Virus genome (UHGV): UHGV-0272092 | DNA length: 37,793 nt | Source of the DNA: a virus | Direction: 5' to 3' (one strand) | Part shown: piece after piece, positions 1-37,793 of the stretch | Numbering within the stretch: the stretch's first letter is position 1 | Layout of the letters: the number at the start of each line of letters is the position of its first letter | Translations under genes and position numbers: made by a program | Notes under the pieces: model-generated | Database searches by the model: none | Seen by the model: the letters and a program-made list of their open reading frames with translations, nothing else | What the model was told of the DNA's origin: nothing

Positions 1-1
1 A

Positions 2-205
2 CTGTCATGGAGCACTATCGACCGTATGGAGCGCGCAGGGGAATTTCCTAAACGCTGGTATATCACCGATAAACGCTGCGCATGGAACCGTGATGAAGTT
101 GAGCGTTGGCTTGATGAACGTCAGGCAGCAAGCCCGGCAGAGTTCCAGGGTAAAAAGCCTCCTGTTCAGCAACGTGTATATCGTCCCGTGAGCAACGCTG
201 CATGA
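2..205 (+). CDS. AlpA-family DNA-binding protein (putative excisionase/regulator), 5'-truncated by window edge
   Basis: Frame 2 translates to ...STIDRMERAGEFPKRWYITDKRCAWNRDEVERWLDER..., matching the AlpA pattern (S-T-I-x-R...G-x-F-P-K...W...EV..W). Stop TGA at 203-205. Not in the ORF track because it lacks a start in the window. Confidence 0.5.
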   Translation: MSWSTIDRMERAGEFPKRWYITDKRCAWNRDEVERWLDERQAASPAEFQGKKPPVQQRVYRPVSNAA

Positions 206-344
206 GTGCGCTGCTAAGGCACTGGAGCAAATGGTCAGGATGGTACTTATTCCTGGCCTCTGTTTCAGCATGGCTTTATCTGCTGGCATTAATTTTCAGA
301 GAGGGTTGGATTAAGTGAGAAAGTTAAGCCGACTTGAAAAATAT

Positions 345-614
345 CACATGAATAAGGTTTCAATGCGCAGTCCGTCAAAGATTGTCGCCGTTACTCCTGC
401 GGCGATAGAGATCGAAAAACGCGCGATTGAAAGAGAGAAAAAAGGGCAATTCCGCATTGCCGCTCACCTTTGGCTTCAGTGTATGGATGTTGCTTCTGGT
501 GATGTTGAACGTGCAAGGATCGCGGTTCGCAGGGACCAATGTATCACAAAAGGTAACGGCCTTCGCCGTGGCGACTATAGCGGCATAGGATGTTGTGGGG
601 TGGTTTATGACTAA
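345..614 (+). CDS. PerC-like small regulatory protein (start uncertain; ORF opens at 315 with GTG)
   Basis: Segment FRIAAHLWLQCMDVASGDVERARIAVRRDQCI resembles the PerC family core as I recall it. Stop overlaps the methyltransferase start (ATGA-type coupling). Confidence 0.4.
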   Translation, partial: HMNKVSMRSPSKIVAVTPAAIEIEKRAIEREKKGQFRIAAHLWLQCMDVASGDVERARIAVRRDQCITKGNGLRRGDYSGIGCCGVVYD

Positions 615-1257
615 GAAATACACACTAATCTATGCAGATCCACCCTGGGTATACCGGGACAAAGCCGCAGATGGTAATCGCGGTGCCGGTTTTAAATATC
701 CGGTTATGAGTGTGCTGGATATCTGCCGCCTTCCTGTGTGGGATTTGGCCGATGAAAACTGTCTGTTGGCCATGTGGTGGGTGCCAACACAACCACTCGA
801 AGCACTAAAAGTTGTTGAAGCCTGGGGATTCCGTCTGATGACGATGAAGGGCTTCACGTGGATAAAATGTGGTAGTCGACAACCAGATAAACTGGTTATG
901 GGTATGGGACACATGACTCGCGCCAATAGTGAAGATTGCCTGTTTGCGGTAAAGGGAAAACTACCTACGCGCATTAATGCAGGGATCGTTCAGTCATTTA
1001 CCGCACCGCGGCTTGAGCATTCAAGAAAGCCAGATATCGTTCGTGAAAAACTTGTGCAATTATTAGGCGATATTTCTCGCATTGAACTGTTCGCCCGCCA
1101 GACGTCTCATGGCTTTGATGTTTGGGGTAATCAGTGCGAAGACCCGGCAGTGCAACTACACCCTGGATACGCGTTGGATATTGGCGGATTAACAAATGCA
1201 TTCAGCAATGCTCCGCTGTCACCAACAGACATCCAGGGGCGGGAGCGTGCTGCATGA
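607..1257 (+). CDS. DNA N6-adenine methyltransferase, MT-A70 family
   Basis: DPPW catalytic motif (YADPPWVY) near the N-terminus; RBS GGGGTGG upstream of ATG 607. The track ORF opens at 595; 607 is preferred. Confidence 0.8.
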   Translation: MTKKYTLIYADPPWVYRDKAADGNRGAGFKYPVMSVLDICRLPVWDLADENCLLAMWWVPTQPLEALKVVEAWGFRLMTMKGFTWIKCGSRQPDKLVMGMGHMTRANSEDCLFAVKGKLPTRINAGIVQSFTAPRLEHSRKPDIVREKLVQLLGDISRIELFARQTSHGFDVWGNQCEDPAVQLHPGYALDIGGLTNAFSNAPLSPTDIQGRERAA

Positions 1258-1452
1258 ACAGGGCATCACCAGCAGATTTAAGAAAATGCCTTGAAACTGC
1301 AAGGCATGCTTGCACACAGCGGGATCAGGTTTGTTCCAATTCCCGCTGTCACTGATGCTGAATTTGCAACACTGTCAGCAATATTCGAAAACAAAATTGA
1401 ATCACTGGCAGCAGAAGCAGAGATGGAAGAAAATCAGCAGAACTATTAAACG

Positions 1453-2703
1453 TTATTCCCCCGCCATCCACTTCTCAAACTTCGACGGGGAGAACGGAAT
1501 CAGATCCGTATGCTCCCCGTCAATCCATGAATCAATCATATCGGCCCACTGCTGCAACATGTAGGCGCGCTGTCTGGCGTATTCCGCTTTGTTATATACG
1601 GCGCGCACACCTTTCTGCTCATGTGCCAGAGCCTTTTCAATCCAGTCTGAAGGATAACCAGCCTCATGCAACAACGTACTGGCTGTACGGCGCATATCAT
1701 GTACAGTGAAGTCCTGAATATGCTCACCATCTTCATTTATTATTTTCACCGTTCTGTCGATCAGAGAGTTCAGCGCGGCATTAGATAATGGCTTCCGGAA
1801 ATTGTAACGACCAGGAACCAGATATTCACTTCCACCAGCGCACATCTGCAACCCGACCAATATATCCTGTGCCTGTTTAGGCAGGTAAATAACGTGCGCC
1901 CGGCTTCCCTTCATGCGGTCTGGAGGAATTGTCCATGTCCATTTTTTAAAATCTATTTCATCCCACGTTGCATTGGTGAATTCGCCCTTACGAACCATAG
2001 TGATAAGCACCAGTTTTAAAGCCATTTTCATAGTGCCCATAGCACCAATGGCATCCAGCGTGCGGAAGAACAGGCCAATTTCTTCTGGTGCCAGTGTTCG
2101 CTCTCGTGGTTTAAATATGGCGATAGACGAAGGTTTAATGTCAGCCGCAGGATTAAACAAACCATGACCACGGTCATTGGCGTGACGGTATACGCTACTG
2201 ATGATCTCCCTGGCCTGCACTGCTGTTGCCCGGCCACCGCGTTCGACAATCCGGTCACACAAATCACGAACCATCGATGTGGTAATTTCAGCCATCATTT
2301 TATTGCCAAGAACCGGAAGTATGTCACGGTCGATCACCGCCTGTTTCATTGCGCGGGTACTGTCAGCCAGGATGACGTGTTTCATATAACTGTCGGTATG
2401 TACCGCAAACGTCTCGGCACCACGAATCTTTTTGATACCGTCACGTTTAGCCGCAGCCGGTGACTGGCCTGCTTTAAGCAGCTTCTTTGCAGCAATCAGT
2501 TCTTCTCGCGCTTCTGCCAGGCTGATACCGTCACGCCCATACTGCCCGATTACCAGTGTTTCGCGGCGACCGTTGATACGGTAGTCATAGCGAAACGAGA
2601 CCGTGCCTGACGTAAGCACAGCTACATACAGCCCGTCACGATCGGAGACCTTGTACAGTTTGTCCTGCGGCTTGAGGTTTTTTAATTTTGTATCGGTAAG
2701 CAC
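1453..2703 (-). CDS. int: tyrosine integrase (P4-type, DUF4102-like N-terminus)
   Basis: 416 aa; C-terminal catalytic region HDMRRTASTLLHEAGYPSDWIEKALAH typical of phage integrases. Confidence 0.9.
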   Translation of the reverse strand: MLTDTKLKNLKPQDKLYKVSDRDGLYVAVLTSGTVSFRYDYRINGRRETLVIGQYGRDGISLAEAREELIAAKKLLKAGQSPAAAKRDGIKKIRGAETFAVHTDSYMKHVILADSTRAMKQAVIDRDILPVLGNKMMAEITTSMVRDLCDRIVERGGRATAVQAREIISSVYRHANDRGHGLFNPAADIKPSSIAIFKPRERTLAPEEIGLFFRTLDAIGAMGTMKMALKLVLITMVRKGEFTNATWDEIDFKKWTWTIPPDRMKGSRAHVIYLPKQAQDILVGLQMCAGGSEYLVPGRYNFRKPLSNAALNSLIDRTVKIINEDGEHIQDFTVHDMRRTASTLLHEAGYPSDWIEKALAHEQKGVRAVYNKAEYARQRAYMLQQWADMIDSWIDGEHTDLIPFSPSKFEKWMAGE

Positions 2704-2745
2704 AATTCACCCGTATAGAAACCATTTTCATGACGGTATGAGAGT

Positions 2746-2760
2746 ATACCTTTAAGGTAA
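2746..2760. promoter_or_regulatory. operator-like palindrome ATACCTTTAAGGTAA about 45 bp upstream of int start, nested inside inverted repeat TGACGGTAT(2730-2738)/ATACCGTCA(2759-2767)
   Basis: Member of the TTACC-N5-GGTAA family found at OR/OL; read directly from sequence. Confidence 0.5.
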
Positions 2761-2825
2761 TACCGTCACCTGTACCGACGAAAAATATGGTGTATAGTGA
2801 ATAGAAATGAATACATAAAAACAAA

Positions 2826-2849
2826 AACCCTCTGTTTTTACAGAGGGTT
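2826..2849 (-). terminator. rho-independent terminator at the end of the late/lysis operon
   Basis: Stem AACCCTCTG / CAGAGGGTT with a 6-nt loop; on the minus strand it is followed by TTTTGTTTTT. Confidence 0.6.
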
Positions 2850-3020
2850 AAATTAGTATCTGAATAGGAATGAGTTGCTATGAGTTAGCTGTTAATCATT
2901 CCCACTCAATTATTTACGATAACCATAACCAATTGAGTGATAACATTTTTCCAAATCTCAATTTTTCCCGTACCGTTTTATATACCGTCACCGGAAATCA
3001 GTACCATGAAAAATGCCATG

Positions 3021-3503
3021 CTATCTGGTCAAAGTGTCGTACTGTTTTTCGCAGACTCTTCCGGCTTCGGCTGCCCGGTCAGCATACTCTGCCAGTTGTC
3101 TGTTTCTCTCGAGAGATTTGCTGAGCACGTCGGCAAGCAAAACTCCGGTGTCTGCGGCTGACGACCCAGCGCCGACAATGGCGTTATACTGCCTGAGCTG
3201 CTCACGGATGGCAAAGAGTTGTTGCTGCAACCGGCCAGCGCTAGCGGCAGCATCAAGAGCATCATTGCGCGCCTGGTCGATCCTCTGCTGAGCTTCACGT
3301 TCATTGGTCACTTTCTCCTGTTCGTAGTACTGACGAACTTTGTCTTCTTCGGCTTTGCGGTCTTCTTCCGCCTGAGCATACCCGGCATCGTACTGGCGAC
3401 TGCCGTGTATATTCCAGGCAACCACTCCTGATATGACCAGAACAGCAAGCACTGCCACGATAAGAAACTGTTTCCAGTATGCTTTTACGAATGCCCAGAT
3501 CAT
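3021..3503 (-). CDS. Rz-like i-spanin
   Basis: N-terminal transmembrane helix ([18 protein letters not shown]) followed by a charged coiled-coil region; directly downstream of the endolysin with overlapping start/stop. Confidence 0.7.
3029..3265 (-). CDS. Rz1-like o-spanin lipoprotein, embedded in Rz in an alternate frame
   Basis: Lipobox LPLALAGC followed by a Pro/Ser-rich region, fully nested in the Rz gene. Start taken at MMLLML; the track ORF opens at 3304. Confidence 0.6.
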   Translation of the reverse strand: MMLLMLPLALAGCSNNSLPSVSSSGSITPLSALGRQPQTPEFCLPTCSANLSRETDNWQSMLTGQPKPEESAKNSTTL

Positions 3504-4129
3504 ACCGCCAGCACCTTACTGGCAGTGATGTACCGCGCTCGCCGGTCGTCGATGCCGTTCCGGCCACCATTGATAATCAGAGTTACACGTGCAATATCGC
3601 CGGTATACTTCATGCATCCTTTGCTGGCGAAGAACCACGCCGCGCTACGAGCCGCATATTCGTCCTGCGCCAGCAGTTCAGGGCTCTCCAGCAGGTTAAC
3701 CTTCAGACCGTTTCCGCAATCACGATAGTTATTCAAACCGGTAATCTGGATAAGTCCGCGCCCTCGGTAATTCCAGCCATCACCAGGGGCATTGTTCCCC
3801 ATGCGTTTGCTGTATACCAGATTTGCGATCGCGCGCTGGCGCTCAAGTGGCAATGGTGGTTCACCAGCACGGCGCCCCAGTGCATTAGCCTGCCCCTGAG
3901 TGAGACGCCCAGCCCGAACGAAGTTAGCCAGTCCGCTGACACTGTAGTTGAAATTCTCCTGCAACCTGGTGAAGCCCCCAGACTCATGCCCGACTTGAGC
4001 AATAAACATTGCCTGATCTTCTGCTTTGCTGATACCAAACTCTTTCATCGCAGAAGTTATATGCGAGAACCAGCGTGCGGCCAGTGCCTCGCTGATACCA
4101 GCAGCTCGCTGGAATTGTTTAATCTCCAT
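3500..4129 (-). CDS. endolysin, glycoside hydrolase family 19 (chitinase-like lysozyme)
   Basis: Motifs [12 protein letters not shown] and [11 protein letters not shown]; start moved to MEIKQ (ATG at 4129), which abuts the stop of the upstream membrane-protein gene. Track ORF extends to 4294. Confidence 0.85.
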
Positions 4130-4427
4130 GTTTAGACCTCGATACTTTAAAAATTTGAACGACGTTACCGCGCGTTTTAATAACCGCAGCCAGCATGACA
4201 GCGTTGATAATGACCTCAGATAAATCCACAGCCATTGGCGTACGTAACCAGATTGCATAGGCGACTCGAACAGGAATACTGGCCGCAGCAACAATCAGGA
4301 AATAAGCAAGCCATCCTCCCCACCTTCGATGTTGAGAGCCGTTACGCCGGAATGTGACAACGCGAATTGCTATGCCAGTGCAAATAACTGCATTGGTGAT
4401 AAGCAAAAAAAACTCATGCGTTACCAT
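4119..4427 (-). CDS. holin-like small membrane protein (three predicted TM segments, charged C-terminus)
   Basis: Hydrophobic segments [43 protein letters not shown]; sits immediately upstream of the endolysin. Confidence 0.5.
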
Positions 4428-4818
4428 CGTCTTTTCTCCCCGGAATTAACTCGCGTGGATTATCGGAACGGTGATAGAGCCATATACCAATACGCACAGC
4501 GACAATTGCTGACACGAATGCGCCTGCAGAGAAAACAATCCCTTTTTCAAAAGAGTCCTGCGTGATGGTAGGGATCAGGCTGGCTATGCCGATAAGAATT
4601 GATGCTGCTGGTTTGTAAAAGAGAAGGCCGCAAAGAAAGCTGAGCATCGACAGGAGCACCCGGCGACGGATGGGGTACTCTACTGCAGAGGTAACAAAAA
4701 TTACCGCCCCAGCCAAAGCCCCTAAAGCAACCTCCGGAGGGGCACCTGCAATAACCGCAGCAAGAGAACTAAAACTAAGCAACTGATTTAATTGCTCACT
4801 TGTTACTTGAGCAGACAT
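4414..4818 (-). CDS. holin-like membrane protein (3-4 TM segments, charged C-terminal tail)
   Basis: Several hydrophobic helices and C-terminal [19 protein letters not shown]; first gene of the lysis cassette. Confidence 0.5.
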   Translation of the reverse strand: MSAQVTSEQLNQLLSFSSLAAVIAGAPPEVALGALAGAVIFVTSAVEYPIRRRVLLSMLSFLCGLLFYKPAASILIGIASLIPTITQDSFEKGIVFSAGAFVSAIVAVRIGIWLYHRSDNPRELIPGRKDDGNA

Positions 4819-4878
4819 ACTTTCTCCTGTTTACTATCTATAAGCCAGTCAATTATTGATGACTAAACCCGCATAGTA

Positions 4879-4889
4879 AACCATATATG
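4879..4889 (-). promoter_or_regulatory. conserved element AACCATATATG (late-promoter-like), about 60 bp upstream of the lysis cassette
   Basis: One mismatch to AACCACATATG at 8309 and 24915, each at a similar distance upstream of a minus-strand operon start. Confidence 0.4.
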
Positions 4890-5099
4890 AATCATTATTG
4901 TTCCATATCATATATCTCAATAAAAGTACTAATGATTTTACAGAACGAGCCAGCAGAGTGGGGGCAGTTGTACAGGAACCATAGACTTAATTTTGTATTT
5001 AATAATGCTATGGTGTAATAAACCTGAACATGTATTTAAAATACGTACTGATTCATGATAGAATTCAAAGATAACTTTTCACAAACTCCGTTTTTGATA

Positions 5100-5126
5100 C
5101 CCGCAAAATATTGCGGGCTTTTTTTT
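5100..5126 (+). terminator. plus-strand intrinsic-terminator-like hairpin overlapping the tailspike stop codon
   Basis: CCCGCAA-AATA-TTGCGGG followed by C and eight T. No annotated plus-strand gene lies upstream. Confidence 0.5.
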
Positions 5127-8100
5127 AACGTTCTTCCAGAGACTGAATCCGCTCTTTTATCTTATCCATTTCTCTGCGCTGCCATGCTGCCTCGATATAG
5201 AATAAGAGATCAGGTCTGACCCCCCATCTAGATCCTGCTGGCGTTATTTCAACGCGCTCAATGATGTCTTCCATTACCATCACTGGATTATCATCCTCAT
5301 CAACAATGATGCTCCCGTCATTATCAGTCAGCGGCATTTCCCTTTGGCCAGTAATGACGTCATCATATACTGCGGGATAATCGTCATAGCAAAGAAAGGC
5401 ATAGCGGCATGTTGTGCTTTCTTCTTCCATGAGTCCGTGAGAAATAAGAACATCACGAAGTTGCTGCGCGATTACACCATGATGTATCCTCGCCCCTTCT
5501 TCCCCCTTTATAGCGACAGCGTTCAGCCATTTATAAGCGATATACCTGACGTCACCCCAGGCATCCAGCAATGCTTCGTCAGGAGAGACCGGCTCTGTCT
5601 TTAATGTTCCGTCACTGGTAACCACAGGATTGGAGCCAAGATAAACTGTCGAGAACCTGTTTCCCGGACCACCAAGAGCATTTACATTATCAAGATAAGG
5701 TTTAACATCTCCGTTCTCAAAAAGATGTTCGAGTGCGTTATATACCGCGCGACGTGGAGTACTGCTTCCGGAACCATGCAACGTTATCATTGCACCATCT
5801 GCTGAAGACGTTATTTCACCGCCGCTAACGATTAATCTCTGAGCGGTAACATCATCAGACGGTACTTTCTTCGCAATAATGGCGTAATTACCCTCAAGTT
5901 TGACTTCCGCGCGAACTTGTCCTGATGTACCTGCATGGACAGTCAGTGACTGGACGGCAACATCATCTGTGAAATCAACGGGTACAGGAACCGTCCTCAC
6001 GCCTGACGTCGACATAAAAGTAGGAAGCGTTCTGTTAGGAGTGGCTCCGTAGACAAAATCCCTTGAAACAAATTCTTCCTGTTTAATTTTCACCCTGAAA
6101 CAATACAAATCAGCCGGGTGACCATCGTGAACATAAGGATATTTTCTGTTGTTATCCCCTATGCTCCATGGGTTTAGAAAGTCTTCCCCACCGAAAATGT
6201 AGTACAGCCAGTTGTCTTTGATACAAACTGAACCAACACCAACTGCAGAGTTAACTATTCCGCCCTGATAAATCTGATCAGTAACATTAACCCACTCTAC
6301 ATTATCCAGACTCCACTCATTGACGTTAACTCTGGTCATAAATGTTCTTGGATAATTTCCTGCATAACGGTTATCAGGTTCTCCTCCTTCCCACTCACCA
6401 AATGCGCGCTCACTGCCAAAAATAATCAGCTCATCGCCAACTTTGGCAAAAGGAAGGTTTGAGTGATGAACATTATTTGGGAAGCGAAGAGAATTCCATG
6501 ATGTACCTAAATCAGAGCTTCTGTGCAATGAACTACCGGGTTGAGTACTTAATGTCCCCCTGGTCGTCAGATACAGAATGCCATCATAATATTTTACACA
6601 TGGCTCAGATGCATTCGCCTCATATTCTGCAGGTATGCGTCTGCGAACAAAGCTACCAGGAGAACCGAAAGCATCAGAGAAATAGAGTATCCCAAGCTCG
6701 CGTGGACCAATATCACCATTATGGTAGCCAACAGCAAAACTGTTATCGCTAATCGTCGCAAAACTGTGAATCTCAGTAACAGGAGTGCTTCCGTCAACAA
6801 AAGAAGGAATAGTTCCAAGACTGGTTTTTCTCCATGGTGACGAGTGAAATGATGTACCAAAACTCCAGTATCTACCCTCGTTATTCTGATCCACATCCTG
6901 GGTATTTTGCGTCGTAACTGTAAAAGTATTTTTATCAATAACAGTAGTCACCGTCATATTCCCGGTAACACCTGTAACACCAGAGTTTGAGAAGTTGACA
7001 AAATCACCAGCAAATAATCCGTGATCAGTAATGCGAATATAAGCGACTTGCTGATTTGCTGCTTTCGTTATACCACCATAAGCGCGAAGGCTGCGACTCA
7101 TTGGGCGATCCCACAACTCTGCAACCTGCAGTTTATTTCCGCTCACGGTCCGCGTCTCAATTACAGCAAAAAGGCGATTTCTGACAACCCCCATACTCAT
7201 GCAGTGATAGTTAACTGTGGGATAGTTTTCATGTAAATCTGTAAGCCATTCCGGCGTTGTCCAGGTCTTCCCGTCATCTCCTGAGCGAACCCATGCAACA
7301 TGGAGGTTATTTACACCATGGCGGTCTCCAGCCATAAAAGGCGCATAGATGACATTGTCATATACAAACGTTTTATCCTGCGTCCAGGCGTTGTACCACG
7401 GTGTATCTGTAATTTTAAATAACTCTCCCTGGATAAAATCTTCAGAAGCATAAAAAAGAGGCTGGCCCGGTATTCTCTCAAATAAAAAACGAGCATTTTT
7501 AAATCGACTGACATCCGGAAGAGTTGATACTTTAAAAGTAAGCCCTAATCCGTCAATTTTATAACCTGGAGATGAGGCTTCAAGGCACGCGCTTATTGCA
7601 GTGGAATCGTCATTTATACCATCACCAACAGCTCCAAAATCTTTGGGGCTAATAGCATCACGCATTTTATCCTGGAACGTTCGGTACACAGCCCCAGAAC
7701 CATACTGAATAAACCAACCAAAACCACCAACAACCCCGGCGATTGCAGCATCGACATAATTACGCATTGAGCGATTATTTACAGCGTCCTGCTCAAATGA
7801 TGGATCTGCAAGGTTAGAAATTTTGTTTTGCTTTGCATCGTAATATTTTGCAAGCAAAGATGGTTTCATCAATGCACGTCTGAACCACCCAAAACATTGC
7901 TGGATCAGCATCGTCAGGTAGTCAAAGGCATCTTCATGCACTTCGGGGAAAAATTTTCCCTGATTGCGAAGGTCTGTCTCCTGCACTACATCAAGCACAC
8001 GATCTATCGTAATTCGCCATCCAGTAGCAAGCGGAGACGGAAGAACCACAGAACCGCCACTATAAGTGCCCGCCCCAGTTACCGTATAACCGGTATCCAG

Positions 8101-8244
8101 AACCAATTCTGTTACGTTTCCGTTCAGGTCAGACACCTGAACAACCAGGTCTGATTTTCTGAAAATTCGAAAAGTATACGGAAACGATGTCGTAACGCCG
8201 TTACCGGTGTATTCGTTGTGGTCAACTTCGGTTGAGACCGTCAT
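5125..8244 (-). CDS. tailspike / tail fibre protein (1039 aa), probable polysaccharide depolymerase with C-terminal chaperone-like domain
   Basis: Size, position as last virion gene, and a C-terminal segment (GVIAQQLRDVL...) reminiscent of intramolecular chaperone domains of tailspikes. Confidence 0.7.
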   Translation of the reverse strand: MTVSTEVDHNEYTGNGVTTSFPYTFRIFRKSDLVVQVSDLNGNVTELVLDTGYTVTGAGTYSGGSVVLPSPLATGWRITIDRVLDVVQETDLRNQGKFFPEVHEDAFDYLTMLIQQCFGWFRRALMKPSLLAKYYDAKQNKISNLADPSFEQDAVNNRSMRNYVDAAIAGVVGGFGWFIQYGSGAVYRTFQDKMRDAISPKDFGAVGDGINDDSTAISACLEASSPGYKIDGLGLTFKVSTLPDVSRFKNARFLFERIPGQPLFYASEDFIQGELFKITDTPWYNAWTQDKTFVYDNVIYAPFMAGDRHGVNNLHVAWVRSGDDGKTWTTPEWLTDLHENYPTVNYHCMSMGVVRNRLFAVIETRTVSGNKLQVAELWDRPMSRSLRAYGGITKAANQQVAYIRITDHGLFAGDFVNFSNSGVTGVTGNMTVTTVIDKNTFTVTTQNTQDVDQNNEGRYWSFGTSFHSSPWRKTSLGTIPSFVDGSTPVTEIHSFATISDNSFAVGYHNGDIGPRELGILYFSDAFGSPGSFVRRRIPAEYEANASEPCVKYYDGILYLTTRGTLSTQPGSSLHRSSDLGTSWNSLRFPNNVHHSNLPFAKVGDELIIFGSERAFGEWEGGEPDNRYAGNYPRTFMTRVNVNEWSLDNVEWVNVTDQIYQGGIVNSAVGVGSVCIKDNWLYYIFGGEDFLNPWSIGDNNRKYPYVHDGHPADLYCFRVKIKQEEFVSRDFVYGATPNRTLPTFMSTSGVRTVPVPVDFTDDVAVQSLTVHAGTSGQVRAEVKLEGNYAIIAKKVPSDDVTAQRLIVSGGEITSSADGAMITLHGSGSSTPRRAVYNALEHLFENGDVKPYLDNVNALGGPGNRFSTVYLGSNPVVTSDGTLKTEPVSPDEALLDAWGDVRYIAYKWLNAVAIKGEEGARIHHGVIAQQLRDVLISHGLMEEESTTCRYAFLCYDDYPAVYDDVITGQREMPLTDNDGSIIVDEDDNPVMVMEDIIERVEITPAGSRWGVRPDLLFYIEAAWQRREMDKIKERIQSLEER

Positions 8245-8308
8245 GTTAAATCTCCAGATAGTCGCAGCACCCGTTGCGCCGCATATCTGGTTATTCTATT
8301 ACCTGGAA

Positions 8309-8319
8309 AACCACATATG
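8309..8319 (-). promoter_or_regulatory. conserved element AACCACATATG upstream of the tailspike gene
   Basis: Identical 11-mer at 24915-24925; preceded by ATTACC-N5 in both copies. Confidence 0.45.
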
Positions 8320-8348
8320 GATAGAAAGGATGTAAATACGAATAGATA

Positions 8349-8363
8349 TTACCTTTCAGGTAA
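8349..8363. promoter_or_regulatory. operator-like palindrome TTACCTTTCAGGTAA
   Basis: Perfect 15-bp palindrome, identical to the copy at 24967-24981. Confidence 0.55.
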
Positions 8364-8400
8364 TTTGCAAAACGTGCTGGATAGCAAACAAATTATTTGA

Positions 8401-8420
8401 TACTGTATAAATATACAGTT
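8401..8420. promoter_or_regulatory. LexA (SOS) box TACTGTATAAATATACAGTT
   Basis: CTGT-N8-ACAG with AT-rich centre, 18 of 20 matches to consensus TACTGTATATATATACAGTA. It occupies the spacer between a possible -35 TTGATA (8397-8402) and a weak -10. Confidence 0.7.
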
Positions 8421-8439
8421 ATTGCATGGAGAAGATAAG

Positions 8440-8697
8440 ATGCAGCAGTATCACTATCCACTGGAAGACGGATTTACCGAAAGGATTCACACGCCGGGAG
8501 GCGTCAGGTCACTGGTGGAGGGATCGCACTTGATGAAATTACTCCGGGATCTCGATAAGGATGGATTTAATGTCGATGGCCCACTTGCCGAACTGACTGC
8601 ACTGATTAACTACGTCACCAGCTCACAGATGTCTATGCAGGATCTGCAAACACATCTCGACTATTGTGCCGAACAATTACGAAAACAAACCCGGTAA
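8440..8697 (+). CDS. small LexA-controlled protein (85 aa), candidate antirepressor
   Basis: ATG 8440 with RBS GGAG 8 nt upstream. Plus-strand gene embedded between minus-strand tail genes, directly downstream of the LexA box. Confidence 0.55.
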   Translation: MQQYHYPLEDGFTERIHTPGGVRSLVEGSHLMKLLRDLDKDGFNVDGPLAELTALINYVTSSQMSMQDLQTHLDYCAEQLRKQTR

Positions 8698-8704
8698 ATT
8701 TAAA

Positions 8705-8733
8705 GGCCGCGAAAGCGGCCTGTGACATGTCAC
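8705..8733 (+). promoter_or_regulatory. GNRA-loop hairpin GGCCGC-GAAA-GCGGCC followed by palindrome GTGACATGTCAC (8722-8733)
   Basis: Read from sequence immediately after the stop of the 8440-8697 gene; no T-run follows. Confidence 0.5.
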
Positions 8734-8890
8734 GCTCACGTTATGACAAGCCTATGTACCCTGCTACACCAGATAATATCATAATAACTGCAACAGCAAA
8801 TTCGCCATCGTCAATGATACATTTACGGTTCATAACGCCAAGTGCAACAAGCGCAAACACAACAAGAATAAAAGCAATCATTTCTCATCC

Positions 8891-11365
8891 TTATTGCGGA
8901 GTGACATCCTGTGGTCGCCACCAGTATGTCTGGTTAAACTCTTTCTTCGAACGTTGCTCCATTTTACGCAAATAACCTGGTGAAAAATACTCCTGCATCT
9001 GGTTAAAGATCATGTGATCGAGAGCCGCCTTCAAGTACCAGAGATTCGCACCTGGCATCAGACCTTTCCCCAGCTTAACCAGATCACCACCAGTCTGCTC
9101 ACTCTTCCCTTCCACAGCATTTAACGGTATGCCCTGAGCAATCTTCACTACGTCATCAACCAGACCAGCTACCGGGCCAAGCATCGACGCCAGCGCGCCG
9201 CTTCCGTACCTAGTGTGATCTGACAATAAAAAGTCACCGTAAAGGCCAAGACCACCACCTTTCAGTAGAGCACCAAGCCAAAATTTAGCAGCATCTTCTC
9301 CTGTCATCTCGCGAGGATTACGACCAGACGCAAGGTCGTTAAGTTGCTGCGACAAAGCGCCAAGAATGGTCGTACTGGCAATAAACGTCGCAATATATGC
9401 CGCACGCCCACCAGCAGACGGCATACCCATAGCGCGTGACCAGTGACGCATAACCACCGAGATAGGGAACGATTTAAACAGGAAAACACTTCTCGTTAAT
9501 TCACCTTTCCATGTTCCACGCTGAATACCAGAACCGGTTATCAGTTGCTCACGTGCTCCCGGTGTAATAACAGCCATATCAACTTCTTCAGTTACGGCAC
9601 CGAGCAGTTTACGCATTGCCTCAAATTTCACGCGTTCAGGCTCACCAAGATGTTTAACTGCTGAATCAGGGATACGCATAATGCTTTCCGGTGTCAGCAT
9701 CGTATTATTACCGTTCCCCCAGTCCTCCTGTTTCGCCAGCTTCCATACGCTCCAGTCTGTGTCAGTAATCCCTTTGCTTTTCAGGATACGAAAATCAGAG
9801 TCATCGAGGCTACGAAGGTCTGGTGTACGTGACACTACTTCTCCCAGGCTTCCCATCATGGTTACGCCATAGGCGCGCTTGTGCGCATCTGACCATGCTG
9901 TAAGCCCACTGGCACGCATTACCGCCGTTGCCGCCCAACGAGACACTGACGGCCCCATATTATCCATCGCCCAGCGGTTAACGCTGCCAAGTAGAGATTC
10001 CATCGCCAGACCAGCGCGGCGCGCCCGCGCAAGTTCTGTACGGTTCGTTGGGTCCATAGCTTCAAGCTGGTTGCGGAATAACTGGTTCATTGGAAGGTTG
10101 GTAACCTTCGCAGACAGATACATGGTTCCAAGATCAGAGAACGATGACAGCAACGCGGATCCGAGTCTGCTGGCAACCAGCCAGTTGCGGATATTGTCAG
10201 ACCATCGCGCGATGTGCGGATTCGCTACAGGCTGTGTCTTTCCGGAAATAAAGTTGTACAGATTCTCTGTGTTGTTCGCCAGCCGCTCGACTTTACCGGT
10301 TTTACTCGGGTTAGCTGTTGCCGTTTCTGCCTTCACCTGATCAAGAAGAGAGCGGAAAACATGATCGGGGTTTGGGCCATATGTTTCCACCAGTGCAATA
10401 TCTTTACTGATACCTTCCAGGTGACCGACCATGATTTCCCATAGAGAGCGATCGCCATAAAGTTGCTGATATTGCAGATAGGAATCTGCATCTTTGAAAT
10501 GTATCTGTCGTGATGCATTACCACGGTTAGCACGTGCGCCGGAAATTCGCATTCCGGTATCAGTAAGCTTATTCAGCCCACCAGTAGCGATCGTGTTATA
10601 AGCCTCTCCAAGAAATGAAGACAACTCGGCATCGTTCATCAGTTGTCCATCGGCTCGGATATAATATTTGCGATCCAGCTTACCTATAACATCGCTAACC
10701 CACTTATCCTTTGATACTGCCCCAACCTTTTCCATAGAATGATGTTGAGGGATCCCCCAGTTTTCGAGATAGCCAATGTCCCCACCAGCATCATTAAACC
10801 GGCGGCGCAGCAGCTCTGTAACTTCTCTCCACGCCTTAGCACCGTTTCTTGCTTTAGCATTGCCAGTATTTTGCCCCCGCATTTCATATACCAGGTCACG
10901 TACGCCCGCTTCATCTTCAAACAGACCAAAAAAGCGAGGATCAACTGCTTCGAATGCCTCCTGCAATTGACTCAATGCATAATCACGGGTGGCTTTTGTT
11001 CTGGATTCAACAGAGAGGAAATTAGATTTACCGTCTGCATTAAAAGCTATAGTACGGTTAAGAGCGCCAAGTTTCCCATCAGCCCCTTGATAGCTATTGA
11101 TAAATTTATCCAATCTCTGACGCGCGGCTATAGTGAGAGCCACACGACGTTTCTTTAATGCCGCTTCTCGCTGTAATTCTTCAGATGCCAATTGTGCTGC
11201 TCGATATAGCCGCTCTGATTCGGAAAGTTGTCTCCACGACATCGGGTCATCACGAGCAATGGAGCGCATATTTCGATAAATGCGGTCTTCAATGTTCTGT
11301 ATTTCTCGCGCCGTTAACGTGCGCTGCGCCGCCTGCTGGACCGCTTGTATACATTCCTGTCTCAT
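8891..11365 (-). CDS. internal virion / ejection protein (824 aa)
   Basis: Large protein in the block between tail tube and tailspike, matching the T7 gp15/gp16 position. Confidence 0.5.
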   Translation of the reverse strand: MRQECIQAVQQAAQRTLTAREIQNIEDRIYRNMRSIARDDPMSWRQLSESERLYRAAQLASEELQREAALKKRRVALTIAARQRLDKFINSYQGADGKLGALNRTIAFNADGKSNFLSVESRTKATRDYALSQLQEAFEAVDPRFFGLFEDEAGVRDLVYEMRGQNTGNAKARNGAKAWREVTELLRRRFNDAGGDIGYLENWGIPQHHSMEKVGAVSKDKWVSDVIGKLDRKYYIRADGQLMNDAELSSFLGEAYNTIATGGLNKLTDTGMRISGARANRGNASRQIHFKDADSYLQYQQLYGDRSLWEIMVGHLEGISKDIALVETYGPNPDHVFRSLLDQVKAETATANPSKTGKVERLANNTENLYNFISGKTQPVANPHIARWSDNIRNWLVASRLGSALLSSFSDLGTMYLSAKVTNLPMNQLFRNQLEAMDPTNRTELARARRAGLAMESLLGSVNRWAMDNMGPSVSRWAATAVMRASGLTAWSDAHKRAYGVTMMGSLGEVVSRTPDLRSLDDSDFRILKSKGITDTDWSVWKLAKQEDWGNGNNTMLTPESIMRIPDSAVKHLGEPERVKFEAMRKLLGAVTEEVDMAVITPGAREQLITGSGIQRGTWKGELTRSVFLFKSFPISVVMRHWSRAMGMPSAGGRAAYIATFIASTTILGALSQQLNDLASGRNPREMTGEDAAKFWLGALLKGGGLGLYGDFLLSDHTRYGSGALASMLGPVAGLVDDVVKIAQGIPLNAVEGKSEQTGGDLVKLGKGLMPGANLWYLKAALDHMIFNQMQEYFSPGYLRKMEQRSKKEFNQTYWWRPQDVTPQ

Positions 11366-11370
11366 TTAAT

Positions 11371-13173
11371 TTAACCTCTCAAGAAACACGCCACAGCGAC
11401 ATCAAACAGGCTGGAATCCTGTATTGCCTGCTCACTTTCCCTGTTCGCTTCATCCAGTACTTCACGCGCGCTGCGCGATTGTGGATTACCATCATCATCC
11501 AGCACGGTGATTATCATGTCCGGATATTCAAGCAGCGAGTCTTCAGCTATACGCAGATCAATATCTCCTGCCGGATCTGCCATCATTTTTTGTTCTGTCT
11601 GTTGCAATATCTTACCGGGATCAAAAGGAGCTACTTCGTCTGGCGTCCTGACCTCTGCTGTTTTATAGAATGAAACAGCCTGAGCATTAAGTTCACTTTC
11701 TGCCTGCTGTCTCCGAGCCAGTTCTGCTCGAGCTTCAAAAAACTGACCGCCAGGCTCATGCGGTGCCAACGCGTTACGGGAAAATTCCAGGCGTTCTTGT
11801 GCCTGCCGGATTCGTTGGTCAATATCCCGAAGTCTGGCCTGTTTATCTGATCGAGCACGAGACAAAGCTTTACCGCTACCGGCTGGATCTTCTGCAAGAA
11901 TTTGTGCGCGCTGTTCAGTGAGATTTTCAATAATTCGTTGGCTATTAGCGATTTCAGACTGGTAAACCTGTCTATCGCCACGCGGCAAAAGCTGCGCGGC
12001 CTGTTCTTCAAGCAACCGATTTTCTATAGCGCGCGCCGTTACTCCATCATCTACAGATGACAGAGCCTCATTAACTGCCTGAGACAGCAGACTCTTGCGT
12101 CCAGGAATTTCACTGAAAGATGCAGACTCAACAATGCTGGCAACGTCTACAGGTCTCCCCTGGCTAACATCAGACATGGCTTTTCGCAGAGCCTGAATGT
12201 GCGAATTACGCGAAAGCACGTTGATCGGCACGCCGGGAGCAATATCAATTTCAGCATGATGAGCGGCATTCGCCGCCAGTGCAGCATCGATATCAACTGG
12301 TGAAAAATTTGGTGCGCTTGTAGACTCGCCGCGAGAGTTAATAAATCTGCCGACACCACCAAACGCCACCCCAAGAACAGCATCAATAGCAATTGCCTGT
12401 CGATCCAACACATCATACTGGTTAGCCATTTCGCTATAGCCACCATCACGAAGCGTTTTTGCAGTAAGCCCACGCTGTGCCATACCGAACGCAATATTTG
12501 TACCTGCGGCATAGGCAATATCTGGCGTTGCACGTACTGCTGTTGCTGCGGCGCGTCGCACTGAACTTTCACCCGTCCGCGCAAGCTGAGCCGCCACACC
12601 TTCCGCCAGCGCACCACCAGCACGTAACCCGAGGCTCATAGGGATCAGTGTTCCGGCACCAGCAGTAATACCCTGCACTAATCCCGCTTCCTGCGCCGTC
12701 CTGAAATCAACACCCTGTGCTGTAAGCCGTTCAAACTCAGAAAAACCCTGTAGAGAAGTTACCGCCGCAGCACCTCCGACCGGACCACCGAGCGTTGTAC
12801 CGACAACAGCCTGCCCGCCCATATCGAACAACCCATAAAGGACCTGCCCGGCGGTTCCGGTTGTCGCGGCATCAGGCGTCAGCCGCTTAACCTGCTGCTC
12901 TGCTAGTTTTCTCTGCTCAGCAATGTATGAAACTGAAGTGTCATTGATCGAGGTGTTTTCGTTAACAAACTGAGCAATCGGGGATACGATTTTATCCATC
13001 CCTGCCCATAGCAACTGATCTGGCTTTGCCACCAGCCCGGAGTACAAACCAGACAATGCCGCTCCTACAGCATTGTCGAAAAAACCAACATCGCTGTTAA
13101 AGCCAGCTGGATTTGATGCTGCTTCGTCAAGCTGCTGATTCTGGTTTACTGGATTAAGGCCAAAGTAACTCAT
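11371..13173 (-). CDS. internal virion / ejection protein (600 aa)
   Basis: Position and size; Gly/Ala-rich low-complexity regions; translationally coupled to the upstream gene (4-nt overlap). Confidence 0.5.
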   Translation of the reverse strand: MSYFGLNPVNQNQQLDEAASNPAGFNSDVGFFDNAVGAALSGLYSGLVAKPDQLLWAGMDKIVSPIAQFVNENTSINDTSVSYIAEQRKLAEQQVKRLTPDAATTGTAGQVLYGLFDMGGQAVVGTTLGGPVGGAAAVTSLQGFSEFERLTAQGVDFRTAQEAGLVQGITAGAGTLIPMSLGLRAGGALAEGVAAQLARTGESSVRRAAATAVRATPDIAYAAGTNIAFGMAQRGLTAKTLRDGGYSEMANQYDVLDRQAIAIDAVLGVAFGGVGRFINSRGESTSAPNFSPVDIDAALAANAAHHAEIDIAPGVPINVLSRNSHIQALRKAMSDVSQGRPVDVASIVESASFSEIPGRKSLLSQAVNEALSSVDDGVTARAIENRLLEEQAAQLLPRGDRQVYQSEIANSQRIIENLTEQRAQILAEDPAGSGKALSRARSDKQARLRDIDQRIRQAQERLEFSRNALAPHEPGGQFFEARAELARRQQAESELNAQAVSFYKTAEVRTPDEVAPFDPGKILQQTEQKMMADPAGDIDLRIAEDSLLEYPDMIITVLDDDGNPQSRSAREVLDEANRESEQAIQDSSLFDVAVACFLRG

Positions 13174-15683
13174 TGCGGAATATCTCCGGAGAATCTCTGA
13201 CGCTTCTGTGTCAGATTAAGAACAACGGGAGAACCATCATCTTTCAGCAGATAACCAGTACCAAGTTTCACCAGGTACTGACTATCGCCGTAACTTTGCA
13301 AACCATACTGACCAGGCGGTGTTTTTATCCCGGAGCCGACAACTTGTTCATTCCAAGCCTGATTAACCTGCTTATCGAATTGCTCTGCAGACATTCCCCA
13401 CGGCAAAAGGACATTCCCCATTCCGTTATAGTCATGCACGCCACCTGTAGCTACGTTAACAGCCTGTTTCCAGACATCATTGTCAATTTCGCCTGATACC
13501 ACGCCTTTTTTCGCCATCACACCAGCGTAATAATCCTTTGCGATCTCGTATGCCATTGATGCGCCCTGAGCGTCACCAGCAAATGCATCCTTCACCATGT
13601 CAGAAAACTCAAGGCGAAGATCAGCATCTTTAGGCATCGGAATACCTTTCGCATCATCAGTACCTTTACGAGCCGCCGCGCCAGCAAGAATTGTCTGCGC
13701 AGCGGTTTCAGGAGACACGGAAACATCCGGATTAAACCAGTTTTTTTCTGCCAAAATACCACCAGGCTTATCCATCAGTATCCCGGCAACGGCAGCAGAT
13801 GGAGCGTTGGCACTGATCTGCTGTAGTGCTGACATATACACCTGCCCACCACCAGTGCTCTGCCTGATGGTATCGAGATATGCTGCCTGTTGGGAAACTG
13901 GAGCATCACGAAAGAAAACACCGATCTGATTGGCCTCGTCTTTGGAAAAGAACGTCAGTGGAGTGCCATATGACTTAGCAAGGTCACTGACCTGAGCGGC
14001 ACGCAAGGCAACGCTCTGTCCAAAGTTATCCTTATTGCTCATGTCGATAGGCTTTGCCTGTCGGGAGGCAAGAGAGAACTGCACAGGATCCGACTGCCGC
14101 TGCTTTATCACCTGATTTGCAGCCGAAACAACGTTGTCATAAAGAGTTGCGCGTGCCGCATACCCCTCCCCTGTATCACCAGTATCCGGGCGTAATTGCT
14201 CAACATATGCTGTAATGCTGCTTGTCGGCATGTTGCGGAAAGAGCCTATATACTGTCCGGCGATCTGCGTATTCTTAAACTCGGTATATCGCAGGTTTCC
14301 TTCTCTGACTCCATAAGCTGCAATAAAATCATCCTCACCAGGTGGGTTAGGAAATTCAATGCCACGCATATACGCAGCCGTCGCATCGCGAACCCGGCTG
14401 TCGAGCATCGTTTTATATTCAGCCTGCTGTTGTCTGGCTAGTGCATCAGTCTGTCGCAACACGCTGGCCTGATCTGATTCACTTAAAGCATCGAACCAGG
14501 CTACACCGGTATAACGTTTATTTTTTGTCGGTAGCTGAGAAAGCCCCAGCGCAGCACTAACACCTGCAGTTAACTGCTGATCACTGTATGGCTGGCTACC
14601 GTTTTCATGATGGATAATGGCTGCACAAAGCGCCTTCAGGGTATCAGGATTTGATGCATCGAGAGGCTCATCAGCAGAAACGCCAAGTTGTTCGCACACT
14701 GCTTTGATATACGACATAGTGTCATTTTTATCAGTAGGCGGTGCCCAGCGATTAATTATCTCGCTGACGGTATCAATACCCTGCCGCTGATACGACATCA
14801 GGTTCCGCCCTAATGCACGAATACCGTGTTCAGGGGTTTCGAATTTGGCAAAGCGACCATCATCACCAGTCTGCCCAACCCACGGATTAGTTTTGCTGTA
14901 TTCAAGATTGCCGGGGTTATTGTTGCGTATACCGCGGGTACGATCGGAAGAGCCACTATCTGCTACAGCACGGCGAGAACCAGCAGCAGTATCGCTTAAC
15001 TCGCCGTTTTGCTGTCTTACCTGAAGATAGTTTGCTCCAATAGCATTTTGAGCAGTTGCTTTTGCTGTTGCTTCTTTAAACTCGATTTTCTTGGCCTGGA
15101 TTTGCTCGTCACTCCAGCCATGTGCAATGCCGTAATCCTCAATTTGCTGGAAAGTTTGCTTATTAGCCAATACGTATGCGGCGTTGTCGCCATACAATGC
15201 TGCGGCATTTTTACCATTGTTCAGCAGCGTAGCCTGAAACTGGCCTTCTTCGTAGGCATTTATTTGCCCTATCTCGTGCCGCCCGGCCTGCGTAGTGAAC
15301 TGAATGCGCTGCTGCTGCGCCTGCTGCATGAAAGCATTACGAGCCTGTTCATCCGGCAGCGACATAGCCAGTTGTTCGACCTGAGCATCAAACTGCTGCG
15401 TATACTCCTGACCTTTTCCAATAGCATTTTTCCCTTTCAGGTTAAGCAAACCTGTTTCAGGGTTATTCAGCAGATCGCTGCTTATCTGGCTTAAGCTAAG
15501 AGAAGCATCCTGAGCCATAGCAACATTCGCACGCTGTTTTGCCTGCGCAATAATACCTGCATATTGCTCTGCAACATCGCCAAGTACATCACCGACATTT
15601 GGTGTCTGAAACGATGAGAATCCCTGCGTCGAAATCCCTCTGCTCTGAACCTGACGGCCCGATGTTGTTGGTACAACTGGCAT
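13170..15683 (-). CDS. internal virion protein (837 aa), possible cell-wall-interacting domain
   Basis: Position; contains conserved-looking segment GIRNNNPGNLEY...HGIRALGRNLMSYQRQGIDTVSEIINRWAP whose function I cannot assign. Confidence 0.5.
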   Translation of the reverse strand: MPVVPTTSGRQVQSRGISTQGFSSFQTPNVGDVLGDVAEQYAGIIAQAKQRANVAMAQDASLSLSQISSDLLNNPETGLLNLKGKNAIGKGQEYTQQFDAQVEQLAMSLPDEQARNAFMQQAQQQRIQFTTQAGRHEIGQINAYEEGQFQATLLNNGKNAAALYGDNAAYVLANKQTFQQIEDYGIAHGWSDEQIQAKKIEFKEATAKATAQNAIGANYLQVRQQNGELSDTAAGSRRAVADSGSSDRTRGIRNNNPGNLEYSKTNPWVGQTGDDGRFAKFETPEHGIRALGRNLMSYQRQGIDTVSEIINRWAPPTDKNDTMSYIKAVCEQLGVSADEPLDASNPDTLKALCAAIIHHENGSQPYSDQQLTAGVSAALGLSQLPTKNKRYTGVAWFDALSESDQASVLRQTDALARQQQAEYKTMLDSRVRDATAAYMRGIEFPNPPGEDDFIAAYGVREGNLRYTEFKNTQIAGQYIGSFRNMPTSSITAYVEQLRPDTGDTGEGYAARATLYDNVVSAANQVIKQRQSDPVQFSLASRQAKPIDMSNKDNFGQSVALRAAQVSDLAKSYGTPLTFFSKDEANQIGVFFRDAPVSQQAAYLDTIRQSTGGGQVYMSALQQISANAPSAAVAGILMDKPGGILAEKNWFNPDVSVSPETAAQTILAGAAARKGTDDAKGIPMPKDADLRLEFSDMVKDAFAGDAQGASMAYEIAKDYYAGVMAKKGVVSGEIDNDVWKQAVNVATGGVHDYNGMGNVLLPWGMSAEQFDKQVNQAWNEQVVGSGIKTPPGQYGLQSYGDSQYLVKLGTGYLLKDDGSPVVLNLTQKRQRFSGDIPQ

Positions 15684-15695
15684 CTTATTATCCCC

Positions 15696-16235
15696 TTATC
15701 GACCGGTTGGAGTGCCAACAGCAGCAGAAATCGGCGCAGCCTTCTGAGAGAACGGGCTCCACGTTCCGCCGCCCATCTGGTATGCACCGTATGCTTTTAG
15801 TGGTGCCGTTAACAAAGTGCTGGTCATCGATGATTTAGCAGCCGACTGAGCAGCAGCCCCCTGTGCCTGAGCATTCATTCCCTGAACCTGATACCCATAT
15901 GCCTCACGCTGAGCATTATTCACTGTCGTTAACGCATCAAGAGTGCCGAACTGAGCATTATCCGCAAAAACGTCAAGAGCTGTTCCGCTACTTAATTCCG
16001 CACCGGTAGCCCCCATAGTGGCCGCCGCAGTGCCTGAGCGTTGACGCATTTCACGACGACGCTGATCCGCTTCAATATTCCCACGATTGATTGAATCCTG
16101 TGCCTGAGCTTCAGCAATTTCAGCATTCCGATCAGCTATGGCTGACTGGTATTTTGCCTGCTTGCTCTGGCTGTACATTGACGCGGCTGTGGATGCCACT
16201 GTGACGGCAACCAAAGCGATGGCTGGGTTACACAT
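15696..16235 (-). CDS. internal virion protein B-like (179 aa, N-terminal TM segment)
   Basis: Hydrophobic N-terminus AIALVAVTVASTAA; size and position parallel T7 gp14. Confidence 0.45.
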   Translation of the reverse strand: MCNPAIALVAVTVASTAASMYSQSKQAKYQSAIADRNAEIAEAQAQDSINRGNIEADQRRREMRQRSGTAAATMGATGAELSSGTALDVFADNAQFGTLDALTTVNNAQREAYGYQVQGMNAQAQGAAAQSAAKSSMTSTLLTAPLKAYGAYQMGGGTWSPFSQKAAPISAAVGTPTGR

Positions 16236-16699
16236 TATTTTCTCTCCATGTGAAATCTGTGGAAATTAAGACCAAGAGCACCATAAGGCGCGGCTTCTTC
16301 AAGCCTGAATCCAAGCCAGTGCAGCCATGCTTTGGCAACATGGTTTCGCTCGTCGACGTAGTTTTCCAGGCGCGGATAAACTGCCAGCATCTGCTGCAAT
16401 ACAGGGCGGCAGTGGCGAAGAAATGTCTTCTGATATTTTTCAATACGGCTGGTTCCTACCAGCCAGGGCGTACCATTGCCACCGATCATTGACGCCGGAG
16501 ATACGCCAAACATGGTTACCAGTTCTCCGTTCGCAAATCCTGACCAGGCCATAGTCGCAGTACGCAGACCAACACGCAGCGCATCTTCGGTAGTCATCAG
16601 TGATACCGCATACAGTTCGTCAATATCAGCCTGACGAACATCCGGCAAAATCATCTGAAGATGCTCTTCGGTTGCGGGAATAATTTGAACATTGATCAT
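16235..16699 (-). CDS. internal virion protein A-like (154 aa)
   Basis: Size and position parallel T7 gp13; overlapping start/stop with neighbours. Confidence 0.4.
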   Translation of the reverse strand: MINVQIIPATEEHLQMILPDVRQADIDELYAVSLMTTEDALRVGLRTATMAWSGFANGELVTMFGVSPASMIGGNGTPWLVGTSRIEKYQKTFLRHCRPVLQQMLAVYPRLENYVDERNHVAKAWLHWLGFRLEEAAPYGALGLNFHRFHMERK

Positions 16700-19170
16700 C
16701 AGAACCCACCAACAGTAAGGCGAGGAATAACGGCAAGAACAGACAGCGGCAACGGATCAAGCTGACGGATTTTTACACGTCCGTTTTTGCCCCAGTTACT
16801 GTCCAGTTTCACTTCTACTTTTCCGGTAGCATCATCAACAGGATCATCGTAGAACTCGAATTCACGCTGTGGATATTCGTACCATTTACCGCCGGGCGTA
16901 GTCGCCCAGATGCCGCGACTGGCATTCACAACCAGAGTAACGGACGGGATCACCTGTTTTTTGTCCAGCAGCGTTTCCTGTCCGTTAATGTTGATATCCA
17001 GTGTTTCGAATTCAGCAGTTATTGGCAGGCCGATGTGCACTACAGCCCCCGGTGATTCCAGCGTGACGGCACATCCGGAAACCACTTTCTGTGGTTCCAC
17101 GTTCGCATCAGAGAGAATGTTTACGGTCTGGCCTTCAAGATGAGACAGGCCTCCAAATGTCCGGCGCGCCATCTGCCAGTTCGTGGTGGCCACATTCCTG
17201 AGGGATGGCGGGACGTTCCTGTTAGCACGAACCACTACAGCGGTATTGCTGGTTACAGAAATAATGTCGCAACGTAATTCTTTTGACACCTCATCGCCAG
17301 TATCAGGATCAGTTCCGGTATAAGGGAACTGTAGTTGCGCGCCGACATCACTACTGGTGAAGTACGCACCACCAGAAACACTGATTGTATATTCCGCGCG
17401 GTAATCCCATTCGCCAGAACCACCAGTGATGATCATCGTTCTGTCAGACGTATTTCTTCCATCATAGCTAAGGCCAGAATCAACAAAGAAAGCATCTTCA
17501 TCGCTGGTAAATAAACGGCTGGACAGTCGCTCGATGTATCTCACTGTTTGCCCGTTAACGGTTCGGTTAACGACGAAATACACCGCATCTTCATTGCCTT
17601 CGCTGATACTGCATGTGCTTTCATATTTTCCGGTACTGGATTGTGGTGCCCATGCAAAAACCTGCTGATCACGCAAATAGGTCATCACCAGTAATTTACC
17701 GTCATCACGGATGCAGAAGGCGCTGGAGTAAGGGACTATTGAGAAGCACCAGTCAACAATGCTGTGCTTCTGAAAAAGATGATTGGCAAGGATAGTAAGG
17801 TCGTTCCCCTGATAGCCGTCAACATCGAATGAGTAGGCCAGATCACGGACAACACTGCCTTTCTCCTGGACGAACAGAGCAATATTCGCCACGGCAATTG
17901 GTGGGACATTGCTCGAGCCATTTGATCCCTGAGAGCTGAATGCAAATGATGATGGGGTAAGCACTTTGTTCTGGTCGCCAGTGATGACGTACTCACCTCC
18001 GGAAGTCAGCGCCACCAGCGAACCAACATCAATCAGGTGACGGATCTCATTAACCTGACGCCCGGCATAGGTGTAGATAATTCTGTCGTCATCCTGCGTA
18101 GGATTGCTTTTGCCAAAATCCTTATAATCCCCAGTACGGCTGGCCCAGATAGTCTGAGGGAACGCAGTCGATGCGGCGAAGTAAAGACGCTGTTGATAAT
18201 AAACAACAGTGCCAGGATAACCATTAACACTGTTCCAGGCATATTTAGCCCATTTATAGCTGGCATTATCCTCGCCAACGACCTGCGAAGGGATATAGGA
18301 AATCACCTCGGCAGTTGCAGTAGTGCCATTTGCAGCAGTGATACGGGCAATGCCAAAACCACTGTGCAGATACTCCCACTCAATGCCAGTATCATCATCA
18401 CCGGATCCGCCCCAGCCATCCCATGATGTGCCTTCTGTATGCGAAGGGCGCAAAGTACCTGTTTTGCCTGCTGTAACGGCGCGATAGTAGTTACTGTCTG
18501 CACGGCGAATATCGCCAATCGACGTACTCTTACTGGTTTCCCATACAGGTACTGAATCCACTGCAGGCTGTTCCAGATAGAACAATTTGCCTACCTGCTC
18601 CGCGCCAAAAATAGAGACGCTTGCCGTTAACGTAATTGTCCCGGTGCTGGCGCTGGCATAAACCGTCACTGACTCATCAATATTGATATCTTCAAATGGC
18701 CCGTTCTTCGTTACCACATCAACCAGTTGCCAGTTGTCATGCGCATAGCGACGCAACTCTTTCGGCGGGTATGCCGGATGAACAAGCGTAAGCACGTCTG
18801 CGCTTTGCGTGAATTTAATTCGGAACAGATCGGCTTCAGTATATGGCGTGGCAATTTCATAAATAACATTGCTGCTGTTCAGCACCAACGCACCATCTTT
18901 GATAACGCGCATGTACTGGTGTCCGAACTCCAGAGCATAGGTCTGAACCGTCGAGAACTGGAACGGGATCAGGCGGCATTTCCGATTTGGGTATTTGGCG
19001 GCACCGACAAAACGCGTACCAGGTCGATTCTCAACGCCGCCATACTGCCGCACGATAAAGTTATCGCACTTGCGCAATGCCACCTGGTACTTCGCCATGT
19101 CGATACGTCCGTACAACGACGGTCCAATCTCACCACCAGCAAAGCTGGGCTGGATCCAACTGATAGCCAT
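16699..19170 (-). CDS. tail tubular protein B-like (nozzle), 823 aa
   Basis: N-terminus SWIQPSFAGGEIGPSLYGR... resembles the start of T7 gp12-type proteins as I recall them; size ~800 aa. Confidence 0.55.
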   Translation of the reverse strand: MAISWIQPSFAGGEIGPSLYGRIDMAKYQVALRKCDNFIVRQYGGVENRPGTRFVGAAKYPNRKCRLIPFQFSTVQTYALEFGHQYMRVIKDGALVLNSSNVIYEIATPYTEADLFRIKFTQSADVLTLVHPAYPPKELRRYAHDNWQLVDVVTKNGPFEDINIDESVTVYASASTGTITLTASVSIFGAEQVGKLFYLEQPAVDSVPVWETSKSTSIGDIRRADSNYYRAVTAGKTGTLRPSHTEGTSWDGWGGSGDDDTGIEWEYLHSGFGIARITAANGTTATAEVISYIPSQVVGEDNASYKWAKYAWNSVNGYPGTVVYYQQRLYFAASTAFPQTIWASRTGDYKDFGKSNPTQDDDRIIYTYAGRQVNEIRHLIDVGSLVALTSGGEYVITGDQNKVLTPSSFAFSSQGSNGSSNVPPIAVANIALFVQEKGSVVRDLAYSFDVDGYQGNDLTILANHLFQKHSIVDWCFSIVPYSSAFCIRDDGKLLVMTYLRDQQVFAWAPQSSTGKYESTCSISEGNEDAVYFVVNRTVNGQTVRYIERLSSRLFTSDEDAFFVDSGLSYDGRNTSDRTMIITGGSGEWDYRAEYTISVSGGAYFTSSDVGAQLQFPYTGTDPDTGDEVSKELRCDIISVTSNTAVVVRANRNVPPSLRNVATTNWQMARRTFGGLSHLEGQTVNILSDANVEPQKVVSGCAVTLESPGAVVHIGLPITAEFETLDININGQETLLDKKQVIPSVTLVVNASRGIWATTPGGKWYEYPQREFEFYDDPVDDATGKVEVKLDSNWGKNGRVKIRQLDPLPLSVLAVIPRLTVGGF

Positions 19171-19778
19171 CAGGACAACCTCGCAATGGTAAACTCGTCA
19201 ACCGGTGGCTGTGGTTCCTGTGATTCATTCTGGCTATGCGAGCCAGCACTAAGAATCACGCGATTGTACATATTGAGAGCAAATGTACCGAGATCCGCAT
19301 TCCCAGTCAGCGCCATGTTAATGGCTGCCGCAAGACGCCAGGCCAGCGCCTCCATAAAAATGGCATCAAACATGTTTACATCTGAAACGCGAGAGACATA
19401 CTTGAGCCATGCCTGAGGCTGGTCTGTGTAGATCAACTTTCCTGTTCCGTTGGTGTCTGCACCAACTTCGTACTGAACGCGCATTGCTGCTGTTGGATTG
19501 CGTACACCAGGAAGCATAATTTCAGTAATGCGCAGACAATCTGACGGGTACTGGTACGCATATTCCCAGTCAGGCGGTGGATTGCTCGTATCTGCAAGCG
19601 CCACGCGTTTGGTAGCAAAGTTCCAGTCAAAATCAGAAAGCACAGCATCACGGCAGGCCTCAAAGTGCAGCGAACATTCCCCCGCTTCCTTGCTGGCTTC
19701 CGTCAGGCTGTTAATGCTGCGGCTGTTGCCAATATTGGACAGCGCACGATTACAGATCTCTACTACAGAGGCCATCAC
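19170..19778 (-). CDS. tail tubular protein A-like (adaptor), 202 aa
   Basis: Size and position immediately upstream of the tubular B-like gene (T7 gp11 analogue). Confidence 0.45.
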   Translation of the reverse strand: MMASVVEICNRALSNIGNSRSINSLTEASKEAGECSLHFEACRDAVLSDFDWNFATKRVALADTSNPPPDWEYAYQYPSDCLRITEIMLPGVRNPTAAMRVQYEVGADTNGTGKLIYTDQPQAWLKYVSRVSDVNMFDAIFMEALAWRLAAAINMALTGNADLGTFALNMYNRVILSAGSHSQNESQEPQPPVDEFTIARLS

Positions 19779-20104
19779 TCACCTCCGTTACCGTACAGAG
19801 TTTCAGCCGCTGATTTTTCTACATCCCCGGAAACAGGAGCGATCGCCATATCAGTGATCTGCAGATCGGCGCTGCGATTAACACCATCGTCAGTTTCTTT
19901 GGCAGACAGGCCTCGAATAACAGCCTTTGCAGTTATCATCACTTCTGTTCCGACGCCCTGAGGTTGCGCCTTCAGCTTATTCAATGTGTCGTTATTAAGA
20001 GTGATGCACAGCCCCCACGGGTATTCATCGCGAGTTCTGGTTTCTCCGCTCTCATCCTGGTAGCTGTCAGTGCCGGTTTTGAGGTTTACGAGTTCCATAT
20101 ACAC
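19775..20104 (-). CDS. hypothetical virion protein (109 aa)
   Basis: ORF in operon context with overlapping stop/start; start may be the internal ATG (MELVNLK). Confidence 0.4.
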   Translation of the reverse strand: MYMELVNLKTGTDSYQDESGETRTRDEYPWGLCITLNNDTLNKLKAQPQGVGTEVMITAKAVIRGLSAKETDDGVNRSADLQITDMAIAPVSGDVEKSAAETLYGNGGE

Positions 20105-20148
20105 TCCTGCAATAAAGGGGCCGAAGCCCCTTGTCTGATCCGCGAGGC

Positions 20149-20493
20149 TTACACGCCCAGTTCTTTACGCTTATCTGCGATCTTCTCGCGGAGCGTTTCG
20201 GCTTTGGCGTTATGGTGTGGCTTCTCGTTAAAGAGCAATTCGTACTCTTCACGGAGCTTATCCAGTTCACCATCATCTGACACGTCGTTGATGATTTTGG
20301 TGCTGGTTGCTGCCATTGACACCTTTCCTGCAACTTTTGCTTTTGCCTGTCTGGCTGCATCGTTAACAGGTTCCAGTGCGCTACCAGGCTCACCTTCGTA
20401 TTCGATTTCTGCCCCCTCCGGCCACAGAGTGTTATGGATATGAGAGAGGCGCAGAACGCGGTATCTTGGTTTCTCACCTGACATCGATATCAC
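20149..20493 (-). CDS. hypothetical virion protein (114 aa)
   Basis: ORF in operon context between capsid and tail tube genes. Confidence 0.4.
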   Translation of the reverse strand: MISMSGEKPRYRVLRLSHIHNTLWPEGAEIEYEGEPGSALEPVNDAARQAKAKVAGKVSMAATSTKIINDVSDDGELDKLREEYELLFNEKPHHNAKAETLREKIADKRKELGV

Positions 20494-20494
20494 C

Positions 20495-20932
20495 TTAACC
20501 AGTTACTTTTGAGCGGATCGGATACGGCGTATTGGCATCAACATCAAGACTGATACCAGCAGTGAATTCGCCAGCCGTTAGTGGGCCAGTTGCGACGGAG
20601 TAGTTAACACGCAGATATCGCTGAACACCGGCAGGCACCTTTGCAGAAACAACTCGTTTACCTGCTGTCAGGGCGGTCTTTGCCAGTGCGCCACTATCAT
20701 AAATAGTGGTCCATGATCTGTTATTCTCACTCGTCTGCAACTGGATGTTTACAGTTGCATCACCGCTTGCTGCGGCGGCTGTGTTAACCAGCGCCCAAAA
20801 CTCAAGCGGGTAACCCACGCCGATATCACGACGTTTTCCGTCAATTGGACCGAGATCGATTACGTCAGTAGAAGCCGCGGTATTCGTAACCGCCTGAGCT
20901 TCGGAGAACATCAACAGTTTGTCGGTGATCAT
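20495..20932 (-). CDS. putative capsid decoration / head protein (145 aa)
   Basis: Immediately downstream of the major capsid gene; Gly/Thr/Ala-rich. Confidence 0.4.
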   Translation of the reverse strand: MITDKLLMFSEAQAVTNTAASTDVIDLGPIDGKRRDIGVGYPLEFWALVNTAAAASGDATVNIQLQTSENNRSWTTIYDSGALAKTALTAGKRVVSAKVPAGVQRYLRVNYSVATGPLTAGEFTAGISLDVDANTPYPIRSKVTG

Positions 20933-20983
20933 CTTCTTTCTCCATTAGTGGGTCTGTTACGACCCACAGGTTAATAACAGGCG

Positions 20984-21976
20984 TTACACCACGCGGGCTT
21001 CTGTTTCCAGAAGCGCATCAGTTTCACGGATTGGTACACCACGGAATGAAGTCCACCACTCGCCTTCTGTCTCTTTTACGCTGATAGCCAGAGATGTTTT
21101 CTCCAGAGACTGCAGATCAAGAGCCTGGCCTACAGTGCGGTTCATGTAGAACACCGGGCGGCCCATGCCACGGTTTGGAATGCGATGTAGTGCTTTAACC
21201 ATCAACTTCGCAATATTTGCGGCAGAGGATGGTTCTGAAAGATTGCTGACATCGATGTTTGCAATGCGAACAACATAACGCCAGTCACGCAGAGCAAGTC
21301 CGTTATCCCATTTGTAATGGGTGCGATAGCCTTCGTACTTGCCGCCATTAGCATCTTCCAGTGTCACCTGGCCTTTATCTTCCATCTGGATGCCAGCCTT
21401 CTGCCCTTTCGGGAAGATGCCATGCACGGTGTTTTCGCCCCACACCACTAACCAGATTGAGGTGTTATCTGTACCCGTGCCACCAGCATCAATGATGTTC
21501 TGAGCATTACCCGCAGACAGGCTGGAATAGCGGGAGGACAGTCCCATAAACTGCTGAGGGTTAACGCTGGAATCACCATAAAACAGCGTCTGCGCCATCT
21601 GCTGATTCATCGCTTCAATAAATGCGCGGTCTTCAGACAGGCGGAATTCGGCGGTATTGCCGTTCAGATCAGCCAGTGACTTATCGACTTCCGCATAGGT
21701 TTCCAGCATGCCAACGGAATCGGTTACCTGCACTGTGGTTGATTTGCTTGGCTGTACGCCATAGTTCAGCAAACGCCAGGTAGCTGAAGGTAAACCAGAA
21801 CGAATGGTGGTTCGGTGTCCGGTAGGAAGGTTCCCTTCGACAAAAGGCATATCCTGAAGGATCGGGTTAGTTTGACCGAGAAGCTCGATAATCTTATCGA
21901 CTTTCCCGTTTGGATCGACGCGCTTACCCCAGTCAGCCAGCGTTAGCGCAGTTAAGCCTTTAACAGCCATTGTCAT
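20984..21976 (-). CDS. major capsid protein (330 aa)
   Basis: Position after portal and scaffold; size typical of HK97-fold capsid proteins. Confidence 0.7.
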   Translation of the reverse strand: MTMAVKGLTALTLADWGKRVDPNGKVDKIIELLGQTNPILQDMPFVEGNLPTGHRTTIRSGLPSATWRLLNYGVQPSKSTTVQVTDSVGMLETYAEVDKSLADLNGNTAEFRLSEDRAFIEAMNQQMAQTLFYGDSSVNPQQFMGLSSRYSSLSAGNAQNIIDAGGTGTDNTSIWLVVWGENTVHGIFPKGQKAGIQMEDKGQVTLEDANGGKYEGYRTHYKWDNGLALRDWRYVVRIANIDVSNLSEPSSAANIAKLMVKALHRIPNRGMGRPVFYMNRTVGQALDLQSLEKTSLAISVKETEGEWWTSFRGVPIRETDALLETEARVV

Positions 21977-21984
21977 TTCCTCTC

Positions 21985-22686
21985 TTATTTGCCATAGAGC
22001 ACTTCGGCCGCACTACGCTGGCCTTCATTACCACCGGTGACCATGCCATCTTCAGACATCGCCTTTCCGATTTTCACGAACGTTTTGACCAGATCAGGGT
22101 GATTACCCAGCCCGGTGGTGTTCAGATATTCTTTGAGTTCAGGTGTCCCGAACTGGTCAAGCGCACGCTGTGCGGCGCTAAGGTTAGAAATCAACTTGTC
22201 GCCACCGATTTCTTTGTCGGCTTTTACATCCGCAGCCCACTGCTCGGTTGTTTTCTGCCAGGCTTCTGCCTGGCGCTGCTGAACACCTGCCAGAATCTTC
22301 GGATAAGCATCAACCAGCTTTTGCGCTTGCTCGTTGGTCAGGTTTAGTTCTCGCGCCACCGGCTCGAATTCCTTCAACGCTTCTGTATCCAGCTCTACGC
22401 CTTCGGCAGCCTGAAACTCGTACTTTTCAGGCGCACCCTCTGGTTTATCGCCGTCCTTTTTTTCATCCTGCTTATCGTTTTCAGGCTTTTTGTCATCAGC
22501 AGGTTTATCGCCATCAGCAACAGGTTGTGGCTTATCACCTTCCTGTTGTGATGGATCACCAACTGGAGCAGGGTTATCACCTGCAGGCGCTGACGGTTCT
22601 GACGCAGCCGGAGCTGCTCCACCATCGACTGGTTGCTCATTGCAAAGACGGCGATACAGCAAACGCTCAAATAAATTCATGATCAC
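21985..22686 (-). CDS. putative scaffolding protein (acidic, Pro/Asp/Lys-rich N-terminal half)
   Basis: Low-complexity acidic region plus helical C-terminal half; sits between portal and major capsid. Confidence 0.5.
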   Translation of the reverse strand: MIMNLFERLLYRRLCNEQPVDGGAAPAASEPSAPAGDNPAPVGDPSQQEGDKPQPVADGDKPADDKKPENDKQDEKKDGDKPEGAPEKYEFQAAEGVELDTEALKEFEPVARELNLTNEQAQKLVDAYPKILAGVQQRQAEAWQKTTEQWAADVKADKEIGGDKLISNLSAAQRALDQFGTPELKEYLNTTGLGNHPDLVKTFVKIGKAMSEDGMVTGGNEGQRSAAEVLYGK

Positions 22687-22979
22687 TCCTGTTCACTGGC
22701 CTCTTTGGCCATCTTCAAATACTGTTCAGGGCAATGCGCCATAACGCGCTGAAACAGTTCCAGCGCCAGATTGCGTTGCCCCTCATTAAATGCCATTGCC
22801 ATAGCATCCATCGGAGAGATAGCGGAAAACACCCGGCCTTTCTCCAGCACCGACCAGACAACGCGACGCCCCTGTTCACTGCTCATGACAAAGCGAATGT
22901 CATCAATTTCACGCTGTGCCATGTCACGTTGCTTACGGGCGTTTTCTTCTTTCAGTTGATCGTCTTCGAAATCTGTCAT
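22683..22979 (-). CDS. hypothetical head-morphogenesis protein (98 aa)
   Basis: Overlapping start/stop with portal and scaffold genes. Confidence 0.4.
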   Translation of the reverse strand: MTDFEDDQLKEENARKQRDMAQREIDDIRFVMSSEQGRRVVWSVLEKGRVFSAISPMDAMAMAFNEGQRNLALELFQRVMAHCPEQYLKMAKEASEQE

Positions 22980-24655
22980 TGTGATTGCCCACCCTGACCA
23001 CTAACTGCATTCGCCATAGCTGACAAAACACTCGGATCCGAAGTTTTAGCTTCGCTTAGCGTCTTGGCACCCTGTGCCGCCGCCATCCCCATCGCCATCA
23101 TTTGTTGCTGCTGTTGTTGCTGTGCCCGTTGCTGGCGAGCCTGCTCAACCTGTTCCTGCGGAACAATGACGGTTGGAGACACTCCGGACATATCAGCGAA
23201 TGCATCGATCGCCTGATCAACGTTGAGTTTGTCGAGAGCTTCTGGTTTCGCTTGCGCAAGTTGACCAATGAAGTTAACCGTGGACGCCAGACTGGACAGG
23301 CCGATAGACTTCTGCGCCTGAGCCATGACGGAAATGTATTCGACCTTCAGGGGCATGCCTTCCATCGCGTCAGGCGGTGTCGGCAGCATGTTTTTACGCA
23401 CCATCATCGAGAAAGCGCGGTCAATGAGAGGATTAAGACATTCGTCGTTCAGACGCTCCAGAACCGGCCCCAACATCAGAAGTTTTTCTTCTTTCATTTC
23501 GATCACCGCTTCAACAGGCATCGAGCGGGTATTGATGTTCTGCAACATCATGAACAGATCGACAAAGTAGGCGCTGTTAATGATTTGACGGGTGTCCTGA
23601 ATGTCTGCCACCAAATCTGCTGTACTGGGGTTAACCAGATAAGCAGGCCTGAAACCATCCTGACCAGTAATCTGATCGATATACGTGATGTCGCCAGGAA
23701 GAAGGGAGGCACGCTGATTCTTGAGGGAAGTCGGAGCAACCATCGGCGGATTGGTGGCTTTATCAATCAACTGCGACTTGCGCTTCTGGAGAAGCTGCAA
23801 TGCCTTAACAGGTCCAAGCGCCAGCATACCCGGGCATGATGATCCATAAACATCTTCGCCGTTAACTTCCCAGCGCGGAGCCATAATTGGAAACTCATCG
23901 AATCCGGACTCACGCAACAACTTGTCGTTATCGCCACCAACCTCGTAATAAACCGATTTGAATGGCTTGTTCTTGCTATCCAGCTTCGATGTATCGCGGT
24001 CAATGTTCGGGTAAACCGAATGCATCACTTCAATCCACTTCTCGTAGGTGCCGCTTTCCCACATGCTTTTTACGGATTCGCTGACGTTATTTAGCCCGAA
24101 CTCCTGAACAAGCTGACGAACAGTCATAGAGAACTTGCGAAAACAGGTGTCCACACTGCCACGAGGTGAGTTAGCCAGGTAGTAACTGCCTATCGGGAAT
24201 GGCATTGTGCGAATGATGTCCTCGTCATCCTCCAGCACCGCCATTGCACCAGTGCTGTATGTGCCGAGGCTTCCGTATAACTGCGGAAGAGACTGGTAGA
24301 GATTCGACTTATTGAACATATCGTTCATGCGGTTCTGAACTGCCTCAAGCCACAACTTAACAGGGCCATAGTCCATCATTTCAGGATCTGGCGTAGCCAG
24401 GCGAAACCACGGACGGGCGGGGCTTGTTATGCCTGACATCATGCCGCTGGCAAGAGTGCGCGCCGCCATAGTCCCGGTCGAATCAATAATGCGTGTATTG
24501 CGTCGATCGTTACGGTTAACCTCAGAAGTCAGAAAGCGGGAACCACGCGGGTTGATGTAATCACTCAACTCGCGCCAGTGCGGCTCGAACGACTGACGCT
24601 CGCTTTCAAGTTGTGCGAACTGTTTGTTCAATCGCTCTTTAGTTGTTTCCGCCAT
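22976..24655 (-). CDS. portal protein (559 aa)
   Basis: Size, position after terminase, RBS GGAG 9 nt upstream of ATG 24655. Confidence 0.75.
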   Translation of the reverse strand: MAETTKERLNKQFAQLESERQSFEPHWRELSDYINPRGSRFLTSEVNRNDRRNTRIIDSTGTMAARTLASGMMSGITSPARPWFRLATPDPEMMDYGPVKLWLEAVQNRMNDMFNKSNLYQSLPQLYGSLGTYSTGAMAVLEDDEDIIRTMPFPIGSYYLANSPRGSVDTCFRKFSMTVRQLVQEFGLNNVSESVKSMWESGTYEKWIEVMHSVYPNIDRDTSKLDSKNKPFKSVYYEVGGDNDKLLRESGFDEFPIMAPRWEVNGEDVYGSSCPGMLALGPVKALQLLQKRKSQLIDKATNPPMVAPTSLKNQRASLLPGDITYIDQITGQDGFRPAYLVNPSTADLVADIQDTRQIINSAYFVDLFMMLQNINTRSMPVEAVIEMKEEKLLMLGPVLERLNDECLNPLIDRAFSMMVRKNMLPTPPDAMEGMPLKVEYISVMAQAQKSIGLSSLASTVNFIGQLAQAKPEALDKLNVDQAIDAFADMSGVSPTVIVPQEQVEQARQQRAQQQQQQQMMAMGMAAAQGAKTLSEAKTSDPSVLSAMANAVSGQGGQSQ

Positions 24656-24669
24656 TTCAATGACTCCGG

Positions 24670-24876
24670 TTACTGACCAAGCAGCGTTTTACCGCTGGTA
24701 TTAGCGGTTGATGTGTCGCCCTGAGAACCGGTAAGCAGCGTAGAACTACGACCAGCAGCAGCGCGACGGCGACGAGTTTCTTCGTCGCGGGCATCAACAA
24801 CGGCGGCATCCTGCTCCTGTGGTGCTGCCTGAACTTCTGGTGTTGCAGGCACTGATGGTGAGCTACCCATGCACAT
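24670..24876 (-). CDS. small protein upstream of portal (68 aa)
   Basis: Start context GGAGTCATTGATATG is near-identical to the portal start context GGAGTCATTGAAATG. Confidence 0.45.
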   Translation of the reverse strand: MCMGSSPSVPATPEVQAAPQEQDAAVVDARDEETRRRRAAAGRSSTLLTGSQGDTSTANTSGKTLLGQ

Positions 24877-24914
24877 ATCAATGACTCCGTACGCAATTAA
24901 ATTATTACCAATTT

Positions 24915-24925
24915 AACCACATATG
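24915..24925 (-). promoter_or_regulatory. conserved element AACCACATATG upstream of the head operon
   Basis: Identical to 8309-8319; preceded by ATTACC-N5. Confidence 0.45.
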
Positions 24926-24966
24926 ATTTATTTATCGTAGGTAGTTGACATTTAACGCACAAATTA

Positions 24967-24981
24967 TTACCTTTCAGGTAA
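24967..24981. promoter_or_regulatory. operator-like palindrome TTACCTTTCAGGTAA
   Basis: Identical to the copy at 8349-8363. Confidence 0.55.
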
Positions 24982-25303
24982 CCAAAGAGTTCATTCCGGT
25001 TACTAACCTGACTGGCTTGTCGTTAAATTGAACAGGTGGAGTGAGCTTTTATTTTGAGCAGTACGGCGTATGGCACATGCGCCGATAGCGGTCTGGATAC
25101 GTTTAAGGGGCACCCTCCCTTGCTCGGGCAAACGAACCAGGTAGCCGGAATGTGCAAGTCGAGCGGTTTTATTCCGCGCACGGGGATTCACCATCCCGGC
25201 GATTCGGTGTGACGCCTCGGAAGAGACGAGGGTACAACGATGAGAGCATTTATGGAGCCGCGACAAAGTGTGGCGCCTTAACAGGCTAAGTGCTCTCAGC
25301 GTT

Positions 25304-25380
25304 GTGGCATTAGCTCAGTTGGACAGAGCAACCGCCTTCTAAGCGGTTGGTCGCAGGTTCGAATCCTGCATGCCACGCCA
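25304..25380 (+). tRNA. tRNA-Arg (anticodon UCU), 77 nt including CCA
   Basis: Hand-folded cloverleaf: acceptor GTGGCAT/ATGCCAC, D-stem GCTC/GAGC, anticodon stem ACCGC/GCGGT with loop CTTCTAA, T-stem GCAGG/CCTGC with loop TTCGAAT, discriminator G, CCA. Confidence 0.85.
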
Positions 25381-25423
25381 GAATCACGCCTAAGGACCGT
25401 GATGCCAGAAGTTCCAGGTGCTT

Positions 25424-25466
25424 GGCGGTGATGGTTTCCCTTGAAGGACTATCACCGCCCTTTTTA
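25424..25466 (+). terminator. rho-independent terminator downstream of the tRNA
   Basis: Stem GGCGGTGATGG / CTATCACCGCC followed by CTTTTT. Confidence 0.65.
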
Positions 25467-25543
25467 CAGCAGGACGCCATTGCGATGACTTCATGCTGTA
25501 AACCAGTACAGCCACGGAAGGCATAACTCATTGCTTCCAGTTC

Positions 25544-25568
25544 GCCCGGTTCGTCCGGGCATTTTTTT
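25544..25568 (+). terminator. second terminator/attenuator-like hairpin immediately upstream of the RBS of the 25581 gene
   Basis: GCCCGG-TTCGT-CCGGGC followed by A and seven T, then AAGGTG RBS. Confidence 0.5.
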
Positions 25569-25580
25569 AAGGTGAAAATC

Positions 25581-25913
25581 ATGAAAGAGAAGACTGCAGC
25601 TGAGCGCTATGCCGCAGCTATCAATGCCGCGATGGCGATTGTAAACCTGCGTGAAGAGATTAAAGATCTCCTTGCAATTATCCATAACAACCTGACATGT
25701 ACAGAGTTGCTTGGCGGTCAGTACAACGGTGAGGCGGTGAAGGAGGCATTTAAAAATGCCGAGGTAGGAATAATTCCAGCAAACTATGTCAAGGCTGAAT
25801 GTGTGCTCCTAAAGGCACGAGTGAGTCTGCATGAAGATCCTGGTAATCTCGGTCGAACTGCAATGCGTTACGTGATAGACGAGTCGAATGCCAAACACAA
25901 TCTACCGAAATAA
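25581..25913 (+). CDS. hypothetical protein (110 aa), plus-strand gene between terminase and portal
   Basis: ATG 25581 with RBS AAGGTGA; track ORF opens at GTG 25572. No family recognised. Confidence 0.55.
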   Translation: MKEKTAAERYAAAINAAMAIVNLREEIKDLLAIIHNNLTCTELLGGQYNGEAVKEAFKNAEVGIIPANYVKAECVLLKARVSLHEDPGNLGRTAMRYVIDESNAKHNLPK

Positions 25914-25916
25914 CAC

Positions 25917-25928
25917 CGTGACATGTCA
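25917..25928. promoter_or_regulatory. 12-bp palindrome GTGACATGTCAC (copy 2 of 3)
   Basis: Exact repeat of 8722-8733 and 28183-28194. Confidence 0.5.
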
Positions 25929-26003
25929 CAAACAGACAGCCTATGAGCTGGCTTTGTTTTATCCTCACCAGAGGATATCAACGACATTATCCCCACCAGC
26001 GGA

Positions 26004-27479
26004 TTAAGCATAGGGATCGTAATCTGTGATGGCCTTGCCTTGCTGGTTCTGCTGACCGGGAATTCGCAGACGCTTCGACACAGGGAACGCAAACGTCAGC
26101 AGTAGCGCATCGCCTTTACCAGGAGAACGCCCAAGTCGCTCTTTGATATCTTCCTTCGGTTCGATAACGATTTTACCGTCCACTCGAACTTTGTACTCTG
26201 CTGCCGACAGGTCGTCCGCTGTTTCCTGGTCATCCAGCATGCCGCCCAGCCTCAGCCATGTCTTGCATGAATTGAACATCTCCCCACGCTTGTTGAGCAT
26301 CTGCGGGTCAGTAGACGCGCCACCGAACGGAACAAGTTGCCATGTACGACCCCATCCGTCACCGATTGACTTCAGACCGGTTCCGTAACCGAAGTCGATG
26401 AACACCGCGTCAGCCTGATACTGGTCTTCAAAGTCAGCGATACGCTTCGCCATAATCAGATCGTCGGTAGTCTTGTTGCCAGTCCACAGCACCTTACTGT
26501 GTAGCCCCTGCCGCAGGTATATCACCGCGTCATCAACGCCTGAATATGCCGGGTCAACACCGATTATCACCGGAGCATGCGCCACCTGCGCAGCGGTTAC
26601 CACCCGTTTCATTGCCTCATCAGTAAGACCGGTAGGGATAAACTGCAATTCAGATGCATCAGGGAATATGCCGCGCACACGGATTTTAACGAAGTCGCTG
26701 TCTTCCCCGTAGTCATCAACCCATTTCTGCAACTGCTGTTTGTTAGTGCCTTCCACCGTTCGGCTGTCAATCTGCGCAGTTTTCCAGCGGTGTTTATATT
26801 TGCGGAAACATTCGCGGAAACGTCCGGTATTACGCGTCGGGTTTCCGAACGCCACCCAGATAATCTCAGTGTCTTCGTCCGTTAGTGCACCCTCGGCAAC
26901 TTCCCACACCAGATCCGCAATGTTCGACGCTTCATCGAATACCACGATGATGCGTTTGCGCTCGTTGTGTAGTCCGGCGAATGCCTCAGTGTTGTGCTCA
27001 GACCAGGGGATTGCGTCAGCTCGCCACCGCTTGTCGTGTCCAGGATCATTGCTGTACATCGCGGTAGCGGTACAGGTAAACCAGTCTTTCGTGATAGCAA
27101 GGTTCGACCACTTGATAATTTCCGGCCAGGTCTTCGTTCGTAGCTGGTTGTCGGTGTTGGCGGTCACCACGACCTTACAATCCTCGCAAGTGGACATGCC
27201 CCAGTTGATCAGCATTGAGATGAATGCGGATTTACCAATACCGTGACCCGAAGCACGTGCCAGCATAAGCGGCTGATAGCGCGTCTCTGGATTCTGCAGG
27301 TGATCACGTATCTCTCGGAACGCATCAGCCTGCCACTGACGTGGGCCGGTAGCATGTGCCAGTTCAGTCCCCTCTTCCCCCCACGGGAACGCATAGAGGG
27401 CATAGCCAAGCGGATCGTGAGTGAACCCTGCAATATCCTCGATCAACTGCTCTTCAGGAGATAACGCTGTATCTGTCAC
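26004..27479 (-). CDS. terminase large subunit (491 aa)
   Basis: Size, position downstream of the small subunit with 4-nt overlap; N-terminal ATPase-like and C-terminal nuclease-like composition. Confidence 0.8.
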   Translation of the reverse strand: MTDTALSPEEQLIEDIAGFTHDPLGYALYAFPWGEEGTELAHATGPRQWQADAFREIRDHLQNPETRYQPLMLARASGHGIGKSAFISMLINWGMSTCEDCKVVVTANTDNQLRTKTWPEIIKWSNLAITKDWFTCTATAMYSNDPGHDKRWRADAIPWSEHNTEAFAGLHNERKRIIVVFDEASNIADLVWEVAEGALTDEDTEIIWVAFGNPTRNTGRFRECFRKYKHRWKTAQIDSRTVEGTNKQQLQKWVDDYGEDSDFVKIRVRGIFPDASELQFIPTGLTDEAMKRVVTAAQVAHAPVIIGVDPAYSGVDDAVIYLRQGLHSKVLWTGNKTTDDLIMAKRIADFEDQYQADAVFIDFGYGTGLKSIGDGWGRTWQLVPFGGASTDPQMLNKRGEMFNSCKTWLRLGGMLDDQETADDLSAAEYKVRVDGKIVIEPKEDIKERLGRSPGKGDALLLTFAFPVSKRLRIPGQQNQQGKAITDYDPYA

Positions 27480-28072
27480 TGATTACCATCCTGACGTTCT
27501 TTGAGTCGCTTCCTGGCTGCTGCTATGCGATCAGCAATTGTCACATTCACATTAACATCCAGACGTTCTTTGAACGCGTTGACATCAACATGCTTACCAA
27601 TCAGCTCAAGGTTCTTCACCTTGTCAGGCCATTTAATTTTTTTGAGGATTGTCTCTATCGAATCCTCGTTCATGTTCATGATGGTCGATGACAGATCAAA
27701 GCCACTAAGCGTAGTGCGCCAGATTTTCGGCCACTCACGGATTGGTTTAAGGCTCCCATCGTCGTTGAGGATGTCGATCACGTCCATCTGGTCGATCTCC
27801 ACCAGGCGCATGAGAACGTAATCAGCACTGACGCGCATTCGTTTGTTGCGCTCCTCCATCAACTCGGCAATCCGTTTTTGAATGCGTTCATCGCGCATCA
27901 TGACACTGGCTTTAACTGCCGCTGTATTTGGGGAGAATCCTGCGTTAATCGCTGCCTGAGTCTGGTTTTCAGGCGTTTTGATGTATGACTGGCAATAAGC
28001 CTCCTGCATTGCTGTTAGTGGCTTAAATTGCGTTGATTTGCGTTTATAGGTTTTAGGTTCAGCAGGCATCAT
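27476..28072 (-). CDS. terminase small subunit
   Basis: Position; start moved to MMPAEPK (ATG 28072, RBS GGTGG) because the upstream extension to 28150 contains a terminator hairpin and direct repeats. Confidence 0.65.
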   Translation of the reverse strand: MMPAEPKTYKRKSTQFKPLTAMQEAYCQSYIKTPENQTQAAINAGFSPNTAAVKASVMMRDERIQKRIAELMEERNKRMRVSADYVLMRLVEIDQMDVIDILNDDGSLKPIREWPKIWRTTLSGFDLSSTIMNMNEDSIETILKKIKWPDKVKNLELIGKHVDVNAFKERLDVNVNVTIADRIAAARKRLKERQDGNQ

Positions 28073-28081
28073 AACCACCGT

Positions 28082-28111
28082 GGTAATAGTTACCGTTGTG
28101 GTAATAGTACC
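28082..28111 (-). repeat. tandem direct repeat GGTAATAGT(T)ACC x2 directly upstream of the small terminase start
   Basis: GGTAATAGTTACC (28082-28094) and GGTAATAGTACC (28100-28111). Confidence 0.5.
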
Positions 28112-28141
28112 ATGCAAAATAAAGCCGCCATAGTTGGCGGC
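28112..28141 (-). terminator. rho-independent terminator between the accessory early genes and the terminase genes
   Basis: Stem GCCGCCA / TGGCGGC; on the minus strand followed by TTTATTTTG. Confidence 0.6.
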
Positions 28142-28182
28142 AGTATTCAAAACCCATCAAATTCATCATGCATAATCTACTC

Positions 28183-28194
28183 GTGACATGTCAC
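28183..28194. promoter_or_regulatory. 12-bp palindrome GTGACATGTCAC (copy 3 of 3), overlapping the stop of the 28191-28538 gene
   Basis: Exact repeat. Confidence 0.5.
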
Positions 28195-28538
28195 ACTATT
28201 AATTTCGTTTCATGCCAGCCTTTAGTCACCCAGCATTGCGAGTCACCATTACACGGGCATGAATTAACTGGAACTCTCTCGCCGCACTTACCGCAACATT
28301 TTCTGCTGATCGATTTTATACGCCCGCGCACGCGTGCATCATCCTGGCGGATCAGTAACGCGATGTACTCGGCCATTTCATAGGGATCGCGACCAGGGCG
28401 CCGGGCGGCGCAGTTCCGCGCCAGCATTTCCTGCTCCTGCTTATCCAGCACCAGTTCAATTTTGCGCTCACCGGCGGCGGACTGCCGAGCGCGCTGCGCG
28501 GCTTTGCGTTCTGCGGGGGATTTAGCCACGAATCGCAC
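28191..28538 (-). CDS. Cys-rich small protein (about 111-115 aa), candidate late-gene regulator
   Basis: C-terminal Cys cluster CCGKCG...CPCNGDSQC; last gene before the terminase-proximal terminator. Track start is GTG; a second GTG with RBS GGAG is at 28526. Confidence 0.45.
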   Translation of the reverse strand: MRFVAKSPAERKAAQRARQSAAGERKIELVLDKQEQEMLARNCAARRPGRDPYEMAEYIALLIRQDDARVRGRIKSISRKCCGKCGERVPVNSCPCNGDSQCWVTKGWHETKLIV

Positions 28539-28644
28539 TCCACGCCAGATTGATTAATGACTCCCAGGTAATATAAACCCGGATACCAGCAGCCAGGCCG
28601 AAACCAATCACCATGGCATAAAGCAGAGCGTTGCACTTGTTCAT
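28522..28644 (-). CDS. small hydrophobic protein (40 aa, single TM)
   Basis: RBS AGGAGG 8 nt upstream of ATG 28644; ATGA overlap with the DUF551 gene stop. Confidence 0.4.
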   Translation of the reverse strand: MNKCNALLYAMVIGFGLAAGIRVYITWESLINLAWSAIRG

Positions 28645-29651
28645 CACTTCACCTCCTGCGGCGGTTCTGGTAGCGGCATCCAGAACAAGGCGTTCCCTAA
28701 CCACGATAAAGTGCCGTCGCTCAACTCCACGTATTCCCCTTGTACCTGTCCTGCCATATACTCGCCGTGCTTTGAATAAATTAAAATCCAATCATCTTGA
28801 GGGGGCATTCGCTCACTACAGCTTATCCAACCATCCGGAGTCACCGGAAGCGAGAACGGCAGCACATCTCTGTGAACAAGTTTTTGCTGTGACAGGTTAT
28901 CCAGAACTTTCTGTACTGCTGCATCACCGAATACACCAAGCGCATCTGCCATAACTCCTACAACCTGATAAGCCTCAGCGCATACCGTGGATAAACCATC
29001 CGGAATATCCGGATAGTTGCCTGCCAGTCTACGCAAAACAGCCTTAACAGCCTCAATACGGTCATCATCGTAACTTTCCGCCGTATCTATGCGGTCGAGC
29101 ATGATGATTGCGTTATCAATATCAGGATTGCCGGTCCACTCATTACCGCGATTGGATTCGGCAGCCTGGTTGCCGCGTACTGGTTGATTGTCGGCTTTAC
29201 CCAGTCTGTCGTCGCTGCATGAATGCCCTTCCAGCCAGGCCAATGCTTGTCGCATGAAATACGCAATATGTTTGCCGTGGTAATCGTCTTCATCGATGTG
29301 AAAAGCGATACTACGAATGTATTCAATTGCGTTTTCAATGGCCTCTAACGCTATCGGCGCTGGCGGAGTGGTATATAGTTTTCGACATTTGTATATCCAA
29401 CCGGCATGGTCAGGCGTGTCTGTAAAACGCAAATCGTCTTCGTAGCACTCACGACTACGTTCTTTCCATTCCGTCCACGGAACACCGCTATTCCAGGTGG
29501 GGCGAGTGCAGGACTGATACAGAACAGGCTCTGCTTCCAGCGATGCCAGAGCAATTTCATAAGCCAGGCGCTCAATATTGTCTCGCACGTCCAGGCTGCC
29601 GATTCGCTCTCTGATTTCTTTAATCAGTTCTTTGTCGGTAAAAGTTGTCAT
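28644..29651 (-). CDS. DUF551-domain protein (335 aa)
   Basis: C-terminal segment DDWILIYSKHGEYMAG...LFWMPLPEPP matches my recollection of DUF551. Confidence 0.55.
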   Translation of the reverse strand: MTTFTDKELIKEIRERIGSLDVRDNIERLAYEIALASLEAEPVLYQSCTRPTWNSGVPWTEWKERSRECYEDDLRFTDTPDHAGWIYKCRKLYTTPPAPIALEAIENAIEYIRSIAFHIDEDDYHGKHIAYFMRQALAWLEGHSCSDDRLGKADNQPVRGNQAAESNRGNEWTGNPDIDNAIIMLDRIDTAESYDDDRIEAVKAVLRRLAGNYPDIPDGLSTVCAEAYQVVGVMADALGVFGDAAVQKVLDNLSQQKLVHRDVLPFSLPVTPDGWISCSERMPPQDDWILIYSKHGEYMAGQVQGEYVELSDGTLSWLGNALFWMPLPEPPQEVK

Positions 29652-29661
29652 GTGTTAGTCC

Positions 29662-29925
29662 TTATCCTGCTGTGCTTTCAACTGATGAGGGGAACAAAAT
29701 CTTTTCATCAAACCCTGCATTCATATCATGAACAGCAACACACCAATCCATTGACGAACGATTATCAAGAGCCTCCATGATTTCATCCATGCGGCGCAGG
29801 TCATACAGGTAAATGCTTTTATCGCCAATGGTGTAAAAACCAATTTTTTTCGGTGATGGGCAGCGATCAAGAACGTCCTGTAATTCATTCAACCATGCCC
29901 GTTCTTTTTTTGTTAAAGTTGCCAT
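29662..29925 (-). CDS. hypothetical protein (87 aa)
   Basis: ATG preceded by AAGGAGAG within the conserved junction cassette. Confidence 0.45.
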   Translation of the reverse strand: MATLTKKERAWLNELQDVLDRCPSPKKIGFYTIGDKSIYLYDLRRMDEIMEALDNRSSMDWCVAVHDMNAGFDEKILFPSSVESTAG

Positions 29926-29926
29926 A

Positions 29927-30418
29927 TCACTCTCCTTTGATGCGAATGCCAGTGGTACTCATTCTCCTGATTTCCCAGAGCACACGAGGAACACCACCGT
30001 TTCCGACCGGATCGCGTTTACTCCGCAGGGCGACGCTTGATTCCGCCCAGCTTTTTCTTGGAGGAAGCTCTTTCACACGAACAAAACCAGCTGCGCGAAG
30101 AGATGCTCCTGATTCATCTGCCCGGGTGTACGTAATACAACGTTGATAACCCATAGCTTTTGCTGCCCGCCAGACAGCACCATAAAGCGCGCTGTTAGCG
30201 TTGCGTTCTCCTGTGGTACATGTGCGATTTACTTCAAGCGTTAATCCATCGTCCAAATGTCGTGCAACAGGTCGACCGGCTGTCGCCACACCTATCAATT
30301 CTCCGGCATCATTTCTCAGACCAATGCTGAATTTATGCCCCACCGGGGGTTTATTGTGTCGGTGATGTCTGGATATAAATGCCTTCGCAACACGAAGAGT
30401 AACCGGTGAAATCTGCAC
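29927..30418 (-). CDS. GNAT-like fold protein (putative N-acyltransferase), about 163 aa
   Basis: Pattern IGVATAGRP ... NANSALYGAVWRAAKAMGY ... ASLRAAGF is consistent with a GNAT-type fold. Start set at GTG 30418 (AAGGAG 7 nt upstream); track start is TTG 30457. Confidence 0.4.
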   Translation of the reverse strand: MQISPVTLRVAKAFISRHHRHNKPPVGHKFSIGLRNDAGELIGVATAGRPVARHLDDGLTLEVNRTCTTGERNANSALYGAVWRAAKAMGYQRCITYTRADESGASLRAAGFVRVKELPPRKSWAESSVALRSKRDPVGNGGVPRVLWEIRRMSTTGIRIKGE

Positions 30419-30420
30419 TC

Positions 30421-31149
30421 TCACTCTCCTTTGATACCAATGTTTACAGTCTGGCAAGCTTCTCTGAGCACCCAGTCAATAGCGTCTTTCCATGCTCCGG
30501 TTTCGACTGACGGATTTTCACGCTTAACCTGTTCATAGAAGCGCACTGCTTTAACCAGTCCTTCCGGTACTACTGGCGATGGCTGTTTAGCTTCTAAATC
30601 AGCAATTCTGTCAACCACGGCATCGACAGCATCTGAAAAGCCGAACCAGTTACTCCACTCCGGTCTGTCCCCGGTTGCTGCAAAGTACATATCAGCTAAA
30701 GCAGACTCAGCATGGTCACGCTCATTGATGAGTTGCTCTTCGCTTTTCTCCAGTTCAGCAATACGATTACTTCCATCCGAGATAACACCTTCGTAATACT
30801 CACGCTGCTCGTTGAGTTTTGATTTTGTCTCCTCAAGCTCAACACGCAGCTTCCCTACCGTTAGCGCAATATCCTCGTTCTCCTGGTCGCGGCGTTTGAT
30901 GTATTGCTGGTTTCTTTCCCGTTCATCCAGCAGTGCAAGCACGGTAGCCGGATTAGCCTTGGCAACAAAATCCCGGACTGGCTTACAATCAATCTCCGCA
31001 ATGGGTTGATACGATGTGTAGCCATGCTGTCTTGTATAACTACCGTGACGAATAACGAAAAAATCACCATTTATTTTTTTAGCCTGCCACTTATCTTCAC
31101 CGGCTTTCTCTGCCGCTTCACGCAGTGCATGATAGTTAATTTTGTTCAC
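30421..31149 (-). CDS. Ead/Ea22-like protein (242 aa)
   Basis: Coiled-coil central region and overall resemblance to Ea22-like early proteins of lambdoid phages, from memory. Confidence 0.45.
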   Translation of the reverse strand: MNKINYHALREAAEKAGEDKWQAKKINGDFFVIRHGSYTRQHGYTSYQPIAEIDCKPVRDFVAKANPATVLALLDERERNQQYIKRRDQENEDIALTVGKLRVELEETKSKLNEQREYYEGVISDGSNRIAELEKSEEQLINERDHAESALADMYFAATGDRPEWSNWFGFSDAVDAVVDRIADLEAKQPSPVVPEGLVKAVRFYEQVKRENPSVETGAWKDAIDWVLREACQTVNIGIKGE

Positions 31150-31751
31150 TGGTTGCCTCCTTTGCGAAGCTCTGCGGCAAAGTCAACTAACCACTCGGTC
31201 ATTTCAACCTTCCCTACCAGGTCTGAACCAGGAAACATACAGCAATCACTCTGCGCCGCTTTGAAATCCTTATACTCATATTCCTGAGCCACCAGATTTT
31301 TTGCAGCTTCTATAACAGCATCCACCCCCTGCGCCCGTACTTCAGCCAGGAAAGCGTCGGTGGCTTGGGTTTCGATATCGTTAATTTCAGGAAGAATCTC
31401 TTCCCATGTAGCGATATCGCCATTCAAATGCCATCCGGCAATTCCACTGGAGTTATCCGCAACACTGCGAACGGCTTCAATAGTTTCATGCATTGCCGCA
31501 TTCTCCGCTGCCAGCGCCGAAAACTTCTCGTGTGCCAACTTAACAGCCGCATCAGCCTGCTTAATTGACTCAATCGCTTTCTGCTGGTCTTCGGCCAGCG
31601 CATTAGCACGCACCAGTTGCACTTCCAGTTGCGTTGCCAAATCGCTGATCAGCTTTGCCACACTGCGCATATCAACGGCACCACATTCTGCTTTCAGTTC
31701 CGAAGCCATCTCATGCCCGGCGGCAACTAACCCTTTGATATTACTTTCCAT
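31146..31751 (-). CDS. Ead/Ea22-like protein (201 aa)
   Basis: Ala/Glu-rich coiled-coil protein, 4-nt overlap with the downstream gene. Confidence 0.4.
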   Translation of the reverse strand: MESNIKGLVAAGHEMASELKAECGAVDMRSVAKLISDLATQLEVQLVRANALAEDQQKAIESIKQADAAVKLAHEKFSALAAENAAMHETIEAVRSVADNSSGIAGWHLNGDIATWEEILPEINDIETQATDAFLAEVRAQGVDAVIEAAKNLVAQEYEYKDFKAAQSDCCMFPGSDLVGKVEMTEWLVDFAAELRKGGNQ

Positions 31752-31812
31752 CTTTACCCTCGCTTATCCACATAACTTATTGATTACATTGATAACTAAA
31801 AAGATCGTCGAT

Positions 31813-32157
31813 TCAGAACTCTTCGATGTTCCAGCCACCACCTGCTTTCTTTGGTTTAACCGTTACCCCGATGATTCGGAACGGATACTGATCTGCGGCG
31901 ACTTTGGTTTTCACCCTGGCGTCGTCGGTCCAGAAACCTTTCACTTCGTGCAGTTCCATCTCTCCGGTGGCGAGCATCACAGCGAAATCGGGCGTATAGA
32001 ACGTGTTGTCAGCTAACCGCAGCTTGATACCCTCGAATCGATACCAGGCGATTTCCCCTGCACGTTTACGCTGCTCAAGGTGCTGGCAATACGCAGATTC
32101 TGTTTTGTTCATCTGGCCTGTTTTGAGTCGACCAAGAGCCTGTATCTGTTTTCTCAT
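31813..32157 (-). CDS. DUF1064-family protein (putative nuclease-fold protein)
   Basis: 114 aa; resemblance to DUF1064 proteins found next to phage replication genes. Start codon lies 3 nt from an operator-like palindrome. Confidence 0.45.
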   Translation of the reverse strand: MRKQIQALGRLKTGQMNKTESAYCQHLEQRKRAGEIAWYRFEGIKLRLADNTFYTPDFAVMLATGEMELHEVKGFWTDDARVKTKVAADQYPFRIIGVTVKPKKAGGGWNIEEF

Positions 32158-32160
32158 GAT

Positions 32161-32237
32161 TTACCTCTAAGGTAATTGAAAACCATATAAGACACGAAAT
32201 CAATAGAGTTTAGAATATTTTGTTACCTTGTAGGTAA
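32161..32237. promoter_or_regulatory. pair of operator-like palindromes TTACCTCTAAGGTAA (32161-32175) and TTACCTTGTAGGTAA (32223-32237)
   Basis: Two perfect-armed palindromes 62 bp apart between P and the DUF1064 gene. Confidence 0.55.
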
Positions 32238-32274
32238 TTGTTGAGGCGTAAAAAAATGCGCTATCGCGCTGGTA

Positions 32275-33051
32275 TTACTTGATAAATCCTGCCGCCTTTC
32301 CCCGCCTGTATTCCTCCATCAGCCACTGCGCCGGTGTTATTCCCCCAAGGGTGGCGGCGTTAGGCATGCACCCGAAACTTCGCCCTGGTGGATGGTAAAC
32401 GTCTCTCCCTGTGTCCGGAGGTGTACTCATGGGCTCTGGCTTTGCCTGTATGCTGATCACCGGATCGGGTATCTGCTGTCCGGAAGCCACCTTTTTCGCC
32501 CAATCATCGAGCAGCCTGCGCGCGTGTTTCTCAACCTCACTCTCGCTAAGCTGGCGCTGATACATTGCACGACGGGTATCACATACGACCCAGTACATAA
32601 CCGGATGCCGCCACGGGAATCTTTCGGGACCACCAGGATATAAACTTTTTTCCTTGCTGTACCGGTGAAACTCCGCCATCACATCGTCAATGGTGACGCC
32701 AAGAACCATCTTGCTGTCTTTGCACCACTTGATGAATTGCCCTGGCGACGGCCAGAACGGAGATTCACTGGCGCGGGCGTGGCGCATACCAGCGTTAACC
32801 TGTTCCATTGTAGTGATCCCATTCTCCAGAAACGCAAGCATCCATTGCTTACGGAATTCATTAAGTTTGTTCTGCTCCCTTATGGTCGAAACGCTTGCAG
32901 GAAATGCAGCCTGTAACTGGACAAATAGTTCATTGAAAATTCTAGCAACCTGCTCCTTTTTGCCATTGCTGTCACGCCGCTCTTCATGCACAGCAACACC
33001 ATGCTCACGTAAGCGATCGTACTCATTGAGAAGTTCTGGAGTTGATTTCAT
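32275..33051 (-). CDS. replication protein P (lambda P-like helicase loader)
   Basis: Segment FPASVSTIREQNKLNEFRKQWMLAFLENGITTMEQVNAGMRHARASESPFWPSPGQF closely matches lambda P as I recall it. Confidence 0.8.
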   Translation of the reverse strand: MKSTPELLNEYDRLREHGVAVHEERRDSNGKKEQVARIFNELFVQLQAAFPASVSTIREQNKLNEFRKQWMLAFLENGITTMEQVNAGMRHARASESPFWPSPGQFIKWCKDSKMVLGVTIDDVMAEFHRYSKEKSLYPGGPERFPWRHPVMYWVVCDTRRAMYQRQLSESEVEKHARRLLDDWAKKVASGQQIPDPVISIQAKPEPMSTPPDTGRDVYHPPGRSFGCMPNAATLGGITPAQWLMEEYRRGKAAGFIK

Positions 33052-33853
33052 CCCACACCCCTTCTATCCAGTCAGTGTTATTCCAGTCAAGCTCATCGCT
33101 TTTCCCGGCATTTTTTGATTTTCCCCTGATATGATTTACGTGCCTGGCGAATTTTTGTTCCCACTGAACCTGCGTGAACACTTTGCCCTCAGCCATCCAG
33201 TAATCCCGGAATGCAGCAAGTTCAGCAGGTGTAAATTCCGGTTCCGGCAGGGCCGTTCCCCACAGCGCAGCACGCCGCCGAAAATCTGGCGACGGTAGCC
33301 AGCCATCTGTCATCGGAAATTTCCCGATGGGTTCACTCAGGCCATCCAGAAATTCAGGTTCTGCCACCTGCAACGGCGTACTGTTCGCTTCACTGGTCGG
33401 AGCACCCTCGCGCACGTGCGCTATGTGTGGGGTTTTATATATATCTTCCTCTTCCTCTTCCTCTGGTAACTCCTTTTGTAACGCTGTTGGCGTTACTTTT
33501 TGCGTTACTCGTTTTCTATGCTCTGCCACTCTTCTATTCGTAAGTGCACGTTTTTTCGATGATTCTCCATTATGTCGCTCAAAGTTTGGAAGAATTAGTT
33601 TGCCGTCATGATAAGCAAGCCATCCGACGCTAATGAGGGCGTCAGCAAATCCTGTAATAAAAGCGAGTCTATCAAGTACTCCTTTTGTAACGCTGCCAGC
33701 GTTACCGTCTATTGTTTGCTGGTCAGCCCATGCCCATATACGAACCAGCTTTCCAAGAACAGCATCTGGATCAATACCCAGAATTTCTGCTATCTGAAAA
33801 ATTTCAGGTTTATCAGGAGTGATAACTTCAACCTTAATCCAGCTGCTTGCCAT
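33023..33853 (-). CDS. replication initiation protein (O-like replisome organiser)
   Basis: Position immediately upstream of P with overlap; start set at MASSW (RBS GAGGGG). Confidence 0.55.
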   Translation of the reverse strand: MASSWIKVEVITPDKPEIFQIAEILGIDPDAVLGKLVRIWAWADQQTIDGNAGSVTKGVLDRLAFITGFADALISVGWLAYHDGKLILPNFERHNGESSKKRALTNRRVAEHRKRVTQKVTPTALQKELPEEEEEEDIYKTPHIAHVREGAPTSEANSTPLQVAEPEFLDGLSEPIGKFPMTDGWLPSPDFRRRAALWGTALPEPEFTPAELAAFRDYWMAEGKVFTQVQWEQKFARHVNHIRGKSKNAGKSDELDWNNTDWIEGVWDEINSRTSQ

Positions 33854-34046
33854 AGGTTTCCCCTCTTGCACTCTTTAGTGCACAAGCAAATTCATTACGA
33901 TGGCGGTTGGCGCTATTCATTGCACATTCAACACATGTTCCGTTCAGAACATACCTTTCAGAGAGATGGCCGTGACGGCACCGCTTTCCTGTGAAATAGC
34001 GATTTAACCCGGCTTTTGCGGCCTCCATTCTGGTTACTATCTTCAA
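33834..34046 (-). CDS. small zinc-ribbon protein (about 64-70 aa)
   Basis: CRHGH...CVEC motif; located between the Cro-like and O-like genes. Track start is TTG. Confidence 0.4.
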   Translation of the reverse strand: MKIVTRMEAAKAGLNRYFTGKRCRHGHLSERYVLNGTCVECAMNSANRHRNEFACALKSARGETYGKQLD

Positions 34047-34124
34047 TTTTTCCGCCCCTTTTTGTTATTGATATTGACTATTTTGCACAATTGGAAAATT
34101 TGATCAACCAGATTTGGTTTTTTA

Positions 34125-34139
34125 TTACCCTTAAGGTGC
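34125..34139. promoter_or_regulatory. operator-like site TTACCCTTAAGGTGC downstream of the cro terminator
   Basis: Imperfect member of the TTACC-N5-GGTAA family. Confidence 0.4.
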
Positions 34140-34150
34140 GAATAGATATG

Positions 34151-34176
34151 AAAAGACCGCCGGATGGCGGTCTACA
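34151..34176 (-). terminator. tR1-like terminator downstream of the Cro-like gene
   Basis: Stem AGACCGCC / GGCGGTCT with a 4-nt loop; on the minus strand followed by TTTCATATCT. Confidence 0.5.
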
Positions 34177-34194
34177 GAGGGTTGTGGCTGGATA

Positions 34195-34425
34195 TCATGA
34201 GTAGAAGAAGTATGCCAGTTCTGCTTTTGAGCGCAGCCATTGTCTTGTTTTACAGGCTTTAAAAAGCCCATTCATCAATACTTTACCTGGCATTTTGCGC
34301 TTGCCTGTTAAGTGAGTCTGGATATAGTGACTCGTCGTTCCGGCTTCCTGTGCGAAGGCTTCACGCTCATCCGGAGTAAGTGCAAGCCAGTGCTTTTTGA
34401 AATCGAAATGTCCGTTATCGCTCAT
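34195..34425 (-). CDS. Cro/CII-like HTH regulator (76 aa)
   Basis: First gene of the minus-strand early operon next to the operator cluster; helix-turn-helix-like segment AQEAGTTSHYIQTHLTG. Confidence 0.5.
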   Translation of the reverse strand: MSDNGHFDFKKHWLALTPDEREAFAQEAGTTSHYIQTHLTGKRKMPGKVLMNGLFKACKTRQWLRSKAELAYFFYS

Positions 34426-34461
34426 AGCTATTGCCTGATATTTATTTCAGATAATAAATAT

Positions 34462-34523
34462 TCACCCATAAGGTAACAAAAATCAAGGATAGTTACCTAT
34501 GAGGTGCATTTACCTGTTGGGTA
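34462..34523. promoter_or_regulatory. OR-like operator cluster with three sites: TCACCCATAAGGTAA (34462-34476), TTACCTATGAGGTGC (34493-34507), TTACCTGTTGGGTAA (34509-34523)
   Basis: Three 15-bp sites in the divergent intergenic region between the Cro-like and repressor genes. Confidence 0.65.
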
Positions 34524-34579
34524 ATATTGCTTTAAATTGAATCATCTACTGATTCATATATGAGGCGATTTTCCAGAAA

Positions 34580-35164
34580 ATGAAAAGTATCCAGGACGTC
34601 CGCAGGCAAAATCTCAACGACTTGATCGACCGTGAATTCAATGGTGTTCAGACGCGGATGGCAGAAAAACTTGGAACTCAGGCAAATCTGGTAAACCGCT
34701 GGGCTCTTGGCAAGAAGGTTATCGGCGACCAGGTTGCACGAAAAATTGAAGCTGCCGCCAATAAACCCCGTAACTGGCTTGATATTGATCGTTCGCTTTC
34801 TCAGGAGGGTTTTCAGCCTGTCGGCCCGAGCGATATAGGTCAGCTGGCGGCTCACAACCTGGAACGCTGGATGAGCGAAAGCCGCGACCTTTCAACACAG
34901 GGAAAACTTCACCGCGCATCCGGCGTCGCCCAGGTGACAATCAGCCGCCTGTTAAACAATGAGGTCAGCGTTTCCATTTCCACCCTGGAGAATGTTGCAT
35001 CCGCATTCGGGCGTCACGGATATGAACTACTGATTCACCCGCACGACCCTGCGACTATCAACTATGACCGCTCACGCTACGCATTGTTACCCGAAACCGA
35101 GAAAGCAAAGATCGAAAGTTACATTGAATTTGTCATCAACCAGAACGAAAAAAGCAAACAATAA
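34580..35164 (+). CDS. prophage repressor, tandem HTH domains, no S24 peptidase domain
   Basis: Two XRE-type HTH-like segments (TRMAEKLGTQANLVNRWALGKK and ASGVAQVTISRLLNNEVSVS); no Ala-Gly / Ser-Lys autocleavage signature. Confidence 0.65.
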   Translation: MKSIQDVRRQNLNDLIDREFNGVQTRMAEKLGTQANLVNRWALGKKVIGDQVARKIEAAANKPRNWLDIDRSLSQEGFQPVGPSDIGQLAAHNLERWMSESRDLSTQGKLHRASGVAQVTISRLLNNEVSVSISTLENVASAFGRHGYELLIHPHDPATINYDRSRYALLPETEKAKIESYIEFVINQNEKSKQ

Positions 35165-35184
35165 AACTATAGTTTTCAGTAAGT

Positions 35185-35210
35185 AAGCCGCCTCATGGCG
35201 GCTTTTTTAT
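35185..35210 (+). terminator. rho-independent terminator after the repressor gene
   Basis: AGCCGCC-TCAT-GGCGGCT followed by TTTTTT. Confidence 0.65.
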
Positions 35211-35221
35211 TGCCAGATAGA

Positions 35222-35298
35222 TTACCTTACGGGTAATTTTTTTAACTCATATCTATTGACACCAAACCAAATAAGCATAATTATTACCCCAACGGTAA
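35222..35298 (+). promoter_or_regulatory. OL-like region: operators TTACCTTACGGGTAA (35222-35236) and TTACCCCAACGGTAA (35284-35298) flanking a sigma70-like promoter (-35 TTGACA 35256-35261)
   Basis: TTGACA followed 14-16 nt later by CATAAT/ATAATT; the second operator overlaps the start region. Confidence 0.6.
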
Positions 35299-35317
35299 CA
35301 GACCGAGGTAACAAGTT

Positions 35318-35470
35318 ATGCAGTGGAAAATCATCAACGGTTGGTACTGCGTTACTGCATGCGGATTCATGAGCTGGAAGTTCCGCACCTTACAGGAAGG
35401 CATTAAGTGGGCTTTCGTCAGCAAAGAAGCTCGCGATGTAGCCAACGATAACGAGATATGGGAGGGCTGA
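35318..35470 (+). CDS. small protein (50 aa), first gene of the leftward-type early operon
   Basis: ATG with AGGTAA upstream; stop overlaps the start of the next gene. Confidence 0.35.
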   Translation: MQWKIINGWYCVTACGFMSWKFRTLQEGIKWAFVSKEARDVANDNEIWEG

Positions 35471-35472
35471 TA

Positions 35473-35772
35473 ATGAACGTTAATCAGCAGAAAAATCTTC
35501 AAAAAATCATGCTGGCATTCGACAAGGACTACCGCCTGTCAGAACAGCTATATGACCGACAAGTTGAACTGATTGAGAGCATCCGACTTCATCAACTGTC
35601 CTCAACTTTCGACGTTGTAACAGGCAAAGGCGTTCGTCAGGAAGTGCTGGAGGCTGCTAAAGACAGCCCTGAGTTCGAAGAACTGATGGATGCCTACCGG
35701 CGCGAGGCAATGGCAATTATAGCGCGCTGGGATCTGGCGGATCAGCTTGATGGGCAGAGGGACGCGGCATGA
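35473..35772 (+). CDS. hypothetical early protein (99 aa)
   Basis: RBS GGGAGGG 7 nt upstream of ATG 35473; ATGA overlap with the exonuclease start. Track ORF opens at 35458. Confidence 0.5.
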   Translation: MNVNQQKNLQKIMLAFDKDYRLSEQLYDRQVELIESIRLHQLSSTFDVVTGKGVRQEVLEAAKDSPEFEELMDAYRREAMAIIARWDLADQLDGQRDAA

Positions 35773-36668
35773 TGCGGAACGCTGGAATCATGGATAGAAC
35801 AAAATACATCGGAGGAAGCGATGTTGCAGGGATTCTTGGAATTAGCCCATGGCGCACCCCGCTTGAGGTTTATCTGGATAAGGTCCAGCCACGTGTCAAA
35901 CCAGTAGACCCAAGCAAGCAGAAAGTTTTCACGCGTGGCCAGCGTATGGAGCCATACGTAATAGACCTGCTTTCTGAGGAAACAGGGATGGAAATCGTTC
36001 ATCGCGGAAACCGCTATATCCACCGTGATTACGATTTTATTGCAGCTGAGATCGATGCAGAAGCAGCGTCAGGCGAGAACATTGAGATCAAAACAGTTAG
36101 TCCGTTCAAAGCCAAAGAATGGGGAGAAATCCAGACAGATGCAATTCCTGTGCATTACACGGCCCAGGCCATGCACGGGTTGATGGTTACAAACAAACAG
36201 GTATGCGTTTTCGGTGTGCTTATCGGTGGCGACGACTTCCGAATCTATCGGGTTGAGCGTGATGAAGAAACTATCCAGGCGATCTTAGAAAAAGAAATCG
36301 CTTTCTGGGACCGAGTGAAAAATCTTAACCCGCCGGAAGCTACCAGCGTAAGCGATGTATCGCTGATGTTTGAGAAAGATGCCGGGACAAGTATCGAGGC
36401 TGACGGAAAGGCACTCGCACTATTCAACGATCTACGAGACATGAAATCACGCAGAAAATCACTGGAAGAAGAAATAGCTATATCAGAAGAGAAGCTGAAG
36501 ATGTACATGCAAGAGCACTCAGTCCTGACCCTGGACGGAAAGCCGCTCTGCACATGGAAATCTCAGATCAGCAACAGATTCGACCAGAAGCTATTCCAGT
36601 CAGTACACCCTGAGTTATTCGAAAAATTCAAAACAACAACGACACAACGCGTCTTCAGAATGAAGTAA
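35769..36668 (+). CDS. YqaJ-type recombination exonuclease
   Basis: N-terminal IGGSDVAGILGISPW motif typical of YqaJ/lambda-exo-like nucleases; paired with RecT downstream. Confidence 0.75.
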   Translation: MMRNAGIMDRTKYIGGSDVAGILGISPWRTPLEVYLDKVQPRVKPVDPSKQKVFTRGQRMEPYVIDLLSEETGMEIVHRGNRYIHRDYDFIAAEIDAEAASGENIEIKTVSPFKAKEWGEIQTDAIPVHYTAQAMHGLMVTNKQVCVFGVLIGGDDFRIYRVERDEETIQAILEKEIAFWDRVKNLNPPEATSVSDVSLMFEKDAGTSIEADGKALALFNDLRDMKSRRKSLEEEIAISEEKLKMYMQEHSVLTLDGKPLCTWKSQISNRFDQKLFQSVHPELFEKFKTTTTQRVFRMK

Positions 36669-36677
36669 GGAGAAAAA

Positions 36678-37700
36678 ATGTCTATCAATGCACTTAAGGC
36701 AGCGGCTACCGGTAACCAAGTTGCACATCATAATGAGAAACCAACAACTCTGGCCGGACTTCTGGCAGACCCAAAAATTAAAGCTCAGATGGCTTTGGCA
36801 CTTCCAAAGCACATGACAGCAGACCGTCTGGCGCGCATAGCAACCACAGAGATCAGAAAGGTTCCAAAACTTGCATCATGCGACCAAGCCAGCTTCCTGG
36901 GGGCAATTATGCAATGTGCCCAATTGGGTCTTGAACCAGGCGGAGCTCTTGGACACGCTTACCTGATACCGTTCGACAAACGCCAGAAAGTAAATGGAAG
37001 ATGGGAAACCGTATCTACAGAAGCACAGCTGATTATCGGCTATCGCGGAATGATTGACCTTGCCCGCCGCTCTGGGCAGATCCTGAGTATCTCGGCTCGT
37101 ACCGTACATACAAACGACAAATTCAGCTACTCATACGGCCTGGAAGAAACGCTCGAGCATTTACCTTGCGAAACAGGTGACCGCGGAGAATTAACGCACG
37201 TTTACGCCGTTGCACGACTGAAAGATGGCGGAGTCCAATTTGAAGTTATGAGCCGGGCAGACGTTGAGAAAGTTCGTGCACTGAGCAAAGCCGGTAGCAG
37301 TGGCCCATGGGTTGATCACTTCGATGAGATGGCTAAAAAAACAGTAATTCGCCGACTGTTCAAATATCTTCCTGTTTCTATTGAAATGCAGAAGGCTGTT
37401 GTTATGGATGAGCGCGCTGAAGCTGGACTTAGCCAAGATAACGCAGCTGTTATCACTGGTGAATATTCCGTAGTTGACGATGAGCGTCAACACCTGTCGC
37501 CAATTTCAGATTCAGAACGAGAAGAAGCTCGAGAATATATCATCGCGATACTTAATAGCCTGGATCCATCTGCTGAAGATGCAAAAACGATGTTCAAGCG
37601 CGCTGAAAATGAAATTAACACCATGGCTGAAAAGCTCGGTGATGAATATCACCAAAAATTCATGATGACGCTTAACGATATGCGTCCAGAATTCGAGTAA
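36678..37700 (+). CDS. recT: RecT-family single-strand annealing protein
   Basis: 340 aa; segments LIPF...IIGYRGMIDLARRSG characteristic of RecT, from memory. Confidence 0.8.
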   Translation: MSINALKAAATGNQVAHHNEKPTTLAGLLADPKIKAQMALALPKHMTADRLARIATTEIRKVPKLASCDQASFLGAIMQCAQLGLEPGGALGHAYLIPFDKRQKVNGRWETVSTEAQLIIGYRGMIDLARRSGQILSISARTVHTNDKFSYSYGLEETLEHLPCETGDRGELTHVYAVARLKDGGVQFEVMSRADVEKVRALSKAGSSGPWVDHFDEMAKKTVIRRLFKYLPVSIEMQKAVVMDERAEAGLSQDNAAVITGEYSVVDDERQHLSPISDSEREEAREYIIAILNSLDPSAEDAKTMFKRAENEINTMAEKLGDEYHQKFMMTLNDMRPEFE

Positions 37701-37749
37701 CCACCACCGCGGCGCCACGTGCGCCGCACTGCAACCAAGAGAGGTATTC

Positions 37750-37793
37750 ATGAAAGGTGCATTAGGTAAGAAAGAACTCCTGGCGGTGGTGCC
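37750..37793 (+). CDS. start of a further early gene, truncated by window end
   Basis: RBS AGAGAGG upstream of ATG 37750; reads MKGALGKKELLAVV; preceded by hairpin GCGGCGC-CACGT-GCGCCGC (37713-37731). Confidence 0.3.
   Translation, partial: MKGALGKKELLAVV

What the first reader, a model, noticed from the sequence alone, without database searches (positions are those of the whole stretch)
2..1257. Integrase-proximal plus-strand trio: AlpA-like, PerC-like and an orphan MT-A70 adenine methyltransferase
The methyltransferase has the DPPW motif and no adjacent restriction endonuclease, so it is probably an orphan methylase that could protect phage DNA from restriction or act epigenetically on the host. 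It is translationally coupled to a small PerC-like regulator and preceded by an AlpA-family gene truncated by the window edge. These genes are convergent with int, which is an unusual orientation for an excisionase candidate.
Basis: partly seen in the sequence, partly recalled or inferred. Interest (0 to 1): 0.45.

Follow-up and report, generated by a model that had tools for sequence, protein, structure and literature searches.

The report
Known phiV10-type phage early-operon genes
These are the last genes of the repressor-controlled early operon of a common, already annotated temperate E. coli phage (phiV10/epsilon15 type): a probable excisionase, a tiny membrane peptide, a PerC-family protein and a restriction-less MT-A70 adenine methyltransferase whose real substrate is still untested.

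Summary
The window is a complete, circularly permuted phiV10/epsilon15-type (Uetakevirus) genome. Bases 1-3000 are 97.8% identical to phiV10, where the same genes are annotated. A matching region occurs in 572 of 5426 complete E. coli genomes.

The AlpA-like gene is not truncated. Its first 44 nt lie at 37750-37793.

The "trio" is five overlapping ORFs at the end of a lambda-PL-like early operon:
- AlpA-like
- a 38-aa membrane ORF
- PerC-like, with its true start at GTG 315
- MT-A70, carrying DPPW
- DUF1382, frameshifted here

No restriction enzyme, second methylase or PNB-2 homologue is encoded anywhere in the window, so "orphan" holds.

The methylase core is 82% identical to the Stx2-phage enzyme type studied as M.EcoGV and M.EcoPA8orf6770P. 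That type is reported to methylate GATC when over-produced. With its partner PNB-2 it is reported to prefer 16S rRNA.

Convergence with int is not unusual, and overlap with the neighbouring gene is generic in this operon.

One lead seems new. PerC-domain genes sit directly upstream of phage adenine methylases of three different families, which hints at a functional link (probability about 0.2).

The parts
35222..35298 (+). PL-like early promoter (TTGACA-17-AATTAT, 35256-35284) flanked by two operator-like palindromes TTACCN5GGTAA (35222-35236 and 35284-35298). This is the inferred start of the operon that ends with the genes of the finding.
   Evidence: Consensus scan. Palindrome search: 11 sites against 0.66 expected. 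The site lies just downstream of the two-HTH repressor gene 34580-35164 and its terminator 35185-35204.
35769..37700 (+). YqaJ-type exonuclease (35769-36668) and RecT (36678-37700). These are the upstream genes of the same operon and are given as context.
   Evidence: Pfam YqaJ 2.7e-23 and RecT 4.4e-57.
37708..37726 (+). GC-rich stem-loop GCGGCGC-CACGT-GCGCCGC between recT and the alpA-like gene, with no T-run after it. It may be a pause or processing site.
   Evidence: Read from the sequence. The equivalent epsilon15 position is annotated 'stem-loop; transcriptional pausing'. Not tested here.
37750..37793 (+). First 44 nt (ATG onward) of the AlpA-like gene. The gene continues at window position 1.
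   Evidence: The junction aligns without gaps to phiV10.
1..205 (+). Remainder of the AlpA-like gene (82 aa in all). It is the probable recombination directionality factor (excisionase) and possibly also a regulator.
   Evidence: Pfam Phage_AlpA 24.2 bits against GA 21. PHROG 66, E 2e-16. Equal in length to phiV10p36 and to epsilon15 gp33.
202..318 (+). 38-aa membrane-peptide ORF. It has an ATGA overlap with the alpA-like stop and a GTGA overlap with the PerC-like start.
   Evidence: PHROG 17484, E 2.6e-27. Conserved against epsilon15 gp32, with 8 synonymous and 7 non-synonymous codon differences.
315..614 (+). PerC-family small protein, 99 aa, starting at GTG 315. The annotated ATG 348 (phiV10) and ATG 363 (RefSeq) starts are probably too short.
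   Evidence: Pfam PerC 30.1 bits against 22.6. Its N-terminus KLxRLEKYH is conserved, with synonymous changes, in epsilon15, which has ATG at the GTG position and no ATG at 348 or 363. The AF2 model shows helices at 6-15, 28-42, 46-59 and 63-81, mean pLDDT 71.8.
607..1257 (+). Orphan MT-A70-family N6-adenine methyltransferase, 216 aa. Catalytic DPPW lies at 637-648.
   Evidence: Pfam MT-A70 3e-22 over the full profile. Nearest solved structures are Tetrahymena MTA1 (5.9e-13) and METTL3. Residues 1-187 are 82% identical to the Stx2-phage enzyme.
1254..1449 (+). DUF1382 gene with an ATGA overlap on the MTase stop. In this window an A-to-GG change near 1304 shifts the frame.
   Evidence: The frameshifted allele occurs in 1 of 51 relatives.
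1286..1307 (-). Terminator-like hairpin plus T-run on the int strand, about 150 nt past the int stop. It is a candidate int terminator, and the frameshifting change makes its stem perfect.
1453..2703 (-). P4-type tyrosine integrase, convergent with the operon and only 3 nt from the DUF1382 stop. No plus-strand terminator lies between them.
   Evidence: Pfam Arm-DNA-bind_3 and Phage_integrase. Terminator scan.
2731..2992 (.). attP arms carrying repeated ATACCGTCA(CC) motifs at 2731-2739 (inverted), 2760-2770 and 2982-2992. These are candidate arm-type Int sites.
2894..2910 (.). attP core AATCATTCCCACTCAAT. [quoted passage not shown]
   Evidence: Homology to integrated prophages stops at 2910. 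guaA flanks int in E. coli 20Y000092. The core sequence is published for ZX5, phiV10 and epsilon15 (PMC9782041).

Best explanation
Bases 37750-37793 plus 1-1449 are the promoter-distal end of the early-left, lambda-PL-like operon of a complete phiV10/epsilon15-type temperate podophage. [quoted passage not shown]

Shown here:
- The gene order is exonuclease, RecT, AlpA-like, a 38-aa membrane peptide, PerC-like, MT-A70 and DUF1382, all on one strand.
- From the alpA-like gene onward, every junction is a 4-8 nt start/stop overlap.
- The chain runs head-on into a P4-type int that sits next to attP.

Inferred:
1. The operon is transcribed from the promoter at 35256-35284. Operator-like palindromes flank this promoter, so the genes are silent in the lysogen and switched on after induction or infection.
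2. The AlpA-like protein is the recombination directionality factor for the P4-type integrase, as TorI is for IntS and Vis is for P4 Int.
3. The MT-A70 protein is a stand-alone orphan N6-adenine methyltransferase.
   - By 82% identity to the M.EcoGV / M.EcoPA8orf6770P type, it most likely adds Dam-like GATC m6A to replicating phage and host DNA.
   - This would keep fast-replicating phage DNA fully methylated rather than form half of a restriction-modification system.
4. The PerC-like protein is a small helical, protein-binding regulator co-expressed with the methylase.
5. Read-through of the early transcript into int would be antisense to int during lytic growth.
For: Identity with known phage:
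- Bases 1-3000 are 97.8% identical to phiV10, and the annotation is the same.
- The circular junction is seamless.
- A matching region is found in 572 of 5426 E. coli genomes, with guaA next to int. The attP core is published.

Operon:
- One promoter-like site lies at 35256-35284, with TTACCN5GGTAA palindromes on both sides.
- No promoter-like site was found in 1-3100 (0 found, 4.7 expected), and there is no plus-strand terminator before int.
- All junctions overlap.

Methylase:
- It matches Pfam MT-A70 over the full profile and carries DPPW. The nearest structures are MTA1 and METTL3.
- The core is 82% identical to the Stx2-phage enzyme, and 75-80% identical overall in the Stx2, Enterobacter, Klebsiella and Salmonella phage enzymes aligned here.
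- The window has no REase, no second MTase and no PNB-2 homologue.
- M.EcoGV is listed with GATC specificity (PMC6602927; PMC10810198).

RDF:
- PHROG 66 matches at E 2e-16 and Pfam AlpA is above its cutoff.
- It is the only such gene beside a P4-type int, and epsilon15 gp33 is annotated as an excisionase.
Against: - None of these genes has been tested in any phiV10/epsilon15-type phage. The ZX5 study did not address them.
- Purified M.EcoPA8orf6770P alone showed no GATC-specific or other clear DNA activity in vitro (PMC10810198). This conflicts with the in-vivo GATC result.
- E. coli is already Dam+, so a GATC enzyme looks redundant. GATC is neither clustered nor strongly avoided in the window: 148 sites, observed/expected 0.75.
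- The promoter and operator assignments rest on consensus scans only.
- The C-terminal 29 residues differ from the Stx2 enzyme.
Confidence: 0.6

Rival explanations
1. The MT-A70 protein is mainly an RNA methyltransferase acting on 16S rRNA. It would need a small partner subunit and would tune prophage induction, as reported for the Stx2a-phage enzyme M.EcoPA8orf6770P with PNB-2.
For: - The catalytic core is 82% identical.
- The published holoenzyme prefers 16S rRNA in 30S subunits, and the enzyme alone is nearly inactive (PMC10810198).
- MT-A70 relatives such as METTL3-METTL14 and MTA1-MTA9 work as heteromers (PMC7544214).
Against: - The window has no PNB-2 homologue anywhere. The best tblastn E is 7.3, and BLASTP against the PerC-like protein finds nothing.
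- The C-terminal tail, which the authors suspected binds PNB-2, is different here.
- The published assignment rests on SAM consumption, and no modified base was mapped.
- Phage MT-A70 genes elsewhere follow unrelated genes.
Confidence: 0.2
2. The PerC-like protein is a dedicated partner or regulator of the methyltransferase, for example an activating, targeting or restraining subunit. The overlap of the two genes would then reflect stoichiometric co-production.
For: - 78 of the 80 closest IMG/VR relatives have the 8-nt overlap.
- PerC-domain genes lie directly upstream of adenine methylases of three Pfam families:
  - MT-A70 in this window.
  - Dam PF05869 in K-12 yfdN-yfdM, SfV, ST64B and the P0148 locus.
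  - D12 PF02086 in F1055 and the P0147 and P0150 loci.
  - In the P0138 and P0143 loci a methylase follows after one or two intervening genes.
- The AF2 model is a helical bundle with only weak TPR/MIT-like resemblance. That is a protein-binding kind of fold rather than a DNA-binding one.
Against: - In epsilon15, SPN1S, Tyrion and Klebsiella relatives, and in one E. coli prophage variant, other genes separate PerC from the methylase.
- Overlapping junctions are generic in this operon.
- The nine YfdN-type cases share one lambdoid backbone (replication genes, then the PerC-domain gene, then a methylase; RusA follows in most), so they are not independent.
- Short PerC-only genes in islands have no methylase nearby.
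- The MTase C-tail does not co-vary with the upstream gene.
- The fold matches are not significant (E above 0.2).
Confidence: 0.2
3. The enzyme is a broad or non-specific anti-restriction methylase, like M.EcoGII or Hia5. It would blanket phage DNA with m6A to escape many restriction systems.
For: - It is an orphan phage methylase in an early operon, it has no separate target-recognition domain (216 aa), and the whole Pfam core is used.
- Prophage-encoded non-specific adenine methylases that are silent in lysogens are known (PMC5778455; PMC3299994).
Against: - M.EcoGII is a 349-aa DPPY enzyme with a central TRD, which is a different family.
- The closest characterised relative is reported as GATC-specific, not non-specific.
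Confidence: 0.08
4. The methylase is the modification half of a restriction-modification system.
For: None was found. This is only the general rule that most bacterial DNA methylases are paired with a restriction enzyme.
Against: The genome is closed, and no nuclease with REase character is present.
Confidence: 0.02

Closest known systems
Escherichia phage phiV10 genes p36-p32 (also vB_EcoP_ZX5; epsilon15 gp33-gp29)
   Same: - Gene order and orientation are the same.
- DNA identity with phiV10 and ZX5 is about 98%.
- The int is P4-type.
- The attP core is the same and integration is at guaA.
   Different: - The window has a frameshifted DUF1382.
- It has separate exo and recT alleles.
- It has no O-acetyltransferase gene.
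- It has an endosialidase tailspike.
- Epsilon15 has a 35-aa ORF between PerC and a shorter methylase, and a different gene next to int.
M.EcoGV / M.EcoPA8orf6770P, the MT-A70 methylase of Stx2a phages (Fang 2012 as cited; Gong et al. 2023, PMC10810198)
   Same: - Residues 1-187 are 82% identical and both carry DPPW.
- Both are int-proximal and convergent with int.
- Both are followed by a DUF1382 gene.
   Different: - In Stx2 phages the upstream gene is PNB-2, a 130-aa HTH-like protein unrelated to the PerC-like protein.
- The C-terminal tails are unrelated.
- The host phage is lambdoid, not a Uetakevirus.
AlpA/Vis/TorI-type recombination directionality factors paired with P4-type integrases
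   Same: It matches Pfam Phage_AlpA, is small, and is encoded in an element with a P4-type int beside att.
   Different: - There is no significant pairwise similarity to TorI (E 0.23).
- It has a 30-residue low-complexity C-terminal tail.
- RDF activity is untested.
PerC/Pch activators of LEE1 and the ANR (AraC negative regulator) family
   Same: - The Pfam PerC score is above its cutoff.
- There is a weaker NCBIfam ANR hit, 23.6 bits against 32.
- PerC-like genes commonly accompany alpA and a P4-type int in Gram-negative PICIs (PMC11773190).
   Different: - Only the roughly 45-residue core matches.
- The N- and C-terminal parts are specific to Uetakevirus phages: 36 phage records, and 51 clusters in 1.84 billion representatives.
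- PerC-like proteins from mobile elements can activate, repress or have no effect on LEE1, so 'activator' is only a family name.
K-12 CPS-53/KplE1 yfdN-yfdM and SfV orf40-dam
   Same: A PerC-domain gene abuts or overlaps a phage adenine methylase gene.
   Different: - YfdN has an extra roughly 95-residue N-terminal domain.
- The methylase belongs to another family (Dam PF05869).
- The pair lies in the early-right operon after the replication genes.

Membership tests
MT-A70 (PF05063) beta-class N6-adenine methyltransferases | Profile match above the curated threshold across the whole domain | tested here: met
   79.8 bits against a cutoff of 23.9. Profile positions 1-172 of 172 match residues 5-176.
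MT-A70 (PF05063) beta-class N6-adenine methyltransferases | Catalytic motif IV DPPW near the N-terminus | tested here: met
   D11-P12-P13-W14, window 637-648. The motif is invariant in nine homologues.
MT-A70 (PF05063) beta-class N6-adenine methyltransferases | Sequence relationship to solved MT-A70 structures | tested here: met
   Tetrahymena MTA1, E 5.9e-13 over 169 residues. METTL3, about 1e-5. The fold itself was not modelled.
MT-A70 (PF05063) beta-class N6-adenine methyltransferases | SAM-dependent methyl transfer to adenine N6 | not testable with these tools
   This needs an enzyme assay or a methylome.
Orphan (solitary) methyltransferase | No cognate restriction endonuclease in the same element | tested here: met
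   The genome is closed. Pfam scans of the larger ORFs in the window-specific regions, and the phiV10 annotation of the shared regions, show no REase.
Dam-like GATC-specific methylase (M.EcoGV type) | Methylation of GATC | not testable with these tools
   This is inferred only from 82% identity to an enzyme type reported as GATC-specific. GATC statistics in the window are uninformative.
M.EcoPA8orf6770P-PNB-2 rRNA methyltransferase holoenzyme | A PNB-2 homologue encoded next to the methylase | tested here: not met
   There is no PNB-2 homologue in the window (tblastn best E 7.3). The PerC-like protein is unrelated to PNB-2.
M.EcoPA8orf6770P-PNB-2 rRNA methyltransferase holoenzyme | The STEC-type C-terminal tail that the authors link to holoenzyme formation | tested here: not met
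   Residues 188-216 are unrelated to the Stx2-phage tail.
PerC family (PF06069) | Profile match above the curated threshold | tested here: met
   30.1 bits against 22.6, residues 35-80.
PerC family (PF06069) | Activation of LEE1/ler transcription | not testable with these tools
   Family members differ in their effect on LEE1 (PMC11773190).
ANR family (NF033650) | Profile match above the curated threshold | tested here: not met
   23.6 bits against a cutoff of 32.
AlpA/Vis/TorI excisionase-regulator family (PF05930) | Profile match above the curated threshold | tested here: met
   The full-length 82-aa protein scores 24.2 bits against 21. PHROG 66 matches at 2e-16.
AlpA/Vis/TorI excisionase-regulator family (PF05930) | Encoded in an element with a P4-type tyrosine integrase adjacent to att | tested here: met
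   The int at 1453-2703 has Arm-DNA-bind_3 and Phage_integrase domains, and the attP core lies at 2894-2910.
AlpA/Vis/TorI excisionase-regulator family (PF05930) | Stimulates excision or binds att arms | not testable with these tools
   This needs excision assays.
Restriction-modification system | A restriction endonuclease gene linked to the methylase | tested here: not met

The most novel reading that the evidence does not exclude
PerC-domain proteins may be dedicated partners or regulators of phage adenine methyltransferases. These are small helical proteins, either alone or fused to a winged-helix-like N-terminal domain as in YfdN.

- They sit immediately upstream of methylases of three unrelated Pfam families (MT-A70, Dam PF05869 and D12 PF02086), usually with start/stop overlap.
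- This happens in two different operon contexts.
- In the only MT-A70 phage enzyme studied biochemically, the small protein encoded upstream (PNB-2) is a stoichiometric subunit that sets the substrate.

If the PerC domain does the same job, the long-unexplained mode of action of PerC/Pch/ANR-type virulence regulators might involve nucleic-acid methylation or methylase control.
Probability: 0.2. Interest if true: 0.6.

Novelty: already known. Interest (0 to 1): 0.25.

Why it matters
As it stands, the finding mainly shows that the window is a complete phiV10-type phage and that the flagged genes are its standard, already annotated accessory genes.

It has modest practical value in three respects:
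- A matching region is carried in about one in ten complete E. coli genomes (572 of 5426).
- The substrate of its methylase is contested in the literature for the 82%-identical Stx2-phage enzyme type, which is reported either as a GATC DNA methylase or as a 16S rRNA methylase.
- This phage offers a natural test case that lacks PNB-2.

The recurrent pairing of a PerC-domain gene with an adenine methylase gene is cheap to test. If it proves real, it would link a family of virulence regulators to methylation.

Tried and rejected
1. **PerC-like as a PNB-2 homologue.** No similarity was found, and no PNB-2 homologue exists anywhere in the window.

2. **Tyrion gp30 or the YfdN N-terminus as PNB-2 homologues.** Neither comparison was significant. 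The YfdN N-terminal domain gave no Pfam hit, so calling it 'winged-helix-like' is only my reading of the sequence.

3. **MTase C-terminal tail co-varying with the upstream gene.** It does not. The same tail occurs with PerC, DGQHR and winged-helix genes upstream.

4. **A P1-pac-like cluster of GATC sites that would tie a Dam-like enzyme to packaging.** There is none; at most 4 sites fall in any 200 nt.

5. **A significant structural match for the PerC-like model.** None was found. The best Foldseek E was 0.21, with weak MIT/TPR-like hits.

6. **The search for related loci with a mixed PerC alignment.** It returned only near-identical phiV10-type loci. These were useful for variant counts but not for diversity.

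8. **Early Python calls.** They wrongly suggested that loci were missing. The files hold several records each.

9. **Co-folding PerC with the MTase.** I did not attempt this. The tool takes single window proteins and reports no interface measures.
Full report
**What is there**

Bases 1-3000 contain the following genes:
- On the plus strand:
  - an AlpA-family ORF running in from the window edge (2-205);
  - a 38-aa ORF (202-318);
  - a PerC-family ORF (315-614);
  - an MT-A70 ORF (607-1257), with DPPW at residues 11-14 (window 637-648);
  - a DUF1382 ORF ending at 1449.
- On the minus strand, a 416-aa P4-type integrase (1453-2703).

Family scores are as follows.

| Gene | Family | Score |
|---|---|---|
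| MT-A70 | Pfam MT-A70 | E 3e-22, whole 172-position profile |
| PerC-like | Pfam PerC | 30.1 bits (cutoff 22.6) |
| AlpA-like, full length | Pfam Phage_AlpA | 24.2 bits (cutoff 21) |

DPPW is the only (D/N/S)PP(Y/F/W) motif in a long ORF in any frame of the window.

**What the window is**

- Bases 1-3000 are 97.8% identical to Escherichia phage phiV10 and 98.0% to vB_EcoP_ZX5. These belong to genus Uetakevirus, whose type phage is epsilon15.
- phiV10 annotates the same genes as p36 (AlpA family), p35 (membrane protein), p34 (PerC-type activator), p33 (DNA methyltransferase), p32 (DUF1382) and p31 (integrase).
- The last 44 nt of the window (37750-37793) plus bases 1-205 form a 249-nt ORF of exactly the length of p36. 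The sequence across the window's end and start aligns to phiV10 without a gap.
- The window is therefore a complete genome, circularly permuted and cut inside the alpA-like gene. The gene is not truncated, and nothing lies 'outside the window'.
- A matching region is present in 572 of 5426 complete E. coli genomes.
- In integrated copies the homology stops at window 2910, and guaA follows int.
- The published attP core attgagtgggaatgatt (PMC9782041) is window 2894-2910 on the other strand.

**Operon context**

- Upstream on the same strand lie a two-HTH repressor gene with its terminator, then a TTGACA-17-AATTAT promoter at 35256-35284.
- Two TTACCN5GGTAA palindromes flank that promoter. The motif occurs 11 times in the window against 0.66 expected, and four of those sites lie in the immunity region.
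- Next come two small ORFs, a YqaJ exonuclease and RecT, and then the genes of the finding.
- No promoter-like site was found in 1-3100, and no plus-strand terminator lies before int.
- From the alpA-like gene onward, every junction is an overlap:
  - ATGA between the alpA-like gene and the 38-aa ORF;
  - GTGA between the 38-aa ORF and PerC;
  - ATGACTAA between PerC and the MTase;
  - ATGA between the MTase and DUF1382.
- I infer a lambda-PL-like early operon that is silent in lysogens. After derepression it would read through, antisense, into int. This step is inferred and not shown.

**The PerC-like start**

phiV10 annotates ATG 348 and RefSeq annotates ATG 363. In epsilon15 and SPN1S-type phages the residues upstream of these positions (KLxRLEKYH) are conserved, with synonymous changes. 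In epsilon15 the codon at the GTG 315 position is ATG, and the codons at 348 and 363 are not ATG. The gene most likely starts at GTG 315 and encodes 99 aa.

**Is the methylase an orphan?**

Yes.
- The parts of the window not shared with phiV10 are 4806-8120, 15547-16230, 25576-25908, 28529-30748, 30960-31593, 32806-34101 and 35773-37696.
- Their larger ORFs were scanned. They are an endosialidase tailspike, a DUF551 protein, an Ead/Ea22 protein, replication proteins, the exonuclease, RecT and several unassigned small proteins.
- The shared parts carry no restriction enzyme in phiV10's annotation.
- No other methylase family and no PNB-2 homologue were detected.

**What the methylase is related to**

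- Its nearest solved relatives are Tetrahymena MTA1 (E 5.9e-13) and METTL3.
- Among phages, 517 records encode a relative.
- Residues 1-187 are 82% identical to the int-proximal MT-A70 gene of Stx2a phages.
- In Stx2a phages that gene is also followed by DUF1382 and is also convergent with int.
- That enzyme type has been studied:
  - M.EcoGV is listed with GATC specificity (PMC6602927).
  - Gong, Chakraborty and Koudelka report that M.EcoPA8orf6770P alone is almost inactive in vitro.
  - They also report that it forms a 1:1 complex with PNB-2, the product of the upstream gene.
  - The complex prefers 16S rRNA in 30S subunits, and the gene raises spontaneous induction (PMC10810198).
- The two claims are unreconciled.
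- Our enzyme keeps the core but has a different C-terminal tail and no PNB-2.
- I therefore rank a Dam-like DNA activity first (overall confidence in the best explanation 0.6). I rank an rRNA or partner-dependent activity second (0.2).

**Is the coupling to PerC meaningful?**

Within the closest relatives it is constant. Of 80 IMG/VR loci, 78 have the same 8-nt overlap, one has a DGQHR gene inserted and one lacks the methylase.

In sister phages the neighbours differ.

| Phage | Genes between PerC and MT-A70 |
|---|---|
| epsilon15 | a 35-aa ORF |
| Klebsiella phage ST512-KPC3phi13.3 | DUF1317 |
| SPC32N | DUF1317 and a DndB-like gene |
| Tyrion | DUF1317 and a 75-aa winged-helix gene |
| One E. 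coli prophage variant | a DGQHR gene |

More distant phage MT-A70 genes follow DUF1317, a DnaB helicase gene or unknown genes. The methylase tail does not track the upstream gene. So the overlap seen here is a lineage-specific junction in an operon where all genes overlap.

**The orientation**

Convergence of the excisionase candidate with int is not unusual.
- Stx2 phages have xis and int convergent and overlapping.
- KplE1 has torI and intS at opposite prophage ends.
- All Uetakevirus genomes examined share the arrangement.
- A P4-type int beside att with its own promoter region is the KplE1 and P4 pattern. This point rests on established knowledge; PMC2951348 was only listed and I did not read it.

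**A lead that goes beyond the finding**

- K-12 YfdN carries a PerC domain and abuts YfdM, a truncated Dam-family (PF05869) methylase.
- The same pairing holds in SfV and ST64B.
- In Salmonella phage F1055 the YfdN homologue is followed by a D12-class Dam instead.
- A profile search of 1.84 billion representatives found only 51 related clusters.
- Five distant members, 139-153 aa long with a C-terminal PerC domain, were looked up:
  - P0148 is followed by Dam PF05869.
  - P0147 and P0150 are followed by a D12 enzyme.
  - P0138 is followed by one gene and then a D12 enzyme.
  - P0143 is followed by two genes and then MT-A70.
- Counting the four phage and prophage cases above, nine of nine YfdN-type lineages have an adenine methylase within two genes downstream. 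However, they share one lambdoid backbone and are not independent.
- Three short PerC-only proteins in islands have no methylase nearby.
- PerC-like genes also accompany alpA in PICIs. There, one represses LEE1 and others have no effect (PMC11773190).
- The AF2 model of the window protein has helices at 6-15, 28-42, 46-59 and 63-81, with mean pLDDT 71.8.
- It has only non-significant MIT/TPR-like matches. That is compatible with a protein-binding module but not diagnostic.
- I give a real functional link between PerC domains and phage methylases a probability of about 0.2.

**Verdict**

The finding is a correct reading of ordinary genes that are already annotated in a well-known phage type. 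It is not a novel system. The functions of the AlpA-like, PerC-like and MT-A70 genes have not been tested in this phage group. The literature on the methylase's nearest relative is contradictory. That contradiction, together with the PerC-methylase synteny, gives the region some residual interest.

Noticed in passing
window 37793/1 junction: The window is a complete, circularly permuted phage genome of 37,793 bp. Its end and start are contiguous in phiV10, with no gap.
   Followed up: yes
window 2746, 8349, 24967, 28072, 28090, 32161, 32223, 34462, 34510, 35222, 35284: The 15-bp palindrome TTACCN5GGTAA occurs 11 times against 0.66 expected. Four sites flank the two early promoters like operators. 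The others are scattered across the genome and are unexplained.
   Followed up: partly
window 29927-30457 (-): A 176-aa ORF has a weak Pfam Mom-family hit (E 1.2e-4, 22.2 bits, below the 27.1 cutoff). It may be a second DNA-modification gene in the same phage.
   Followed up: no
window 1300-1308: The DUF1382 gene is frameshifted by an A-to-GG change relative to phiV10. Only 1 of 51 relatives carries this allele. The same change perfects a hairpin on the int strand (1286-1307), a candidate int terminator. A sequencing error is not excluded.
   Followed up: partly
window 5125-8244 (-): The tailspike is a K1-type endosialidase with full Pfam End_* domains and the S74 chaperone domain. phiV10's O-acetyltransferase gene is absent. 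This points to a phiV10-type phage that targets the K1 capsule.
   Followed up: partly
window 315-363: Database start codons for the PerC-like gene (ATG 348 in phiV10, ATG 363 in RefSeq) are probably wrong. Conservation supports GTG 315.
   Followed up: yes
L006 1143-2210; L003 1437-2504: Some E. coli prophages and SPN1S-type Salmonella phages carry a DGQHR/DndB-like gene directly upstream of the MT-A70 gene and overlapping it. Its role next to a methylase is unknown.
   Followed up: partly
L007 1754-2413; 23 of 80 IMG/VR loci: In about 29% of close relatives a Ser/Thr phosphatase gene replaces DUF1382 between the methylase and int. This position looks like a cargo-exchange hot spot.
   Followed up: partly
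L011 6113-6882 (E. coli K-12 yfdN-yfdM): K-12 YfdN has a PerC domain and abuts the truncated Dam-family gene yfdM. The same pairing, with three different methylase families, recurs in lambdoid phages.
   Followed up: partly
proteins P0124 (923 aa) and P0139 (428 aa): Two long proteins contain 11 and 5 tandem matches to the PerC-like profile, which suggests that the PerC core can behave as a helical repeat unit.
   Followed up: no
window 35769-37700 compared with phiV10p37: phiV10 annotates a single RecE-RecT fusion protein. The window has separate YqaJ-exonuclease and RecT genes of a different allele, which are not matched to phiV10 by blastn.
   Followed up: no
E. coli chromosomes H86, H88 and H89: Some chromosomes contain the int-attP-Rz region uninterrupted, that is, the phage in attP configuration inside a chromosome. 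This might reflect tandem lysogens or assembly artefacts.
   Followed up: no

Follow-up and report, generated by a model that had tools for sequence, protein, structure and literature searches.

Does the DNA upstream of the integrase gene int in this phage genome hold the arm sites of the attachment site attP, the control elements of int, or both? The question concerns positions 2704–3020 of the window, that is, the whole stretch of viral DNA analyzed here (37,793 nucleotides, UHGV virus genome UHGV-0272092), where a set of short repeats and a palindrome had led the original prediction to propose attP arm sites and/or int control. This hedged reading is upheld, as the crossover core lies between the repeats and four copies of the repeat are already annotated as integrase sites in Salmonella phage epsilon15. 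It is highly probable that the region is both the attP of a temperate podovirus of the epsilon15/phiV10 group and the 5′ control region of int.

Judged from its sequence, the window phage is a Uetakevirus, a temperate podovirus of the group just named. Nucleotide identity in the region is 98.8% to phage vB_EcoP_ZX5 (ZX5), 96.5% to phiV10, and about 83% to epsilon15, and the int region is 96–99% identical to ZX5 and phiV10. The gene order endolysin, Rz, terminator, attP, int is common to the window and these three phages; the window phage differs from them in other parts of the genome, such as its endosialidase tailspike. An open reading frame at 26–205, cut by the window end and with no Pfam match, corresponds to the AlpA-family gene of phiV10 (phiV10p36 homologue). 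The genes and the elements around the core are as follows:

1453–2703, minus strand: int, a P4-type tyrosine integrase of 416 aa with a GTG start (Pfam Arm-DNA-bind_3, Phage_int_M, and Phage_integrase)
2796–2805, no strand: conserved box, on the plus strand (T)AGTGAATAG and on the minus strand CTATTCACT, with almost no variation among all Uetakevirus-type relatives
2826–2849, minus strand: rho-independent terminator (10-bp stem, 4-nt loop, T-run) that ends the lysis operon, annotated in epsilon15 and phiV10
2894–2910, 17 bp: attP core AATCATTCCCACTCAAT, identical to attB and the reverse complement of the last guaA codons
2903–2942, no strand: inverted repeat CACTCAATT/AATTGAGTG beside the core (arms 2903–2916 and 2926–2939, 20 bp apart) with three near-matches to the IHF consensus
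3021–3503, minus strand: Rz-like spanin gene (Pfam DUF2514, annotated as Rz-like spanin in relatives), the last gene of the lysis operon and the right bound of attP

The crossover core and its guaA target

Prophage junctions locate the crossover. When positions 2400–3400 were used as a query against 5,426 complete E. coli genomes, matches were found in 569, and in nearly all of these the match was split in two places, with query 1–511 adjoining guaA on the int side and query 495–1001 forming the other part. The two parts overlap at query 495–511, which is window 2894–2910. Comparison of the empty K-12 attB (locus L006) with the attL (L004) and attR (L005) of lysogens gave this 17-bp core as the common sequence, all three carrying exactly AATCATTCCCACTCAAT, and the prophages are bordered by guaA and yfgI. 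The reverse complement of the core reads ATT GAG TGG GAA TGA, I-E-W-E-stop, the end of GMP synthase, and the distance from the core to the int start (2703) is 191 bp. For ZX5, a 17-bp core, attgagtgggaatgatt, was placed 190 bp 5′ of int, with PCR and sequencing of attB, attL, and attR, and the same core was stated to have been shown earlier for phiV10 and epsilon15 (PMC9782041). Since the junctions and the published core place the crossover at 2894–2910, the attP core falls inside 2704–3020 and between repeat copies. The alternative position for attP that the original prediction had kept in play, 1258–1452, is excluded, since this stretch codes for a DUF1382 protein and none of the prophage junctions falls within it. 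A tRNA target was also looked for, as P4-type integrases usually target tRNA genes; the sole tRNA gene in the window, Arg(tct) at 25304–25380, lies far from int, and the target is guaA.

Strand exchange takes place within the 17-bp core. As host guaA carries the same 17 bp at its 3′ end, its stop codon is restored on insertion. The minus-strand terminator that had been proposed between the lysis operon and int was confirmed by a terminator scan at 2826–2849, and its stem (AACCCTCTGT/ACAGAGGGTT) is identical to that of the host guaA terminator; therefore, after integration, transcription of guaA stops at the phage copy and that of the lysis operon at the host copy. In the lysogen, the phage terminator would thus both end guaA transcription and insulate int.

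No convincing inverted repeat could be defined as core-type Int sites around the 17-bp core. The inverted repeat CACTCAATT/AATTGAGTG appears to fit IHF sites better than core-type Int sites. With one mismatch allowed, the IHF consensus WATCAANNNNTTR is matched at 2904, 2926, and 2930, although such matches number 36 window-wide against 37 expected by chance; the epsilon15 record has IHF sites at the corresponding place.

Repeats on both sides of the core and a nested dyad

The repeat ATACCGTCAC occurs as five exact copies and one copy with a single mismatch within 2182–2991, and no other exact copy is found in the 37.8 kb. With at most one mismatch, the window holds 10 matches against 1.46 expected, and none of 100 shuffles reached 10. 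All the elements originally noted are present, but some of their coordinates were off by one base: TGACGGTAT lies at 2731–2739 instead of 2730–2738, and ATACCGTCA at 2760–2768 instead of 2759–2767. The third copy further out, previously put at about 2986, was found as ATACCGTCACC at 2982–2992. The palindrome ATACCTTTAAGGTAA does occupy 2746–2760 but is symmetric only over 2747–2759 (TACCTT-T-AAGGTA). Three further copies, all within int, had been absent from the earlier description (2182–2191 on the minus strand, 2435–2444 and 2525–2534 on the plus strand). The repeat copies and the dyad are listed below:

2182–2191, minus strand: exact arm-type copy ATACCGTCAC in int, codons V-Y-R-H, lineage-specific
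2392–2405, no strand: head-to-head degenerate arm-type pair GTCGGTAT and GTACCG in int, the longest invariant run of int
2435–2444, plus strand: exact arm-type copy in int, codons R-D-G-I, "protein_bind: integrase" in epsilon15
2525–2534, plus strand: exact arm-type copy in int, codons R-D-G-I, integrase site in epsilon15
2730–2739, minus strand: inverted arm-type copy ATACCGTCAT with one mismatch, between the int start and the dyad
2747–2759, no strand: operator-like dyad TACCTT-T-AAGGTA, one half being the consensus ATTACC (minus strand) and the other TATACC
2760–2769, plus strand: exact arm-type copy of the int-proximal arm, integrase site in epsilon15
2772–2781, plus strand: degenerate arm-type copy GTACCGACGA, 12 nt after the 2760 copy
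2970–2991, plus strand: Rz-proximal arm, with a degenerate copy GTACCGTTTT (2970–2979) and an exact copy ATACCGTCAC (2982–2991) 12 nt apart; the 2982 copy is an integrase site in epsilon15

The motif is unlike the core and is found on both sides of it. Measured from the core (~2902), the 2730, 2760, and 2772 copies lie at about −120 to −170 on the int side, and the 2970 and 2982 copies at about +70 to +90 on the Rz side. The four direct copies (2435, 2525, 2760, and 2982) hold their position in eight phage relatives with 77–84% nucleotide identity; a ninth locus, L012, ends before the position of the 2982 copy. The position of the 2760 copy is conserved in all relatives, and that of the 2435 copy in all eight phages, BUCT554 differing by a single substitution. 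The E. coli and Salmonella phages retain the inverted copy at 2730, which is weaker in Tyrion, BUCT554, and BUCT711. Most relatives also retain GTACCG at the 2772 copy, where ATACCGTCAA is read in BUCT711 and the KPC3 phage, and the block TACCGTTTTATATACCGTCAC in the Rz-proximal arm is invariant in the eight relatives. The epsilon15 record (AY150271.2) carries four "protein_bind: integrase" features at the exact homologues of 2435, 2525, 2760, and 2982, together with three IHF sites and a terminator, all of which are computational annotations. The records of phiV10, epsilon15, and ZX5 hold no annotation of the 2182, 2730, 2772, and 2970 copies, the 2392–2405 block, or the dyad.

Int residues 2–87 match Pfam PF13356 (Arm-DNA-bind_3, E 3.9e-20), and the ATACCGTCAC repeats are putative arm-type sites, most likely bound by this N-terminal arm domain of the P4-type integrase. 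The arm domain would occupy the repeats while the core-binding and catalytic domains hold the core, and bends at the IHF-like sites beside the core would help to fold about 2725–2995 into an intasome. The accessible literature yielded no experiment on the binding of Int, IHF, or Rep to this DNA.

The palindrome had been assigned to an operator family. Genome-wide, this family is real, with nine TACC-N5-GGTA sites in the window against 0.24 expected, but one half-site of the int-upstream member deviates. The other eight sites read (A/T/G)TTACC-N5-GGTAA(T/C), with T beside TACC in all 16 half-sites, whereas the int-upstream dyad has A in one half (ATACC). Several members of the family flank the repressor gene rep (34580–35164), and others precede the tailspike and portal operons. 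In epsilon15, the ATTACC-N5-GGTAAT sites homologous to this family are annotated "repressor, lysogeny"; the homologous dyad upstream of int shows the same single deviant half-site and was not labeled a repressor site by the annotators. Among about 18 Uetakevirus-type relatives, both half-sites are invariant, including the deviation, and the N5 spacer takes seven forms. Constant half-sites around a variable spacer would suit a dyad-binding protein. The dyad is absent from the more distant guaA elements, which keep arm sites. The Rep of the window is homologous to SPC32H Rep (PDB 5D50, E 3.5e-42), which binds palindromic sites as a tetramer (PMC9638917). Binding of Rep at the predicted operator 2747–2759 comes close to an even chance in our estimation, and repressor control of int, which had been suggested from the palindrome, is plausible on these grounds.

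It is less probable, although still to be weighed seriously, that the dyad is not a Rep operator and serves instead as the site of an excision factor of the AlpA/Vis type, a protein of this type being encoded at the window's left end, or that it arose as a degenerate arm copy (ATACCTTTAA) standing beside GGTA by chance. The left half of the dyad, ATACC, equals the first half of the arm motif, BUCT711 and L022 read ATACCGTAAT (8 of 10 positions matching the motif), and one half-site is off the operator consensus in every relative. Furthermore, Piazzolla et al. 2006 are said to have described that Vis and Int of phage P4 both act at the int promoter. However, GGTA is invariant though it lies outside the arm motif, the bases on the 5′ side of the five remaining copies being G, G, T, T, and C; the constant half-sites with their variable spacer fit a dyad-binding protein; and an excision factor would need no eight further sites across the genome and around rep.

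The repeat motif among guaA-targeting integrases and inside int

To what extent the repeat belongs to this group of integrases was examined in a family scan with one genome per species, which gave 47 loci with integrase relatives. In 29 of 33 loci (47–91% identity), the locus lies 190–360 bp downstream of a guaA ending in ...IEWE; in the remaining four, the guaA end was not found within the sequence examined. The 33 loci span enterobacteria, Aeromonadales, and beta- and alpha-proteobacteria, and 30 of them have three to nine copies of TACCGTC upstream of or inside int. By comparison, five distant relatives (28–38% identity) showed no guaA end, and four of the five were without TACCGTC. An inverted pair of copies, 29–40 bp apart, recurs in distant relatives. 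Covariation of Int with the motif was absent among the 33 relatives, where the motif is constant, and a changed motif was seen in GIsul2 only.

For the island GIsul2, the integration site is GAGTGGGA, at the guaA 3′ end (PMC9376610). This target is like that of the window phage, whose core contains GAGTGGGA; the Int proteins of GIsul2 and the window have 54% identity, and in GIsul2 int is followed by an AlpA gene. GIsul2, which is an island and not a phage, lacks the operator-like dyad and TACCGTC; it carries ATACCATG, in place of the window repeat ATACCGTC, three times, at about −127, −100, and −32. The positions and orientations of these copies are those of TACCGTC in the beta-proteobacterial relatives. 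Such a concerted change of the motif at homologous positions would be expected if a single protein reads the sites.

The copies within the reading frame raise a separate question, namely, whether they are kept as DNA. A codon alignment of nine integrase genes was used as a test of selection inside int. Of the codons with an invariant amino acid, 52 of 262 (20%) are themselves invariant, and the two longest invariant runs are 2392–2405 (GTCGGTATGTACCG, 14 nt) and 2523–2534 (TGATACCGTCAC, 12 nt), with 2435–2442 tied as the fourth longest. In relatives with 49–71% identity, the counterpart of the 2392–2405 pair is the copy of TACCGTC at CDS nt 305. The copies at CDS nt 171 and 261 are found in gamma-proteobacterial relatives only, where D-G-I is always encoded as GAC GGT AT. 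The 2182 copy is found in phiV10 and Tyrion only and is absent from the Salmonella and Klebsiella phages, and its codons are not invariant. Taken as a whole, the alignment suggests selection on the in-gene copies at the DNA level, beyond coding.

The in-gene copies might instead be a by-product of coding for the peptide R-D-G-I under codon bias, the intergenic copies alone being functional. Two of them do encode R-D-G-I, a third R-D-G (2631–2640, CCCGTCAC) is also fairly conserved, and the 2182 copy is lineage-specific with variable codons. Nevertheless, we regard this explanation as improbable. The runs at 2392–2405 and 2523–2534 are the longest in int against a background of only 20% invariant codons at invariant residues; the residue before D-G-I varies among gamma-proteobacterial relatives (R, I, P, A, S) while GACGGTA stays constant; outside that clade, D-G-I is written GAT GGC ATT or GAC GGC ATA; and the 2182 and 2392 copies stand in the opposite orientation and in different codon contexts. 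Selection on the DNA itself thus remains our preferred reading, and the in-int copies (2392–2534) would extend the int-proximal arm. They lie 360–510 bp from the core, beyond the classical distance of arm sites, and need not take part in recombination.

Control of int and comparison with known systems

The 9-bp inverted repeat with its nested palindrome could also be read as a hairpin in the int leader RNA, serving RNase III processing or translation control, and not as DNA-binding sites. The homologous 39 nt in epsilon15 (AY150271.2) are labeled "RNaseIII, mRNA processing," and the minus-strand RNA of 2722–2778 folds to −16.1 kcal/mol (z = −2.33), mildly better than shuffles. However, covariation on nine relatives was no better than in shuffles, one pair changing on both sides and most substitutions breaking pairs; conservation is far stronger in the right arm, which is the 2760 arm-type copy, than in the left; this 10-mer is found at four more places where there is no hairpin; and the helix of 10 + 5 bp with a 7-nt bulge is shorter than typical RNase III substrates. 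A transcription start near 2737, if so, leaves the hairpin out of the mRNA. With its mild folding excess and absent covariation, the RNase III reading was rejected, and a leader hairpin is very improbable.

A promoter scan of 2400–3200 found no sigma-70 promoter upstream of int. The best −10 element picked manually, TATACT at 2748–2743 (TATAAT in epsilon15), overlaps the dyad; its candidate −35, GTGACG with a 15-nt spacer, is poor, and the final T of the −10 is lost in two relatives, L021 and L023. With this candidate, the −35 position would be covered by the arm copy at 2760 and the transcription start by the copy at 2730, a layout by which Int and Rep could both repress int. A promoter at this place, open to repression by both proteins, is doubtful. 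The inverted copies at 2730 and 2760 lie on either side of the DNA immediately upstream of the int start codon, and bound Int therefore probably also represses its own gene. The dyad between the two copies would act as a weak Rep operator that keeps int off in the lysogen.

The binding of Int, IHF, and Rep and the promoter position are inferred here. We tentatively propose, at somewhat less than even odds, a three-way control module that has not yet been described. In the int-proximal arm, an operator weakened by design, set at the int promoter between two arm sites of Int, would be the target of Rep, and the arm sites inside int would be kept by selection at synonymous positions. TACCGTC would be the arm-site code of guaA-targeting integrases across alpha-, beta-, and gamma-proteobacteria, switched in concert to ATACCATG in GIsul2.

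Besides GIsul2, three known systems offer a frame for the region. The attP regions of phiV10, epsilon15, and ZX5 show no substantial difference from the window, sharing the 17-bp core, its distance of about 190 bp from the int start, and the layout Rz, terminator, core, int. The attP of lambda is alike in having a heterobivalent integrase with a separate arm-binding domain, as in the domain content of the window Int, a short repeat that flanks the crossover on either side and is unrelated to the core, and IHF-like sites near the core. Lambda attP carries the arm-type sites P1-P2 and P′1-P′3 along with IHF and Xis sites, and the arm-site distances in the window resemble this geometry. Unlike in lambda, the window integrase is of the P4 type (Arm-DNA-bind_3), attB is the 3′ end of a protein gene, and extra conserved copies lie 360–510 bp away inside the reading frame. 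Also unlike in lambda, int faces attP with its 5′ end, and the arm therefore overlaps the int control region. Finally, P4 int/attP and E. coli CP4-57 intA/alpA share with the window the integrase family, an attP directly 5′ of int, a small AlpA/Vis-type regulator encoded nearby (in the window, the phiV10p36 homologue), and putative Int-binding repeats that overlap the int promoter region. In P4, Int repeats over the int promoter region give negative autoregulation. The window differs from these two elements in targeting guaA and not a tRNA gene and in its repeat motif, and its autoregulation is a proposal.

Since the literature already gives the core and the integration site, and the record of the sister phage epsilon15 has four of the repeats annotated, the finding as such is already known. 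The conserved in-gene copies, the operator-like dyad in the arm, and the family-wide motif with its switch in GIsul2 appear to be undescribed. Neither the shared arm motif nor a link between repressor and int would alter the understanding of site-specific recombination, and the wider value is modest. For the window phage, the prophage ends are now fixed, with integration in guaA and the core at 2894–2910. For the very broad family of guaA-targeting integrases, including that of the sul2 resistance island GIsul2, the comparison suggests a testable arm-site motif in common, and it also suggests a direct link from the phage repressor to int expression.

Putative arm motif in integrase relatives and in GIsul2

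The regions upstream of the integrase gene were compared among integrase relatives from alpha-, beta- and gamma-proteobacteria (loci L014-L046 and L052). At 47-91% identity, the end of guaA lay just upstream in 29 of 33 relatives, and the putative arm-type motif TACCGTC was found in 30 of the 33, with three to nine copies each. At 28-38% identity, no guaA end was seen at any of the five distant relatives, and TACCGTC was absent at four of them.

For GIsul2, the resistance island carrying sul2, we considered positions 1-1200 of its locus (L061), taken from a plasmid of A. baumannii ATCC 17978, as the upstream region. The integrase of GIsul2 shares 54% identity with that of the window, and at -127, -100 and -32 upstream of its gene TACCGTC is replaced by ATACCATG. 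Since these copies hold the same positions and orientations as TACCGTC in the beta-proteobacterial relatives, the arm motif appears to have changed from TACCGTC in a concerted way.

Terminators, conserved box and a probable excision factor

The phage terminator (window 2826-2849) and the host guaA terminator (2905-2935 of L006, the empty K-12 locus) have a 10-bp stem in common, AACCCTCTGT/ACAGAGGGTT, and differ in the loop. On integration the two terminators are exchanged, so that neither guaA nor the phage lysis operon loses its terminator function. A box, AGTGAATAG (reverse complement CTATTCACT; window 2796-2805), has the arm sites on one side and the phage terminator on the other. It shows almost no variation in any of the Uetakevirus-type relatives and could be a site for the AlpA-like factor or an activator. 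Two further genes were considered in relation to integration:

26-205, plus strand: ORF cut by the window's left end, counterpart of the phiV10 AlpA-family gene
25304-25380, plus strand: tRNA-Arg (anticodon tct), carried by the phage

The product of the first is the likely excision factor; a Pfam search with this incomplete ORF gave no match. The tRNA-Arg is unrelated to the integration site.

In five E. coli chromosomes (H26-H30), an uninterrupted attP occurs as well as the prophage junctions, which makes three places in each; these are probably tandem lysogens. The same integrase is also encoded by two 41-kb records deposited as plasmids (NZ_CP079771.1 and NZ_CP079768.1), which may represent phage genomes in circular form.

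Repressor-type dyads and tailspike

Other features of the window concern regulation and host range:

8350, 24968, 28091, 32162, 32224, 34511, 35223, 35285: eight TTACC-N5-GGTAA dyads
5125-8244, minus strand: tailspike, endosialidase (End_beta_propel, E 1.2e-233, with End_tail_spike and chaperone domains)

These eight dyads belong to a set of nine such sites, for which 0.24 were expected over the whole window. Several adjoin the repressor gene on its flanks and others lie upstream of the tailspike and portal operons, a spread over the genome that suggests that a single repressor works at many promoters. Because its tailspike is an endosialidase, the window phage, a member of the phiV10 group, probably targets the K1 polysialic-acid capsule.

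Follow-up and report, generated by a model that had tools for sequence, protein, structure and literature searches.

The window, that is, the whole 37.8 kb stretch of phage DNA analysed here, carries several copies of a 14-bp pseudo-palindrome, A-W-N-C N6 GGTT (full form AACC-N6-GGTT; N6 site hereafter), which we read, with moderate confidence, as a second class of operator of the phage immunity circuit and not as a box for a late activator or a sigma factor. The operator reading fits better because the site is palindromic, is also found at early promoters, keeps a spacing locked to the known repressor operators and takes a variable position within the promoter. From the sequence we infer that a protein binds at the N6 site, that the binder is the prophage repressor Rep or a Rep-like HTH protein and that its effect is repressive; possible binders are Rep itself, a Cro-like HTH protein or another regulator.

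The phage belongs to the temperate podophages of the genus Uetakevirus (epsilon15/phiV10 group) and shows 99.6-99.7% identity to Escherichia phage vB_EcoP_ZX5 in the two stretches compared (4000-9000 and 24400-25400). Its tailspike contains a K1 endosialidase segment in common with CUS-3. The majority of the genes are on the minus strand, among them the lysis genes (first ATG at 4818), the tailspike gene (ATG at 8244) and the head operon, whose first gene (ATG at 24876) encodes a 68-aa gp3-like protein and is followed by the portal gene. A terminator (5100-5117) precedes the lysis region, a convergent ant-like gene precedes the tailspike region, and opposite-strand genes and a tRNA precede the head region. 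Since each of the three operons comes after a terminator or a convergent gene, their upstream regions must hold promoters.

The initial annotation described an 11-mer, AACCAYATATG, upstream of these three operons. Its three copies are exact matches on the plus strand (4879-4889, 8309-8319 and 24915-24925) and the window contains no others; the mean number in dinucleotide-preserving shuffles is 0.01, and none of 100 shuffles reaches three copies. On the coding (minus) strand they read CATATRTGGTT, as had been reported: CATATATGGTT in the lysis copy, CATATGTGGTT in the tailspike copy and CATATGTGGTT in the head copy. The location given for them, 40-120 bp upstream of the first gene, is close to what is found, with gaps between motif and start codon of 60 nt (lysis) and 64 nt (tailspike) inside that range and one of 38 nt (head) just under it. 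The N5-GGTAATA continuation ascribed to the tailspike and head copies is present in both. The reported lack of a sigma70 -35/-10 pair agrees with a simple scan at the tailspike and head regions and does not extend to the lysis region, where the candidates include TTGAGA-18-AATGAT (4920-4891), which ends 1 nt before the 11-mer and overlaps the first two bases of the 14-bp site. As for the proposal that the 11-mer is recognised by a phage late activator or sigma-like factor, one part is supported, namely that a strongly conserved cis-regulatory element lies at three late-operon promoter regions, two of them without a -35; the late-specificity and the sigma- or activator-like behaviour are not, in view of early and middle copies, both orientations, a shifting position and an operator-locked spacing. 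The search of related phage genomes proposed as a check locates the element upstream of late operons in relatives too. Three features go beyond that description: early and middle promoters hold three additional, degenerate copies; the element is nearly palindromic; and ATTACC-N5-GGTAAT operators (N5 operators) precede the tailspike and head copies by 28-40 nt. Least typical of the copies is that at 4879: its left arm is weak, it lacks GGTAAT and, in the window, it has no partner N5 operator within 90 bp.

Within the 14-bp site, the 11-mer covers the GGTT arm, the AT-rich centre and, of the weaker left arm, only the last base, C; the degenerate consensus across operons is C-N-T-A-T-N-N-G-G-T-T. 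In total the window contains six N6 sites, distributed among early, middle and late regions and using both orientations. Four of them are on the minus strand before late or middle genes: ATTCATATATGGTT (ATTC-ATATAT-GGTT, with the weak left arm) at the lysis promoter (4879..4892), ATCCATATGTGGTT (ATCC-ATATGT-GGTT) at the tailspike promoter (8309..8322), AATCATATGTGGTT (AATC-ATATGT-GGTT) at the head (gp3/portal) promoter (24915..24928), and TGTCTTATATGGTT (TGTC-TTATAT-GGTT) in the spacer of a predicted middle promoter (32181..32194) that precedes a DUF1064/resolvase-like gene (31813-32157). The fifth, AACCAAATCTGGTT (AACC-AAATCT-GGTT), is at 34106..34119, just past the terminator (34154-34173) of the cro-like gene, with perfect arms and no strand assigned, and the sixth, ATGCTTATTTGGTT (AACCAAATAAGCAT on the plus strand; ATGC-TTATTT-GGTT), is in the spacer of the early-left promoter PL (35265..35278, minus strand). 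In addition, the tailspike leader shows a weak inverted copy, CCGCATATCTGGTT (8279..8292, plus strand). The perfect palindrome AACCATATATGGTT is carried by relatives, whose lysis promoters contain AAACCATATATGGTTT, TAACCATATATGGTT, TATCCGTAAATGGTT and similar sequences, all 14-bp palindromes or near-palindromes. The perfect arm may be either one, as seen in AACCGTATATGGAT of the Tyrion middle promoter, and both arms are perfect in the post-cro site of the window. The geometry of phage 434 operators, two inverted 4-bp arms around a 6-bp AT-rich centre, is thus found in AACCATATATGGTT in relatives and in AACCAAATCTGGTT in the window. The sites listed in six genomes, with five or six A/T in the centre, were selected on the A/T content of the centre, and the centres are AT-rich also in two sets not selected on their composition, the lysis promoters of relatives and the head alignment. 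N6 sites fall outside the 17-bp ATTACC-N5-GGTAAT class (ACC-N5-GGT core), as their arms are A-W-N-C and GGTT and lie 6 bp apart. By eye, all copies together fit no -35 hexamer, extended -10, sigma54, sigma32, sigmaS or ECF promoter, no IHF, CRP, Fis, DnaA-box, PhoP, OmpR or marbox site, and no full N5 Rep operator in another register.

The position of the N6 site relative to the promoter elements, which are predictions from weak consensus matches except at PL, varies between the spacer, the -35 region and the start site. PL shows a strong sigma70 match (10/12 positions), TTGACA at 35256-61 and AATTAT at 35279-84 with a 17 nt spacer, and its N6 site occupies, on the opposite strand, spacer positions 4-17 (-26 to -13). 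At the middle promoter, the hexamers read by eye are TTGATT and TTCAAT/TCAATT, with a spacer of 17-18 nt that contains the N6 site as at PL; the scan did not list this pair, since its -10 lacks an A at position 2. The lysis promoters show a -10-like hexamer directly upstream of the N6 site (GGTAATTAT, TATGAT; AATGAT in the window). In relatives, the lysis leader hairpin begins inside GGTT and has a 14-pair consensus stem that 19 sequences preserve, through one compensatory pair and several wobbles; the window has its own version of the stem, GUUUACUAU/AUAGUAAAC, also starting inside GGTT (z = -3.15). As the hairpin starts there, the lysis N6 site is placed at about the start site. An RNase III site of the epsilon15 record also begins inside the lysis copy.

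Tailspike and head promoters have their N6 site at roughly -34 to -21, 8-10 nt upstream of the best predicted -10. In both, a block located 5 nt downstream of the site on the minus strand fuses a repressor half-site to a -10-like hexamer: GGTAATAGAAT (8293..8303) at the tailspike promoter, with GGTAAT joined to TAGAAT/TAATAG, and GGTAATAAT (24901..24909) at the head promoter, with AATAAT/TAATAA. The GGTAATAGAAT block is constant among relatives while the five bases before it vary. Neither promoter has a -35 hexamer, as no pair was found in the sigma70 scan and bases -35 to -30 match at three or fewer of six positions by eye. The tailspike motif is able to pair with AACCAGATATG, 16 nt downstream, and the weak inverted copy CCGCATATCTGGTT is the 5' arm of a tailspike leader hairpin that pairs with the Shine-Dalgarno region (-22.4 kcal/mol, z = -6.46); the head leader hairpin is weak (z = -1.86). 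Altogether, the distance between the N6 site and the best predicted -10 is 0, 7, 8 or 10 nt, or the site is downstream of the -10, and no fixed distance or orientation to the -10 or the start site is kept, the -10s other than that of PL being predicted. Operators normally vary in this way in their place in the polymerase footprint; activator or sigma boxes seldom do.

A fixed relation exists instead between N6 sites and the N5 repressor operators. The epsilon15 record (AY150271.2) contains seven protein_bind features labelled repressor, all ATTACC-N5-GGTAAT, two of which are upstream of gp3 and the tailspike gene. N5 operators of this annotated class are found in the window between the ant-like and tailspike genes (ATTACCTGAAAGGTAAT, 8348..8364), upstream of the head promoter (GTTACCTGAAAGGTAAT, 24966..24982), on both sides of the middle-promoter N6 site (32160-32176 and 32222-32238), beside the post-cro N6 site (GCACCTTAAGGGTAAT) and on both sides of the PL N6 site (35221-35237 and 35283-35299). 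In six genomes, the N6 sites and their nearest ACC-N5-GGT neighbours have centres only 19.5/20.5, 40.5-43.5 or 52.5 bp apart, save for one second neighbour at 86.5 bp; with 10.5 bp per helical turn, this is about two, four or five turns. The distance is 52.5 bp at the head promoter, 40.5 bp at the tailspike promoter, 43.5 bp at the lysis promoter of relatives, 19.5 and 42.5 bp at PL and, measured in relatives, at the middle promoter, and 19.5-20.5 bp (19.5 bp in the window) at the post-cro site. The head distance of 52.5 bp is kept in 16/16 distinct sequences, including a Pantoea prophage in which the intervening DNA is unrelated, and the gap between operator and motif at the tailspike promoter is 28 nt across highly divergent sequences. 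Seven promoter classes are all within 1.5 bp of whole turns, for which the chance is about 1e-3 to 1e-4 if the seven are taken as independent and each as having a probability of roughly 0.3-0.4 of falling so close. The six genomes contain 18 pairs of a single N5 and a single N6 site no more than 70 bp apart, most of them at head, tailspike, lysis or post-cro positions. In the same genomes, the rep-cro switch region shows three N5 operators and terS shows two, with no N6 site in either. N6 sites and Rep half-sites have an ACC/GGT core in common, and GGTTA is a half-site of a bona fide N5 operator at terS. A register of 62 bp between operator and pseudo-operator is true of the head promoter only, and was discarded for the centre-to-centre measure.

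The same six classes of N6 site recur in epsilon15, SPC32H, Tyrion, BUCT554 and BUCT711. In these five relatives, the motif or a close variant is downstream of an N5 operator before the head and tailspike operons, and it is also found before the lysis operon wherever this operon has its own upstream region. The tailspike site is kept upstream of the tailspike gene in 6/6 annotated genomes and the post-cro site in 6/6 genomes; the head site is present in 16/16 distinct sequences picked independently of the motif. Twenty prophage loci from different species were chosen by similarity of the portal protein only, and all 11 of those belonging to Enterobacteriaceae or Erwiniaceae show the motif before gp3. 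In the alignment of the 16 head sequences, TAT-N-TGGTT and the operator are invariant and GGTAATAAT is near-invariant, with variable DNA between them. Viral contigs supplied about 100 contexts (tailspike and head), in which the five bases between motif and GGTAAT and the stretch between operator and motif are free to vary; only these flanks are informative, because the set was retrieved with a pattern requiring the motif and GGTAAT. Two viral-contig matches outside the family were attributed to chance, one of them being antisense inside a structural gene (L117; the other is L030). The relatives are not independent, so that the conservation counts amount to about seven site classes and not to dozens of events. 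Phages and prophages bearing N6 sites belong to hosts of Escherichia, Salmonella, Klebsiella, Enterobacter, Citrobacter, Kluyvera, Pantoea, Erwinia and other genera. Relatives from Providencia and Morganella carry TTGTTTAT instead at the head promoter, a sequence that is also repeated in the Providencia immunity region.

Repressor and antirepressor structures have been solved for the epsilon15/phiV10/SPC32H-like group, and the antirepressor of SPC32H is LexA-controlled. In the window, the ant-like gene has a LexA box, CTGTATAAATATACAG, at 8403-8418. One palindrome, GTGACATGTCAC, is an orphan. Rep (34580..35164, plus strand) is a prophage repressor of 194 aa, homologous to SPC32H Rep and matching 5d50 (E = 3.5e-42). 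It contains two HTH-like regions, at residues about 21-61 and 106-147, the latter being a Pfam HTH_3 match (E = 1.2e-9), so that its middle 'dimerisation' domain is XRE/HTH_3 by sequence; this domain also resembles an XRE regulator. In SPC32H Rep, the N-terminal domain binds DNA, the middle one serves dimerisation and the C-terminal one is a looping-type tetramerisation domain, the two domain pairs being about 100 A from each other; how this protein represses has been called poorly characterised (PMC9986798). Rep binds DNA as a tetramer, which the antirepressor Ant disassembles (PMC9638917; PMC9986798). The 76-aa Cro-like HTH protein (34195..34425, minus strand; phrog_35, transcriptional repressor) is encoded by the first gene of the rightward early operon and shows weak similarity to the N-terminal HTH of Rep (27% over 41 aa, E = 0.004).

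At the predicted promoters the N6 site always falls within the stretch that RNA polymerase must occupy, whether in the spacer, between -35 and -20 or at the start site. In the most economical model, tetrameric Rep, with its two separated DNA-binding heads, would be anchored on the strong N5 operator, and its second head would take the weaker N6 site on the same helix face, excluding RNA polymerase; alternatively, N5-anchored Rep would cooperate with a related HTH dimer on the N6 site. Each lytic promoter, including those of the head, tailspike and lysis operons, would then be shut by Rep in the lysogen, and the LexA-controlled antirepressor, by disassembling Rep, would release them jointly. 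A bipartite N5/N6 operator would account for lone operators 40-50 bp upstream of late promoters, for the early copies and for the palindromic form. Several points weigh against the model, among them the missing partner operator of the window's lysis copy. Rep's known DNA-binding pair may not accept the N6 site, given N6 and not N5 spacing and AACC/GGTT in place of TTACC/GGTAA. Loops of 42-52 bp are tight and need bending. The centre of the N6 site (TAT) is more conserved than the centres of N5 operators, which makes a different binder or an overlap with promoter function possible, and the head and tailspike promoters may need activation, as they are without a -35 hexamer. A bolder version, which we consider doubtful, is that Rep is dual-specific, with its N-terminal HTH pairs binding N5 operators and its middle XRE/HTH_3 pairs binding the 14-bp N6 sites, so that one tetramer would clamp both at distances set by its architecture, or else that the N6 site would be the target of an unrecognised master regulator of lytic and late transcription in the whole Uetakevirus group.

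The N6 site might also be an operator for a second, dedicated regulator, likeliest the Cro-like protein binding as a dimer. Small Cro/cI-type HTH dimers, for example in phage 434, have operators of this geometry (14 bp, 4-bp arms, AT-rich 6-bp centre); the weak homology with the N-terminal HTH of Rep makes related but distinct half-sites plausible, the AACC/GGTT arms and the spacing of the N6 site are consistently unlike Rep's TTACC-N5-GGTAA, and the whole-turn phasing would suit cooperation or competition with Rep as well. Made first after induction, the protein would lower the activity of PL and of the middle promoter, and it would modulate the late ones, perhaps in the opposite direction. 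The rep-cro switch, the normal place for Cro, has three N5 operators and no N6 site in the six genomes, and repression of the head, tailspike and lysis promoters in the lytic phase makes little sense; we regard this reading as unlikely. It seems quite unlikely, too, that the N6 site is a recognition box through which a phage late activator or a sigma-like or appropriating factor recruits host RNA polymerase to late promoters devoid of a -35. We know of no described late regulator in epsilon15/phiV10/SPC32H-like phages. The gp49-like protein (112 aa; 28191-28538) and the PerC-like protein (315-614) are possible candidates: the former is assigned to phrog_536, labelled transcriptional regulator, lies just upstream of terS, at the position of Q in lambdoid phages, and is highly conserved, with a copy in all Enterobacterales relatives; the latter belongs to a family of activators. 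At the head and tailspike promoters, where a late activator may act, the conserved -10-like GGTAATAAT and GGTAATAGAAT, with no -35 and with the motif at about -34 to -21, would fit such a box as well. Among the databases compared, the gp49-like protein has no Pfam, NCBIfam or PDB relative and all its homologues are named hypothetical; it is also found in Morganellaceae relatives, whose promoter motif partly differs, so that no clean correlation with the motif exists. The gp49-like, PerC-like and AlpA-like proteins, the uncharacterised regulators encoded by the phage, show no Pfam or PDB link to a known late activator, and nine small candidate regulator ORFs include no sigma-like protein. Against a late box there are the copies in early and middle promoters with good -35 hexamers, the palindromic form used in both orientations, the variable distance to the best -10, the lysis leader hairpin that puts the element at the start site, and a spacing fixed to the repressor operators and not to the -10.

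Two further explanations place the function in the transcript or in the host. The transcribed motif could be the 5' arm of leader structures controlling the stability, RNase III processing or translation of late messages, as is suggested by the lysis leader hairpins starting inside GGTT in the window and relatives (paired in 19 sequences, one compensatory pair), by the pairing of the tailspike motif with AACCAGATATG and by the epsilon15 RNase III site that starts inside the lysis copy. An RNA-level element is made very improbable by pairing partners that differ from operon to operon, by a weak head hairpin (z = -1.86), by copies that it leaves unexplained (past cro, in the middle spacer and, on the opposite strand, in the PL spacer) and by the strict spacing to DNA operators, which would be unexpected. 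Conservation of the site in phages and prophages of many genera could point to a host protein conserved in Enterobacterales, nucleoid-associated or another HTH regulator. By eye, among the consensus sites compared, there is no match to IHF, CRP, Fis, DnaA box, sigma54, sigma32, PhoP or marbox; the position of the site tracks the phage's own operators, and Providencia and Morganella relatives substitute TTGTTTAT, so that we give this explanation hardly any credence.

Taken as a second class of operator, N6 sites resemble the operators of epsilon15-like Rep (gp38) in belonging to the same genomes and regulatory regions, in the ACC/GGT core of the arms, in the AT-rich centre and in their location in or beside lytic-operon promoters, at places that RNA polymerase has to bind. 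They differ in having AACC/GGTT and not TTACC/GGTAA arms, separated by 6 and not 5 bp, usually with one degenerate arm, in their more conserved centre and in their absence from the rep-cro switch. Phages 434 and lambda have 14-bp ACAA-N6-TTGT operators and repressors that bind cooperatively at whole-turn separations. N6 sites share with them the length of 14 bp, the 4-bp arms around a 6-bp AT-rich centre, the combination of strong and weak sites and the near-whole-turn spacings that are a signature of cooperative or looped binding, whereas the sequence and the proteins are other, N5 and N6 classes stand side by side, and the Rep tetramer is removed by an antirepressor instead of being cleaved. 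The boxes of late activators, such as those of P1 Lpa-dependent late promoters, in which the element replaces the -35, the T4 MotA box and the P2/186 Ogr/B sites, belong to one temporal class and keep a fixed distance from the -10. The N6 site is, like them, a short conserved element above a -10-like hexamer in structural and lysis promoters without a -35, but it is also present in early promoters, in both orientations and at varying positions.

In the searchable literature, strings of the N6 site matched only unrelated primers, the primary Rep papers being outside that search, and the ZX5 paper offers no detail on promoters. In the epsilon15 record, the annotated sites are N5 operators, IHF sites and RNase III sites only. 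We rate the N6 site as a candidate second operator class within a known repressor/antirepressor system, of which an earlier description in the primary Rep papers is possible. E. coli, Salmonella, Klebsiella and related bacteria commonly harbour epsilon15/phiV10/SPC32H-like prophages, which carry serotype-conversion and capsule-specific tailspike genes. For these prophages, a conserved N6 class phased with the known operators offers a testable model in which one tetramer would silence early and late operons together, and which would also explain the lone operators 40-50 bp upstream of late promoters. It is also a caution that a motif repeated upstream of phage operons need not be a late-promoter box.

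The 12-bp sequence GTGACATGTCAC, a perfect palindrome, shows three copies in the window, against about 0.005 exact copies expected (estimated as the sequence length divided by 4^12). All three are located at operon ends: one at 8722-8733, 3' of the tail genes, one at 25918-25929, 3' of terL, and one at 28183-28194, before terS, where it overlaps the stop codon that ends the gp49-like gene. A rho-independent terminator adjoins two of the three copies. The five annotated relatives (epsilon15, SPC32H, Tyrion, BUCT554 and BUCT711) contain the palindrome at the same three places, and 14 of 16 prophage loci of other genera (Proteus, Providencia and Morganella among them) contain it at whichever of these places the locus covers. 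GTGACATGTCAC is a second orphan cis-element, possibly a protein site tied to termination or read-through.

The gp49-like gene (28191-28538, minus strand) is the last gene before terS and encodes a protein of 112-115 aa, which is assigned to PHROG 536, "transcriptional regulator". Inspected by eye, the protein resembles a ribbon-helix-helix in its N-terminal part and is rich in Cys at its C-terminus; no relative was found in Pfam, NCBIfam or PDB. The closest homologues, with 78-99% identity, belong to many Enterobacterales genera, and the distant ones include N15 gp46 and phiKO2 gp44. The terS start codon is directly abutted by two tandem repressor operators (28071-28105, 18 bp centre to centre), which overlap the terS ribosome-binding site and are preceded by a terminator; the N6 site, the 14-bp pseudo-palindrome, is absent at these operators. 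The repressor Rep (34580-35164) shows two HTH-like regions, of which the middle one, at residues 106-147, clearly matches Pfam HTH_3, even though the middle part of Rep is termed a dimerisation domain in the literature (PMC9986798). In the Providencia prophage L137, the rep-cro intergenic region (1206-1400 of that locus) contains five copies of the octamer TTGTTTAT, three of them in 10-bp tandem, and the octamer is also found in the head promoter of L137, at the place of the N6 site in the phages of Enterobacteriaceae.

The tailspike 5' leader (8245-8300, minus strand) shows a strong hairpin, with a fold of -22.4 kcal/mol and z = -6.46, whose 3' arm, UAUCUGG, shares bases with the Shine-Dalgarno GGAG; the variants of the relatives are transitions which preserve pairing. 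Its 5' arm, AACCAGAUAUG, could pair alternatively with the N6 motif upstream. The ant-like (antirepressor-like) gene (8422-8697, plus strand) shows a LexA-box-like sequence, CTGTATAAATATACAG, upstream at 8403-8418, in agreement with the LexA-controlled antirepressor described for SPC32H. The tailspike body (5154-7546) is a mosaic joint: it shares 99.4-99.5% identity with the K1 endosialidase of CUS-3, a P22-like phage. The interval between tailspike and lysis genes in the window contains neither the serotype-conversion genes nor the operator present there in epsilon15. From the lysis promoter to the first lysis gene, the leaders of the relatives show a long hairpin with at most about 24 bp and -35 to -39 kcal/mol (24755-24817 in epsilon15, L003), which encloses a strong Shine-Dalgarno and the ATG of a possible mini-ORF, and which the epsilon15 annotation gives as an RNase III site. 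The lysis leader of the window (4825-4881) differs from them in sequence and is closed by the same stem, GUUUA...UAAAC.

At 2745-2761, immediately upstream of the minus-strand integrase gene (1453-2703), there is a lone operator-like palindrome, TATACCTTTAAGGTAAT, and all five relatives show it at the same place. A tRNA-Arg(TCT) gene (25304-25380, plus strand) is located between the terminase and head operons.

Follow-up and report, generated by a model that had tools for sequence, protein, structure and literature searches.

The 15-mer TTACCTTTCAGGTAA at 8349-8363, located between the ant and tailspike promoters, is probably an operator of the prophage repressor Rep: in the lysogen it would hold the tailspike promoter silent, and it may also have a secondary influence on the ant promoter. 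The site was studied in the window, by which is meant the whole stretch of DNA that was analysed (37,793 nucleotides, UHGV virus genome UHGV-0272092). This reading is based on membership in the operator motif family, the statistical excess of the motif, the conservation of its position, invariant spacing to promoter elements, and the presence of both rep and ant in the genome.

At the level of sequence, the 15-mer at 8349 has every testable feature of the Rep operator family of epsilon15 and SPC32H and is treated here as a putative operator. These features are the inverted repeat (A)TTACC-N5-GGTAA(T), a cognate rep in the same genome, the occurrence of the motif at the promoters adjoining rep, and positional orthology with repressor sites annotated in epsilon15.

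Genome context and the operator family

Sequence comparison assigns the window to a temperate epsilon15/phiV10-like podophage (Uetakevirus), which is not lambdoid. The nearest BLAST matches of positions 7000-10000 are the Escherichia phages phiv142-3, phiV10, ZX5 and PAS61 (97-99% identity), and the Salmonella phages SPN1S, SPC32H and epsilon15 match this segment at ~79% identity. The late genes are on the minus strand and run from terS (~28069) through terL, gp3 (24876-24670), the portal gene and the structural genes down to 8891, followed by the tailspike gene (8244-5125) and by the lysis genes from 4818 downwards. The gp3-like gene (24670-24876, minus strand; phrog_831, orthologue of epsilon15 gp3) is the first gene of the structural operon; the tailspike gene (5125-8244, minus strand) is an ORF of 1039 aa whose counterparts in relatives are named tailspike or tail fibre. 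With a terminator (8721-8704, minus strand) dividing it from the structural operon, the tailspike gene must have a promoter to itself or be reached by read-through. Outside the late region, the early-left operon encodes a homologue of PerC-family transcriptional activators (315-614, plus strand; PF06069, E = 6e-7; phrog_868), and the replication-initiator gene holds two 28-nt direct repeats (33469-33496 and 33678-33705, 89% identical), each with a hairpin GTAACGC...GCGTTAC inside it, which may be origin or iteron elements.

The rep gene (34580-35164, plus strand) encodes a prophage repressor with two HTH domains (SPC32H Rep 5d50_A, E = 3.5e-42; Pfam HTH_3), of which the N-terminal helix NLVNRW is common to all relatives, epsilon15, SPC32H, Tyrion and BUCT711 among them. 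The neighbouring cro-like gene (34195-34425) encodes a 76-aa Cro-like repressor. The small antirepressor gene ant (8440-8697, plus strand) was identified by its match to the SPC32H Ant chain 5d50_E (E = 4e-47). The LexA box CTGTATAAATATACAG (8403-8418, plus strand), part of a block conserved in relatives, overlaps the -10 of the candidate ant promoter, which would consist of -35 TGGATA (8378-8383) and -10 TACTGT (8401-8406) on the plus strand, the assignment of both hexamers being provisional. Since Rep and Ant are orthologues of the SPC32H pair, the phage is taken to use the known Rep/Ant/LexA antirepression switch, which was reportedly worked out for SPC32H by Kim & Ryu 2013 and Kim et al. 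2016 (PDB 5D50, 5D4Z). Downstream of ant, the segment 8698-8890 was set against phiv142-3 (L001) 4353-5991; a second antirepressor, of the Bro-N type, and small ORFs stand at this place in phiv142-3, phiV10 and Tyrion but are missing from the window, and in those three phages the extra genes are flanked by additional Rep-type operators.

TTACCTTTCAGGTAA is an inverted repeat of the form 6+3+6, with 6-bp arms TTACCT/AGGTAA on both sides of an asymmetric TTC centre. The earlier note had reported an identical 15-mer at 24967, and this is correct: the second copy, at 24967-24981, upstream of gp3 and the portal/structural operon, is an exact match, and the identity of the two copies even reaches 17 nt (TATTACCTTTCAGGTAA). 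The description of the site as a perfect palindrome has to be amended, as the reverse complement (TTACCTGAAAGGTAA) differs from it at three central positions. Two other statements of the note agree with our data, namely that the half-sites are those of the OR/OL operators (the arms are identical to those of the sites around the repressor gene, and the site has the top score with a matrix built from immunity-region sites) and that the site lies about 100 bp upstream of the tailspike start beside a LexA-controlled divergent gene (the near edge of the operator is 105 nt upstream of the tailspike ATG, and the LexA box is 40 nt from the operator). TTACCTTTCAGGTAA itself does not fit the LexA-box pattern CTGT-N8-ACAG, the true LexA box being the separate site at 8403-8418.

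The motif scan proposed in the note as a check against chance gave a clear excess. With at most one mismatch allowed, TTACC-N5-GGTAA has 11 sites in the window, 8 of them exact and 3 with one mismatch, where 0.66 would be expected, and the count of 11 was not reached in any shuffled sequence. All motif sites fall in non-coding gaps, which make up less than 10% of the genome. With a position weight matrix (PWM) trained on immunity-region sites only, from the window and three relatives, the 8349 site ranked first in the window (25.1 bits) and the 24967 site seventh (21.0 bits). Ten sites of the window scored at least 17 bits, the next score being 12.7, and 13 sites scored at least 10 bits, against 0.44 expected in simulated sequences. 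That the 8349 and 24967 sites have the same 5-nt centre is unremarkable, since a set of 10 sites would be expected to give ~0.2 such pairs. A duplication origin of the two copies was also considered and was ruled out by their flanks, which are unrelated.

Further members of the family were found at early promoters and before terS. Two operators lie between rep and the cro-like gene (34462-34476 and 34510-34524), the first of them overlapping a promoter-like site TTGTTA-17-TATTAT. Another pair (35222-35236 and 35284-35298) brackets the early-left promoter TTGACA-17-AATTAT, and a third pair, present in all relatives, flanks the promoter of the resolvase-like gene (32161-32175 and 32223-32237). 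In the last two pairs the sites are exactly 62 bp apart, start to start (35222/35284 and 32161/32223), and the pairs would therefore fit one Rep tetramer holding both sites; this spacing was found in nearly every genome examined, one pair of BUCT711 being at 63 bp. The operator immediately upstream of terS (28090-28104) overlaps an extended -10 TGnTACTAT and is the orthologue of the epsilon15 'repressor' feature 12-27, and a weak second site near it was returned by the motif/PWM scan (28072-28086). Two weaker operator-like sites, both with a GGTGC arm, were noted at 34493-34507 (11.6 bits), where it forms a weak third site between the two rep-cro operators, and at 34125-34139 (12.7 bits), downstream of the cro-like gene. 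The one-mismatch variant ATACCTTTAAGGTAA upstream of int (2746-2760) is an uncertain member of the family: its GGTAT arm carries a mismatch that all relatives have kept, a larger inverted repeat (GACGGTAT...ATACCGTC) encloses it, and the epsilon15 record places Int and RNase III sites at the corresponding position upstream of int. This operator-like site may not be a Rep site.

Upstream regions of the late genes

A full operator was found between ant and the tailspike gene in 14/14 related genomes, with fixed arms and a variable centre. The 14 genomes comprise 6 phages and 8 prophages from 8 species, the prophages being taken from an Ant-alignment search with one genome per species (hosts: two Citrobacter species, and one species each of Superficieibacter, Pseudocitrobacter, Scandinavium, Kluyvera, Pseudescherichia and Klebsiella). 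The operator set of the window as a whole recurs in epsilon15, SPC32H, Tyrion, TL-2011b, BUCT711, phiV10 and phiv142-3. No relative with a differing Rep specificity was found among the 6 phages and 8 prophages, all of which share the half-site and the recognition helix; TL-2011b, which had been considered as a lambdoid hybrid with another repressor, carries the same Rep.

Variation at shorter distance was followed by a search of IMG/VR with Ant, which gave 80 nearly identical loci, informative for microdiversity only, and 45 distinct relatives were compared. The operator occurs in only three forms in these 45 near-identical relatives, the changes being A to G at 8358 (in the centre) or at position 14 (GGTAA to GGTGA). 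Position 14 is tolerant, because the mirror change TCACC is found in genuine operators beside rep. Within the region, the 45 relatives differ most in a 29-nt stretch adjoining the operator.

Read in the sense of the tailspike gene, all 14 genomes have the order operator - 27 nt - TTCATA - 12 nt - GGTAA - TAGAAT - leader - ATG. The candidate -10 TAGAAT (8293-8298, minus strand) is present in 13/14 genomes and reads TAAAAT in the other one. The candidate -35 (8316-8321, minus strand) overlaps the late box described below; it reads TTCATA in most relatives, TCCATA in the window and in TL-2011b, and TACATA and TGCATA in one genome each. An operator half-site GGTAA (8299-8303, minus strand) abuts the candidate -10, at a fixed distance from the full operator, in 14/14 genomes. 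This pentamer is not explained by sigma-70 contacts and, judged by its sequence, is an operator half-site; the pseudo-operator which it implies starts 50 bp from the start of the full operator. The block GGTAATAGAAT (with TAAAAT in L095) stands at an invariant distance from the operator in 14/14 genomes, the sequence between the two not being conserved, and it is invariant among the 45 near-identical relatives, in which the neighbouring 3 nt vary.

Neither late region of the window gave a promoter call in consensus scans, in the case of the tailspike region because the -35 of the window, TCCATA (3/6), is below the scan threshold. The sole promoter-like call in the ant-tailspike region of epsilon15 is TTCATA-17-TAGAAT. 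A dedicated tailspike promoter is predicted and is plausible. The leader of the tailspike gene (8245-8292, minus strand) is spanned by an inverted repeat CCAGATA...TATCTGG that overlaps the Shine-Dalgarno GGAG, with an apparent compensatory change in one relative (L091, CAGATG/CATCTG); the RNAalifold consensus of the leader is weak (3 pairs, -1.96 kcal/mol).

The late box CATATGTGGTT was found in sense orientation as exact copies in the tailspike module (8309-8319, minus strand; conserved in relatives) and in the gp3 module (24915-24925, minus strand), and the lysis genes are preceded by a copy with one mismatch, again in sense orientation (4879-4889, minus strand). In the tailspike module it is separated from the operator by a 29-nt spacer, the length of which is fixed in the 11 genomes in which the late box was found and the sequence of which is unconserved. 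In the form CATATNNGGTT the late box is a half-palindrome of AACCA-N4-TGGTT, with an inverted copy at 8282-8292 and a variant at 34106-34119, downstream of the cro-like gene. It may be the site of a dimeric regulator, or part of the -35 region.

The module upstream of gp3 consists of the operator, 41 nt, CATATGTGGTT, 5 nt, GGTAA and TAATTT. Its half-site (24905-24909, minus strand) implies a pseudo-operator 62 bp from the full operator, a spacing equal to that of the early operator pairs. The phages epsilon15, SPC32H, Tyrion and TL-2011b have kept the gp3 operator, always at 41 nt from the late box. On the opposite strand at the gp3 site, a perfect TTGACA (24944-24949, plus strand) stands at a fixed offset of 16 nt from the operator in 5/5 phages; the resulting TTGACA-N17-TACCTT (24944, plus strand) is below the scan threshold and would read through the operator towards tRNA-Arg and the ORF 25572-25913. 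The operator at 24967 may control both directions. The tRNA-Arg(UCU) gene (25304-25380, plus strand) is encoded on the strand opposite to the late genes, with two terminators behind it, and the 245 bp before it (25063-25307, plus strand) are ~83% identical to sequences of lambdoid phages (cdtI, mEp460).

Upstream of the lysis cassette of the window (4819-5124), motif and PWM scans found no Rep-type operator, a terminator and the late box being present; epsilon15, SPC32H and Tyrion, unlike the window, have an operator upstream of their lysis genes. The repressor sites are therefore not the whole story of late-gene silencing. As the lysis genes cannot be constitutive in a lysogen, the late-box promoters probably need more than the absence of Rep; they may need an activator, the Rep sites forming one control layer only. 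The three late-box regions do not conform to one common sigma-70 geometry, and in the lysis promoter the equivalent place holds no -10.

Apart from the late box, a perfect 12-bp palindrome GTGACATGTCAC occurs three times in the window (8722-8733, 25918-25929 and 28183-28194), and exact copies were found, two or three per genome, in epsilon15, SPC32H, Tyrion, TL-2011b and BUCT711. The copies of the window and of epsilon15, for which the context was checked, are located at the 3' ends of co-directional operons, beside terminators. Their positions are just past the last structural gene, just past terL, and at the end of the early-right operon, where the palindrome overlaps the stop codon of ORF 28191-28538.

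This ORF (28191-28538, minus strand) is the last gene of the early-right operon, directly before terS, and encodes a protein of 112-115 aa which, from its sequence, is a candidate late regulator. The protein has an Arg-rich N-terminus and conserved cysteines (CxxC...CPC...C), is at least 78% identical across Enterobacteriaceae and matches phrog_536 'transcriptional regulator'. No match to it was found in Pfam, NCBIfam or PDB sequences, profile searches did not find a Q-like family for this last early gene, and its homologues are annotated 'hypothetical' in 748/748 cases. The AlphaFold model is weak (pLDDT 66.8), and a Foldseek search with this model gave no match with E < 3. A ribbon-helix-helix pattern suspected in the protein found no support and was rejected.

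Proposed mode of action and alternative readings

In the lysogen, the Rep tetramer would bind the full operator, the centre of which lies ~70 bp before the start predicted for tailspike transcription. A lone full operator at about -70 is unable to repress by itself. We conjecture that the second pair of DNA-binding domains of Rep also contacts the GGTAA half-site (-17 to -13), and that simultaneous contact with the full site and the half-site would shut off the sigma-70-type tailspike promoter by clamping or looping it. On the gp3/structural operon the copy at 24967 would act likewise, and it would also overlap the -10 of the divergent promoter towards tRNA-Arg. Upon SOS induction, LexA would leave the ant promoter, Ant would dismantle the Rep tetramers, and all promoters held by Rep would open together. 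In this scheme we infer the binding of Rep, its contact with the half-site, the assignment of the promoter and of its transcription start, and the direction of the effect. The suggestion of the earlier note that the repressor controls late operons directly is reasonable and can be retained in part: the invariant spacing between operator and tailspike promoter strengthens it, and the lysis cassette, having no operator, sets a limit to it.

A rather unlikely alternative is that the Rep operator mainly targets the divergent LexA-controlled ant promoter, the effect on the tailspike gene being incidental; Rep bound upstream of the ant -35 would then be a second lock on antirepressor synthesis, or would boost it after LexA leaves. 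The end of the operator is indeed close to the candidate ant -35 TGGATA (14 nt in the window), but the gap between operator and candidate ant -35 (TGGATA or TGGAAG) varies by 3 nt among genomes (10 to 13 nt) and therefore offers no fixed helical face, whereas the tailspike elements stand at an unchanging distance from the operator in 14/14 genomes, and a position upstream of the -35 is poor for repression. Extra operators without a late gene in the vicinity also accompany other genes in the ant/moron cluster of phiv142-3 (L001; 4067 and 5082), Tyrion (21393), BUCT711 (17377) and TL-2011b (33333, 34385 and 34478); against this, the same module of operator, late box and half-site is found upstream of gp3, where there is no ant. 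The two roles are compatible with each other, and Rep may act on ant too, since the operator lies between divergent promoters and the ant/moron clusters of relatives carry extra operators.

It is improbable that the site is bound by something other than Rep, such as the 76-aa Cro-like repressor or IHF, or that it has an architectural role. Proteins of the Cro type usually share the operators of prophage repressors, and a Cro-like gene is present at 34195-34425; binding of Cro besides Rep would nevertheless leave the Rep-operator explanation intact, and the arms of the 15-mer match the sites of the rep-proximal promoters, the matrix built from which gives it the highest score. IHF sites overlap both late repressor sites in the epsilon15 record, but the part that is conserved is the symmetric TTACC/GGTAA arms and not an asymmetric consensus of the IHF type. 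Chance occurrence, or a functionless relic of duplication, can be practically dismissed: a shared 5-nt centre in two of ten sites would not be unlikely by chance, but the excess of sites over expectation (11 against 0.66), all of them non-coding, the unrelated flanks of the two copies, a position kept in 14/14 genomes amid divergent surroundings, and a polymorphism that spares the critical arm positions all argue against it.

Taking the Rep operator at the tailspike promoter as the preferred reading, a more general design can be proposed, which we hold to be possible though doubtful: the structural genes of epsilon15-like phages would be run without a late-activator cascade, the sigma-70-type promoters of the late operons being held directly by Rep in a 'promoter clamp', with a second control layer besides. 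If so, one Rep tetramer would bridge the operator at about -70 and the half-site fused to the -10, over an invariant length (50 or 62 bp) mirroring the 62-bp operator pairs of the early promoters. The late box AACCA-N4-TGGTT and the GTGACATGTCAC palindromes would then belong to the second control layer, possibly together with the Cys-rich protein encoded before terS. The design drawn from the comparison is testable: a full operator, an invariant spacer and then, at the -10 of the conserved promoter TTCATA-N17-TAGAAT, a half-site. The main point of interest lies in this clamp geometry and in the second layer (late box, GTGACATGTCAC palindromes and gp49-like protein). The operator finding adds little when taken alone, as the sites that it finds again in a phiV10-like phage of E. 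coli are already marked in the epsilon15 record; no paper was found that works out either the timing or the silencing of late genes in Uetakevirus. Phages of this group carry O-antigen-modifying genes and are used for the detection of Salmonella and E. coli O157, and promoters held by Rep are therefore of practical interest for engineering.

Relation to annotated sites and known systems

The GenBank record of epsilon15 (AY150271.2), to which the paper of Kropinski et al. 2007 is said to be linked, labels 'protein_bind: repressor / lysogeny' at 12-27 (before terS) and 2931-2947 (before gp3). It also labels a repressor site at 19895-19911, between gp19/ant and the tailspike gene, as well as three more beside rep and one before the resolvase gene. 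These annotated sites read ATTACC-N5-GGTAAT, and alignments of the upstream regions identified them as positional orthologues of the window sites; as far as could be verified, they are predictions. The operator finding is real but was already known, at least as a prediction, because orthologous repressor sites are annotated in this record. The window shares with epsilon15 the motif and its positions (tailspike gene, gp3, terS, around rep and before the resolvase gene), and differs from it in the central 5 nt and in the lysis operator, which is present in epsilon15 (though not annotated in AY150271.2) and missing from the window. A full-text literature search found no paper treating repressor sites in the late region of Uetakevirus, and the ZX5 paper speculates about no sites other than PL and PR.

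The likeness to SPC32H extends to orthologous Rep and Ant, a LexA box before ant, and the same operator set at the same places. The SPC32H work is cited in later papers (PMC9638917; PMC9986798) for the Rep tetramer, the Ant complex and the palindromic operators: according to these papers, Rep binds palindromic sites as a tetramer, which Ant takes apart.

The earlier note had further regarded operator-family sites at late promoters as lying outside the classic lambdoid scheme. The observation holds, as operators do stand before late genes; the frame does not, since the phage is no lambdoid and, on the sequences compared, terS, gp3 and the tailspike gene are normally preceded by operators in Uetakevirus. 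As the phage is epsilon15-like, a departure from the lambdoid scheme is to be expected. In lambda, operators are confined to the immunity region, and the late genes are under Q antitermination from a single late promoter. The window does not conform to operators of the lambda OR/OL type, the phage being a Uetakevirus with operators also before terS, gp3 and the tailspike gene.

The resemblance to the dispersed operators of P1, which the note had also put forward, is a loose one. In both cases a single repressor has many sites dispersed outside the immunity region. P1 operators are asymmetric 17-mers bound by C1, a protein unrelated to Rep. C1 does not act directly on the late promoters of P1; they depend on the activator Lpa, and it is the gene for Lpa that C1 targets. 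The window sites, on the contrary, are symmetric and located at the late promoters themselves; TTACCTTTCAGGTAA does not correspond to a C1 operator, given its symmetric arms and a repressor of the HTH_3 / SPC32H Rep type.

Mycobacteriophage L5 offers another likeness, in that sites for its repressor gp71 throughout the early and late regions help to silence the whole prophage. L5 stoperators are asymmetric 13-mers in transcribed regions, placed in one orientation, and block elongation. The window sites differ from them in being symmetric, upstream of promoters and phase-locked to promoter elements; TTACCTTTCAGGTAA, with symmetric arms and a fixed phase relative to the predicted promoter, upstream of which it lies, is not of the stoperator type. 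The comparisons with lambda, P1 C1 and L5 are analogies of dispersal only.

The immI region of P22 has a similar arrangement, in which an antirepressor gene with its own operator adjoins the tailspike gene (gene 9). In P22, immI is governed by the dedicated repressors Mnt and Arc, whereas the window uses LexA and the prophage repressor's own operator, with ant divergent from the tailspike gene.

Follow-up and report, generated by a model that had tools for sequence, protein, structure and literature searches.

An SPC32H-type antirepressor gene behind a conserved LexA box in an Escherichia coli Uetakevirus

Organization of the ant locus

The DNA analyzed here, a stretch of 37,793 nucleotides (37.8 kb) referred to as the window, represents an epsilon15-like temperate podovirus of E. 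coli that belongs to the genus Uetakevirus. The region described below, which harbors a small gene designated ant, is 95–98.5% identical at the DNA level to the corresponding region of PAS61, TL-2011b, ZX5, phiV10 and other Uetakeviruses of E. coli, and ca. 78–81% identical to that of the Salmonella phages epsilon15, SPN1S, SPC32H and 65FD. The attP core ATTGAGTGGGAATGATT at positions 2894–2910 precedes the integrase gene by ca. 190 bp and is the same core as reported for phiV10, epsilon15 and ZX5. Its target is the 3' end of guaA (PMC9782041). Since the core is intact, the stretch has the arrangement of a free or circular phage rather than that of an integrated prophage with host flanks.

The ant gene (8440–8697, plus strand) lies between the tailspike gene (5125–8244) and the genes of a 46-aa membrane protein (8741–8881) and an 824-aa protein (8891–11365), all three of which are on the minus strand. 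Within 8245–8890, only ant and the gene of the 46-aa membrane protein correspond to annotated genes of related phages. SPC32H, epsilon15, 65FD and BUCT554 likewise have ant on the opposite strand, flanked by the tailspike gene and by the genes of the small membrane protein and the ejection proteins. PAS61 shows the same arrangement with a coding sequence for ant that was called too long.

The reading frame of ant encodes 85 amino acids, starting with an ATG at 8440 and ending with a stop at 8697. It is preceded by the ribosome binding site GGAGAAG (8428–8434), of which the GGAG part is invariant in an alignment of nine phages. The homologues of ant start at the ATG and not at the TTG located upstream at 8422. 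The distance between the ATG and the LexA box discussed below is 19 bp. A plus-strand open reading frame of this size with a good ribosome binding site just behind a LexA box, on the strand opposite to that of the surrounding virion genes, is what the preliminary description of this DNA had reported, and these features were confirmed. In the PAS61 record (OQ921333) a coding sequence of 126 aa is annotated at 3073–3453, equivalent to 8317–8697 of the window. It extends across the LexA box, as PAS61 has TGC in place of the in-frame TGA found at 8398–8400 of the window. This is probably an over-extended gene call, the real start being the conserved ATG. In Tyrion, the ant homologue is annotated as a shortened version of 54 aa.

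A terminator scan combined with folding revealed a G+C-rich hairpin, GGCCGCGAAAGCGGCC, at 8704–8721 between ant and the convergent late operon, with a calculated stability of −17.9 kcal/mol (z = −2.96). A T-run is found on the minus strand only, suggesting that the hairpin acts mainly as a terminator of the late operon, which is how it is annotated in epsilon15. Transcription of ant should end only weakly at this position, and read-through would be antisense to the gene of the 46-aa membrane protein.

LexA box and proposed promoter of ant

Compared to TACTGTATATATATACAGTA, the consensus for LexA of E. coli, the putative LexA (SOS) box TACTGTATAAATATACAGTT at 8401–8420 has two mismatches in 20 positions. 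No other site in the window has three or fewer mismatches from this 20-bp consensus, and the expected number is zero, as 100 dinucleotide-preserving shuffles contained no such site. The looser motif CTGT-N8-ACAG occurs three times in the window (0.56 expected). The two additional copies, at 20954 and 25496, were discarded as probable chance occurrences since their centers are rich in G+C and they deviate from the 20-bp consensus at more than three positions.

For examining conservation, the region between the tailspike gene and ant was aligned for nine Uetakeviruses of Escherichia, Salmonella, Enterobacter and Klebsiella. The overall identity of this intergenic region is 69%, whereas the box arms TGTAT...ATACAGT are invariant in all nine phages. 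A perfect CTGT-N8-ACAG is present at the same position in eight of them, the exception being BUCT711, which has ATGT in its left arm. The center of the box is variable, as expected of a LexA site. The box can be aligned position by position with the SPC32H box, from which it differs in its center (ATAAATAT here, ATGTTTAT in SPC32H). Kim and Ryu reportedly showed LexA binding at the SPC32H ant promoter in 2013 and are said to have listed homologues in other podoviruses. The earlier identification of a near-consensus LexA box is thus well supported by its uniqueness in the window, its match to the consensus and its conservation. That the palindrome would be fortuitous or have nothing to do with LexA, and that the reading frame would be an unrelated accessory gene, is hardly credible: 3 of the 100 shuffles also gave three bare CTGT-N8-ACAG sites, but the 20-bp match appeared in none, the box occupies the same place in nine phages from four host genera, and the reading frame is 87% identical to a crystallized antirepressor.

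The promoter of ant was less easily recognized. Scanning the plus strand around the box for consensus sigma-70 promoters yielded nothing that reached 9/12, and a relaxed scan gave only candidates of 8/12, none of which is conserved. In the preliminary description the box was located between the two hexamers of a possible promoter, and we reconstructed TTGATA-17-TATTGC as the hexamers that were likely meant. This combination scores 8/12, has a poor −10 hexamer and is not conserved in the relatives, so that a position of the box in the promoter spacer has no support from conservation.

The alignment of the nine Uetakeviruses shows further invariant elements in this region: CTGGA.A at 8377–8383, TG at 8398–8399 and T.A..TGT at 8401–8406. 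From these we infer a promoter TGGATA-17-TGnTACTGT for ant, in which a weak −35-like hexamer (TGGATA, 8378–8383, plus strand) would be located 17 bp upstream of TACTGT, and in which the hexamer of an extended −10 element (TG-a-TACTGT, 8398–8406, plus strand) would coincide with the left half-site for LexA. The hexamer TGGATA matches the −35 consensus at only four of six positions and was missed by the consensus scans. Since the transcript must start upstream of the ribosome binding site at 8428, the −10 and start region overlaps the box or lies just before it. With the box on or just after this region, LexA would repress transcription with either set of hexamers.

The ant product and related antirepressors

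The preliminary description stated that the 85-aa protein matches no family that could be named. We found that it is an orthologue of the antirepressor Ant of phage SPC32H, for which a crystal structure is available. Residues 2–84 match chain E of PDB entry 5D50, "Anti-repressor protein" of SPC32H, with an E-value of 4.1e-47, and 74 of the 85 residues (87%) are identical. The sequence is 98% identical to p24 of phiV10. Identities range from 78 to 87% among the compared phages of E. coli, Salmonella and Enterobacter, and the identity to the Klebsiella phage is 64%. In the GenBank record of SPC32H the syntenic gene SPC32H_020, which has the same position and orientation, is annotated as "ant: anti-repressor protein", and the homologues in 65FD and 66FD are annotated as "putative anti-repressor protein". 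Among the searches performed, only that of PDB sequences put a name on the protein. Pfam gave no real family (a hit to DUF724 scored 17.6 bits, below the cut-off of 38.4), and the matching PHROGs entry, phrog_450, is labeled "unknown function".

Antirepressors of the Gifsy and 186/Fels-2 prophages were brought forward in the preliminary description as a parallel. The logic is indeed shared, as the antirepressors of Gifsy-1, -2 and -3 (gftA in Gifsy-2) and Tum of 186/Fels-2 are likewise small LexA-repressed proteins that bind a non-cleavable repressor (PMC3121763, PMC7380047). The true relative, however, is SPC32H Ant from the same phage genus, and the Gifsy and 186/Fels-2 systems belong to another phage type and have another map position. 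Library scans of Pfam, PHROGs and PDB gave no relationship between Ant and the Gifsy antirepressors or Tum.

With respect to position, the locus resembles the immI region (mnt-arc-ant) of P22, another temperate podovirus, where the antirepressor locus is flanked by the tailspike gene on one side and by ejection-protein genes on the other. The Ant protein of P22 has ca. 300 aa and is also controlled by Arc. In contrast, Ant of the phage described here has 85 aa and its gene is not accompanied by adjacent genes for Mnt or Arc, the intergenic region containing only ant and the LexA box.

The repressor

The presumed target of Ant is Rep, a repressor of 194 aa encoded by rep at 34580–35164 on the plus strand. 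Over its full length Rep matches chain A of PDB entry 5D50, "Repressor", with an E-value of 3.5e-42, and its C-terminal part additionally matches entry 5D4Z, indicating that it is the orthologue of SPC32H Rep. The gene of the latter is annotated as rep in the SPC32H record. The two repressors are ca. 42% identical overall. Conservation is highest in the N-terminal part that binds DNA (54% identity) and lowest in the middle domain (34%), the last 40 residues being 48% identical. Identities to the repressors of E. coli Uetakeviruses are 99–100% (99.5% for Rep of ZX5). SPC32H Rep consists of a DNA-binding domain, a dimerization domain and a C-terminal domain for tetramerization and Ant binding (PMC9986798).

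In agreement with the preliminary description, Rep contains two helix-turn-helix-like stretches, at residues 21–61 and 106–147 (Pfam HTH_3), and no LexA-like autocleavage domain: Pfam returned HTH families only and no Peptidase_S24 domain. The second of these stretches aligns with what is named the dimerization domain in SPC32H Rep (PMC9986798). Inactivation by RecA-stimulated self-cleavage, as in lambda and P22, with ant as an accessory gene comparable to P22 ant, is the standard route among lambdoid repressors, and P22 ant, which has an analogous map position, is dispensable for induction (PMC7380047, PMC3121763). For Rep this mechanism is extremely improbable, because the protein does not have the C-terminal S24 peptidase with its Ser/Lys dyad that is found in the cI-type repressors of lambda and P22, and because the solved homologue has a different C-terminus, which serves tetramerization and Ant binding (PMC9986798).

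Putative Rep operators

The palindrome TTACC-N5-GGTAA, with at most one mismatch, is present at 11 positions in the window (2746, 8349, 24967, 28072, 28090, 32161, 32223, 34462, 34510, 35222 and 35284), compared to 0.66 sites expected. The corresponding sites are annotated as "repressor, lysogeny" in the epsilon15 record, and the same palindrome was found in all relatives. These sites are probably the operators of Rep. They flank rep and precede most transcription units, either as pairs or as single sites (32161/32223, 28072/28090, 24967 and 2746). The members of a pair are often 62 bp apart (32161/32223, 35222/35284) or 48 bp (34462/34510). One putative operator cluster, at 34462–34524, lies between rep and a divergent cro-like gene and comprises the sites at 34462 (one mismatch) and 34510. 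A further pair (35222–35298, with sites at 35222 and 35284) is located downstream of rep and upstream of the exo/recT operon.

The divergence between the two Rep proteins was also considered as a sign of different immunity specificity. This explanation was rejected: the recognition segment NLVNRW is invariant in the alignment of Rep with its relatives, and the palindrome is the same across these phages, so that the low identity of the repressors does not mean that they have different operator specificities.

One putative operator, at 8349–8363, lies upstream of both the ant promoter and the divergent tailspike gene and is conserved in the relatives. The distance to the inferred −35 hexamer of ant is 15 bp and that to the tailspike start is ca. 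105 bp. Since the hairpin at 8704–8721 should end transcription of the upstream late operon, the tailspike gene must be transcribed from a separate promoter, which is a more probable target of the operator than ant. The site is part of a two-part module that occurs at 8297–8363 and at 24899–24981, preceding the tailspike gene and the portal operon alike. It consists of TATTACC-N5-AACCACATATG followed 50–62 bp further on by TATTACCTTTCAGGTAA. At both places epsilon15 has an annotated IHF site beside the repressor site. The module may represent a shared design of late promoters that are under control of Rep.

Proposed SOS switch

The Rep/Ant/LexA switch of SPC32H is the closest known system (Kim & Ryu 2013, J Virol 87:11775; Kim et al. 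2016, PNAS 113:E2480; PDB 5D50, 5D4Z). As described in later articles, the SOS response leads to self-cleavage of LexA, which permits production of Ant, and Ant in turn inhibits the repressor by protein–protein contact (PMC7380047, citing Kim & Ryu 2013). Rep binds DNA as a tetramer, and this tetramer is broken when two Rep dimers are bound by a tetramer of Ant (PMC9638917, citing Kim et al. 2016). The C-terminal domain of SPC32H Rep carries both tetramerization and Ant binding (PMC9986798).

The scheme in which LexA represses ant and Ant inactivates Rep very probably applies to the phage described here. Both Ant and Rep are orthologous to chains of the 5D50 structure, ant is syntenic, and the LexA box is conserved throughout the genus. 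These observations support the proposal in the preliminary description that a LexA-repressed antirepressor is combined with a non-cleavable repressor. The two phages belong to the same genus and share the position and strand of ant, the distance between box and start codon, homology over the full length of Rep and the operator palindrome; they differ in that the host is E. coli in the present case and in the divergence of Rep to ca. 42% identity.

By analogy with SPC32H, LexA of the host would be bound at 8401–8420 in a lysogen, overlapping the promoter and start region of ant and keeping the gene silent, and Rep would occupy the TTACC-N5-GGTAA operators, by which the lytic genes would be off. 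Upon DNA damage, activated RecA would trigger the self-cleavage of LexA, allowing transcription of ant. The Ant protein would then bind Rep directly and break the DNA-binding Rep tetramer, so that the operators would be freed and lytic growth could start. Rep itself is predicted to stay uncleaved. LexA binding, SOS induction of ant and binding of Ant to Rep are thus all expected for this phage from its likeness to SPC32H, the last of these being an extrapolation since the two Rep proteins are only ca. 42% identical. Phage ZX5, a near-identical phage of E. coli, is inducible by mitomycin C (PMC9782041). This is consistent with the scheme and is no proof of it.

The difference in conservation between the two proteins raises the question whether Rep is the main target of Ant. 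An ant gene that is controlled by LexA could act mainly in trans on other prophages, or Rep could be insensitive to Ant and the phage could use another induction route. Ant is 87% conserved with respect to SPC32H, compared to ca. 42% for Rep, and trans-acting antirepressors have been documented for the Gifsy and Fels prophages (PMC3121763). Furthermore, some relatives possess a second antirepressor, of the Bro-N type, beside ant, and overexpression of the Bro-N protein of ZX5 pushed this phage towards lysis (PMC9782041). However, the window contains no Bro-N gene, which leaves ant as the sole recognizable antirepressor gene. Moreover, a homologue of ant and one of Rep were found together in all Uetakevirus records that were examined for both, the lists of matches overlapping almost completely. 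In SPC32H, Ant is bound by the C-terminal part of Rep, and this part has retained 48% identity here, with many invariant residues. We consider it very improbable that Ant has another main target than the Rep protein of its own phage or that this Rep is insensitive to it.

Since the Ant proteins are 78–87% identical among the compared phages of E. coli, Salmonella and Enterobacter and the Rep proteins of the E. coli and Salmonella phages only ca. 42%, the action of Ant may extend in trans to other members of the genus. A general role of Ant as inducer of heterologous Uetakevirus prophages, with a possible double lock on ant by LexA and, through the operator at 8349–8363, by Rep, is a tentative extension of the scheme that we rate as rather unlikely. 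If such a double lock is present, there would be positive feedback on ant once Rep has been titrated.

The observation and the interpretation in the preliminary description were right, and the switch is already known and has been structurally solved in a sister phage. Little new biology is therefore added, since genetic and structural work on another phage of this genus has already elucidated the switch. What is of practical use is the transfer of annotation to copies in E. coli. The region 8245–8740 was found in 544 of 5426 complete E. coli genomes (ca. 10%), and the RefSeq label of its genes was "hypothetical protein" in all 12 of the E. coli genomes listed. Transferring the SPC32H annotation to these copies would correct the view of SOS induction in prophages associated with K1 and O157 strains. 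The median number of places matching the region was two per genome.

Bro-N proteins encoded next to ant in related phages

In phiV10 (DQ126339, 247–831), ZX5 and Tyrion, ant is directly followed by a gene for a Bro-N "anti-immunity/anti-repressor" protein. The proteins concerned (phiV10 p23, ZX5 ORF4 and Tyrion gp20) are encoded immediately downstream of ant and differ from Ant by their size of ca. 194 aa and the presence of a Bro-N domain. The gene is absent from the corresponding position in the window (8698–8740). Within phiV10 p23, residues 150–180 are similar to the N-terminal 31 residues of Ant (45% identity, E = 9e-7), and there is a match to phrog_450. The Bro-N protein may share a Rep-binding motif with Ant. 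In both phiV10 and Tyrion a TTACC-N5-GGTAA site is located between ant and the Bro-N gene. The 2022 study of ZX5 tested the Bro-N protein as "the" antirepressor and the small Ant homologue was not mentioned (PMC9782041).

The tailspike gene

The tailspike encoded at 5125–8244 on the minus strand is a K1 endosialidase, as indicated by a Pfam match to End_beta_propel (E = 1e-233) and the presence of a Peptidase_S74 chaperone domain. Over ca. 2.4 kb (77% of the gene), its DNA is 99.5% identical to siaK1 of CUS-3, a P22-like phage, which points to a recent exchange of the receptor-binding module between two podovirus lineages. The same tailspike gene is present in ZX5.

Follow-up and report, generated by a model that had tools for sequence, protein, structure and literature searches.

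The three copies of the palindrome and their surroundings

The window, a 37,793-nucleotide stretch of DNA, is the genome of an epsilon15-like phage (Uetakevirus). It contains three exact copies of the 12-bp palindrome GTGACATGTCAC, at 8722-8733 (site C), 25918-25929 (site B) and 28183-28194 (site A). The original prediction had the outer two at these positions and placed the middle one at 25917-25928, one base off. That three such 12-mers are improbable by chance, as it also held, is borne out: none of 100 dinucleotide-preserving shuffles yielded any copy of GTGACATGTCAC, and the first-order Markov expectation for the whole class GTGAC-N2-GTCAC in the window is 0.029. A single one-mismatch copy, GTGCCATGTCAC, lies at 22916 within a coding region, a number no higher than chance. 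The features at the three loci are as follows.

28191-28538, - strand: candidate binding-protein gene, PHROG 536 (from family homologues)
28183-28194, no strand: site A, palindrome with the TGA stop of the predicted RHH/Cys4 gene (exact match)
28124-28141, - strand: intrinsic terminator downstream of site A, GCCGCCAACTATGGCGGC then TTTATTTT
26004-28150, - strand: terminase small and large subunit genes, between sites A and B (ORF limits)
25937-25950, - strand: hairpin separating the terL stop from site B, with a T-rich tail that extends into the palindrome
25918-25929, no strand: site B, palindrome flanked by the terL terminator hairpin and by the stop of an exchangeable moron that runs convergently (exact match)
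25572-25913, + strand: 113-aa moron gene, PHROG 27507, with its stop 4 nt before site B
8741-8881, - strand: 46-aa membrane-protein gene, last of the structural operon, homologue of phiV10 p21
8722-8733, no strand: site C, palindrome after the last gene of the structural operon and ahead of the operon's terminator (exact match)
8704-8721, - strand: intrinsic terminator directly after site C, AGGCCGCTTTCGCGGCCT then TTAAATTT
8440-8697, + strand: ant-like gene, PHROG 450, converging on site C; weak match to anti-repressor PHROG 1760

All three copies lie within 25 nt of a stop codon, as had been proposed. Site A includes the TGA (28191-28193) that ends the Cys-rich gene. Site B begins 4 nt past the TAA (25911-25913) of the 113-aa gene on the + strand. 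Site C is 24 nt past the TAA (8695-8697) of the ant-like gene and 7 nt from the TAA (8741-8743) of the 46-aa membrane-protein gene on the - strand. The ant-like gene, which stands back to back with site C, has a LexA-box-like sequence at 8402-8420 and is annotated ‘ant: anti-repressor’ in SPC32H relatives. The order at every copy is stop codon, palindrome, intrinsic terminator. The terminator at site A lies 42 nt downstream on the - strand, and that at site C has a conserved stem and a variable loop in relatives. Tandem Rep-type operators and terS follow about 80-110 bp downstream of site A. Sites A and B do bracket the terminase genes [ORFs 27476-28150 and 26004-27479 on the - strand, identified with Pfam Terminase_2]; the real terS start is probably near 28072, judged from the comparison with eps15 and from the Rep-type operators. 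All three copies are located at mosaic junctions.

Relatives from E. coli, Salmonella, Enterobacter and Klebsiella carry the palindrome unchanged at these three positions, with flanks that differ by about 20%, and the exact 12-mer likewise occupies these positions in eps15, SPN1S, PAS61, Tyrion and BUCT711, with diverged flanks. Counting the motif in related phages, a check put forward with the original prediction, gave 131 exact copies across 80 IMG/VR loci and six one-mismatch variants, one coding-region sequence being left out. The homologous gene ends at site A in 78 of the 80 IMG/VR relatives and in the five named phages. Site B is kept in 55 of 84 relatives and replaced by other cassettes in the remainder, so that it is dispensable in about a third; where it is kept, the stop codons of most of the various morons lie 4 nt away from it. 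Site C is kept in 71 of 80, flanked by three different upstream genes and several downstream cassettes. The region of the gene and site A is also present in 697 of 5,426 complete E. coli genomes.

The PHROG 536 gene and the spread of the associated motif

The gene at 28191-28538 (- strand) is homologous to eps15 gp49, phiV10 p55 and N15 gp46. Since the homologues are 112 aa long, translation probably begins at the GTG at 28529. The PHROG 536 family has neither a Pfam nor an NCBIfam model. The predicted layout is an N-terminal basic helix, a ribbon-helix-helix (RHH), a long helix and a C-terminal Cys4 knuckle. The product models as an RHH DNA-binding protein: the predicted monomer has the β-α-α fold of RHH proteins and MatP is one of its best fold matches. 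A Foldseek search against the PDB returned a single RHH protein and nothing further.

Beyond Uetakevirus the family occurs in N15-like, P2-like, Mu-like, Vibrio, Serratia and Pseudomonas elements. The site GTGAC-N2-GTCAC goes with the gene in the N15-like, P2-like, Mu-like and Vibrio phages and in the Pseudomonas element. A search for repeated perfect palindromes in the genomes of distant homologues found none, and the motif signal emerged there once the two central bases were relaxed. Among 17 non-Uetake sequences carrying the family (352 kb), 27 GTGAC-N2-GTCAC sites were observed against 0.165 expected, with at least one site in 13 of the 17. When the half-site was permuted (n = 60), GTGAC gave 27 sites, the runner-up four and the median zero. 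Lambda and P2, both without the family gene, have no site. The four family-bearing sequences without an exact N2 site are L186 (with 11-bp N1 variants), L177 (with a one-mismatch copy), L188 and L191 (with neither).

The TGA of the family gene lies within GTGAC-N2-GTCAC in five further settings outside the window: N15 gp46 and phiKO2 gp45, the Yersinia P2-like phage YenM201.16, the Pseudomonas fluorescens-group contig L184, and L174, where the protein is only 50% identical. In a Mu-like prophage (L181) the site is encoded as ‘VTGH’ in the 3′ end of the family gene. Elsewhere in these lineages, sites fall within the repA and MuA genes or immediately before terS. In two lineages there are tandem sites spaced 23 bp, that is two helical turns, like cooperative RHH operators.

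The target is a perfect dyad. Its centre is frequently the same or near-identical within one phage, some phages having two centres, and it co-varies with the predicted DNA-reading β-strand in classes drawn from a handful of independent lineages. Centre AT pairs with the strand K[ILV]EL, TG with RRD[WG], GC or AC with E[ILV]Rx[RK] and NG with R[IK][ED]. These pairs form a small natural series for RHH specificity.

One candidate role of the palindrome in the original prediction was that a phage regulator binds it, the Cys-rich 28191-28538 product being given as an example. Comparative genomics now strongly supports it, with binding as a prediction: the motif class follows the gene family across unrelated backbones, those of many temperate phages, often on the family gene's own stop, and the protein models as RHH. 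The pairing of protein and site is well supported by computation only. The combination of GTGAC-N2-GTCAC with a neighbouring gene for a CxxC-motif protein of about 112 aa can serve as an annotation signature. A literature search for the 12-mer and its variants gave nothing relevant, mammalian primer matches only, and the gene-and-site pair appears previously undescribed. If real, it provides a testable DNA target for a widespread protein family without assigned function.

A proposed role at operon ends, and the alternatives

From these comparisons we infer binding, its stoichiometry and an effect on transcription, and we consider it probable that the palindromes are the cognate sites of the phage's RHH and Cys4 zinc-knuckle protein, PHROG 536, acting as a roadblock or insulator at operon ends. 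A protein dimer would sit on the dyad of GTGAC-AT-GTCAC. Its antiparallel β-ribbon (..RKIELVL.. in the window) would read the central base pairs in the major groove, and the conserved N-terminal basic helix (RKxxQRxR) would grip the invariant outer GTGAC half-sites. Expressed from the gene that closes the early-right operon, the protein would then occupy the 3′ boundaries of three transcription units: early-right at site A, terminase versus moron at site B and the structural operon versus ant at site C. Bound beside each intrinsic terminator, it would form a roadblock or insulator that limits read-through and the conflict of convergent transcription, and it may bridge sites via its C-terminal domain. 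With one site kept on the gene's own stop codon, protein and target would be inherited as one unit. It is unusual for the conserved site of a regulator to lie on its own stop codon and for the remaining sites to lie at operon 3′ ends, not at promoters. None of the sites coincides with a recognisable promoter, and nothing points to the action of a classical repressor or activator; a σ70 −35 element was considered and rejected, GTGACA giving one 9/12 promoter-like match at site A that is not above chance. The roadblock or insulator role at operon ends is the most likely one that we infer. A roadblock insulating convergent operons was among the candidate roles of the original prediction, and the order of stop codon, palindrome and terminator fits it at each of the three copies. 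No single roadblock account covers the placements in repA, in the MuA gene and upstream of terS. If correct, the proposed role accounts for the sharp conservation of three mosaic junctions in epsilon15-like phages.

These junctions also invite another explanation, that the palindromes are passive linkers, or nuclease-provoked hotspots of module exchange, kept by recombinants without any regulator. The original prediction had mentioned a recombination hotspot marking module junctions, and homology breakpoints do occur at all three copies. The one at site C falls at 8691-8721, where the neighbouring genes and cassettes are exchanged as described above; the variable moron adjoins site B; and insertions of 200-400 bp lie directly past site A in L029, L058, L071 and L083. 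The phage encodes a RecT/YqaJ recombination pair. However, 12 bp alone is too short for RecT-type exchange, the 12-mer is constant while the adjacent hairpins vary, and the same motif class is found in unrelated backbones, beside one protein family and inside the essential repA and MuA genes. Carriage of the palindrome by a mobile moron was rejected, as homologues of the phiV10 p03 moron in two other phage families (Akira, mEpX1) have no palindrome. The motif's strict conservation in diverged hosts and its co-travel with a single family favour a selected binding site, and we regard the passive linker as unlikely. Linkage to junctions is compatible with a bound regulator as a secondary effect, if the bound protein or the conserved island favours viable junctions.

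We give a similarly low probability to a role in packaging, in which the RHH protein would assist the terminase and the sites would take part in pac/cos recognition or would protect or mark the DNA. Besides the bracketing of the terminase genes and the place of site A upstream of terS, two other family-bearing sequences (K233 and L180) have a site 11-20 nt upstream of the terS start and just past an HNH gene, the usual place of cos in HK97-type phages, and in L186 an N1 variant lies 55 nt upstream of terS. The database records of phiV10 and Tyrion even open within the palindrome. Tyrion, however, is reported to be circularly permuted and terminally redundant (PMC5754475), which speaks against physical ends at the palindrome; on this ground the record ends are taken as a convention, the cohesive-end idea was rejected, and the palindrome is probably not a genome end. 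Packaging is further opposed by the N15-like phages, whose sites lie 7-18 kb away from cos, by the P2-like and Mu-like members, which have no site near the packaging genes, and by the presence of three equivalent sites per genome, unlike a single packaging-initiation site.

An RNA element, a small 3′-UTR hairpin aiding termination, processing or stability, is very improbable. In its favour, all three copies are transcribed, each as 3′ untranslated sequence immediately ahead of an intrinsic terminator, but the folding energy of the 12-mer is −1.2 kcal/mol, no better than that of shuffles (z −0.03). The stem shows no compensatory changes among more than 150 copies, very distant lineages included; invariant half-sites are the signature of a protein-DNA site. 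An RNA stem needs neither a palindromic loop nor orientation-independence, and some copies lie within coding regions. The same folding energy excluded the palindrome as an intrinsic terminator, the terminators being the separate hairpins 8704-8721, 25937-25950 and 28124-28141.

The sites could instead be bound by a host chromosome-organising protein (MatP or SlmA), the phage borrowing nucleoid factors. Almost all hosts seen (Escherichia, Salmonella, Klebsiella, Enterobacter, Yersinia, Serratia, Vibrio) carry MatP, which counts for this reading. In a Pseudomonas contig the motif again accompanies the phage gene, and Pseudomonas is not known to have MatP; with hosts otherwise nearly all MatP-bearing and the half-sites the same, this is the only case among the hosts that speaks against a host contribution. 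The half-sites of matS, GTGAC-RNY-GTCAC (PMC3603311; PMC6907758), are identical to those of the phage site and its centre is one base longer, an unusual closeness between a phage site and a host site, and Vibrio phage K233 has one true 13-bp matS form. However, each of the 131 Uetakevirus and 27 non-Uetake copies keeps the 12-bp spacing, one base short of the 13 bp of matS. The central dinucleotide varies among phages of one host group and tracks the β-strand of the phage protein, for which a single host protein would not account. No 13-bp matS form was found in the window, and a survey of 500 prophages found true matS in none (PMC3603311). SlmA recognises the 12-bp GTGAGTACTCAC and has a strong preference for G, T, A and G at positions 1, 2, 4 and 5 (PMC3020112); according to a review, its site and that of MatP have the flanking 4 bp in common (PMC3116907). 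The phage site shares the outer GTGA....TCAC and the 12-bp palindromic form of the SlmA site, but it has C at position 5, where SlmA strongly prefers G, and A at position 6, and on the requirements in PMC3020112 an SlmA site was ruled out. SlmA is a TetR-family HTH protein, unlike the predicted RHH protein of the phage, and a Pfam scan covering part of the window's genes revealed nothing TetR-like. We regard binding by a host protein in place of the phage protein as unlikely.

Comparison with known systems

The closest parallel to the proposed PHROG 536 sites is MatP with matS. In both, copies are dispersed, often away from promoters and few per replicon, and the binding protein has an RHH domain (predicted for the phage protein); by eye, not statistically, a basic helix (K-x3-RAR) precedes the β-strand in both proteins. 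Unlike matS (13 bp, centre RNY), the phage site is 12 bp with an NN centre in every copy. Sequence comparison of MatP with the phage protein gave an hhalign probability of 0.1% and no Pfam MatP match, and a homologue search with MatP returned near-identical E. coli sequences only. The MatP domains PF06303 (N-terminal four-helix bundle) and PF17414 (RHH/coiled coil) are absent from the phage protein, which lacks the four-helix bundle and has the Cys4 knuckle at the end where MatP has a coiled coil. The chromosomal Ter macrodomain of enterobacteria and vibrios is the location of matS, whereas the phage sites are found in many kinds of phage genome and in the Pseudomonas contig. PHROG 536 and GTGAC-N2-GTCAC might still be a phage-borne counterpart of MatP/matS, in which the C-terminal TraR-like zinc module of the DNA-bound RHH protein bridges the dispersed sites and so folds the phage chromosome into operon-sized loops, or engages elongating RNA polymerase at operon ends for site-specific termination or antitermination. 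This is a speculative extension and improbable. Were it true, phage sites so nearly identical to matS could interact with the MatP/MukBEF chromosome handling of the host, or compete with it.

RHH repressors of phages and plasmids (P22 Arc and Mnt, CopG, omega, ParG, and RHH antitoxins such as MazE and ParD) also have short dyad-symmetric targets, and the tandem sites two helical turns apart in two lineages and the link of the site to its own gene recall them. However, known members bind promoters or centromere repeats upstream of operons, whereas the phage sites lie at 3′ ends, including the gene's own stop. The C-terminal Cys4 domain of the phage protein is absent from those families.

A possible likeness of the phage protein to TraR/DksA lies in the knuckle C-x2-C-G-x2-[ILV]-P after a long helix. 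Hhalign of the phage protein against F TraR gave a probability of 54% (E 1.3e-4, residues 49-110) and against the TraR homologue P2 Orf82 3%; a profile search of PDB sequences gave weak TraR and YbiI matches (E about 0.4), and Pfam zf-dskA_traR (PF01258) had no match in the phage protein. TraR homologues such as P2 Orf82 and the PHROG 536 gene both stand in phage early operons, but the Cys spacing of the phage protein is unlike that of TraR/DksA. In TraR-RNA polymerase structures the TraR N-terminus enters the secondary channel; the corresponding helix of the phage protein is predicted to be the second RHH helix and so could not enter in the same way.

The SopB centromere sites of N15 and phiKO2 are likewise few scattered palindromes, one of them in repA, bound by a phage protein. 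They differ in sequence (GTGCGACCACGGTCGCAC in phiKO2), in position and in their ParB-type binding protein. An operator of the main repressor (Rep) was also considered and ruled out: ATTACC-N5-GGTAAT, given in the eps15 record, is a separate motif, with 11 matches in the window against 0.98 expected, all elsewhere than at the palindromes.

The palindrome and its genomic setting

The 12-mer GTGACATGTCAC occurs in the window at 28183-28194 (site A), 25918-25929 (site B) and 8722-8733 (site C). Exact search upholds the three copies of the original prediction with one correction, site B having been placed one base off; that they are improbable by chance is borne out by zero copies across 100 dinucleotide-preserving shuffles of the window. 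Allowing up to two mismatches adds a single intragenic site at 22916, which is the chance level. This 1-mismatch copy (GTGCCATGTCAC, 22916-22927, within gene 22683-22979) is kept as GTGACATGGCAC (structural-gene direction) in phiV10, PAS61 and 34 IMG/VR loci and most likely reflects ordinary coding conservation, not a fourth site.

The window is the genome of an epsilon15-like podophage of the genus Uetakevirus. Its terminase region is 96-97% identical to HEMP4, phiv142-3, TL-2011b and phiV10, and approximately 80% identical to Salmonella eps15, Enterobacter Tyrion and Klebsiella phages. By its gene order the window resembles a complete phage genome in circularly permuted form, not an integrated prophage flanked by host DNA. 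Genes for methylase and integrase (595-1257, 1453-2703) lie at the left end and exo/RecT (36678-37700) at the right; between them come genes for lysis, the tailspike, structural proteins and terminase, and after these the early-right and immunity regions. The attP region (int to lysis genes) appears unbroken. The tailspike (5125-8244, minus strand) has the full endosialidase domain set (End_N_terminal, beta-propeller, beta-barrel, tail-spike and Peptidase_S74 chaperone), which makes specificity for the K1 polysialic-acid capsule probable.

Genes around the sites
Structural genes, minus strand
27476-28150, minus strand, TerS (ORF limits)
26004-27479, minus strand, TerL
28191-28538, minus strand, gp49-like gene, last of the early-right operon, homologue of eps15 gp49 and phiV10 p55

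At all three sites the order, in the direction of the unit being closed, is stop codon, palindrome, intrinsic terminator. The palindrome of site A contains the TGA of the gp49-like gene; a terminator follows 42 nt on (28141-28124), and past it stand two Rep-type operators and then terS. Site B consists of the TAA of the moron (an exchangeable 113-aa gene, 25572-25913, plus strand), 4 nt, the palindrome and a hairpin held in common with terL. At site C 7 nt separate the TAA of a 46-aa membrane protein from the palindrome, a terminator (8721-8704) comes next, and the LexA-box ant gene converges from the opposite side. The LexA-box-like sequence (TACTGTATAAATATACAGT, 8402-8420) precedes this 85-aa gene (8440-8697, PHROG 450), whose product weakly matches anti-repressor PHROG 1760 and whose homologue in Salmonella phages SPC32H and SPC32N is named 'ant' in the annotation. 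A lone tRNA-Arg(TCT) gene (25304-25380) has the portal-operon promoter region on one side and the moron on the other, the place where O157 typing phages 9 and 10 have an annotated tRNA-Arg.

All three sites are mosaic junctions. Relatives that retain the site B palindrome carry several unrelated morons, most ending exactly 4 nt from it; another cassette has taken the place of site B in 29 of 84 relatives, some replacements extending into the terL 3' end, and one related locus (L083) has an 'empty' junction with just GTGACAT left (GTGACAT followed by TTAAAAAAATGCCCGG). Comparison with related loci L009-L088 places the cassette hot spot at 25561-26003, from the terL stop to the hairpin at 25544-25560. 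Site C has three different upstream genes (two of them ending on the palindrome's own TGA) and several cassettes downstream, and at site A insertions of 200-400 bp start directly after the palindrome in four relatives. The simplest reading of the sharp junctions is that they are a side effect of having a conserved island under selection at gene boundaries.

Conservation and association with PHROG 536

The 12-mer is found at the same three map positions in eps15 (39612, 2142 and 19517), SPN1S, PAS61 and Tyrion, where one copy spans the database-record ends; BUCT711 has it at two of the three positions and once elsewhere, and phiV10 has two exact copies plus GTGACATGTTAC. The flanks vary freely among these phages. 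Among IMG/VR relatives site A is kept in 78/80 loci, site B in 55/84 and site C in 71/80. The count in related phages for which the original prediction had called gives 131 exact copies over the first 80 IMG/VR loci and only six 1-mismatch variants, one coding-region sequence set aside. The gp49-like gene with site A (28100-28560) has matches, most of them chromosomal, in 697 of 5,426 complete E. coli genomes, with at least 80% of the query covered in 482 of these genomes.

The gp49-like protein belongs to PHROG 536, with homologues beyond the Uetakeviruses in N15, phiKO2, Yersinia P2-like phages, Vibrio phages and others. A first search of these distant homologues' genomes found no repeated perfect palindromes. 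Contig L174, which has an N15-type repA and a homologue just 50% identical, carries GTGACATGTCAC on that gene's stop codon and two further copies; when the two central bases are relaxed (GTGAC-N2-GTCAC) the pattern emerges in the remaining genomes.

Sites in other genomes with a PHROG 536 gene
N15: GTGACTGGTCAC on the gp46 stop (39269), within repA (33237), and its complement past the repA operon (28550)
phiKO2: three sites at N15's positions
Yersinia YenM201.16: GTGACGCGTCAC on the gp13 stop
Mu-like prophage L181: coded VTGH, 27 nt ahead of the stop; another site within the transposase gene
Pseudomonas fluorescens-group contig L184 (63% GC): GTGACTGGTCAC overlapping the stop codon, plus one further copy
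Vibrio K233 and the related L180: three sites apiece, one of them 11-20 nt ahead of terS
L185 and L189 (one of the two from Serratia): paired tandem sites with 23 bp spacing
Contig L187: site 15 nt before the start of the PHROG 536 gene itself
Contig L190: gene flanked by two sites

The 17 family-bearing sequences from outside the Uetake group total 352 kb and contain 27 sites where 0.165 would be expected; 13 of the 17 have at least one. Controls were just two family-negative phage genomes, Markov expectations and permuted half-sites. Over all 60 permutations GTGAC gives 27, the runner-up 4 and the median 0; lambda and P2, both without a PHROG 536 gene, have zero GTGAC-N2-GTCAC. The exact site is absent in four of the 17: L186 (two 11-bp N1 variants), L177 (a 1-mismatch copy 2 nt past the gene's stop), L188 (a partial contig) and L191. 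On computational evidence the palindrome is a strongly selected dyad site, tied to one protein family, at operon 3' ends beside terminators.

The predicted protein and rival identities of the site

No model in Pfam or NCBIfam covers PHROG 536. An alignment of 40 diverse members has an N-terminal basic segment (RKxxQRxR, R11 and R16 nearly invariant), a short hydrophobic strand, two helices, and a C-terminal knuckle (C-x2-C...C...C; C82 and C85 invariant, C102 nearly so). A ribbon-helix-helix (RHH) fold is predicted for the gp49-like protein. Over its helix-plus-knuckle half the protein gives a weak alignment with F TraR (hhalign probability 54%; PDB profile matches E ~0.4), a lead only, and no convincing one with P2 Orf82 or Pfam. 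The site centre is often the same or near-identical inside one phage, differs between phages and follows the predicted beta-strand; the outer GTGAC is constant throughout, as is the basic helix motif.

Predicted beta-strand and site centre
K[ILV]EL: Uetake, L174; centre AT
RRD[WG]: N15, phiKO2, N15-like L178; centre TG/CA
E[ILV]Rx[RK]: YenM201.16, K233, L180, also the L177 near-site; centre GC or AC
R[IK][ED]: L181, L184, L187, L190; centre NG

In solved RHH-DNA complexes (Arc, MetJ, CopG) the beta-ribbon reads the site centre. The co-variation, from few independent lineages, fits a ribbon reading the centre and basic helices reading the half-sites.

The MatP site matS is GTGAC-RNY-GTCAC (PMC3603311; PMC6907758). 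The phage site has identical half-sites, but its centre is one base shorter. Host MatP is unlikely to bind the phage sites, since every copy has the wrong spacing, the centre changes with the phage protein and the gene-site pair is present in Pseudomonas, which is not known to have MatP. At sequence level, MatP homology is undetectable for the PHROG 536 family. A survey of 500 prophages gave no true matS (PMC3603311), a search that the 12-bp phage form would have escaped. Vibrio phage K233 carries at 19491-19503 a true 13-bp matS-form, GTGACACCGTCAC, over the TGA stop of an 81-aa membrane-protein gene, in the same genome as its three 12-bp sites. SlmA recognizes the 12-bp GTGAGTACTCAC with a strong preference for G at position 5 (PMC3020112), where the phage site has C.

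The palindrome was rejected as the main repressor operator, for which the eps15 record annotates ATTACC-N5-GGTAAT instead. This sequence has 11 matches in the window (up to two mismatches; 0.98 expected), at 8348-8364, 24966-24982, 28071-28105, 32160-32238, 34509-34525 and 35221-35299. One lies ahead of each late block, a tandem pair directly before terS and others in the immunity region, which suggests that the main repressor directly shuts several late promoters. A genome end was considered, as the database entries of phiV10 and Tyrion start within the palindrome, and rejected: Tyrion DNA is reported to be circularly permuted and terminally redundant (PMC5754475). Nor is the palindrome part of the mobile morons, homologues of one of which (phiV10 p03), checked in two other phage families, are without it, or a stable RNA hairpin, its folding energy being -1.2 kcal/mol (z -0.03), with no compensatory changes anywhere among the copies compared.

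Possible function

The searchable literature holds no description of the motif or of PHROG 536 function; the original eps15, phiV10 and N15 genome papers may mention the repeat. Of the roles originally proposed, a regulator site with the 28191-28538 product as example is favoured by the site-family linkage and the co-variation of centre and beta-strand, binding being predicted. We consider the pairing of PHROG 536 protein with GTGAC-N2-GTCAC highly probable on these comparative grounds. The early-made protein would occupy the three sites as a dimer, or cooperatively at tandem sites. Once bound it might form a roadblock or insulator, at A separating the early unit from the terminase unit, at B terL from the moron that converges on it and at C the structural operon from ant, and it may bridge sites as well; a roadblock or insulator function of the putative binding protein is a doubtful, tentative proposal. 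In other lineages sites occur within repA or MuA, or right next to the ribosome-binding region of terS, placements which suggest that the same protein throttles other units or has an architectural role.

In N15-like elements the repA site is within the coding region, approximately 620 nt from the start codon (33237 in N15, 36062 in L175, 6647 in L174, 5092 in L178); its centre agrees with the other sites of the same phage, and it is separate from the annotated SopB partition sites. The tandem pairs in the two unrelated family-bearing contigs L185 (12475/12498, between convergent genes) and L189 (14923/14946) are exactly 23 bp apart, a spacing that suggests cooperative binding on one helix face.

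Follow-up and report, generated by a model that had tools for sequence, protein, structure and literature searches.

The locus lies in a viral DNA sequence of 37,793 nucleotides (UHGV virus genome UHGV-0272092), the whole of which is referred to here as the window. In a megablast search of phage records, positions 22000–27500 are 98–99% identical to Escherichia phages vB_EcoP_ZX5, phiV10, and TL-2011b and ∼80% identical to Salmonella phage epsilon15, and because of these identities the window is assigned to a temperate Uetakevirus of the phiV10/epsilon15 type. Its orientation is reversed relative to the epsilon15 record, and the late genes are on the minus strand: terS and terL (28150–26004), the head block, which begins with a 68-residue ORF (24670–24876; phrog_831, a homologue of epsilon15 gp3) followed by the portal gene (22976–24655), the tailspike ORF (from 8244 to 5125), and the lysis block, which runs down from 4818. 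The antirepressor gene, ant (8440–8697, plus strand), encodes a homologue of SPC32H Ant, diverges from the tailspike gene, and is preceded by a sequence that reads as a near-consensus LexA box, TACTGTATAAATATACAGT (8401–8419, plus strand). The prophage repressor Rep (34580–35164, plus strand) has an HTH_3 domain and matches PDB entry 5d50; a Cro-like protein of 76 residues is encoded at 34195–34425 on the minus strand. Two other regulator-like proteins are a PerC-family protein (315–614), kept in all six of the genomes compared below, and a gp49-like protein of 115 residues (28191–28538, minus strand; phrog_536, "transcriptional regulator"), the product of the last early-right gene. A tRNA-Arg(UCU) at 25304–25380, the only match to Rfam, is preceded by a structured leader and is the target of a predicted divergent promoter.

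The same composite element stands upstream of the 68-residue/portal operon and of the tailspike gene. The first-pass annotation described it as a duplicated late module made up of ATTACC, 5 nt, a conserved sequence, a spacer of 28–40 bp, and a 15-bp palindrome identical at the two sites. The palindrome, TTACCTTTCAGGTAA, is present exactly at 24967–24981 and 8349–8363, and ATTACC-N5-AACCACATATG is present exactly at 24904–24925 and 8298–8319, in each case 5′ of minus-strand genes (24876 to 24670 and 8244 to 5125). At up to three mismatches there is no further occurrence of ATTACC-N5-AACCACATATG in the window, where 0.10 is expected. The two spacers measure 41 nt (24926–24966) and 29 nt (8320–8348), as compared with the 28–40 bp of the first-pass annotation. 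Read in gene orientation, both modules have the order palindrome, spacer, CATATGTGGTT, 5 nt, GGTAATA, and then ATG, with 27 nt between GGTAATA and the ATG at the head block and 54 nt at the tailspike gene. The arrangement of the elements is real and non-random: both occur far above chance, and their fixed spacing is kept in every relative examined, which supports the proposal of a shared and specific control mechanism. The module belongs to a known kind of system, the operator-promoter cassettes of phages, and consists of two separate things, a repressor operator and an adjoining 11-base box.

The Palindrome and the Prophage Repressor

In the window, TTACC-N5-GGTAA occurs 11 times at no more than one mismatch, as against 0.66 expected, and none of 100 shuffles reached 11. 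The copy between the tailspike gene and ant reads ATTACCTTTCAGGTAAT, and that at the head block reads ATTACCTTTCAGGTAAC. Their homologues in epsilon15 (AY150271.2), at 19895–19911 beside the tailspike gene and at 2931–2947 upstream of gp3, are annotated as protein_bind features ("repressor; lysogeny"), and the ATTACC-N5-GGTAAT sites of the window are at the same genome positions as the repressor sites of that record. Two adjacent operators (28072–28104; starting at 28072 and 28090) are placed just upstream of terS, where the epsilon15 site at 12–27 is likewise annotated as a repressor site. A cluster of three (34462–34476, 34483–34497 with two mismatches, and 34510–34524) lies between the cro-like gene and rep, another member of the family precedes int at 2746, and in each of six genomes both early promoters have a pair of operators 62 bp apart. 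The layout, these pairs included, is kept in epsilon15, SPC32H, Tyrion, BUCT711, and BUCT554, which together with the window are the six genomes compared. In an alignment of 10 genomes, the head operator is invariant as TTACC..AA.GGTAAT, and the DNA farther upstream is not conserved.

The rep gene sits between the three-operator cluster and the early-left promoter. Its product matches SPC32H Rep (5d50_A) over residues 1–190 with an E value of 3.5e-42, and its identity is 43% to both SPC32H Rep and epsilon15 gp38 and 78% to Tyrion gp40; the window Ant is 88% identical to SPC32H Ant, which is entered in the SPC32H record as "ant: anti-repressor protein." In a paper that cites the SPC32H work, SPC32H Rep is described as a tetramer on DNA, in which different dimers supply the two DNA-binding domains at one palindrome. 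Homology and public annotation identify the palindrome as the operator of Rep. Judged from the same records, this half of the module is an already known feature, and it is not late-specific because copies are also present at the early promoters, terS, and int. No heteroimmune relative that combines the box with a different operator was found in IMG/VR and GTDB, where every locus has TTACC-N5-GGTAA.

The head operator may also have a simpler role on the opposite strand. At the head block, a predicted divergent σ70-like promoter (24945–24973, plus strand) comprises TTGACA (24945–24950), 17 nt, and TACCTT (24968–24973), so placed that the head operator would also cover the −10 element of a promoter aimed at tRNA-Arg. 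Neither TTGAC nor the 17-nt spacing varies among the aligned genomes; a consensus scan missed this promoter because its −10 element matches at only three of six positions. On the tailspike side, the putative ant promoter is TGGATA-17 nt-TACTGT, with the LexA box over its −10 element, and the tailspike operator would be ∼57 bp upstream of the proposed start.

The 11-Base Box at Late and Early Units

Exact copies of the box, CATATGTGGTT, are present on the minus strand at the head block (24915–24925), where it forms part of a quasi-palindrome, AAtCATAT|gTGGTT, and at the tailspike gene (8309–8319), where relatives have CATAT(G/A)(T/A/C)GGTT. A third copy, CATATATGGTT (4879–4889, minus strand), upstream of the lysis block, is accompanied by neither an operator nor GGTAAT. 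Beyond the head box is the invariant sequence GGTAATAATTT (24899–24909, minus strand), which reads as a Rep half-site, GGTAAT, over the −10-like hexamers TAATAA and TAATTT; at the tailspike gene, GGTAATAGAAT (8293–8303, minus strand) similarly appears to combine a Rep half-site with the −10-like hexamer TAGAAT (8298–8293). From the ATTACC of the head half-site (24904) to that of the full operator (24966) is 62 bp, the register of the early operator pairs; the corresponding distance at the tailspike gene is 50 bp.

In the 10-genome alignment, the head box is inside a near-invariant block of 28 nt, ATATGTGGTTAAATTGGTAATAATTTAA, that ends ∼20 nt before the ATG, and the flanking DNA of these genomes is 76–86% identical. 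After the operator the alignment has short invariant islands, GTCAA, CTACG, and AAATAA. From Klebsiella phages, BLAST recovers little outside the intergenic module. The same module is present in Citrobacter, Kluyvera, and Pseudocitrobacter prophages and in 517 of 5426 complete Escherichia coli genomes. A scan of IMG/VR with CATATNNGGTTNNNNNGGTAATA gave 104 distinct sequences, or 112 after the reference genomes and the window were pooled with them. In this pooled set, 45 distinct sequences are head-type, 43 of them with the operator exactly 41 nt upstream of the box, and 58 are tailspike-type, 57 of them with the operator 29 nt upstream; about nine of the 112 are chance matches in unrelated contexts. 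In a lysis type, found in epsilon15, SPC32H, Tyrion, BUCT554, and several IMG/VR loci, CATATRTGGTT is followed by TATTGTGTATGATG. Most lysis-type boxes have an operator 32–33 nt upstream, and four of 11, the window copy among them, have none. Because they occur with or without it, the operator and the box are separable elements. These sequence facts, and the conservation and separability that they describe, are direct observations. The box, with the 5 nt and GGTAATA that follow it, is near-invariant across the genus and apparently unannotated; neither it nor the arrangement of box, 5 nt, and Rep site is entered as a feature in any record inspected.

Elements resembling the box also occur in the spacers of early promoters. 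The cassette ahead of the RuvC-like gene (32161–32237, minus strand) consists of operator 1 (32223–32237), TTGATT, the box-like 11-mer CTTATATGGTT (32181–32191), 5 nt, and operator 2 (32161–32175), and the epsilon15 counterpart of the 11-mer is CATTTGTGGTT. In all six genomes it is exactly 5 nt upstream of operator 2. The early-left cassette (35222–35298, plus strand) has operator 1 (35222–35236), TTGACA (35256–35261), a degenerate box, and operator 2 (35284–35298), and in Tyrion and BUCT554 a box-like element is present at this promoter in the same register. The order in the early cassettes is operator 1, 19 nt, −35 hexamer, 6 nt, box, 5 nt, and operator 2. Among 170 operator flanks, 11 match the box in at least seven of 10 positions at the exact 5-nt offset (0.6 expected), and eight match in at least eight of 10 (0.08 expected). 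From operator 1 to the box is 31 nt in the early cassettes, compared with 29 nt at the tailspike gene and 32–33 nt at the lysis block; the head spacing is 10 nt longer than the early one. The late cassettes look like early ones that lack the −35 hexamer and retain only a half-operator, GGTAAT, after the box.

Because box-like elements are present in early promoter spacers, the box is not strictly late. The composite does stand at the two operon starts that had been claimed for it, but its parts extend beyond them, the palindrome as a family of 11 copies and the box at the lysis block and early promoters. The description of the whole as one late regulatory module does not hold because the palindrome is a general repressor operator, also found at early promoters, terS, and int, and the box also occurs at early promoters; its halves are separable.

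Start of Late Transcription and Candidates for a Putative Box-binding Factor

Each of the three late units (head, tailspike, and lysis) is preceded in the epsilon15 record by an annotated terminator or an opposite-strand gene and so needs a start of its own. No transcript maps of these phages were found in the literature, and to our knowledge the switching on of late genes in phages of the phiV10/epsilon15 type has not been described. We lean, by a small degree, toward reading the late sequences as promoter-operator cassettes composed of two independent elements, the Rep operator and the box as the core of a promoter or leader. In the lysogen, Rep would bind the palindrome and silence both the head block and the tailspike/ant region, along with the early promoters, terS, and int. 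The late unit would have CATATRTGGTT, the next 5 nt, and GGTAATA as the core of its promoter or 5′ leader. If the −10 element is TAGAAT or TAATTT, the box would take the place of a −35 hexamer, at about −33 to −23, and it would probably be the site of a second DNA-binding factor; the GGTAAT beside it would be a Rep half-site that overlaps the −10 element. In the SOS response, Ant would inactivate Rep and the late units could then fire. Because they have no −35 hexamer, they would probably require the box-binding factor, so that their expression would come later than that of the early genes.

We infer the promoter positions, the activator dependence, and the role of the half-site from the sequences, chiefly from the following features. 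The hexamer after GGTAA in the tailspike class is only TAGAAT, TACAAT, TAAAAT, or TAAACT (mostly TAnAAT), a pattern of variation that would be expected of a −10 element; the −10 candidates are TAATTT or TAATAA in the head class and TATGAT in the lysis class. On reading the sequence, no TTGACA-like hexamer was seen at the expected distance upstream of the head and tailspike −10 candidates, and σ70 consensus scans detected no promoter in the head or tailspike region. Two aspects of the geometry count against the cassette. From GGTT to the −10 candidate is 10 nt in the head and tailspike classes and 7 nt in the lysis class, so that the lysis candidate is 3 nt nearer the box. With the −10 element after GGTAA, the center of the operator would be near −70 at the tailspike gene and −82 at the head block, where a simple repressor is not usually placed.

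A further difficulty comes from RNA folding and leads to a rival account, possible though doubtful, that puts the start of transcription within the box or immediately before it, at the purine of box position 6. A very stable hairpin with six G-U pairs (−35.1 kcal/mol, z −5.8) is predicted in the lysis leader RNA; it starts at GGTT within the box, and the epsilon15 record annotates it as an RNaseIII site. The window lysis copy, despite its different sequence, retains a hairpin with the same ends (4829–4881). Because these hairpins begin inside the box, they suggest that the box is transcribed from a start at or upstream of it, which counts against the promoter-operator cassette. The −10 element would then be a weak A/T-rich hexamer ending 1 nt before the box, and RUGGUU with the hairpin would be an element of the 5′-leader RNA that acts in stability, RNase III processing, or antitermination. 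The operator would cover the −35/UP region, with its center at about −42 (tailspike), −45 (lysis), or −54 (head), a more ordinary position for a repressor, and the fixed spacing of operator and box in each class would suit an operator that is part of the promoter. TATGAT, AATGAT, TTTAAT, and TATCAT do end 1 nt before the box, but most hexamers in this position lack an A at −11 (TTCTAT, TTCAAT, and AATAAA), and there is no −35 element. The head leader forms an imperfect hairpin of 15 bp with one compensatory change, but its covariation is no better than in controls (in 81 of 500 shuffles the score was at least that observed), and a search with gp3 for divergent head loci returned only identical relatives. 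Neither is there a supported consensus RNA structure in the tailspike 5′ UTR, and the strict conservation of GGTAATA and TAnAAT would be left unexplained.

The remaining accounts dispense with a separate box-binding factor or with the distinction between box and operator. The box and GGTAAT might be auxiliary contacts of a Rep tetramer that bridges the operator and the half-site, or the ACC-N6-GGT quasi-operator, 50–62 bp away and so loops the DNA and occludes the late promoter. GGTAAT is indeed half of the operator, the head half-site is separated from the full operator by the same 62 bp as the early pairs of six genomes, the number of box-like elements exactly 5 nt from a full operator is far above chance, and the box resembles an operator with one added central base (ACC-N6-GGT as against ACC-N5-GGT). 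The arrangement of domains described for the SPC32H Rep tetramer would also fit. We nevertheless regard this extended Rep site as unlikely, given that GGTAAT does not follow the box in the lysis class, that four of 11 lysis-type boxes have no operator, and that the conserved CATAT is without a counterpart in the operator; moreover, because their spacings are 50 and 53 bp, the tailspike and lysis sites would be out of helical phase with those at 62 bp. Quite unlikely, in our view, are constitutive weak σ70 promoters gated by Rep without any activator, in which the box would owe its conservation to spacer or UP-like geometry or to common descent from the early cassettes. The late layout of operator 1, ∼30 nt, box, 5 nt, and operator or half-operator is that of the early cassettes, and in epsilon15 the sequence around the lysis box reads TTGCAT-16 nt-TATTGT. 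Against this, a −35-like hexamer is missing from the head and tailspike copies, invariance across genera is not usual for spacer DNA, and all gene classes would fire together, so that the timing of the late genes would go unexplained. That ATTACC, AACCACATATG, and the palindrome form one late-specific module under one late regulator, as the first-pass annotation had it, is very improbable: two late operon starts do have the elements together at a fixed spacing, but the palindrome is an annotated repressor site repeated at early promoters, terS, and int, the spacing varies with the class (41, 29, and 32–33 nt), and the box is found without the palindrome.

Of 15 proteins scanned in a search for an activator, none was recognized as a homologue of Lpa, MotA, C/Mor, or Ogr. 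The PerC-family and phrog_536 regulators were in this set, and neither could be linked to the box. The gp49-like (phrog_536) protein, which has conserved Cys residues in its C-terminal part and a sequence that is possibly ribbon-helix-helix-like, was considered as the late activator and set aside. Its AlphaFold2 model is of low confidence (pLDDT 66), a Foldseek search of the PDB gave no match below E = 4.6, and it is not specific to phages with the box because homologues are present in N15, phiKO2, and a P2-like Yersinia phage. In the last of these, the late genes end with another transcriptional regulator that has its own annotation; it stands where P2 has ogr, and by its position it would be Ogr. 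A link to PerC was rejected as well, as no box above chance level is present in the PerC-activated LEE1/ler promoter of O157:H7. Two known kinds of site were also compared with the box. A σ54 promoter (TGGCAC-N5-TTGC) does not fit, the spacing in TGGTT-N5-GGTAA being 9–10 nt as against 11 and the −12 element being GT and not GC. The box is off the consensus of an IHF site, WATCAANNNNTTR; the annotated IHF sites of epsilon15 lie next to the operators instead of on the box, and the one at the tailspike gene is not conserved in the window.

The box, itself an ACC-N6-GGT quasi-palindrome, could also be the site of a phage early-to-late switch protein that acts purely by position, although we consider this improbable. 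Bound in the early spacer, 5 bp from operator 2, such a protein would shut the early promoter; bound in place of the −35 hexamer at the head, tailspike, and lysis units, it would recruit RNA polymerase; and with every box paired with a Rep operator or half-site, repressor and switch protein together would set the state of the unit. Candidates for it are the Cro-like (34195–34425), Cys-rich gp49-like (28191–28538), and PerC-family (315–614) proteins.

Comparison with Known Phage Systems

The closest parallel is the Rep/Ant switch of SPC32H and epsilon15: the window has homologues of Rep and Ant, a LexA box before ant, and operators at the same positions, but its Rep is only 43% identical and its lysis block is without an operator. 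Induction of SPC32H reportedly proceeds via the antirepressor and not, as in λ, by RecA-dependent cleavage. The multiple palindromes at σ70 early promoters and the three-site cluster between the repressor and cro-like genes are reminiscent of the CI/Cro operators of λ. Unlike those, the operators of the window are also found at structural, terminase, and integrase units (and, in relatives, at lysis units) and are paired at 62 bp around the promoter. The putative late promoters of the window resemble activator-dependent late promoters such as those of P1, T4, Mu, and P2 in their candidate −10-like hexamer without a −35 element and in a conserved part-palindrome that recurs at each late unit, at a fixed distance from the candidate hexamer in the head and tailspike classes. 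In T4 the MotA box is at −30. The activator sites are centered at −22 for P1 Lpa, span −30 to −55 for Mu C, and are at −55 for P2 Ogr (PMC3152322). The box of the window differs in that it is also present in early spacers and that each copy is coupled to an operator or half-site. The p4 switch of phi29 offers an analogy, in that the box occupies what would be a repressing position in early spacers and a possibly activating one where it replaces the −35 hexamer of late units. However, the geometry differs, since p4 binds from −58 to −104 (PMC3152322), there is no p4 homologue, and the likeness is purely one of analogy.

On this reading of the sequences, the palindrome is already explained, and the apparently unannotated part is the box with its recurrent arrangement of box, 5 nt, and Rep site. 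Prophages of the phiV10/epsilon15 type are carried by about one in 10 complete E. coli genomes and are also found in Salmonella, Klebsiella, Enterobacter, and Citrobacter; they bear O-antigen-modifying genes. phiV10 and SPC32H are said to have been engineered as reporter phages. Direct control of structural and lysis genes by the repressor, if true, would differ from the λ scheme, and the presence at every late unit of a box coupled to a repressor site provides a concrete, mutable handle for finding the late regulator.

Operators beyond the late operons

Two pairs of operators for the prophage repressor, Rep, at 35222-35298 and 32161-32237, flank the early promoters, that of the early-left operon and that in front of the RuvC-like gene. 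In the six genomes compared (the window, epsilon15, SPC32H, Tyrion, BUCT711 and BUCT554) the operators of a pair are spaced by 62 bp, or by 63 bp in one case, and this constant spacing hints that a single Rep tetramer would occupy both sites of an early pair. A further operator with one mismatch, ATACCTTTAAGGTAA (2746-2760), precedes the start codon of the integrase gene by 43 nt. This site is kept at the homologous place in the other genomes and carries no annotation in the epsilon15 record. Downstream of the cro-like gene, at 34109-34139 on the plus strand, the sequence CAGATTTGGTT, tttt, ATTACCCTTAAGGTGC forms an element similar to the 11-base box of the late gene blocks, 5 nt from an operator-like site. 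Better copies occur at the homologous place in Tyrion and BUCT711, and the element might serve as one more regulated promoter or as a roadblock.

A predicted tRNA-Arg transcription unit beside the head operator

The plus-strand stretch 24945-25560 begins with a conserved predicted promoter, TTGACA-17 nt-TACCTT, inside the head operator. The unit towards which it is directed comprises a leader of ~320 nt, a tRNA-Arg(UCU) gene (25304-25380) and two terminator-like hairpins (25424-25459 and 25544-25560). Epsilon15 has no such tRNA but retains a portion of the leader, and this portion is marked as an RNaseIII site in its record.

Hairpins around the lysis and tailspike genes

The leader of the lysis block folds into a long hairpin (minus strand, 4829-4881; 24755-24817 in epsilon15) that runs from the box's GGTT to a point just short of the ribosome-binding site. 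In the epsilon15-type phages it reaches values as low as -35 kcal/mol (z -5.8); the leader in the window differs in sequence from this type and has identical hairpin ends. Upstream of the tailspike gene (8282-8319, minus strand), the box CATATGTGGTT is followed 16 nt downstream in the E. coli lineage by an almost perfect inverted repeat of itself, AACCAGATATG (8292-8282), so that GGTAATAGAAT would fall in the loop. Epsilon15 and BUCT711 do not conserve this inverted repeat. Another hairpin, GCCCGCAATATTTTGCGGGT, lies 3' of the tailspike gene at 5095-5125. Its T-run is on the plus strand, and it would therefore chiefly stop opposing transcription. Possibly it is a remnant of an O-antigen-modification gene that once stood between the tailspike and lysis genes and has been lost.

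Predicted proteins and the antirepressor locus

The last early-right gene (28191-28538, minus strand) encodes a protein of 112–115 residues with a basic N terminus, a possibly ribbon-helix-helix-like sequence and the motif CGKCG..PV.SCPC..D..CW...GWH. It is 78–99% conserved in very many Enterobacteriaceae prophages, where its sole annotation is hypothetical. The early-left operon includes a PerC-family protein (PF06069, 30 bits; 315-614, plus strand) that is kept in all six Uetakevirus genomes compared, and the product of 29927-30457 (minus strand) has a match in PHROG to a family labelled "Mom-like DNA modification protein." The antirepressor gene ant (8440-8697, plus strand) encodes 85 residues with 88% identity to SPC32H Ant and is preceded by a near-consensus LexA box, TACTGTATAAATATACAGT (8401-8419, plus strand). 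The interval separating this box from the Rep operator holds a conserved sequence, TGCTGGATAG, which may represent the −35 region for ant. Together, the LexA box and ant (8401-8697) are the already known SOS-controlled antirepressor switch.

Follow-up and report, generated by a model that had tools for sequence, protein, structure and literature searches.

A 172-nt segment at positions 25063–25234 of the phage genome studied here (henceforth the window, 37,793 nucleotides in total) almost certainly specifies a genuine structured RNA family read from the plus strand. The family is unannotated in the records examined and unmatched in Rfam 15. Its RNA is very probably made early and under the control of the phage repressor, and the segment, referred to below as the core, is positionally equivalent to the put element of phage HK022. 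A put-analogous, cis-acting RNA that modifies RNA polymerase is the favored reading of its function, with a probability of roughly 40%.

Structure and conservation of the core

The window belongs to a phiV10-like phage (genus Uetakevirus), and positions 24877–25571 are 99% identical to phiV10. The segment 24982–25303 is part of a small plus-strand cassette set against the late genes; the portal gene (22976–24655), a 68-aa gene (24670–24876) and the TerL gene (26004–27479) are on the minus strand. The preliminary description of this DNA had placed a late-operon control module next to the segment. Its actual neighbors are the 68-aa and portal genes, with TerL further on, so a plus-strand cassette amid late genes does not adjoin such a module. 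The same description had reported about 320 bp ahead of a tRNA with no convincing ORF, which agrees with the present data: the ORFs in 24877–25303 are short and unconserved (87 aa on the minus strand, at most 52 aa on the plus strand), even the most open frame is intact in just 16 of 36 diverse homologues, and homologue lengths fall into all three classes modulo 3.

The core is present in one copy in the 37.8-kb window and scores 138.1 bits (E 7e-39) with covariance model R1, which was built from the hand-structured core alignment. From 5′ to 3′ on the plus strand it contains helix H1 (25064–25084), the P2 domain (25093–25140, closed by the C-G pair 25093–25140), an invariant 19-mer GGUAGCCGGAAUGUGCAAG (DNA GGTAGCCGGAATGTGCAAG; 25140–25158), helices H3 (25163–25177) and H4 (25182–25197), the linker GGCGAUUCGGUGUGAC (25198–25213) and helix H5 (25215–25231). 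Invariant blocks alternate in the alignments with blocks that vary in both sequence and length, as hairpin tips do. The short stem-loops noticed earlier in 24982–25303 are real, and the hairpin singled out as an example, GGGGATTCACCATCCC, is the conserved helix H4, which carries compensatory changes.

Covariation was evaluated on the hand-built structure using 36 sequences differing by at least 7% and 500 shuffles of pairing partners. Paired cells amounted to 97.2% in the observed alignment, compared to 87.7% with shuffled partners and 29–44% with partners slid by 1–3 columns. Cells changed on both sides numbered 72, compared to 20.9 and 2–12 in the respective controls, and the observed values were reached by none of the 500 shuffles. 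Double-sided pair changes occur in each of H1, P2, H4 and H5; P3 is invariant and hence uninformative on pairing, for or against. At the two pairs that close P2, U-A alternates with C-G and G-C with A-U, and none of 65 distinct variants shows a mismatch. An RNAalifold pairing of GGUCYGG with CCGGA was discarded and replaced by this cleanly covarying closing helix. Comparative alignment with related phages, suggested in the preliminary description as a check, therefore does reveal compensatory base changes in the conserved core. G-U pairs were found in 19 and 34 sequences at two H1 pairs and in 15 at H4; on the opposite strand each would become an A-C mismatch, which identifies the plus strand as the RNA strand. 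Single-sequence folds gave z scores of -2.25 (plus strand) and -2.61 (minus strand); being only mildly better than shuffles, they mean that folding energy alone proves nothing.

A second core copy was observed in locus L034 (3996–4153, minus strand), about 800 nt after the intact one. It is decayed, having lost several invariant bases and helix pairs, and illustrates an unselected copy. An opposite-strand membrane-protein gene separates the two copies in what looks like a moron insertion with duplication. Hypothetical CDSs annotated antisense over the tRNA or the conserved RNA, phiV10p04 (L001, 3434–3685) and mEp460_037 (L003, 2943–3311), are probably annotation artefacts.

These CDSs, together with mosaic neighborhoods and clear shuffling of modules, are what could be cited for the segment being no RNA at all, but either the remains of a gene or a signal at the DNA level (for recombination or packaging, for example) that spreads by horizontal transfer. 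That explanation can scarcely be credited given the lack of a conserved reading frame, the compensatory changes that keep the helices, the frequent G-U pairs, which are functional on one strand only, and the L034 duplicate, whose lost invariant bases show the appearance of decay.

The core family was found in 83 GenBank phage records, at one place per record. By BLAST, 25063–25310 is approximately 83% identical to stretches in unrelated lambdoid phages (cdtI, mEp460, 2H10, Stx2c and Stx2a phages), and its first 165 nt are 77–81% identical to P1, P7, D6 and SJ46; the 19-mer is invariant in the lambdoid and P1-type phages matched. At least 120 IMG/VR contigs were retrieved with the 19-mer. A looser two-gap pattern returned 27 contigs from bacteria represented by one genome per species, 23 of which were confirmed by HMM. 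These came from Enterobacteriaceae-type genera in 22 cases; the remaining one is labelled a Bacillota MAG and is probably a mis-binned contig. Among complete E. coli genomes, 1840 of 5426 carry the core, and 554 places are on plasmids.

No RNA annotation of the core was present in any record examined. The scan with Rfam covariance models, another check proposed earlier, came back empty for the core: in Rfam 15 the tRNA is the sole match to pass the gathering threshold, and at E values up to 10 over 24600–25700 there is no plus-strand match to the core, the two minus-strand matches touching its edge being at chance level (~14 bits, E 3–4). Full-text literature searches covering sequence strings, put, P1 ban/trnI and large phage RNAs returned no description of the element, which may nonetheless have been mentioned elsewhere. 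A P1 transcriptome preprint gives gene-level changes only and nothing on the core region.

Transcriptional control and modular architecture

A putative plus-strand promoter lies at 24945–24973, with a -35 hexamer TTGACA (24945–24950), a 17-nt spacer and a -10 hexamer TACCTT (24968–24973); transcription is predicted to start near 24980. The preliminary description had held that this TTGACA lacks a properly spaced -10 element. A strict sigma-70 consensus scan of 24700–26100 indeed returned no promoter, this site included, but the arrangement TTGACA-17 nt-TACCTT is retained in relatives (TTGAC and ATTACCTTT are kept in those from Klebsiella, Salmonella and Enterobacter) and is overlapped by a phage operator; from this we infer that it functions as a promoter.

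The operator is the palindrome TTACC-N5-GGTAA (24967–24981), which overlaps the -10 hexamer and occurs eight times in the window versus ~0.2 expected. The remaining copies are at 8349, 28090, 32161, 32223, 34510, 35222 and 35284. The copy at 34510 lies between an HTH repressor gene (34580–35164) and a divergent cro-like ORF, and those at 35222 and 35284 closely follow the repressor gene and precede an operon with a YqaJ-type exonuclease among its genes. Copies flanking the repressor gene and the cro-like intergenic position identify the palindrome as the operator of the phage repressor. The copy at 8349 has exactly the sequence found at the RNA promoter (ATTACCTTTCAGGTAA) and suggests that a further promoter under repressor control exists well away from the immunity region.

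Comparable placement was found in other lineages. In cdtI-type lambdoid phages cI is followed by a terminator, a pL-like promoter and then the core, and the operator type of this promoter is that of the cI-cro intergenic region. The same order is annotated in mEp460, 2H10, mEp390, Stx2a_1447 and a Stenotrophomonas-labelled phage. In P1 the core is located between trnI and ban, in the C1-controlled ban operon. Repressor-linked placement in the phiV10-type, lambdoid and P1 lineages puts the core RNA, with high probability, in an early transcript silenced by the prophage repressor.

Positions 24980–25466 would accordingly be read as a single early, repressor-controlled unit consisting of promoter/operator, an upstream hairpin module (M0), the core, a long hairpin (M1), tRNA-Arg(UCU), a small hairpin and a terminator. 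The earlier label of a possible phage small RNA was right in that the element is an RNA and undersold it otherwise, the predicted primary transcript being ~490 nt long with several modules and a terminator. M0 (24984–25056, AAAGAGUUCA ... UGAGCUUUUAUUUUG) has the loop motif GUCGUUAAAU at 25019–25028, and what look like M0-type modules with a GUCGUUAAA loop recur before or after the core in relatives.

M1 (25235–25304, CAACGAUGAGAGCA ... UGCUCUCAGCGUUG) directly follows the core and shares its final base with the start of the tRNA. Its helix is kept by the variant pairs GAUGAGAGCA/UGCUCUCAGC, AGGUAAGAGCA/UGCUCUUUCC and AGCAAAGCGCA/UGCGCUCUGC, and duplex energies of -17 to -27 kcal/mol were obtained with a strand's own partner versus a median of -7 with swapped partners. 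The variable tip of M1 ranges from 50 to 250 nt among relatives. A boxA reading of GUGCUCUC/GUGCUCUUU within M1 was rejected; these bases covary with the opposite strand, so the helix is what is conserved. T-arm-like hairpins, such as CUGGUUCAAUUCCAG and GGUUCGAUUCC, were observed in the M1 tip of L005 (SPN9TCW, ~2790–2900) and also of L015, L016, L107 and L111, which places tRNA-like pieces at two sites of the unit.

The tRNA-Arg(UCU) gene (anticodon TCT in the gene; 25304–25380, plus strand) was identified by ARAGORN and by Rfam at 73 bits, and it encodes its CCA end. In most relatives M1 is followed instead by a multi-helix domain closed by GUUGUGGUG/CACCACAAC with a conserved first and last hairpin and, in folds of 40 variants, a cloverleaf-like outline. 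The close relative L051, homologous to the window on both flanks, has a 94-nt cloverleaf-like domain in place of the tRNA, and L105 has a degenerate tRNA at the site of that domain. Among 136 core copies, 29 are followed by tRNA-Arg(UCU), 17 are preceded by tRNA-Ile2 (P1 type) and 90 have no tRNA within 700 nt. The occupation of the cloverleaf-domain site by a tRNA and the existence of tRNA-less copies make the tRNA an optional insert or passenger in a larger RNA unit.

The suggestion that the tRNA is processed from a longer precursor is well taken, as the leader is very likely co-transcribed with tRNA-Arg from the upstream promoter, and the further suggestion that this leader could itself be functional has been borne out to the extent that it is a conserved structured RNA. 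That the leader exists for the tRNA does not hold. An ordinary precursor leader, aiding only the transcription or maturation of tRNA-Arg with no function of its own, would fit the shared promoter and the abutment on the tRNA 5′ end, yet it is very improbable: the distribution already contradicts it, both through the 90 tRNA-less copies and through the 17 with the tRNA upstream, and conservation and covariation go far beyond the needs of a spacer.

Downstream of the tRNA, a conserved hairpin AUCACGCCUAAGGACCGUGAU (25383–25403) is found that also follows the tRNA or the cloverleaf-like domain in relatives, where the order is the cloverleaf-like domain, a hairpin AUCACG...CGUGAU and an intrinsic terminator. 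Terminator scanning located two intrinsic terminators on the plus strand. The first, t1 (25424–25466), is a 14-bp stem followed by CUUUUU and is conserved in relatives; the second, t2 (25544–25568), is GCCCGG-UUCGU-CCGGGC followed by AUUUUUUU and lies directly before the ribosome-binding site of a 110-aa ORF (25581–25913, plus strand, from the ORF list). This ORF belongs to phrog_27507, of unknown function, and has no match in Pfam, and promoter scanning found no promoter-like site between t1 and its start. Both t2 and the start region AAGGUGARAAUCAUG are conserved in L051. The gene behind the terminators varies, being phrog_27507 here, Sf6 gp66-like in phiV10 and BUCT554, and DUF2829 in the Klebsiella phage ST512-KPC3phi13.3; with a conserved start region and a changing gene, the site behaves like a cassette. 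An automatic count of terminators and first ORFs over 118 contexts was set aside, because the finder requires perfect stems and short loops and picks spurious ORFs within the RNA.

Positions 25513–25568, a hairpin plus t2, gave a sub-threshold Rfam match to RyhB (22 bits, E 0.23). AUUGCUUCCAGU is common to this region and the RyhB consensus, and UUGCUUCCAGUU, from the same region, is kept in L051. The segment may be a small RNA 3′ module, or the match may be due to chance.

Comparison with put and candidate modes of action

HK022 carries put in both early operons (putL and putR), where it acts in cis through the beta-prime zinc-binding domain of RNA polymerase with no protein factors, and lambda nutL/N and HK022 putL/nun swap at one slot. 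The HK022 put RNA lies just after pL, measures ~70 nt with two stems, and causes RNA polymerase to read through terminators without a protein; the ten put sequences of King et al. 2011 used in the same study are all put-type (PMC9378689). A put set of 58 distinct variants was assembled from 120 IMG/VR loci, with HK022 and HK639 added.

The two elements are unlike in sequence and in size. Covariance model R1 did not match HK022 putL or putR or the HK639 putL-like element at E values up to 10, so that the RNA annotated as ‘putL-like’ in HK639 lies outside the core family. An HMM of the 58 put variants scored cores at 3.2 bits or less, compared to up to 6.8 bits for shuffled cores. Homology to put had been considered by eye from the likeness of H1 to the base of put stem I (ACGGCG...CAUGCGUCG), and was rejected because R1 misses put and the HMM is at chance; the likeness is suggestive and not significant. 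The core further differs from put in size and fold (~170 nt, five or more helices and a junction, versus ~70 nt and two stems), in occurring once per genome rather than as putL plus putR, and in being present also outside the lambdoid phages, in P1 and phiV10-like podoviruses.

As to position, both elements occur in the same leader, and in loci taken as ~10-kb pieces the core was found in none of 120 put loci (1.2 Mb) and the put motif in none of 158 core loci (1.37 Mb). On the upstream side, L220 (a put locus) can be aligned at 71–75% over 1.0–1.4 kb with three loci of the core type, L157, L034 and L043; the alignment breaks off 15 nt short of put and roughly 110 nt short of the core. On the downstream side, L202 matches Tyrion at 95% over 119 nt, L167 matches L066 at 92% over 130 nt and L282 matches L150 at 88% over 127 nt, with the alignments beginning just after put on one side and just after core plus M1 on the other. 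Homologous flanks around elements that never occur together indicate that core plus M1 replaces put in a shared leader, much as lambda nutL/N and HK022 putL/nun stand in for each other. As with put, the lambdoid phages concerned lack a recognized N, and the core is found just downstream of a repressor-controlled early promoter and upstream of terminators in the same operon. On these grounds the core is the positional equivalent of put, and a cis action on polymerase is putative.

Some put-type leaders (L212, L214, L229 and L259) have a strong ribosome-binding site and a mini-ORF of 2–6 codons after put. In L212, AUGUGCAAGUCAAGCGG matches the core sequence AUGUGCAAGUCGAGCGG (window 25150–25166) at 16 of 17 bases, and put-type and core-type leaders may share a sub-module.

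In the proposed mechanism, the nascent core would fold just behind RNA polymerase and, in the manner of HK022 put, act on the very enzyme that made it. With pausing and termination thereby suppressed, transcription would run on past t1 and t2 to the gene beyond. [quoted passage not shown] Where the transcript starts and stops, how it is processed and how it acts on RNA polymerase are all predictions. Both here and in the lambdoid examples, intrinsic terminators do separate the core from the co-oriented gene that follows. In six carriers, the genes that come first behind the leader gave no match to N-type antiterminator families. RNA-mediated, put-like antitermination has been proposed for a related phage without N (PMC12315714). 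The slot, the repressor control, the downstream terminators, the absence of a recognized N in the N slot and this published remark together point to a cis role on polymerase. Several findings count against it, namely the single core per genome, the lack of statistical similarity to put, and the arrangement in P1 and L077, where the core leads directly into a gene with no terminator between. In the window, moreover, the short unit faces converging late genes, so persistent antitermination would yield antisense TerL RNA. Finally, tRNA or tRNA-like modules at the edge suit the release of a free RNA by RNase P equally well.

Such a release is the basis of a different explanation, in which RNase P and the terminator free a stable RNA of ~320 nt (M0, core and M1) that acts in trans. 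Soon after induction it would bind some factor of the host or the phage; it might serve as a decoy or sponge for a protein of defence or RNA processing, or form a tRNA-linked particle of the GOLLD/ROOL kind. The unit comes with a promoter and a terminator of its own, a tRNA or tRNA-like module marks its exact 3′ edge (5′ edge in P1), T-arm-like hairpins occur in the variable tips, and an invariant 19-mer amid varying helices is what a binding surface would be expected to look like; in phiV10-type phages, too, the unit is a small accessory cassette with a variable gene and does not precede a long operon. This explanation, the main competitor of the cis model, is nevertheless considered somewhat less likely than it. 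The only operator-bearing promoter seen on that side of the repressor gene in lambdoid phages lies upstream of the core, so early-left transcripts must traverse it; in some copies a gene follows at once, with no terminator before it; that put and the core are exchanged between homologous flanks speaks for a role in cis; and the Rfam GOLLD and ROOL models do not match.

GOLLD and ROOL are phage-borne, multi-domain RNAs with variable inserts that often lie beside or enclose tRNAs. The core unit resembles them in being phage-borne, multi-domain and tRNA-associated with variable inserts, whereas it is much smaller, has no Rfam match at E up to 10, and is found in promoter-proximal leaders of Enterobacterales phages as opposed to Firmicutes or lake metagenomes. 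The C4 RNA of P1/P7 and the CI RNA of P4 are phage regulatory RNAs cut from a longer early transcript via tRNA-like features with maturation by RNase P; they are antisense RNAs of ~70–80 nt with known target sites. The abutment of a tRNA or tRNA-like domain on the conserved core recalls these systems, but the core has no Rfam C4 match and no target complementarity was identified.

Similarities to protein-dependent antitermination were also noted. The core stands at the start of the early-left operon, as in the lambda nut/N and rrn boxA systems, H5 (CCUCG-GAAGAGA-CGAGG) recalls the purine loops of boxB, and in some relatives a perfect boxA (GCUCUUUAACAA) comes right after the core. In contrast to lambda, no N-like gene was detected in the N slot and the conserved part of the core is far larger than a nut site; in contrast to rrn, the core copy in the window is without boxA. 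Perfect or near-perfect boxA sequences (GCTCTTTAACAATCTGG) were observed directly after the core in L096, L040 and L053 and after put stem I in L221 and L238, from which it appears that some phages may combine the RNA with Nus-factor antitermination. The early-left leaders of L012 (~1870–2560) and L084 contain at least eight small hairpins CCGG-GAAAGA-CCGG, often preceded by UGAC, that resemble H5 and boxB loops and could be repeated binding sites for one protein.

A sensor leader, either riboswitch-like or a tRNA-sensing attenuator, was also weighed. Its junction would bind a metabolite, an ion or an RNA and set termination downstream, as might be expected from the large multi-helix junction with many invariant unpaired bases, the 5′ leader position upstream of terminators and the association with tRNAs. 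It is improbable, as the modules and distance between core and terminator vary widely, no alternative antiterminator pairing is apparent, and the downstream genes have no common metabolic theme. T-box-like tRNA sensing in particular (the H1 loop UGGC together with AGA in the H5 loop) was rejected: the loop UGGCAC never varies, the neighboring tRNA has G as its discriminator base in the window and A in Klebsiella and Salmonella relatives, and a loop that stays constant while the discriminator changes does not support such a reading.

Significance for phage early expression

To our knowledge, no kind of RNA other than put reprograms bacterial RNA polymerase with no dedicated protein factor. If the cis-acting reading is true, the larger and unrelated RNA found in the put slot would offer a second example for structural and mechanistic study. 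In its fullest form the proposal is of a second, structurally unrelated class of RNA that makes polymerase termination-resistant without a dedicated protein, present in about one third of E. coli genomes and gating the early expression of Stx2 phages, P1-type plasmid prophages and phiV10-like phages; it is advanced tentatively and with more doubt than credence. Whatever its function, a covarying 170-nt RNA carried by one third of sequenced E. coli, absent from Rfam and from annotation and at present hidden under spurious hypothetical CDSs in reference phage records, is an omission that merits correction. Early expression in Shiga-toxin phages and P1 has this element at its very first step, so that induction, toxin release and transduction may be affected.
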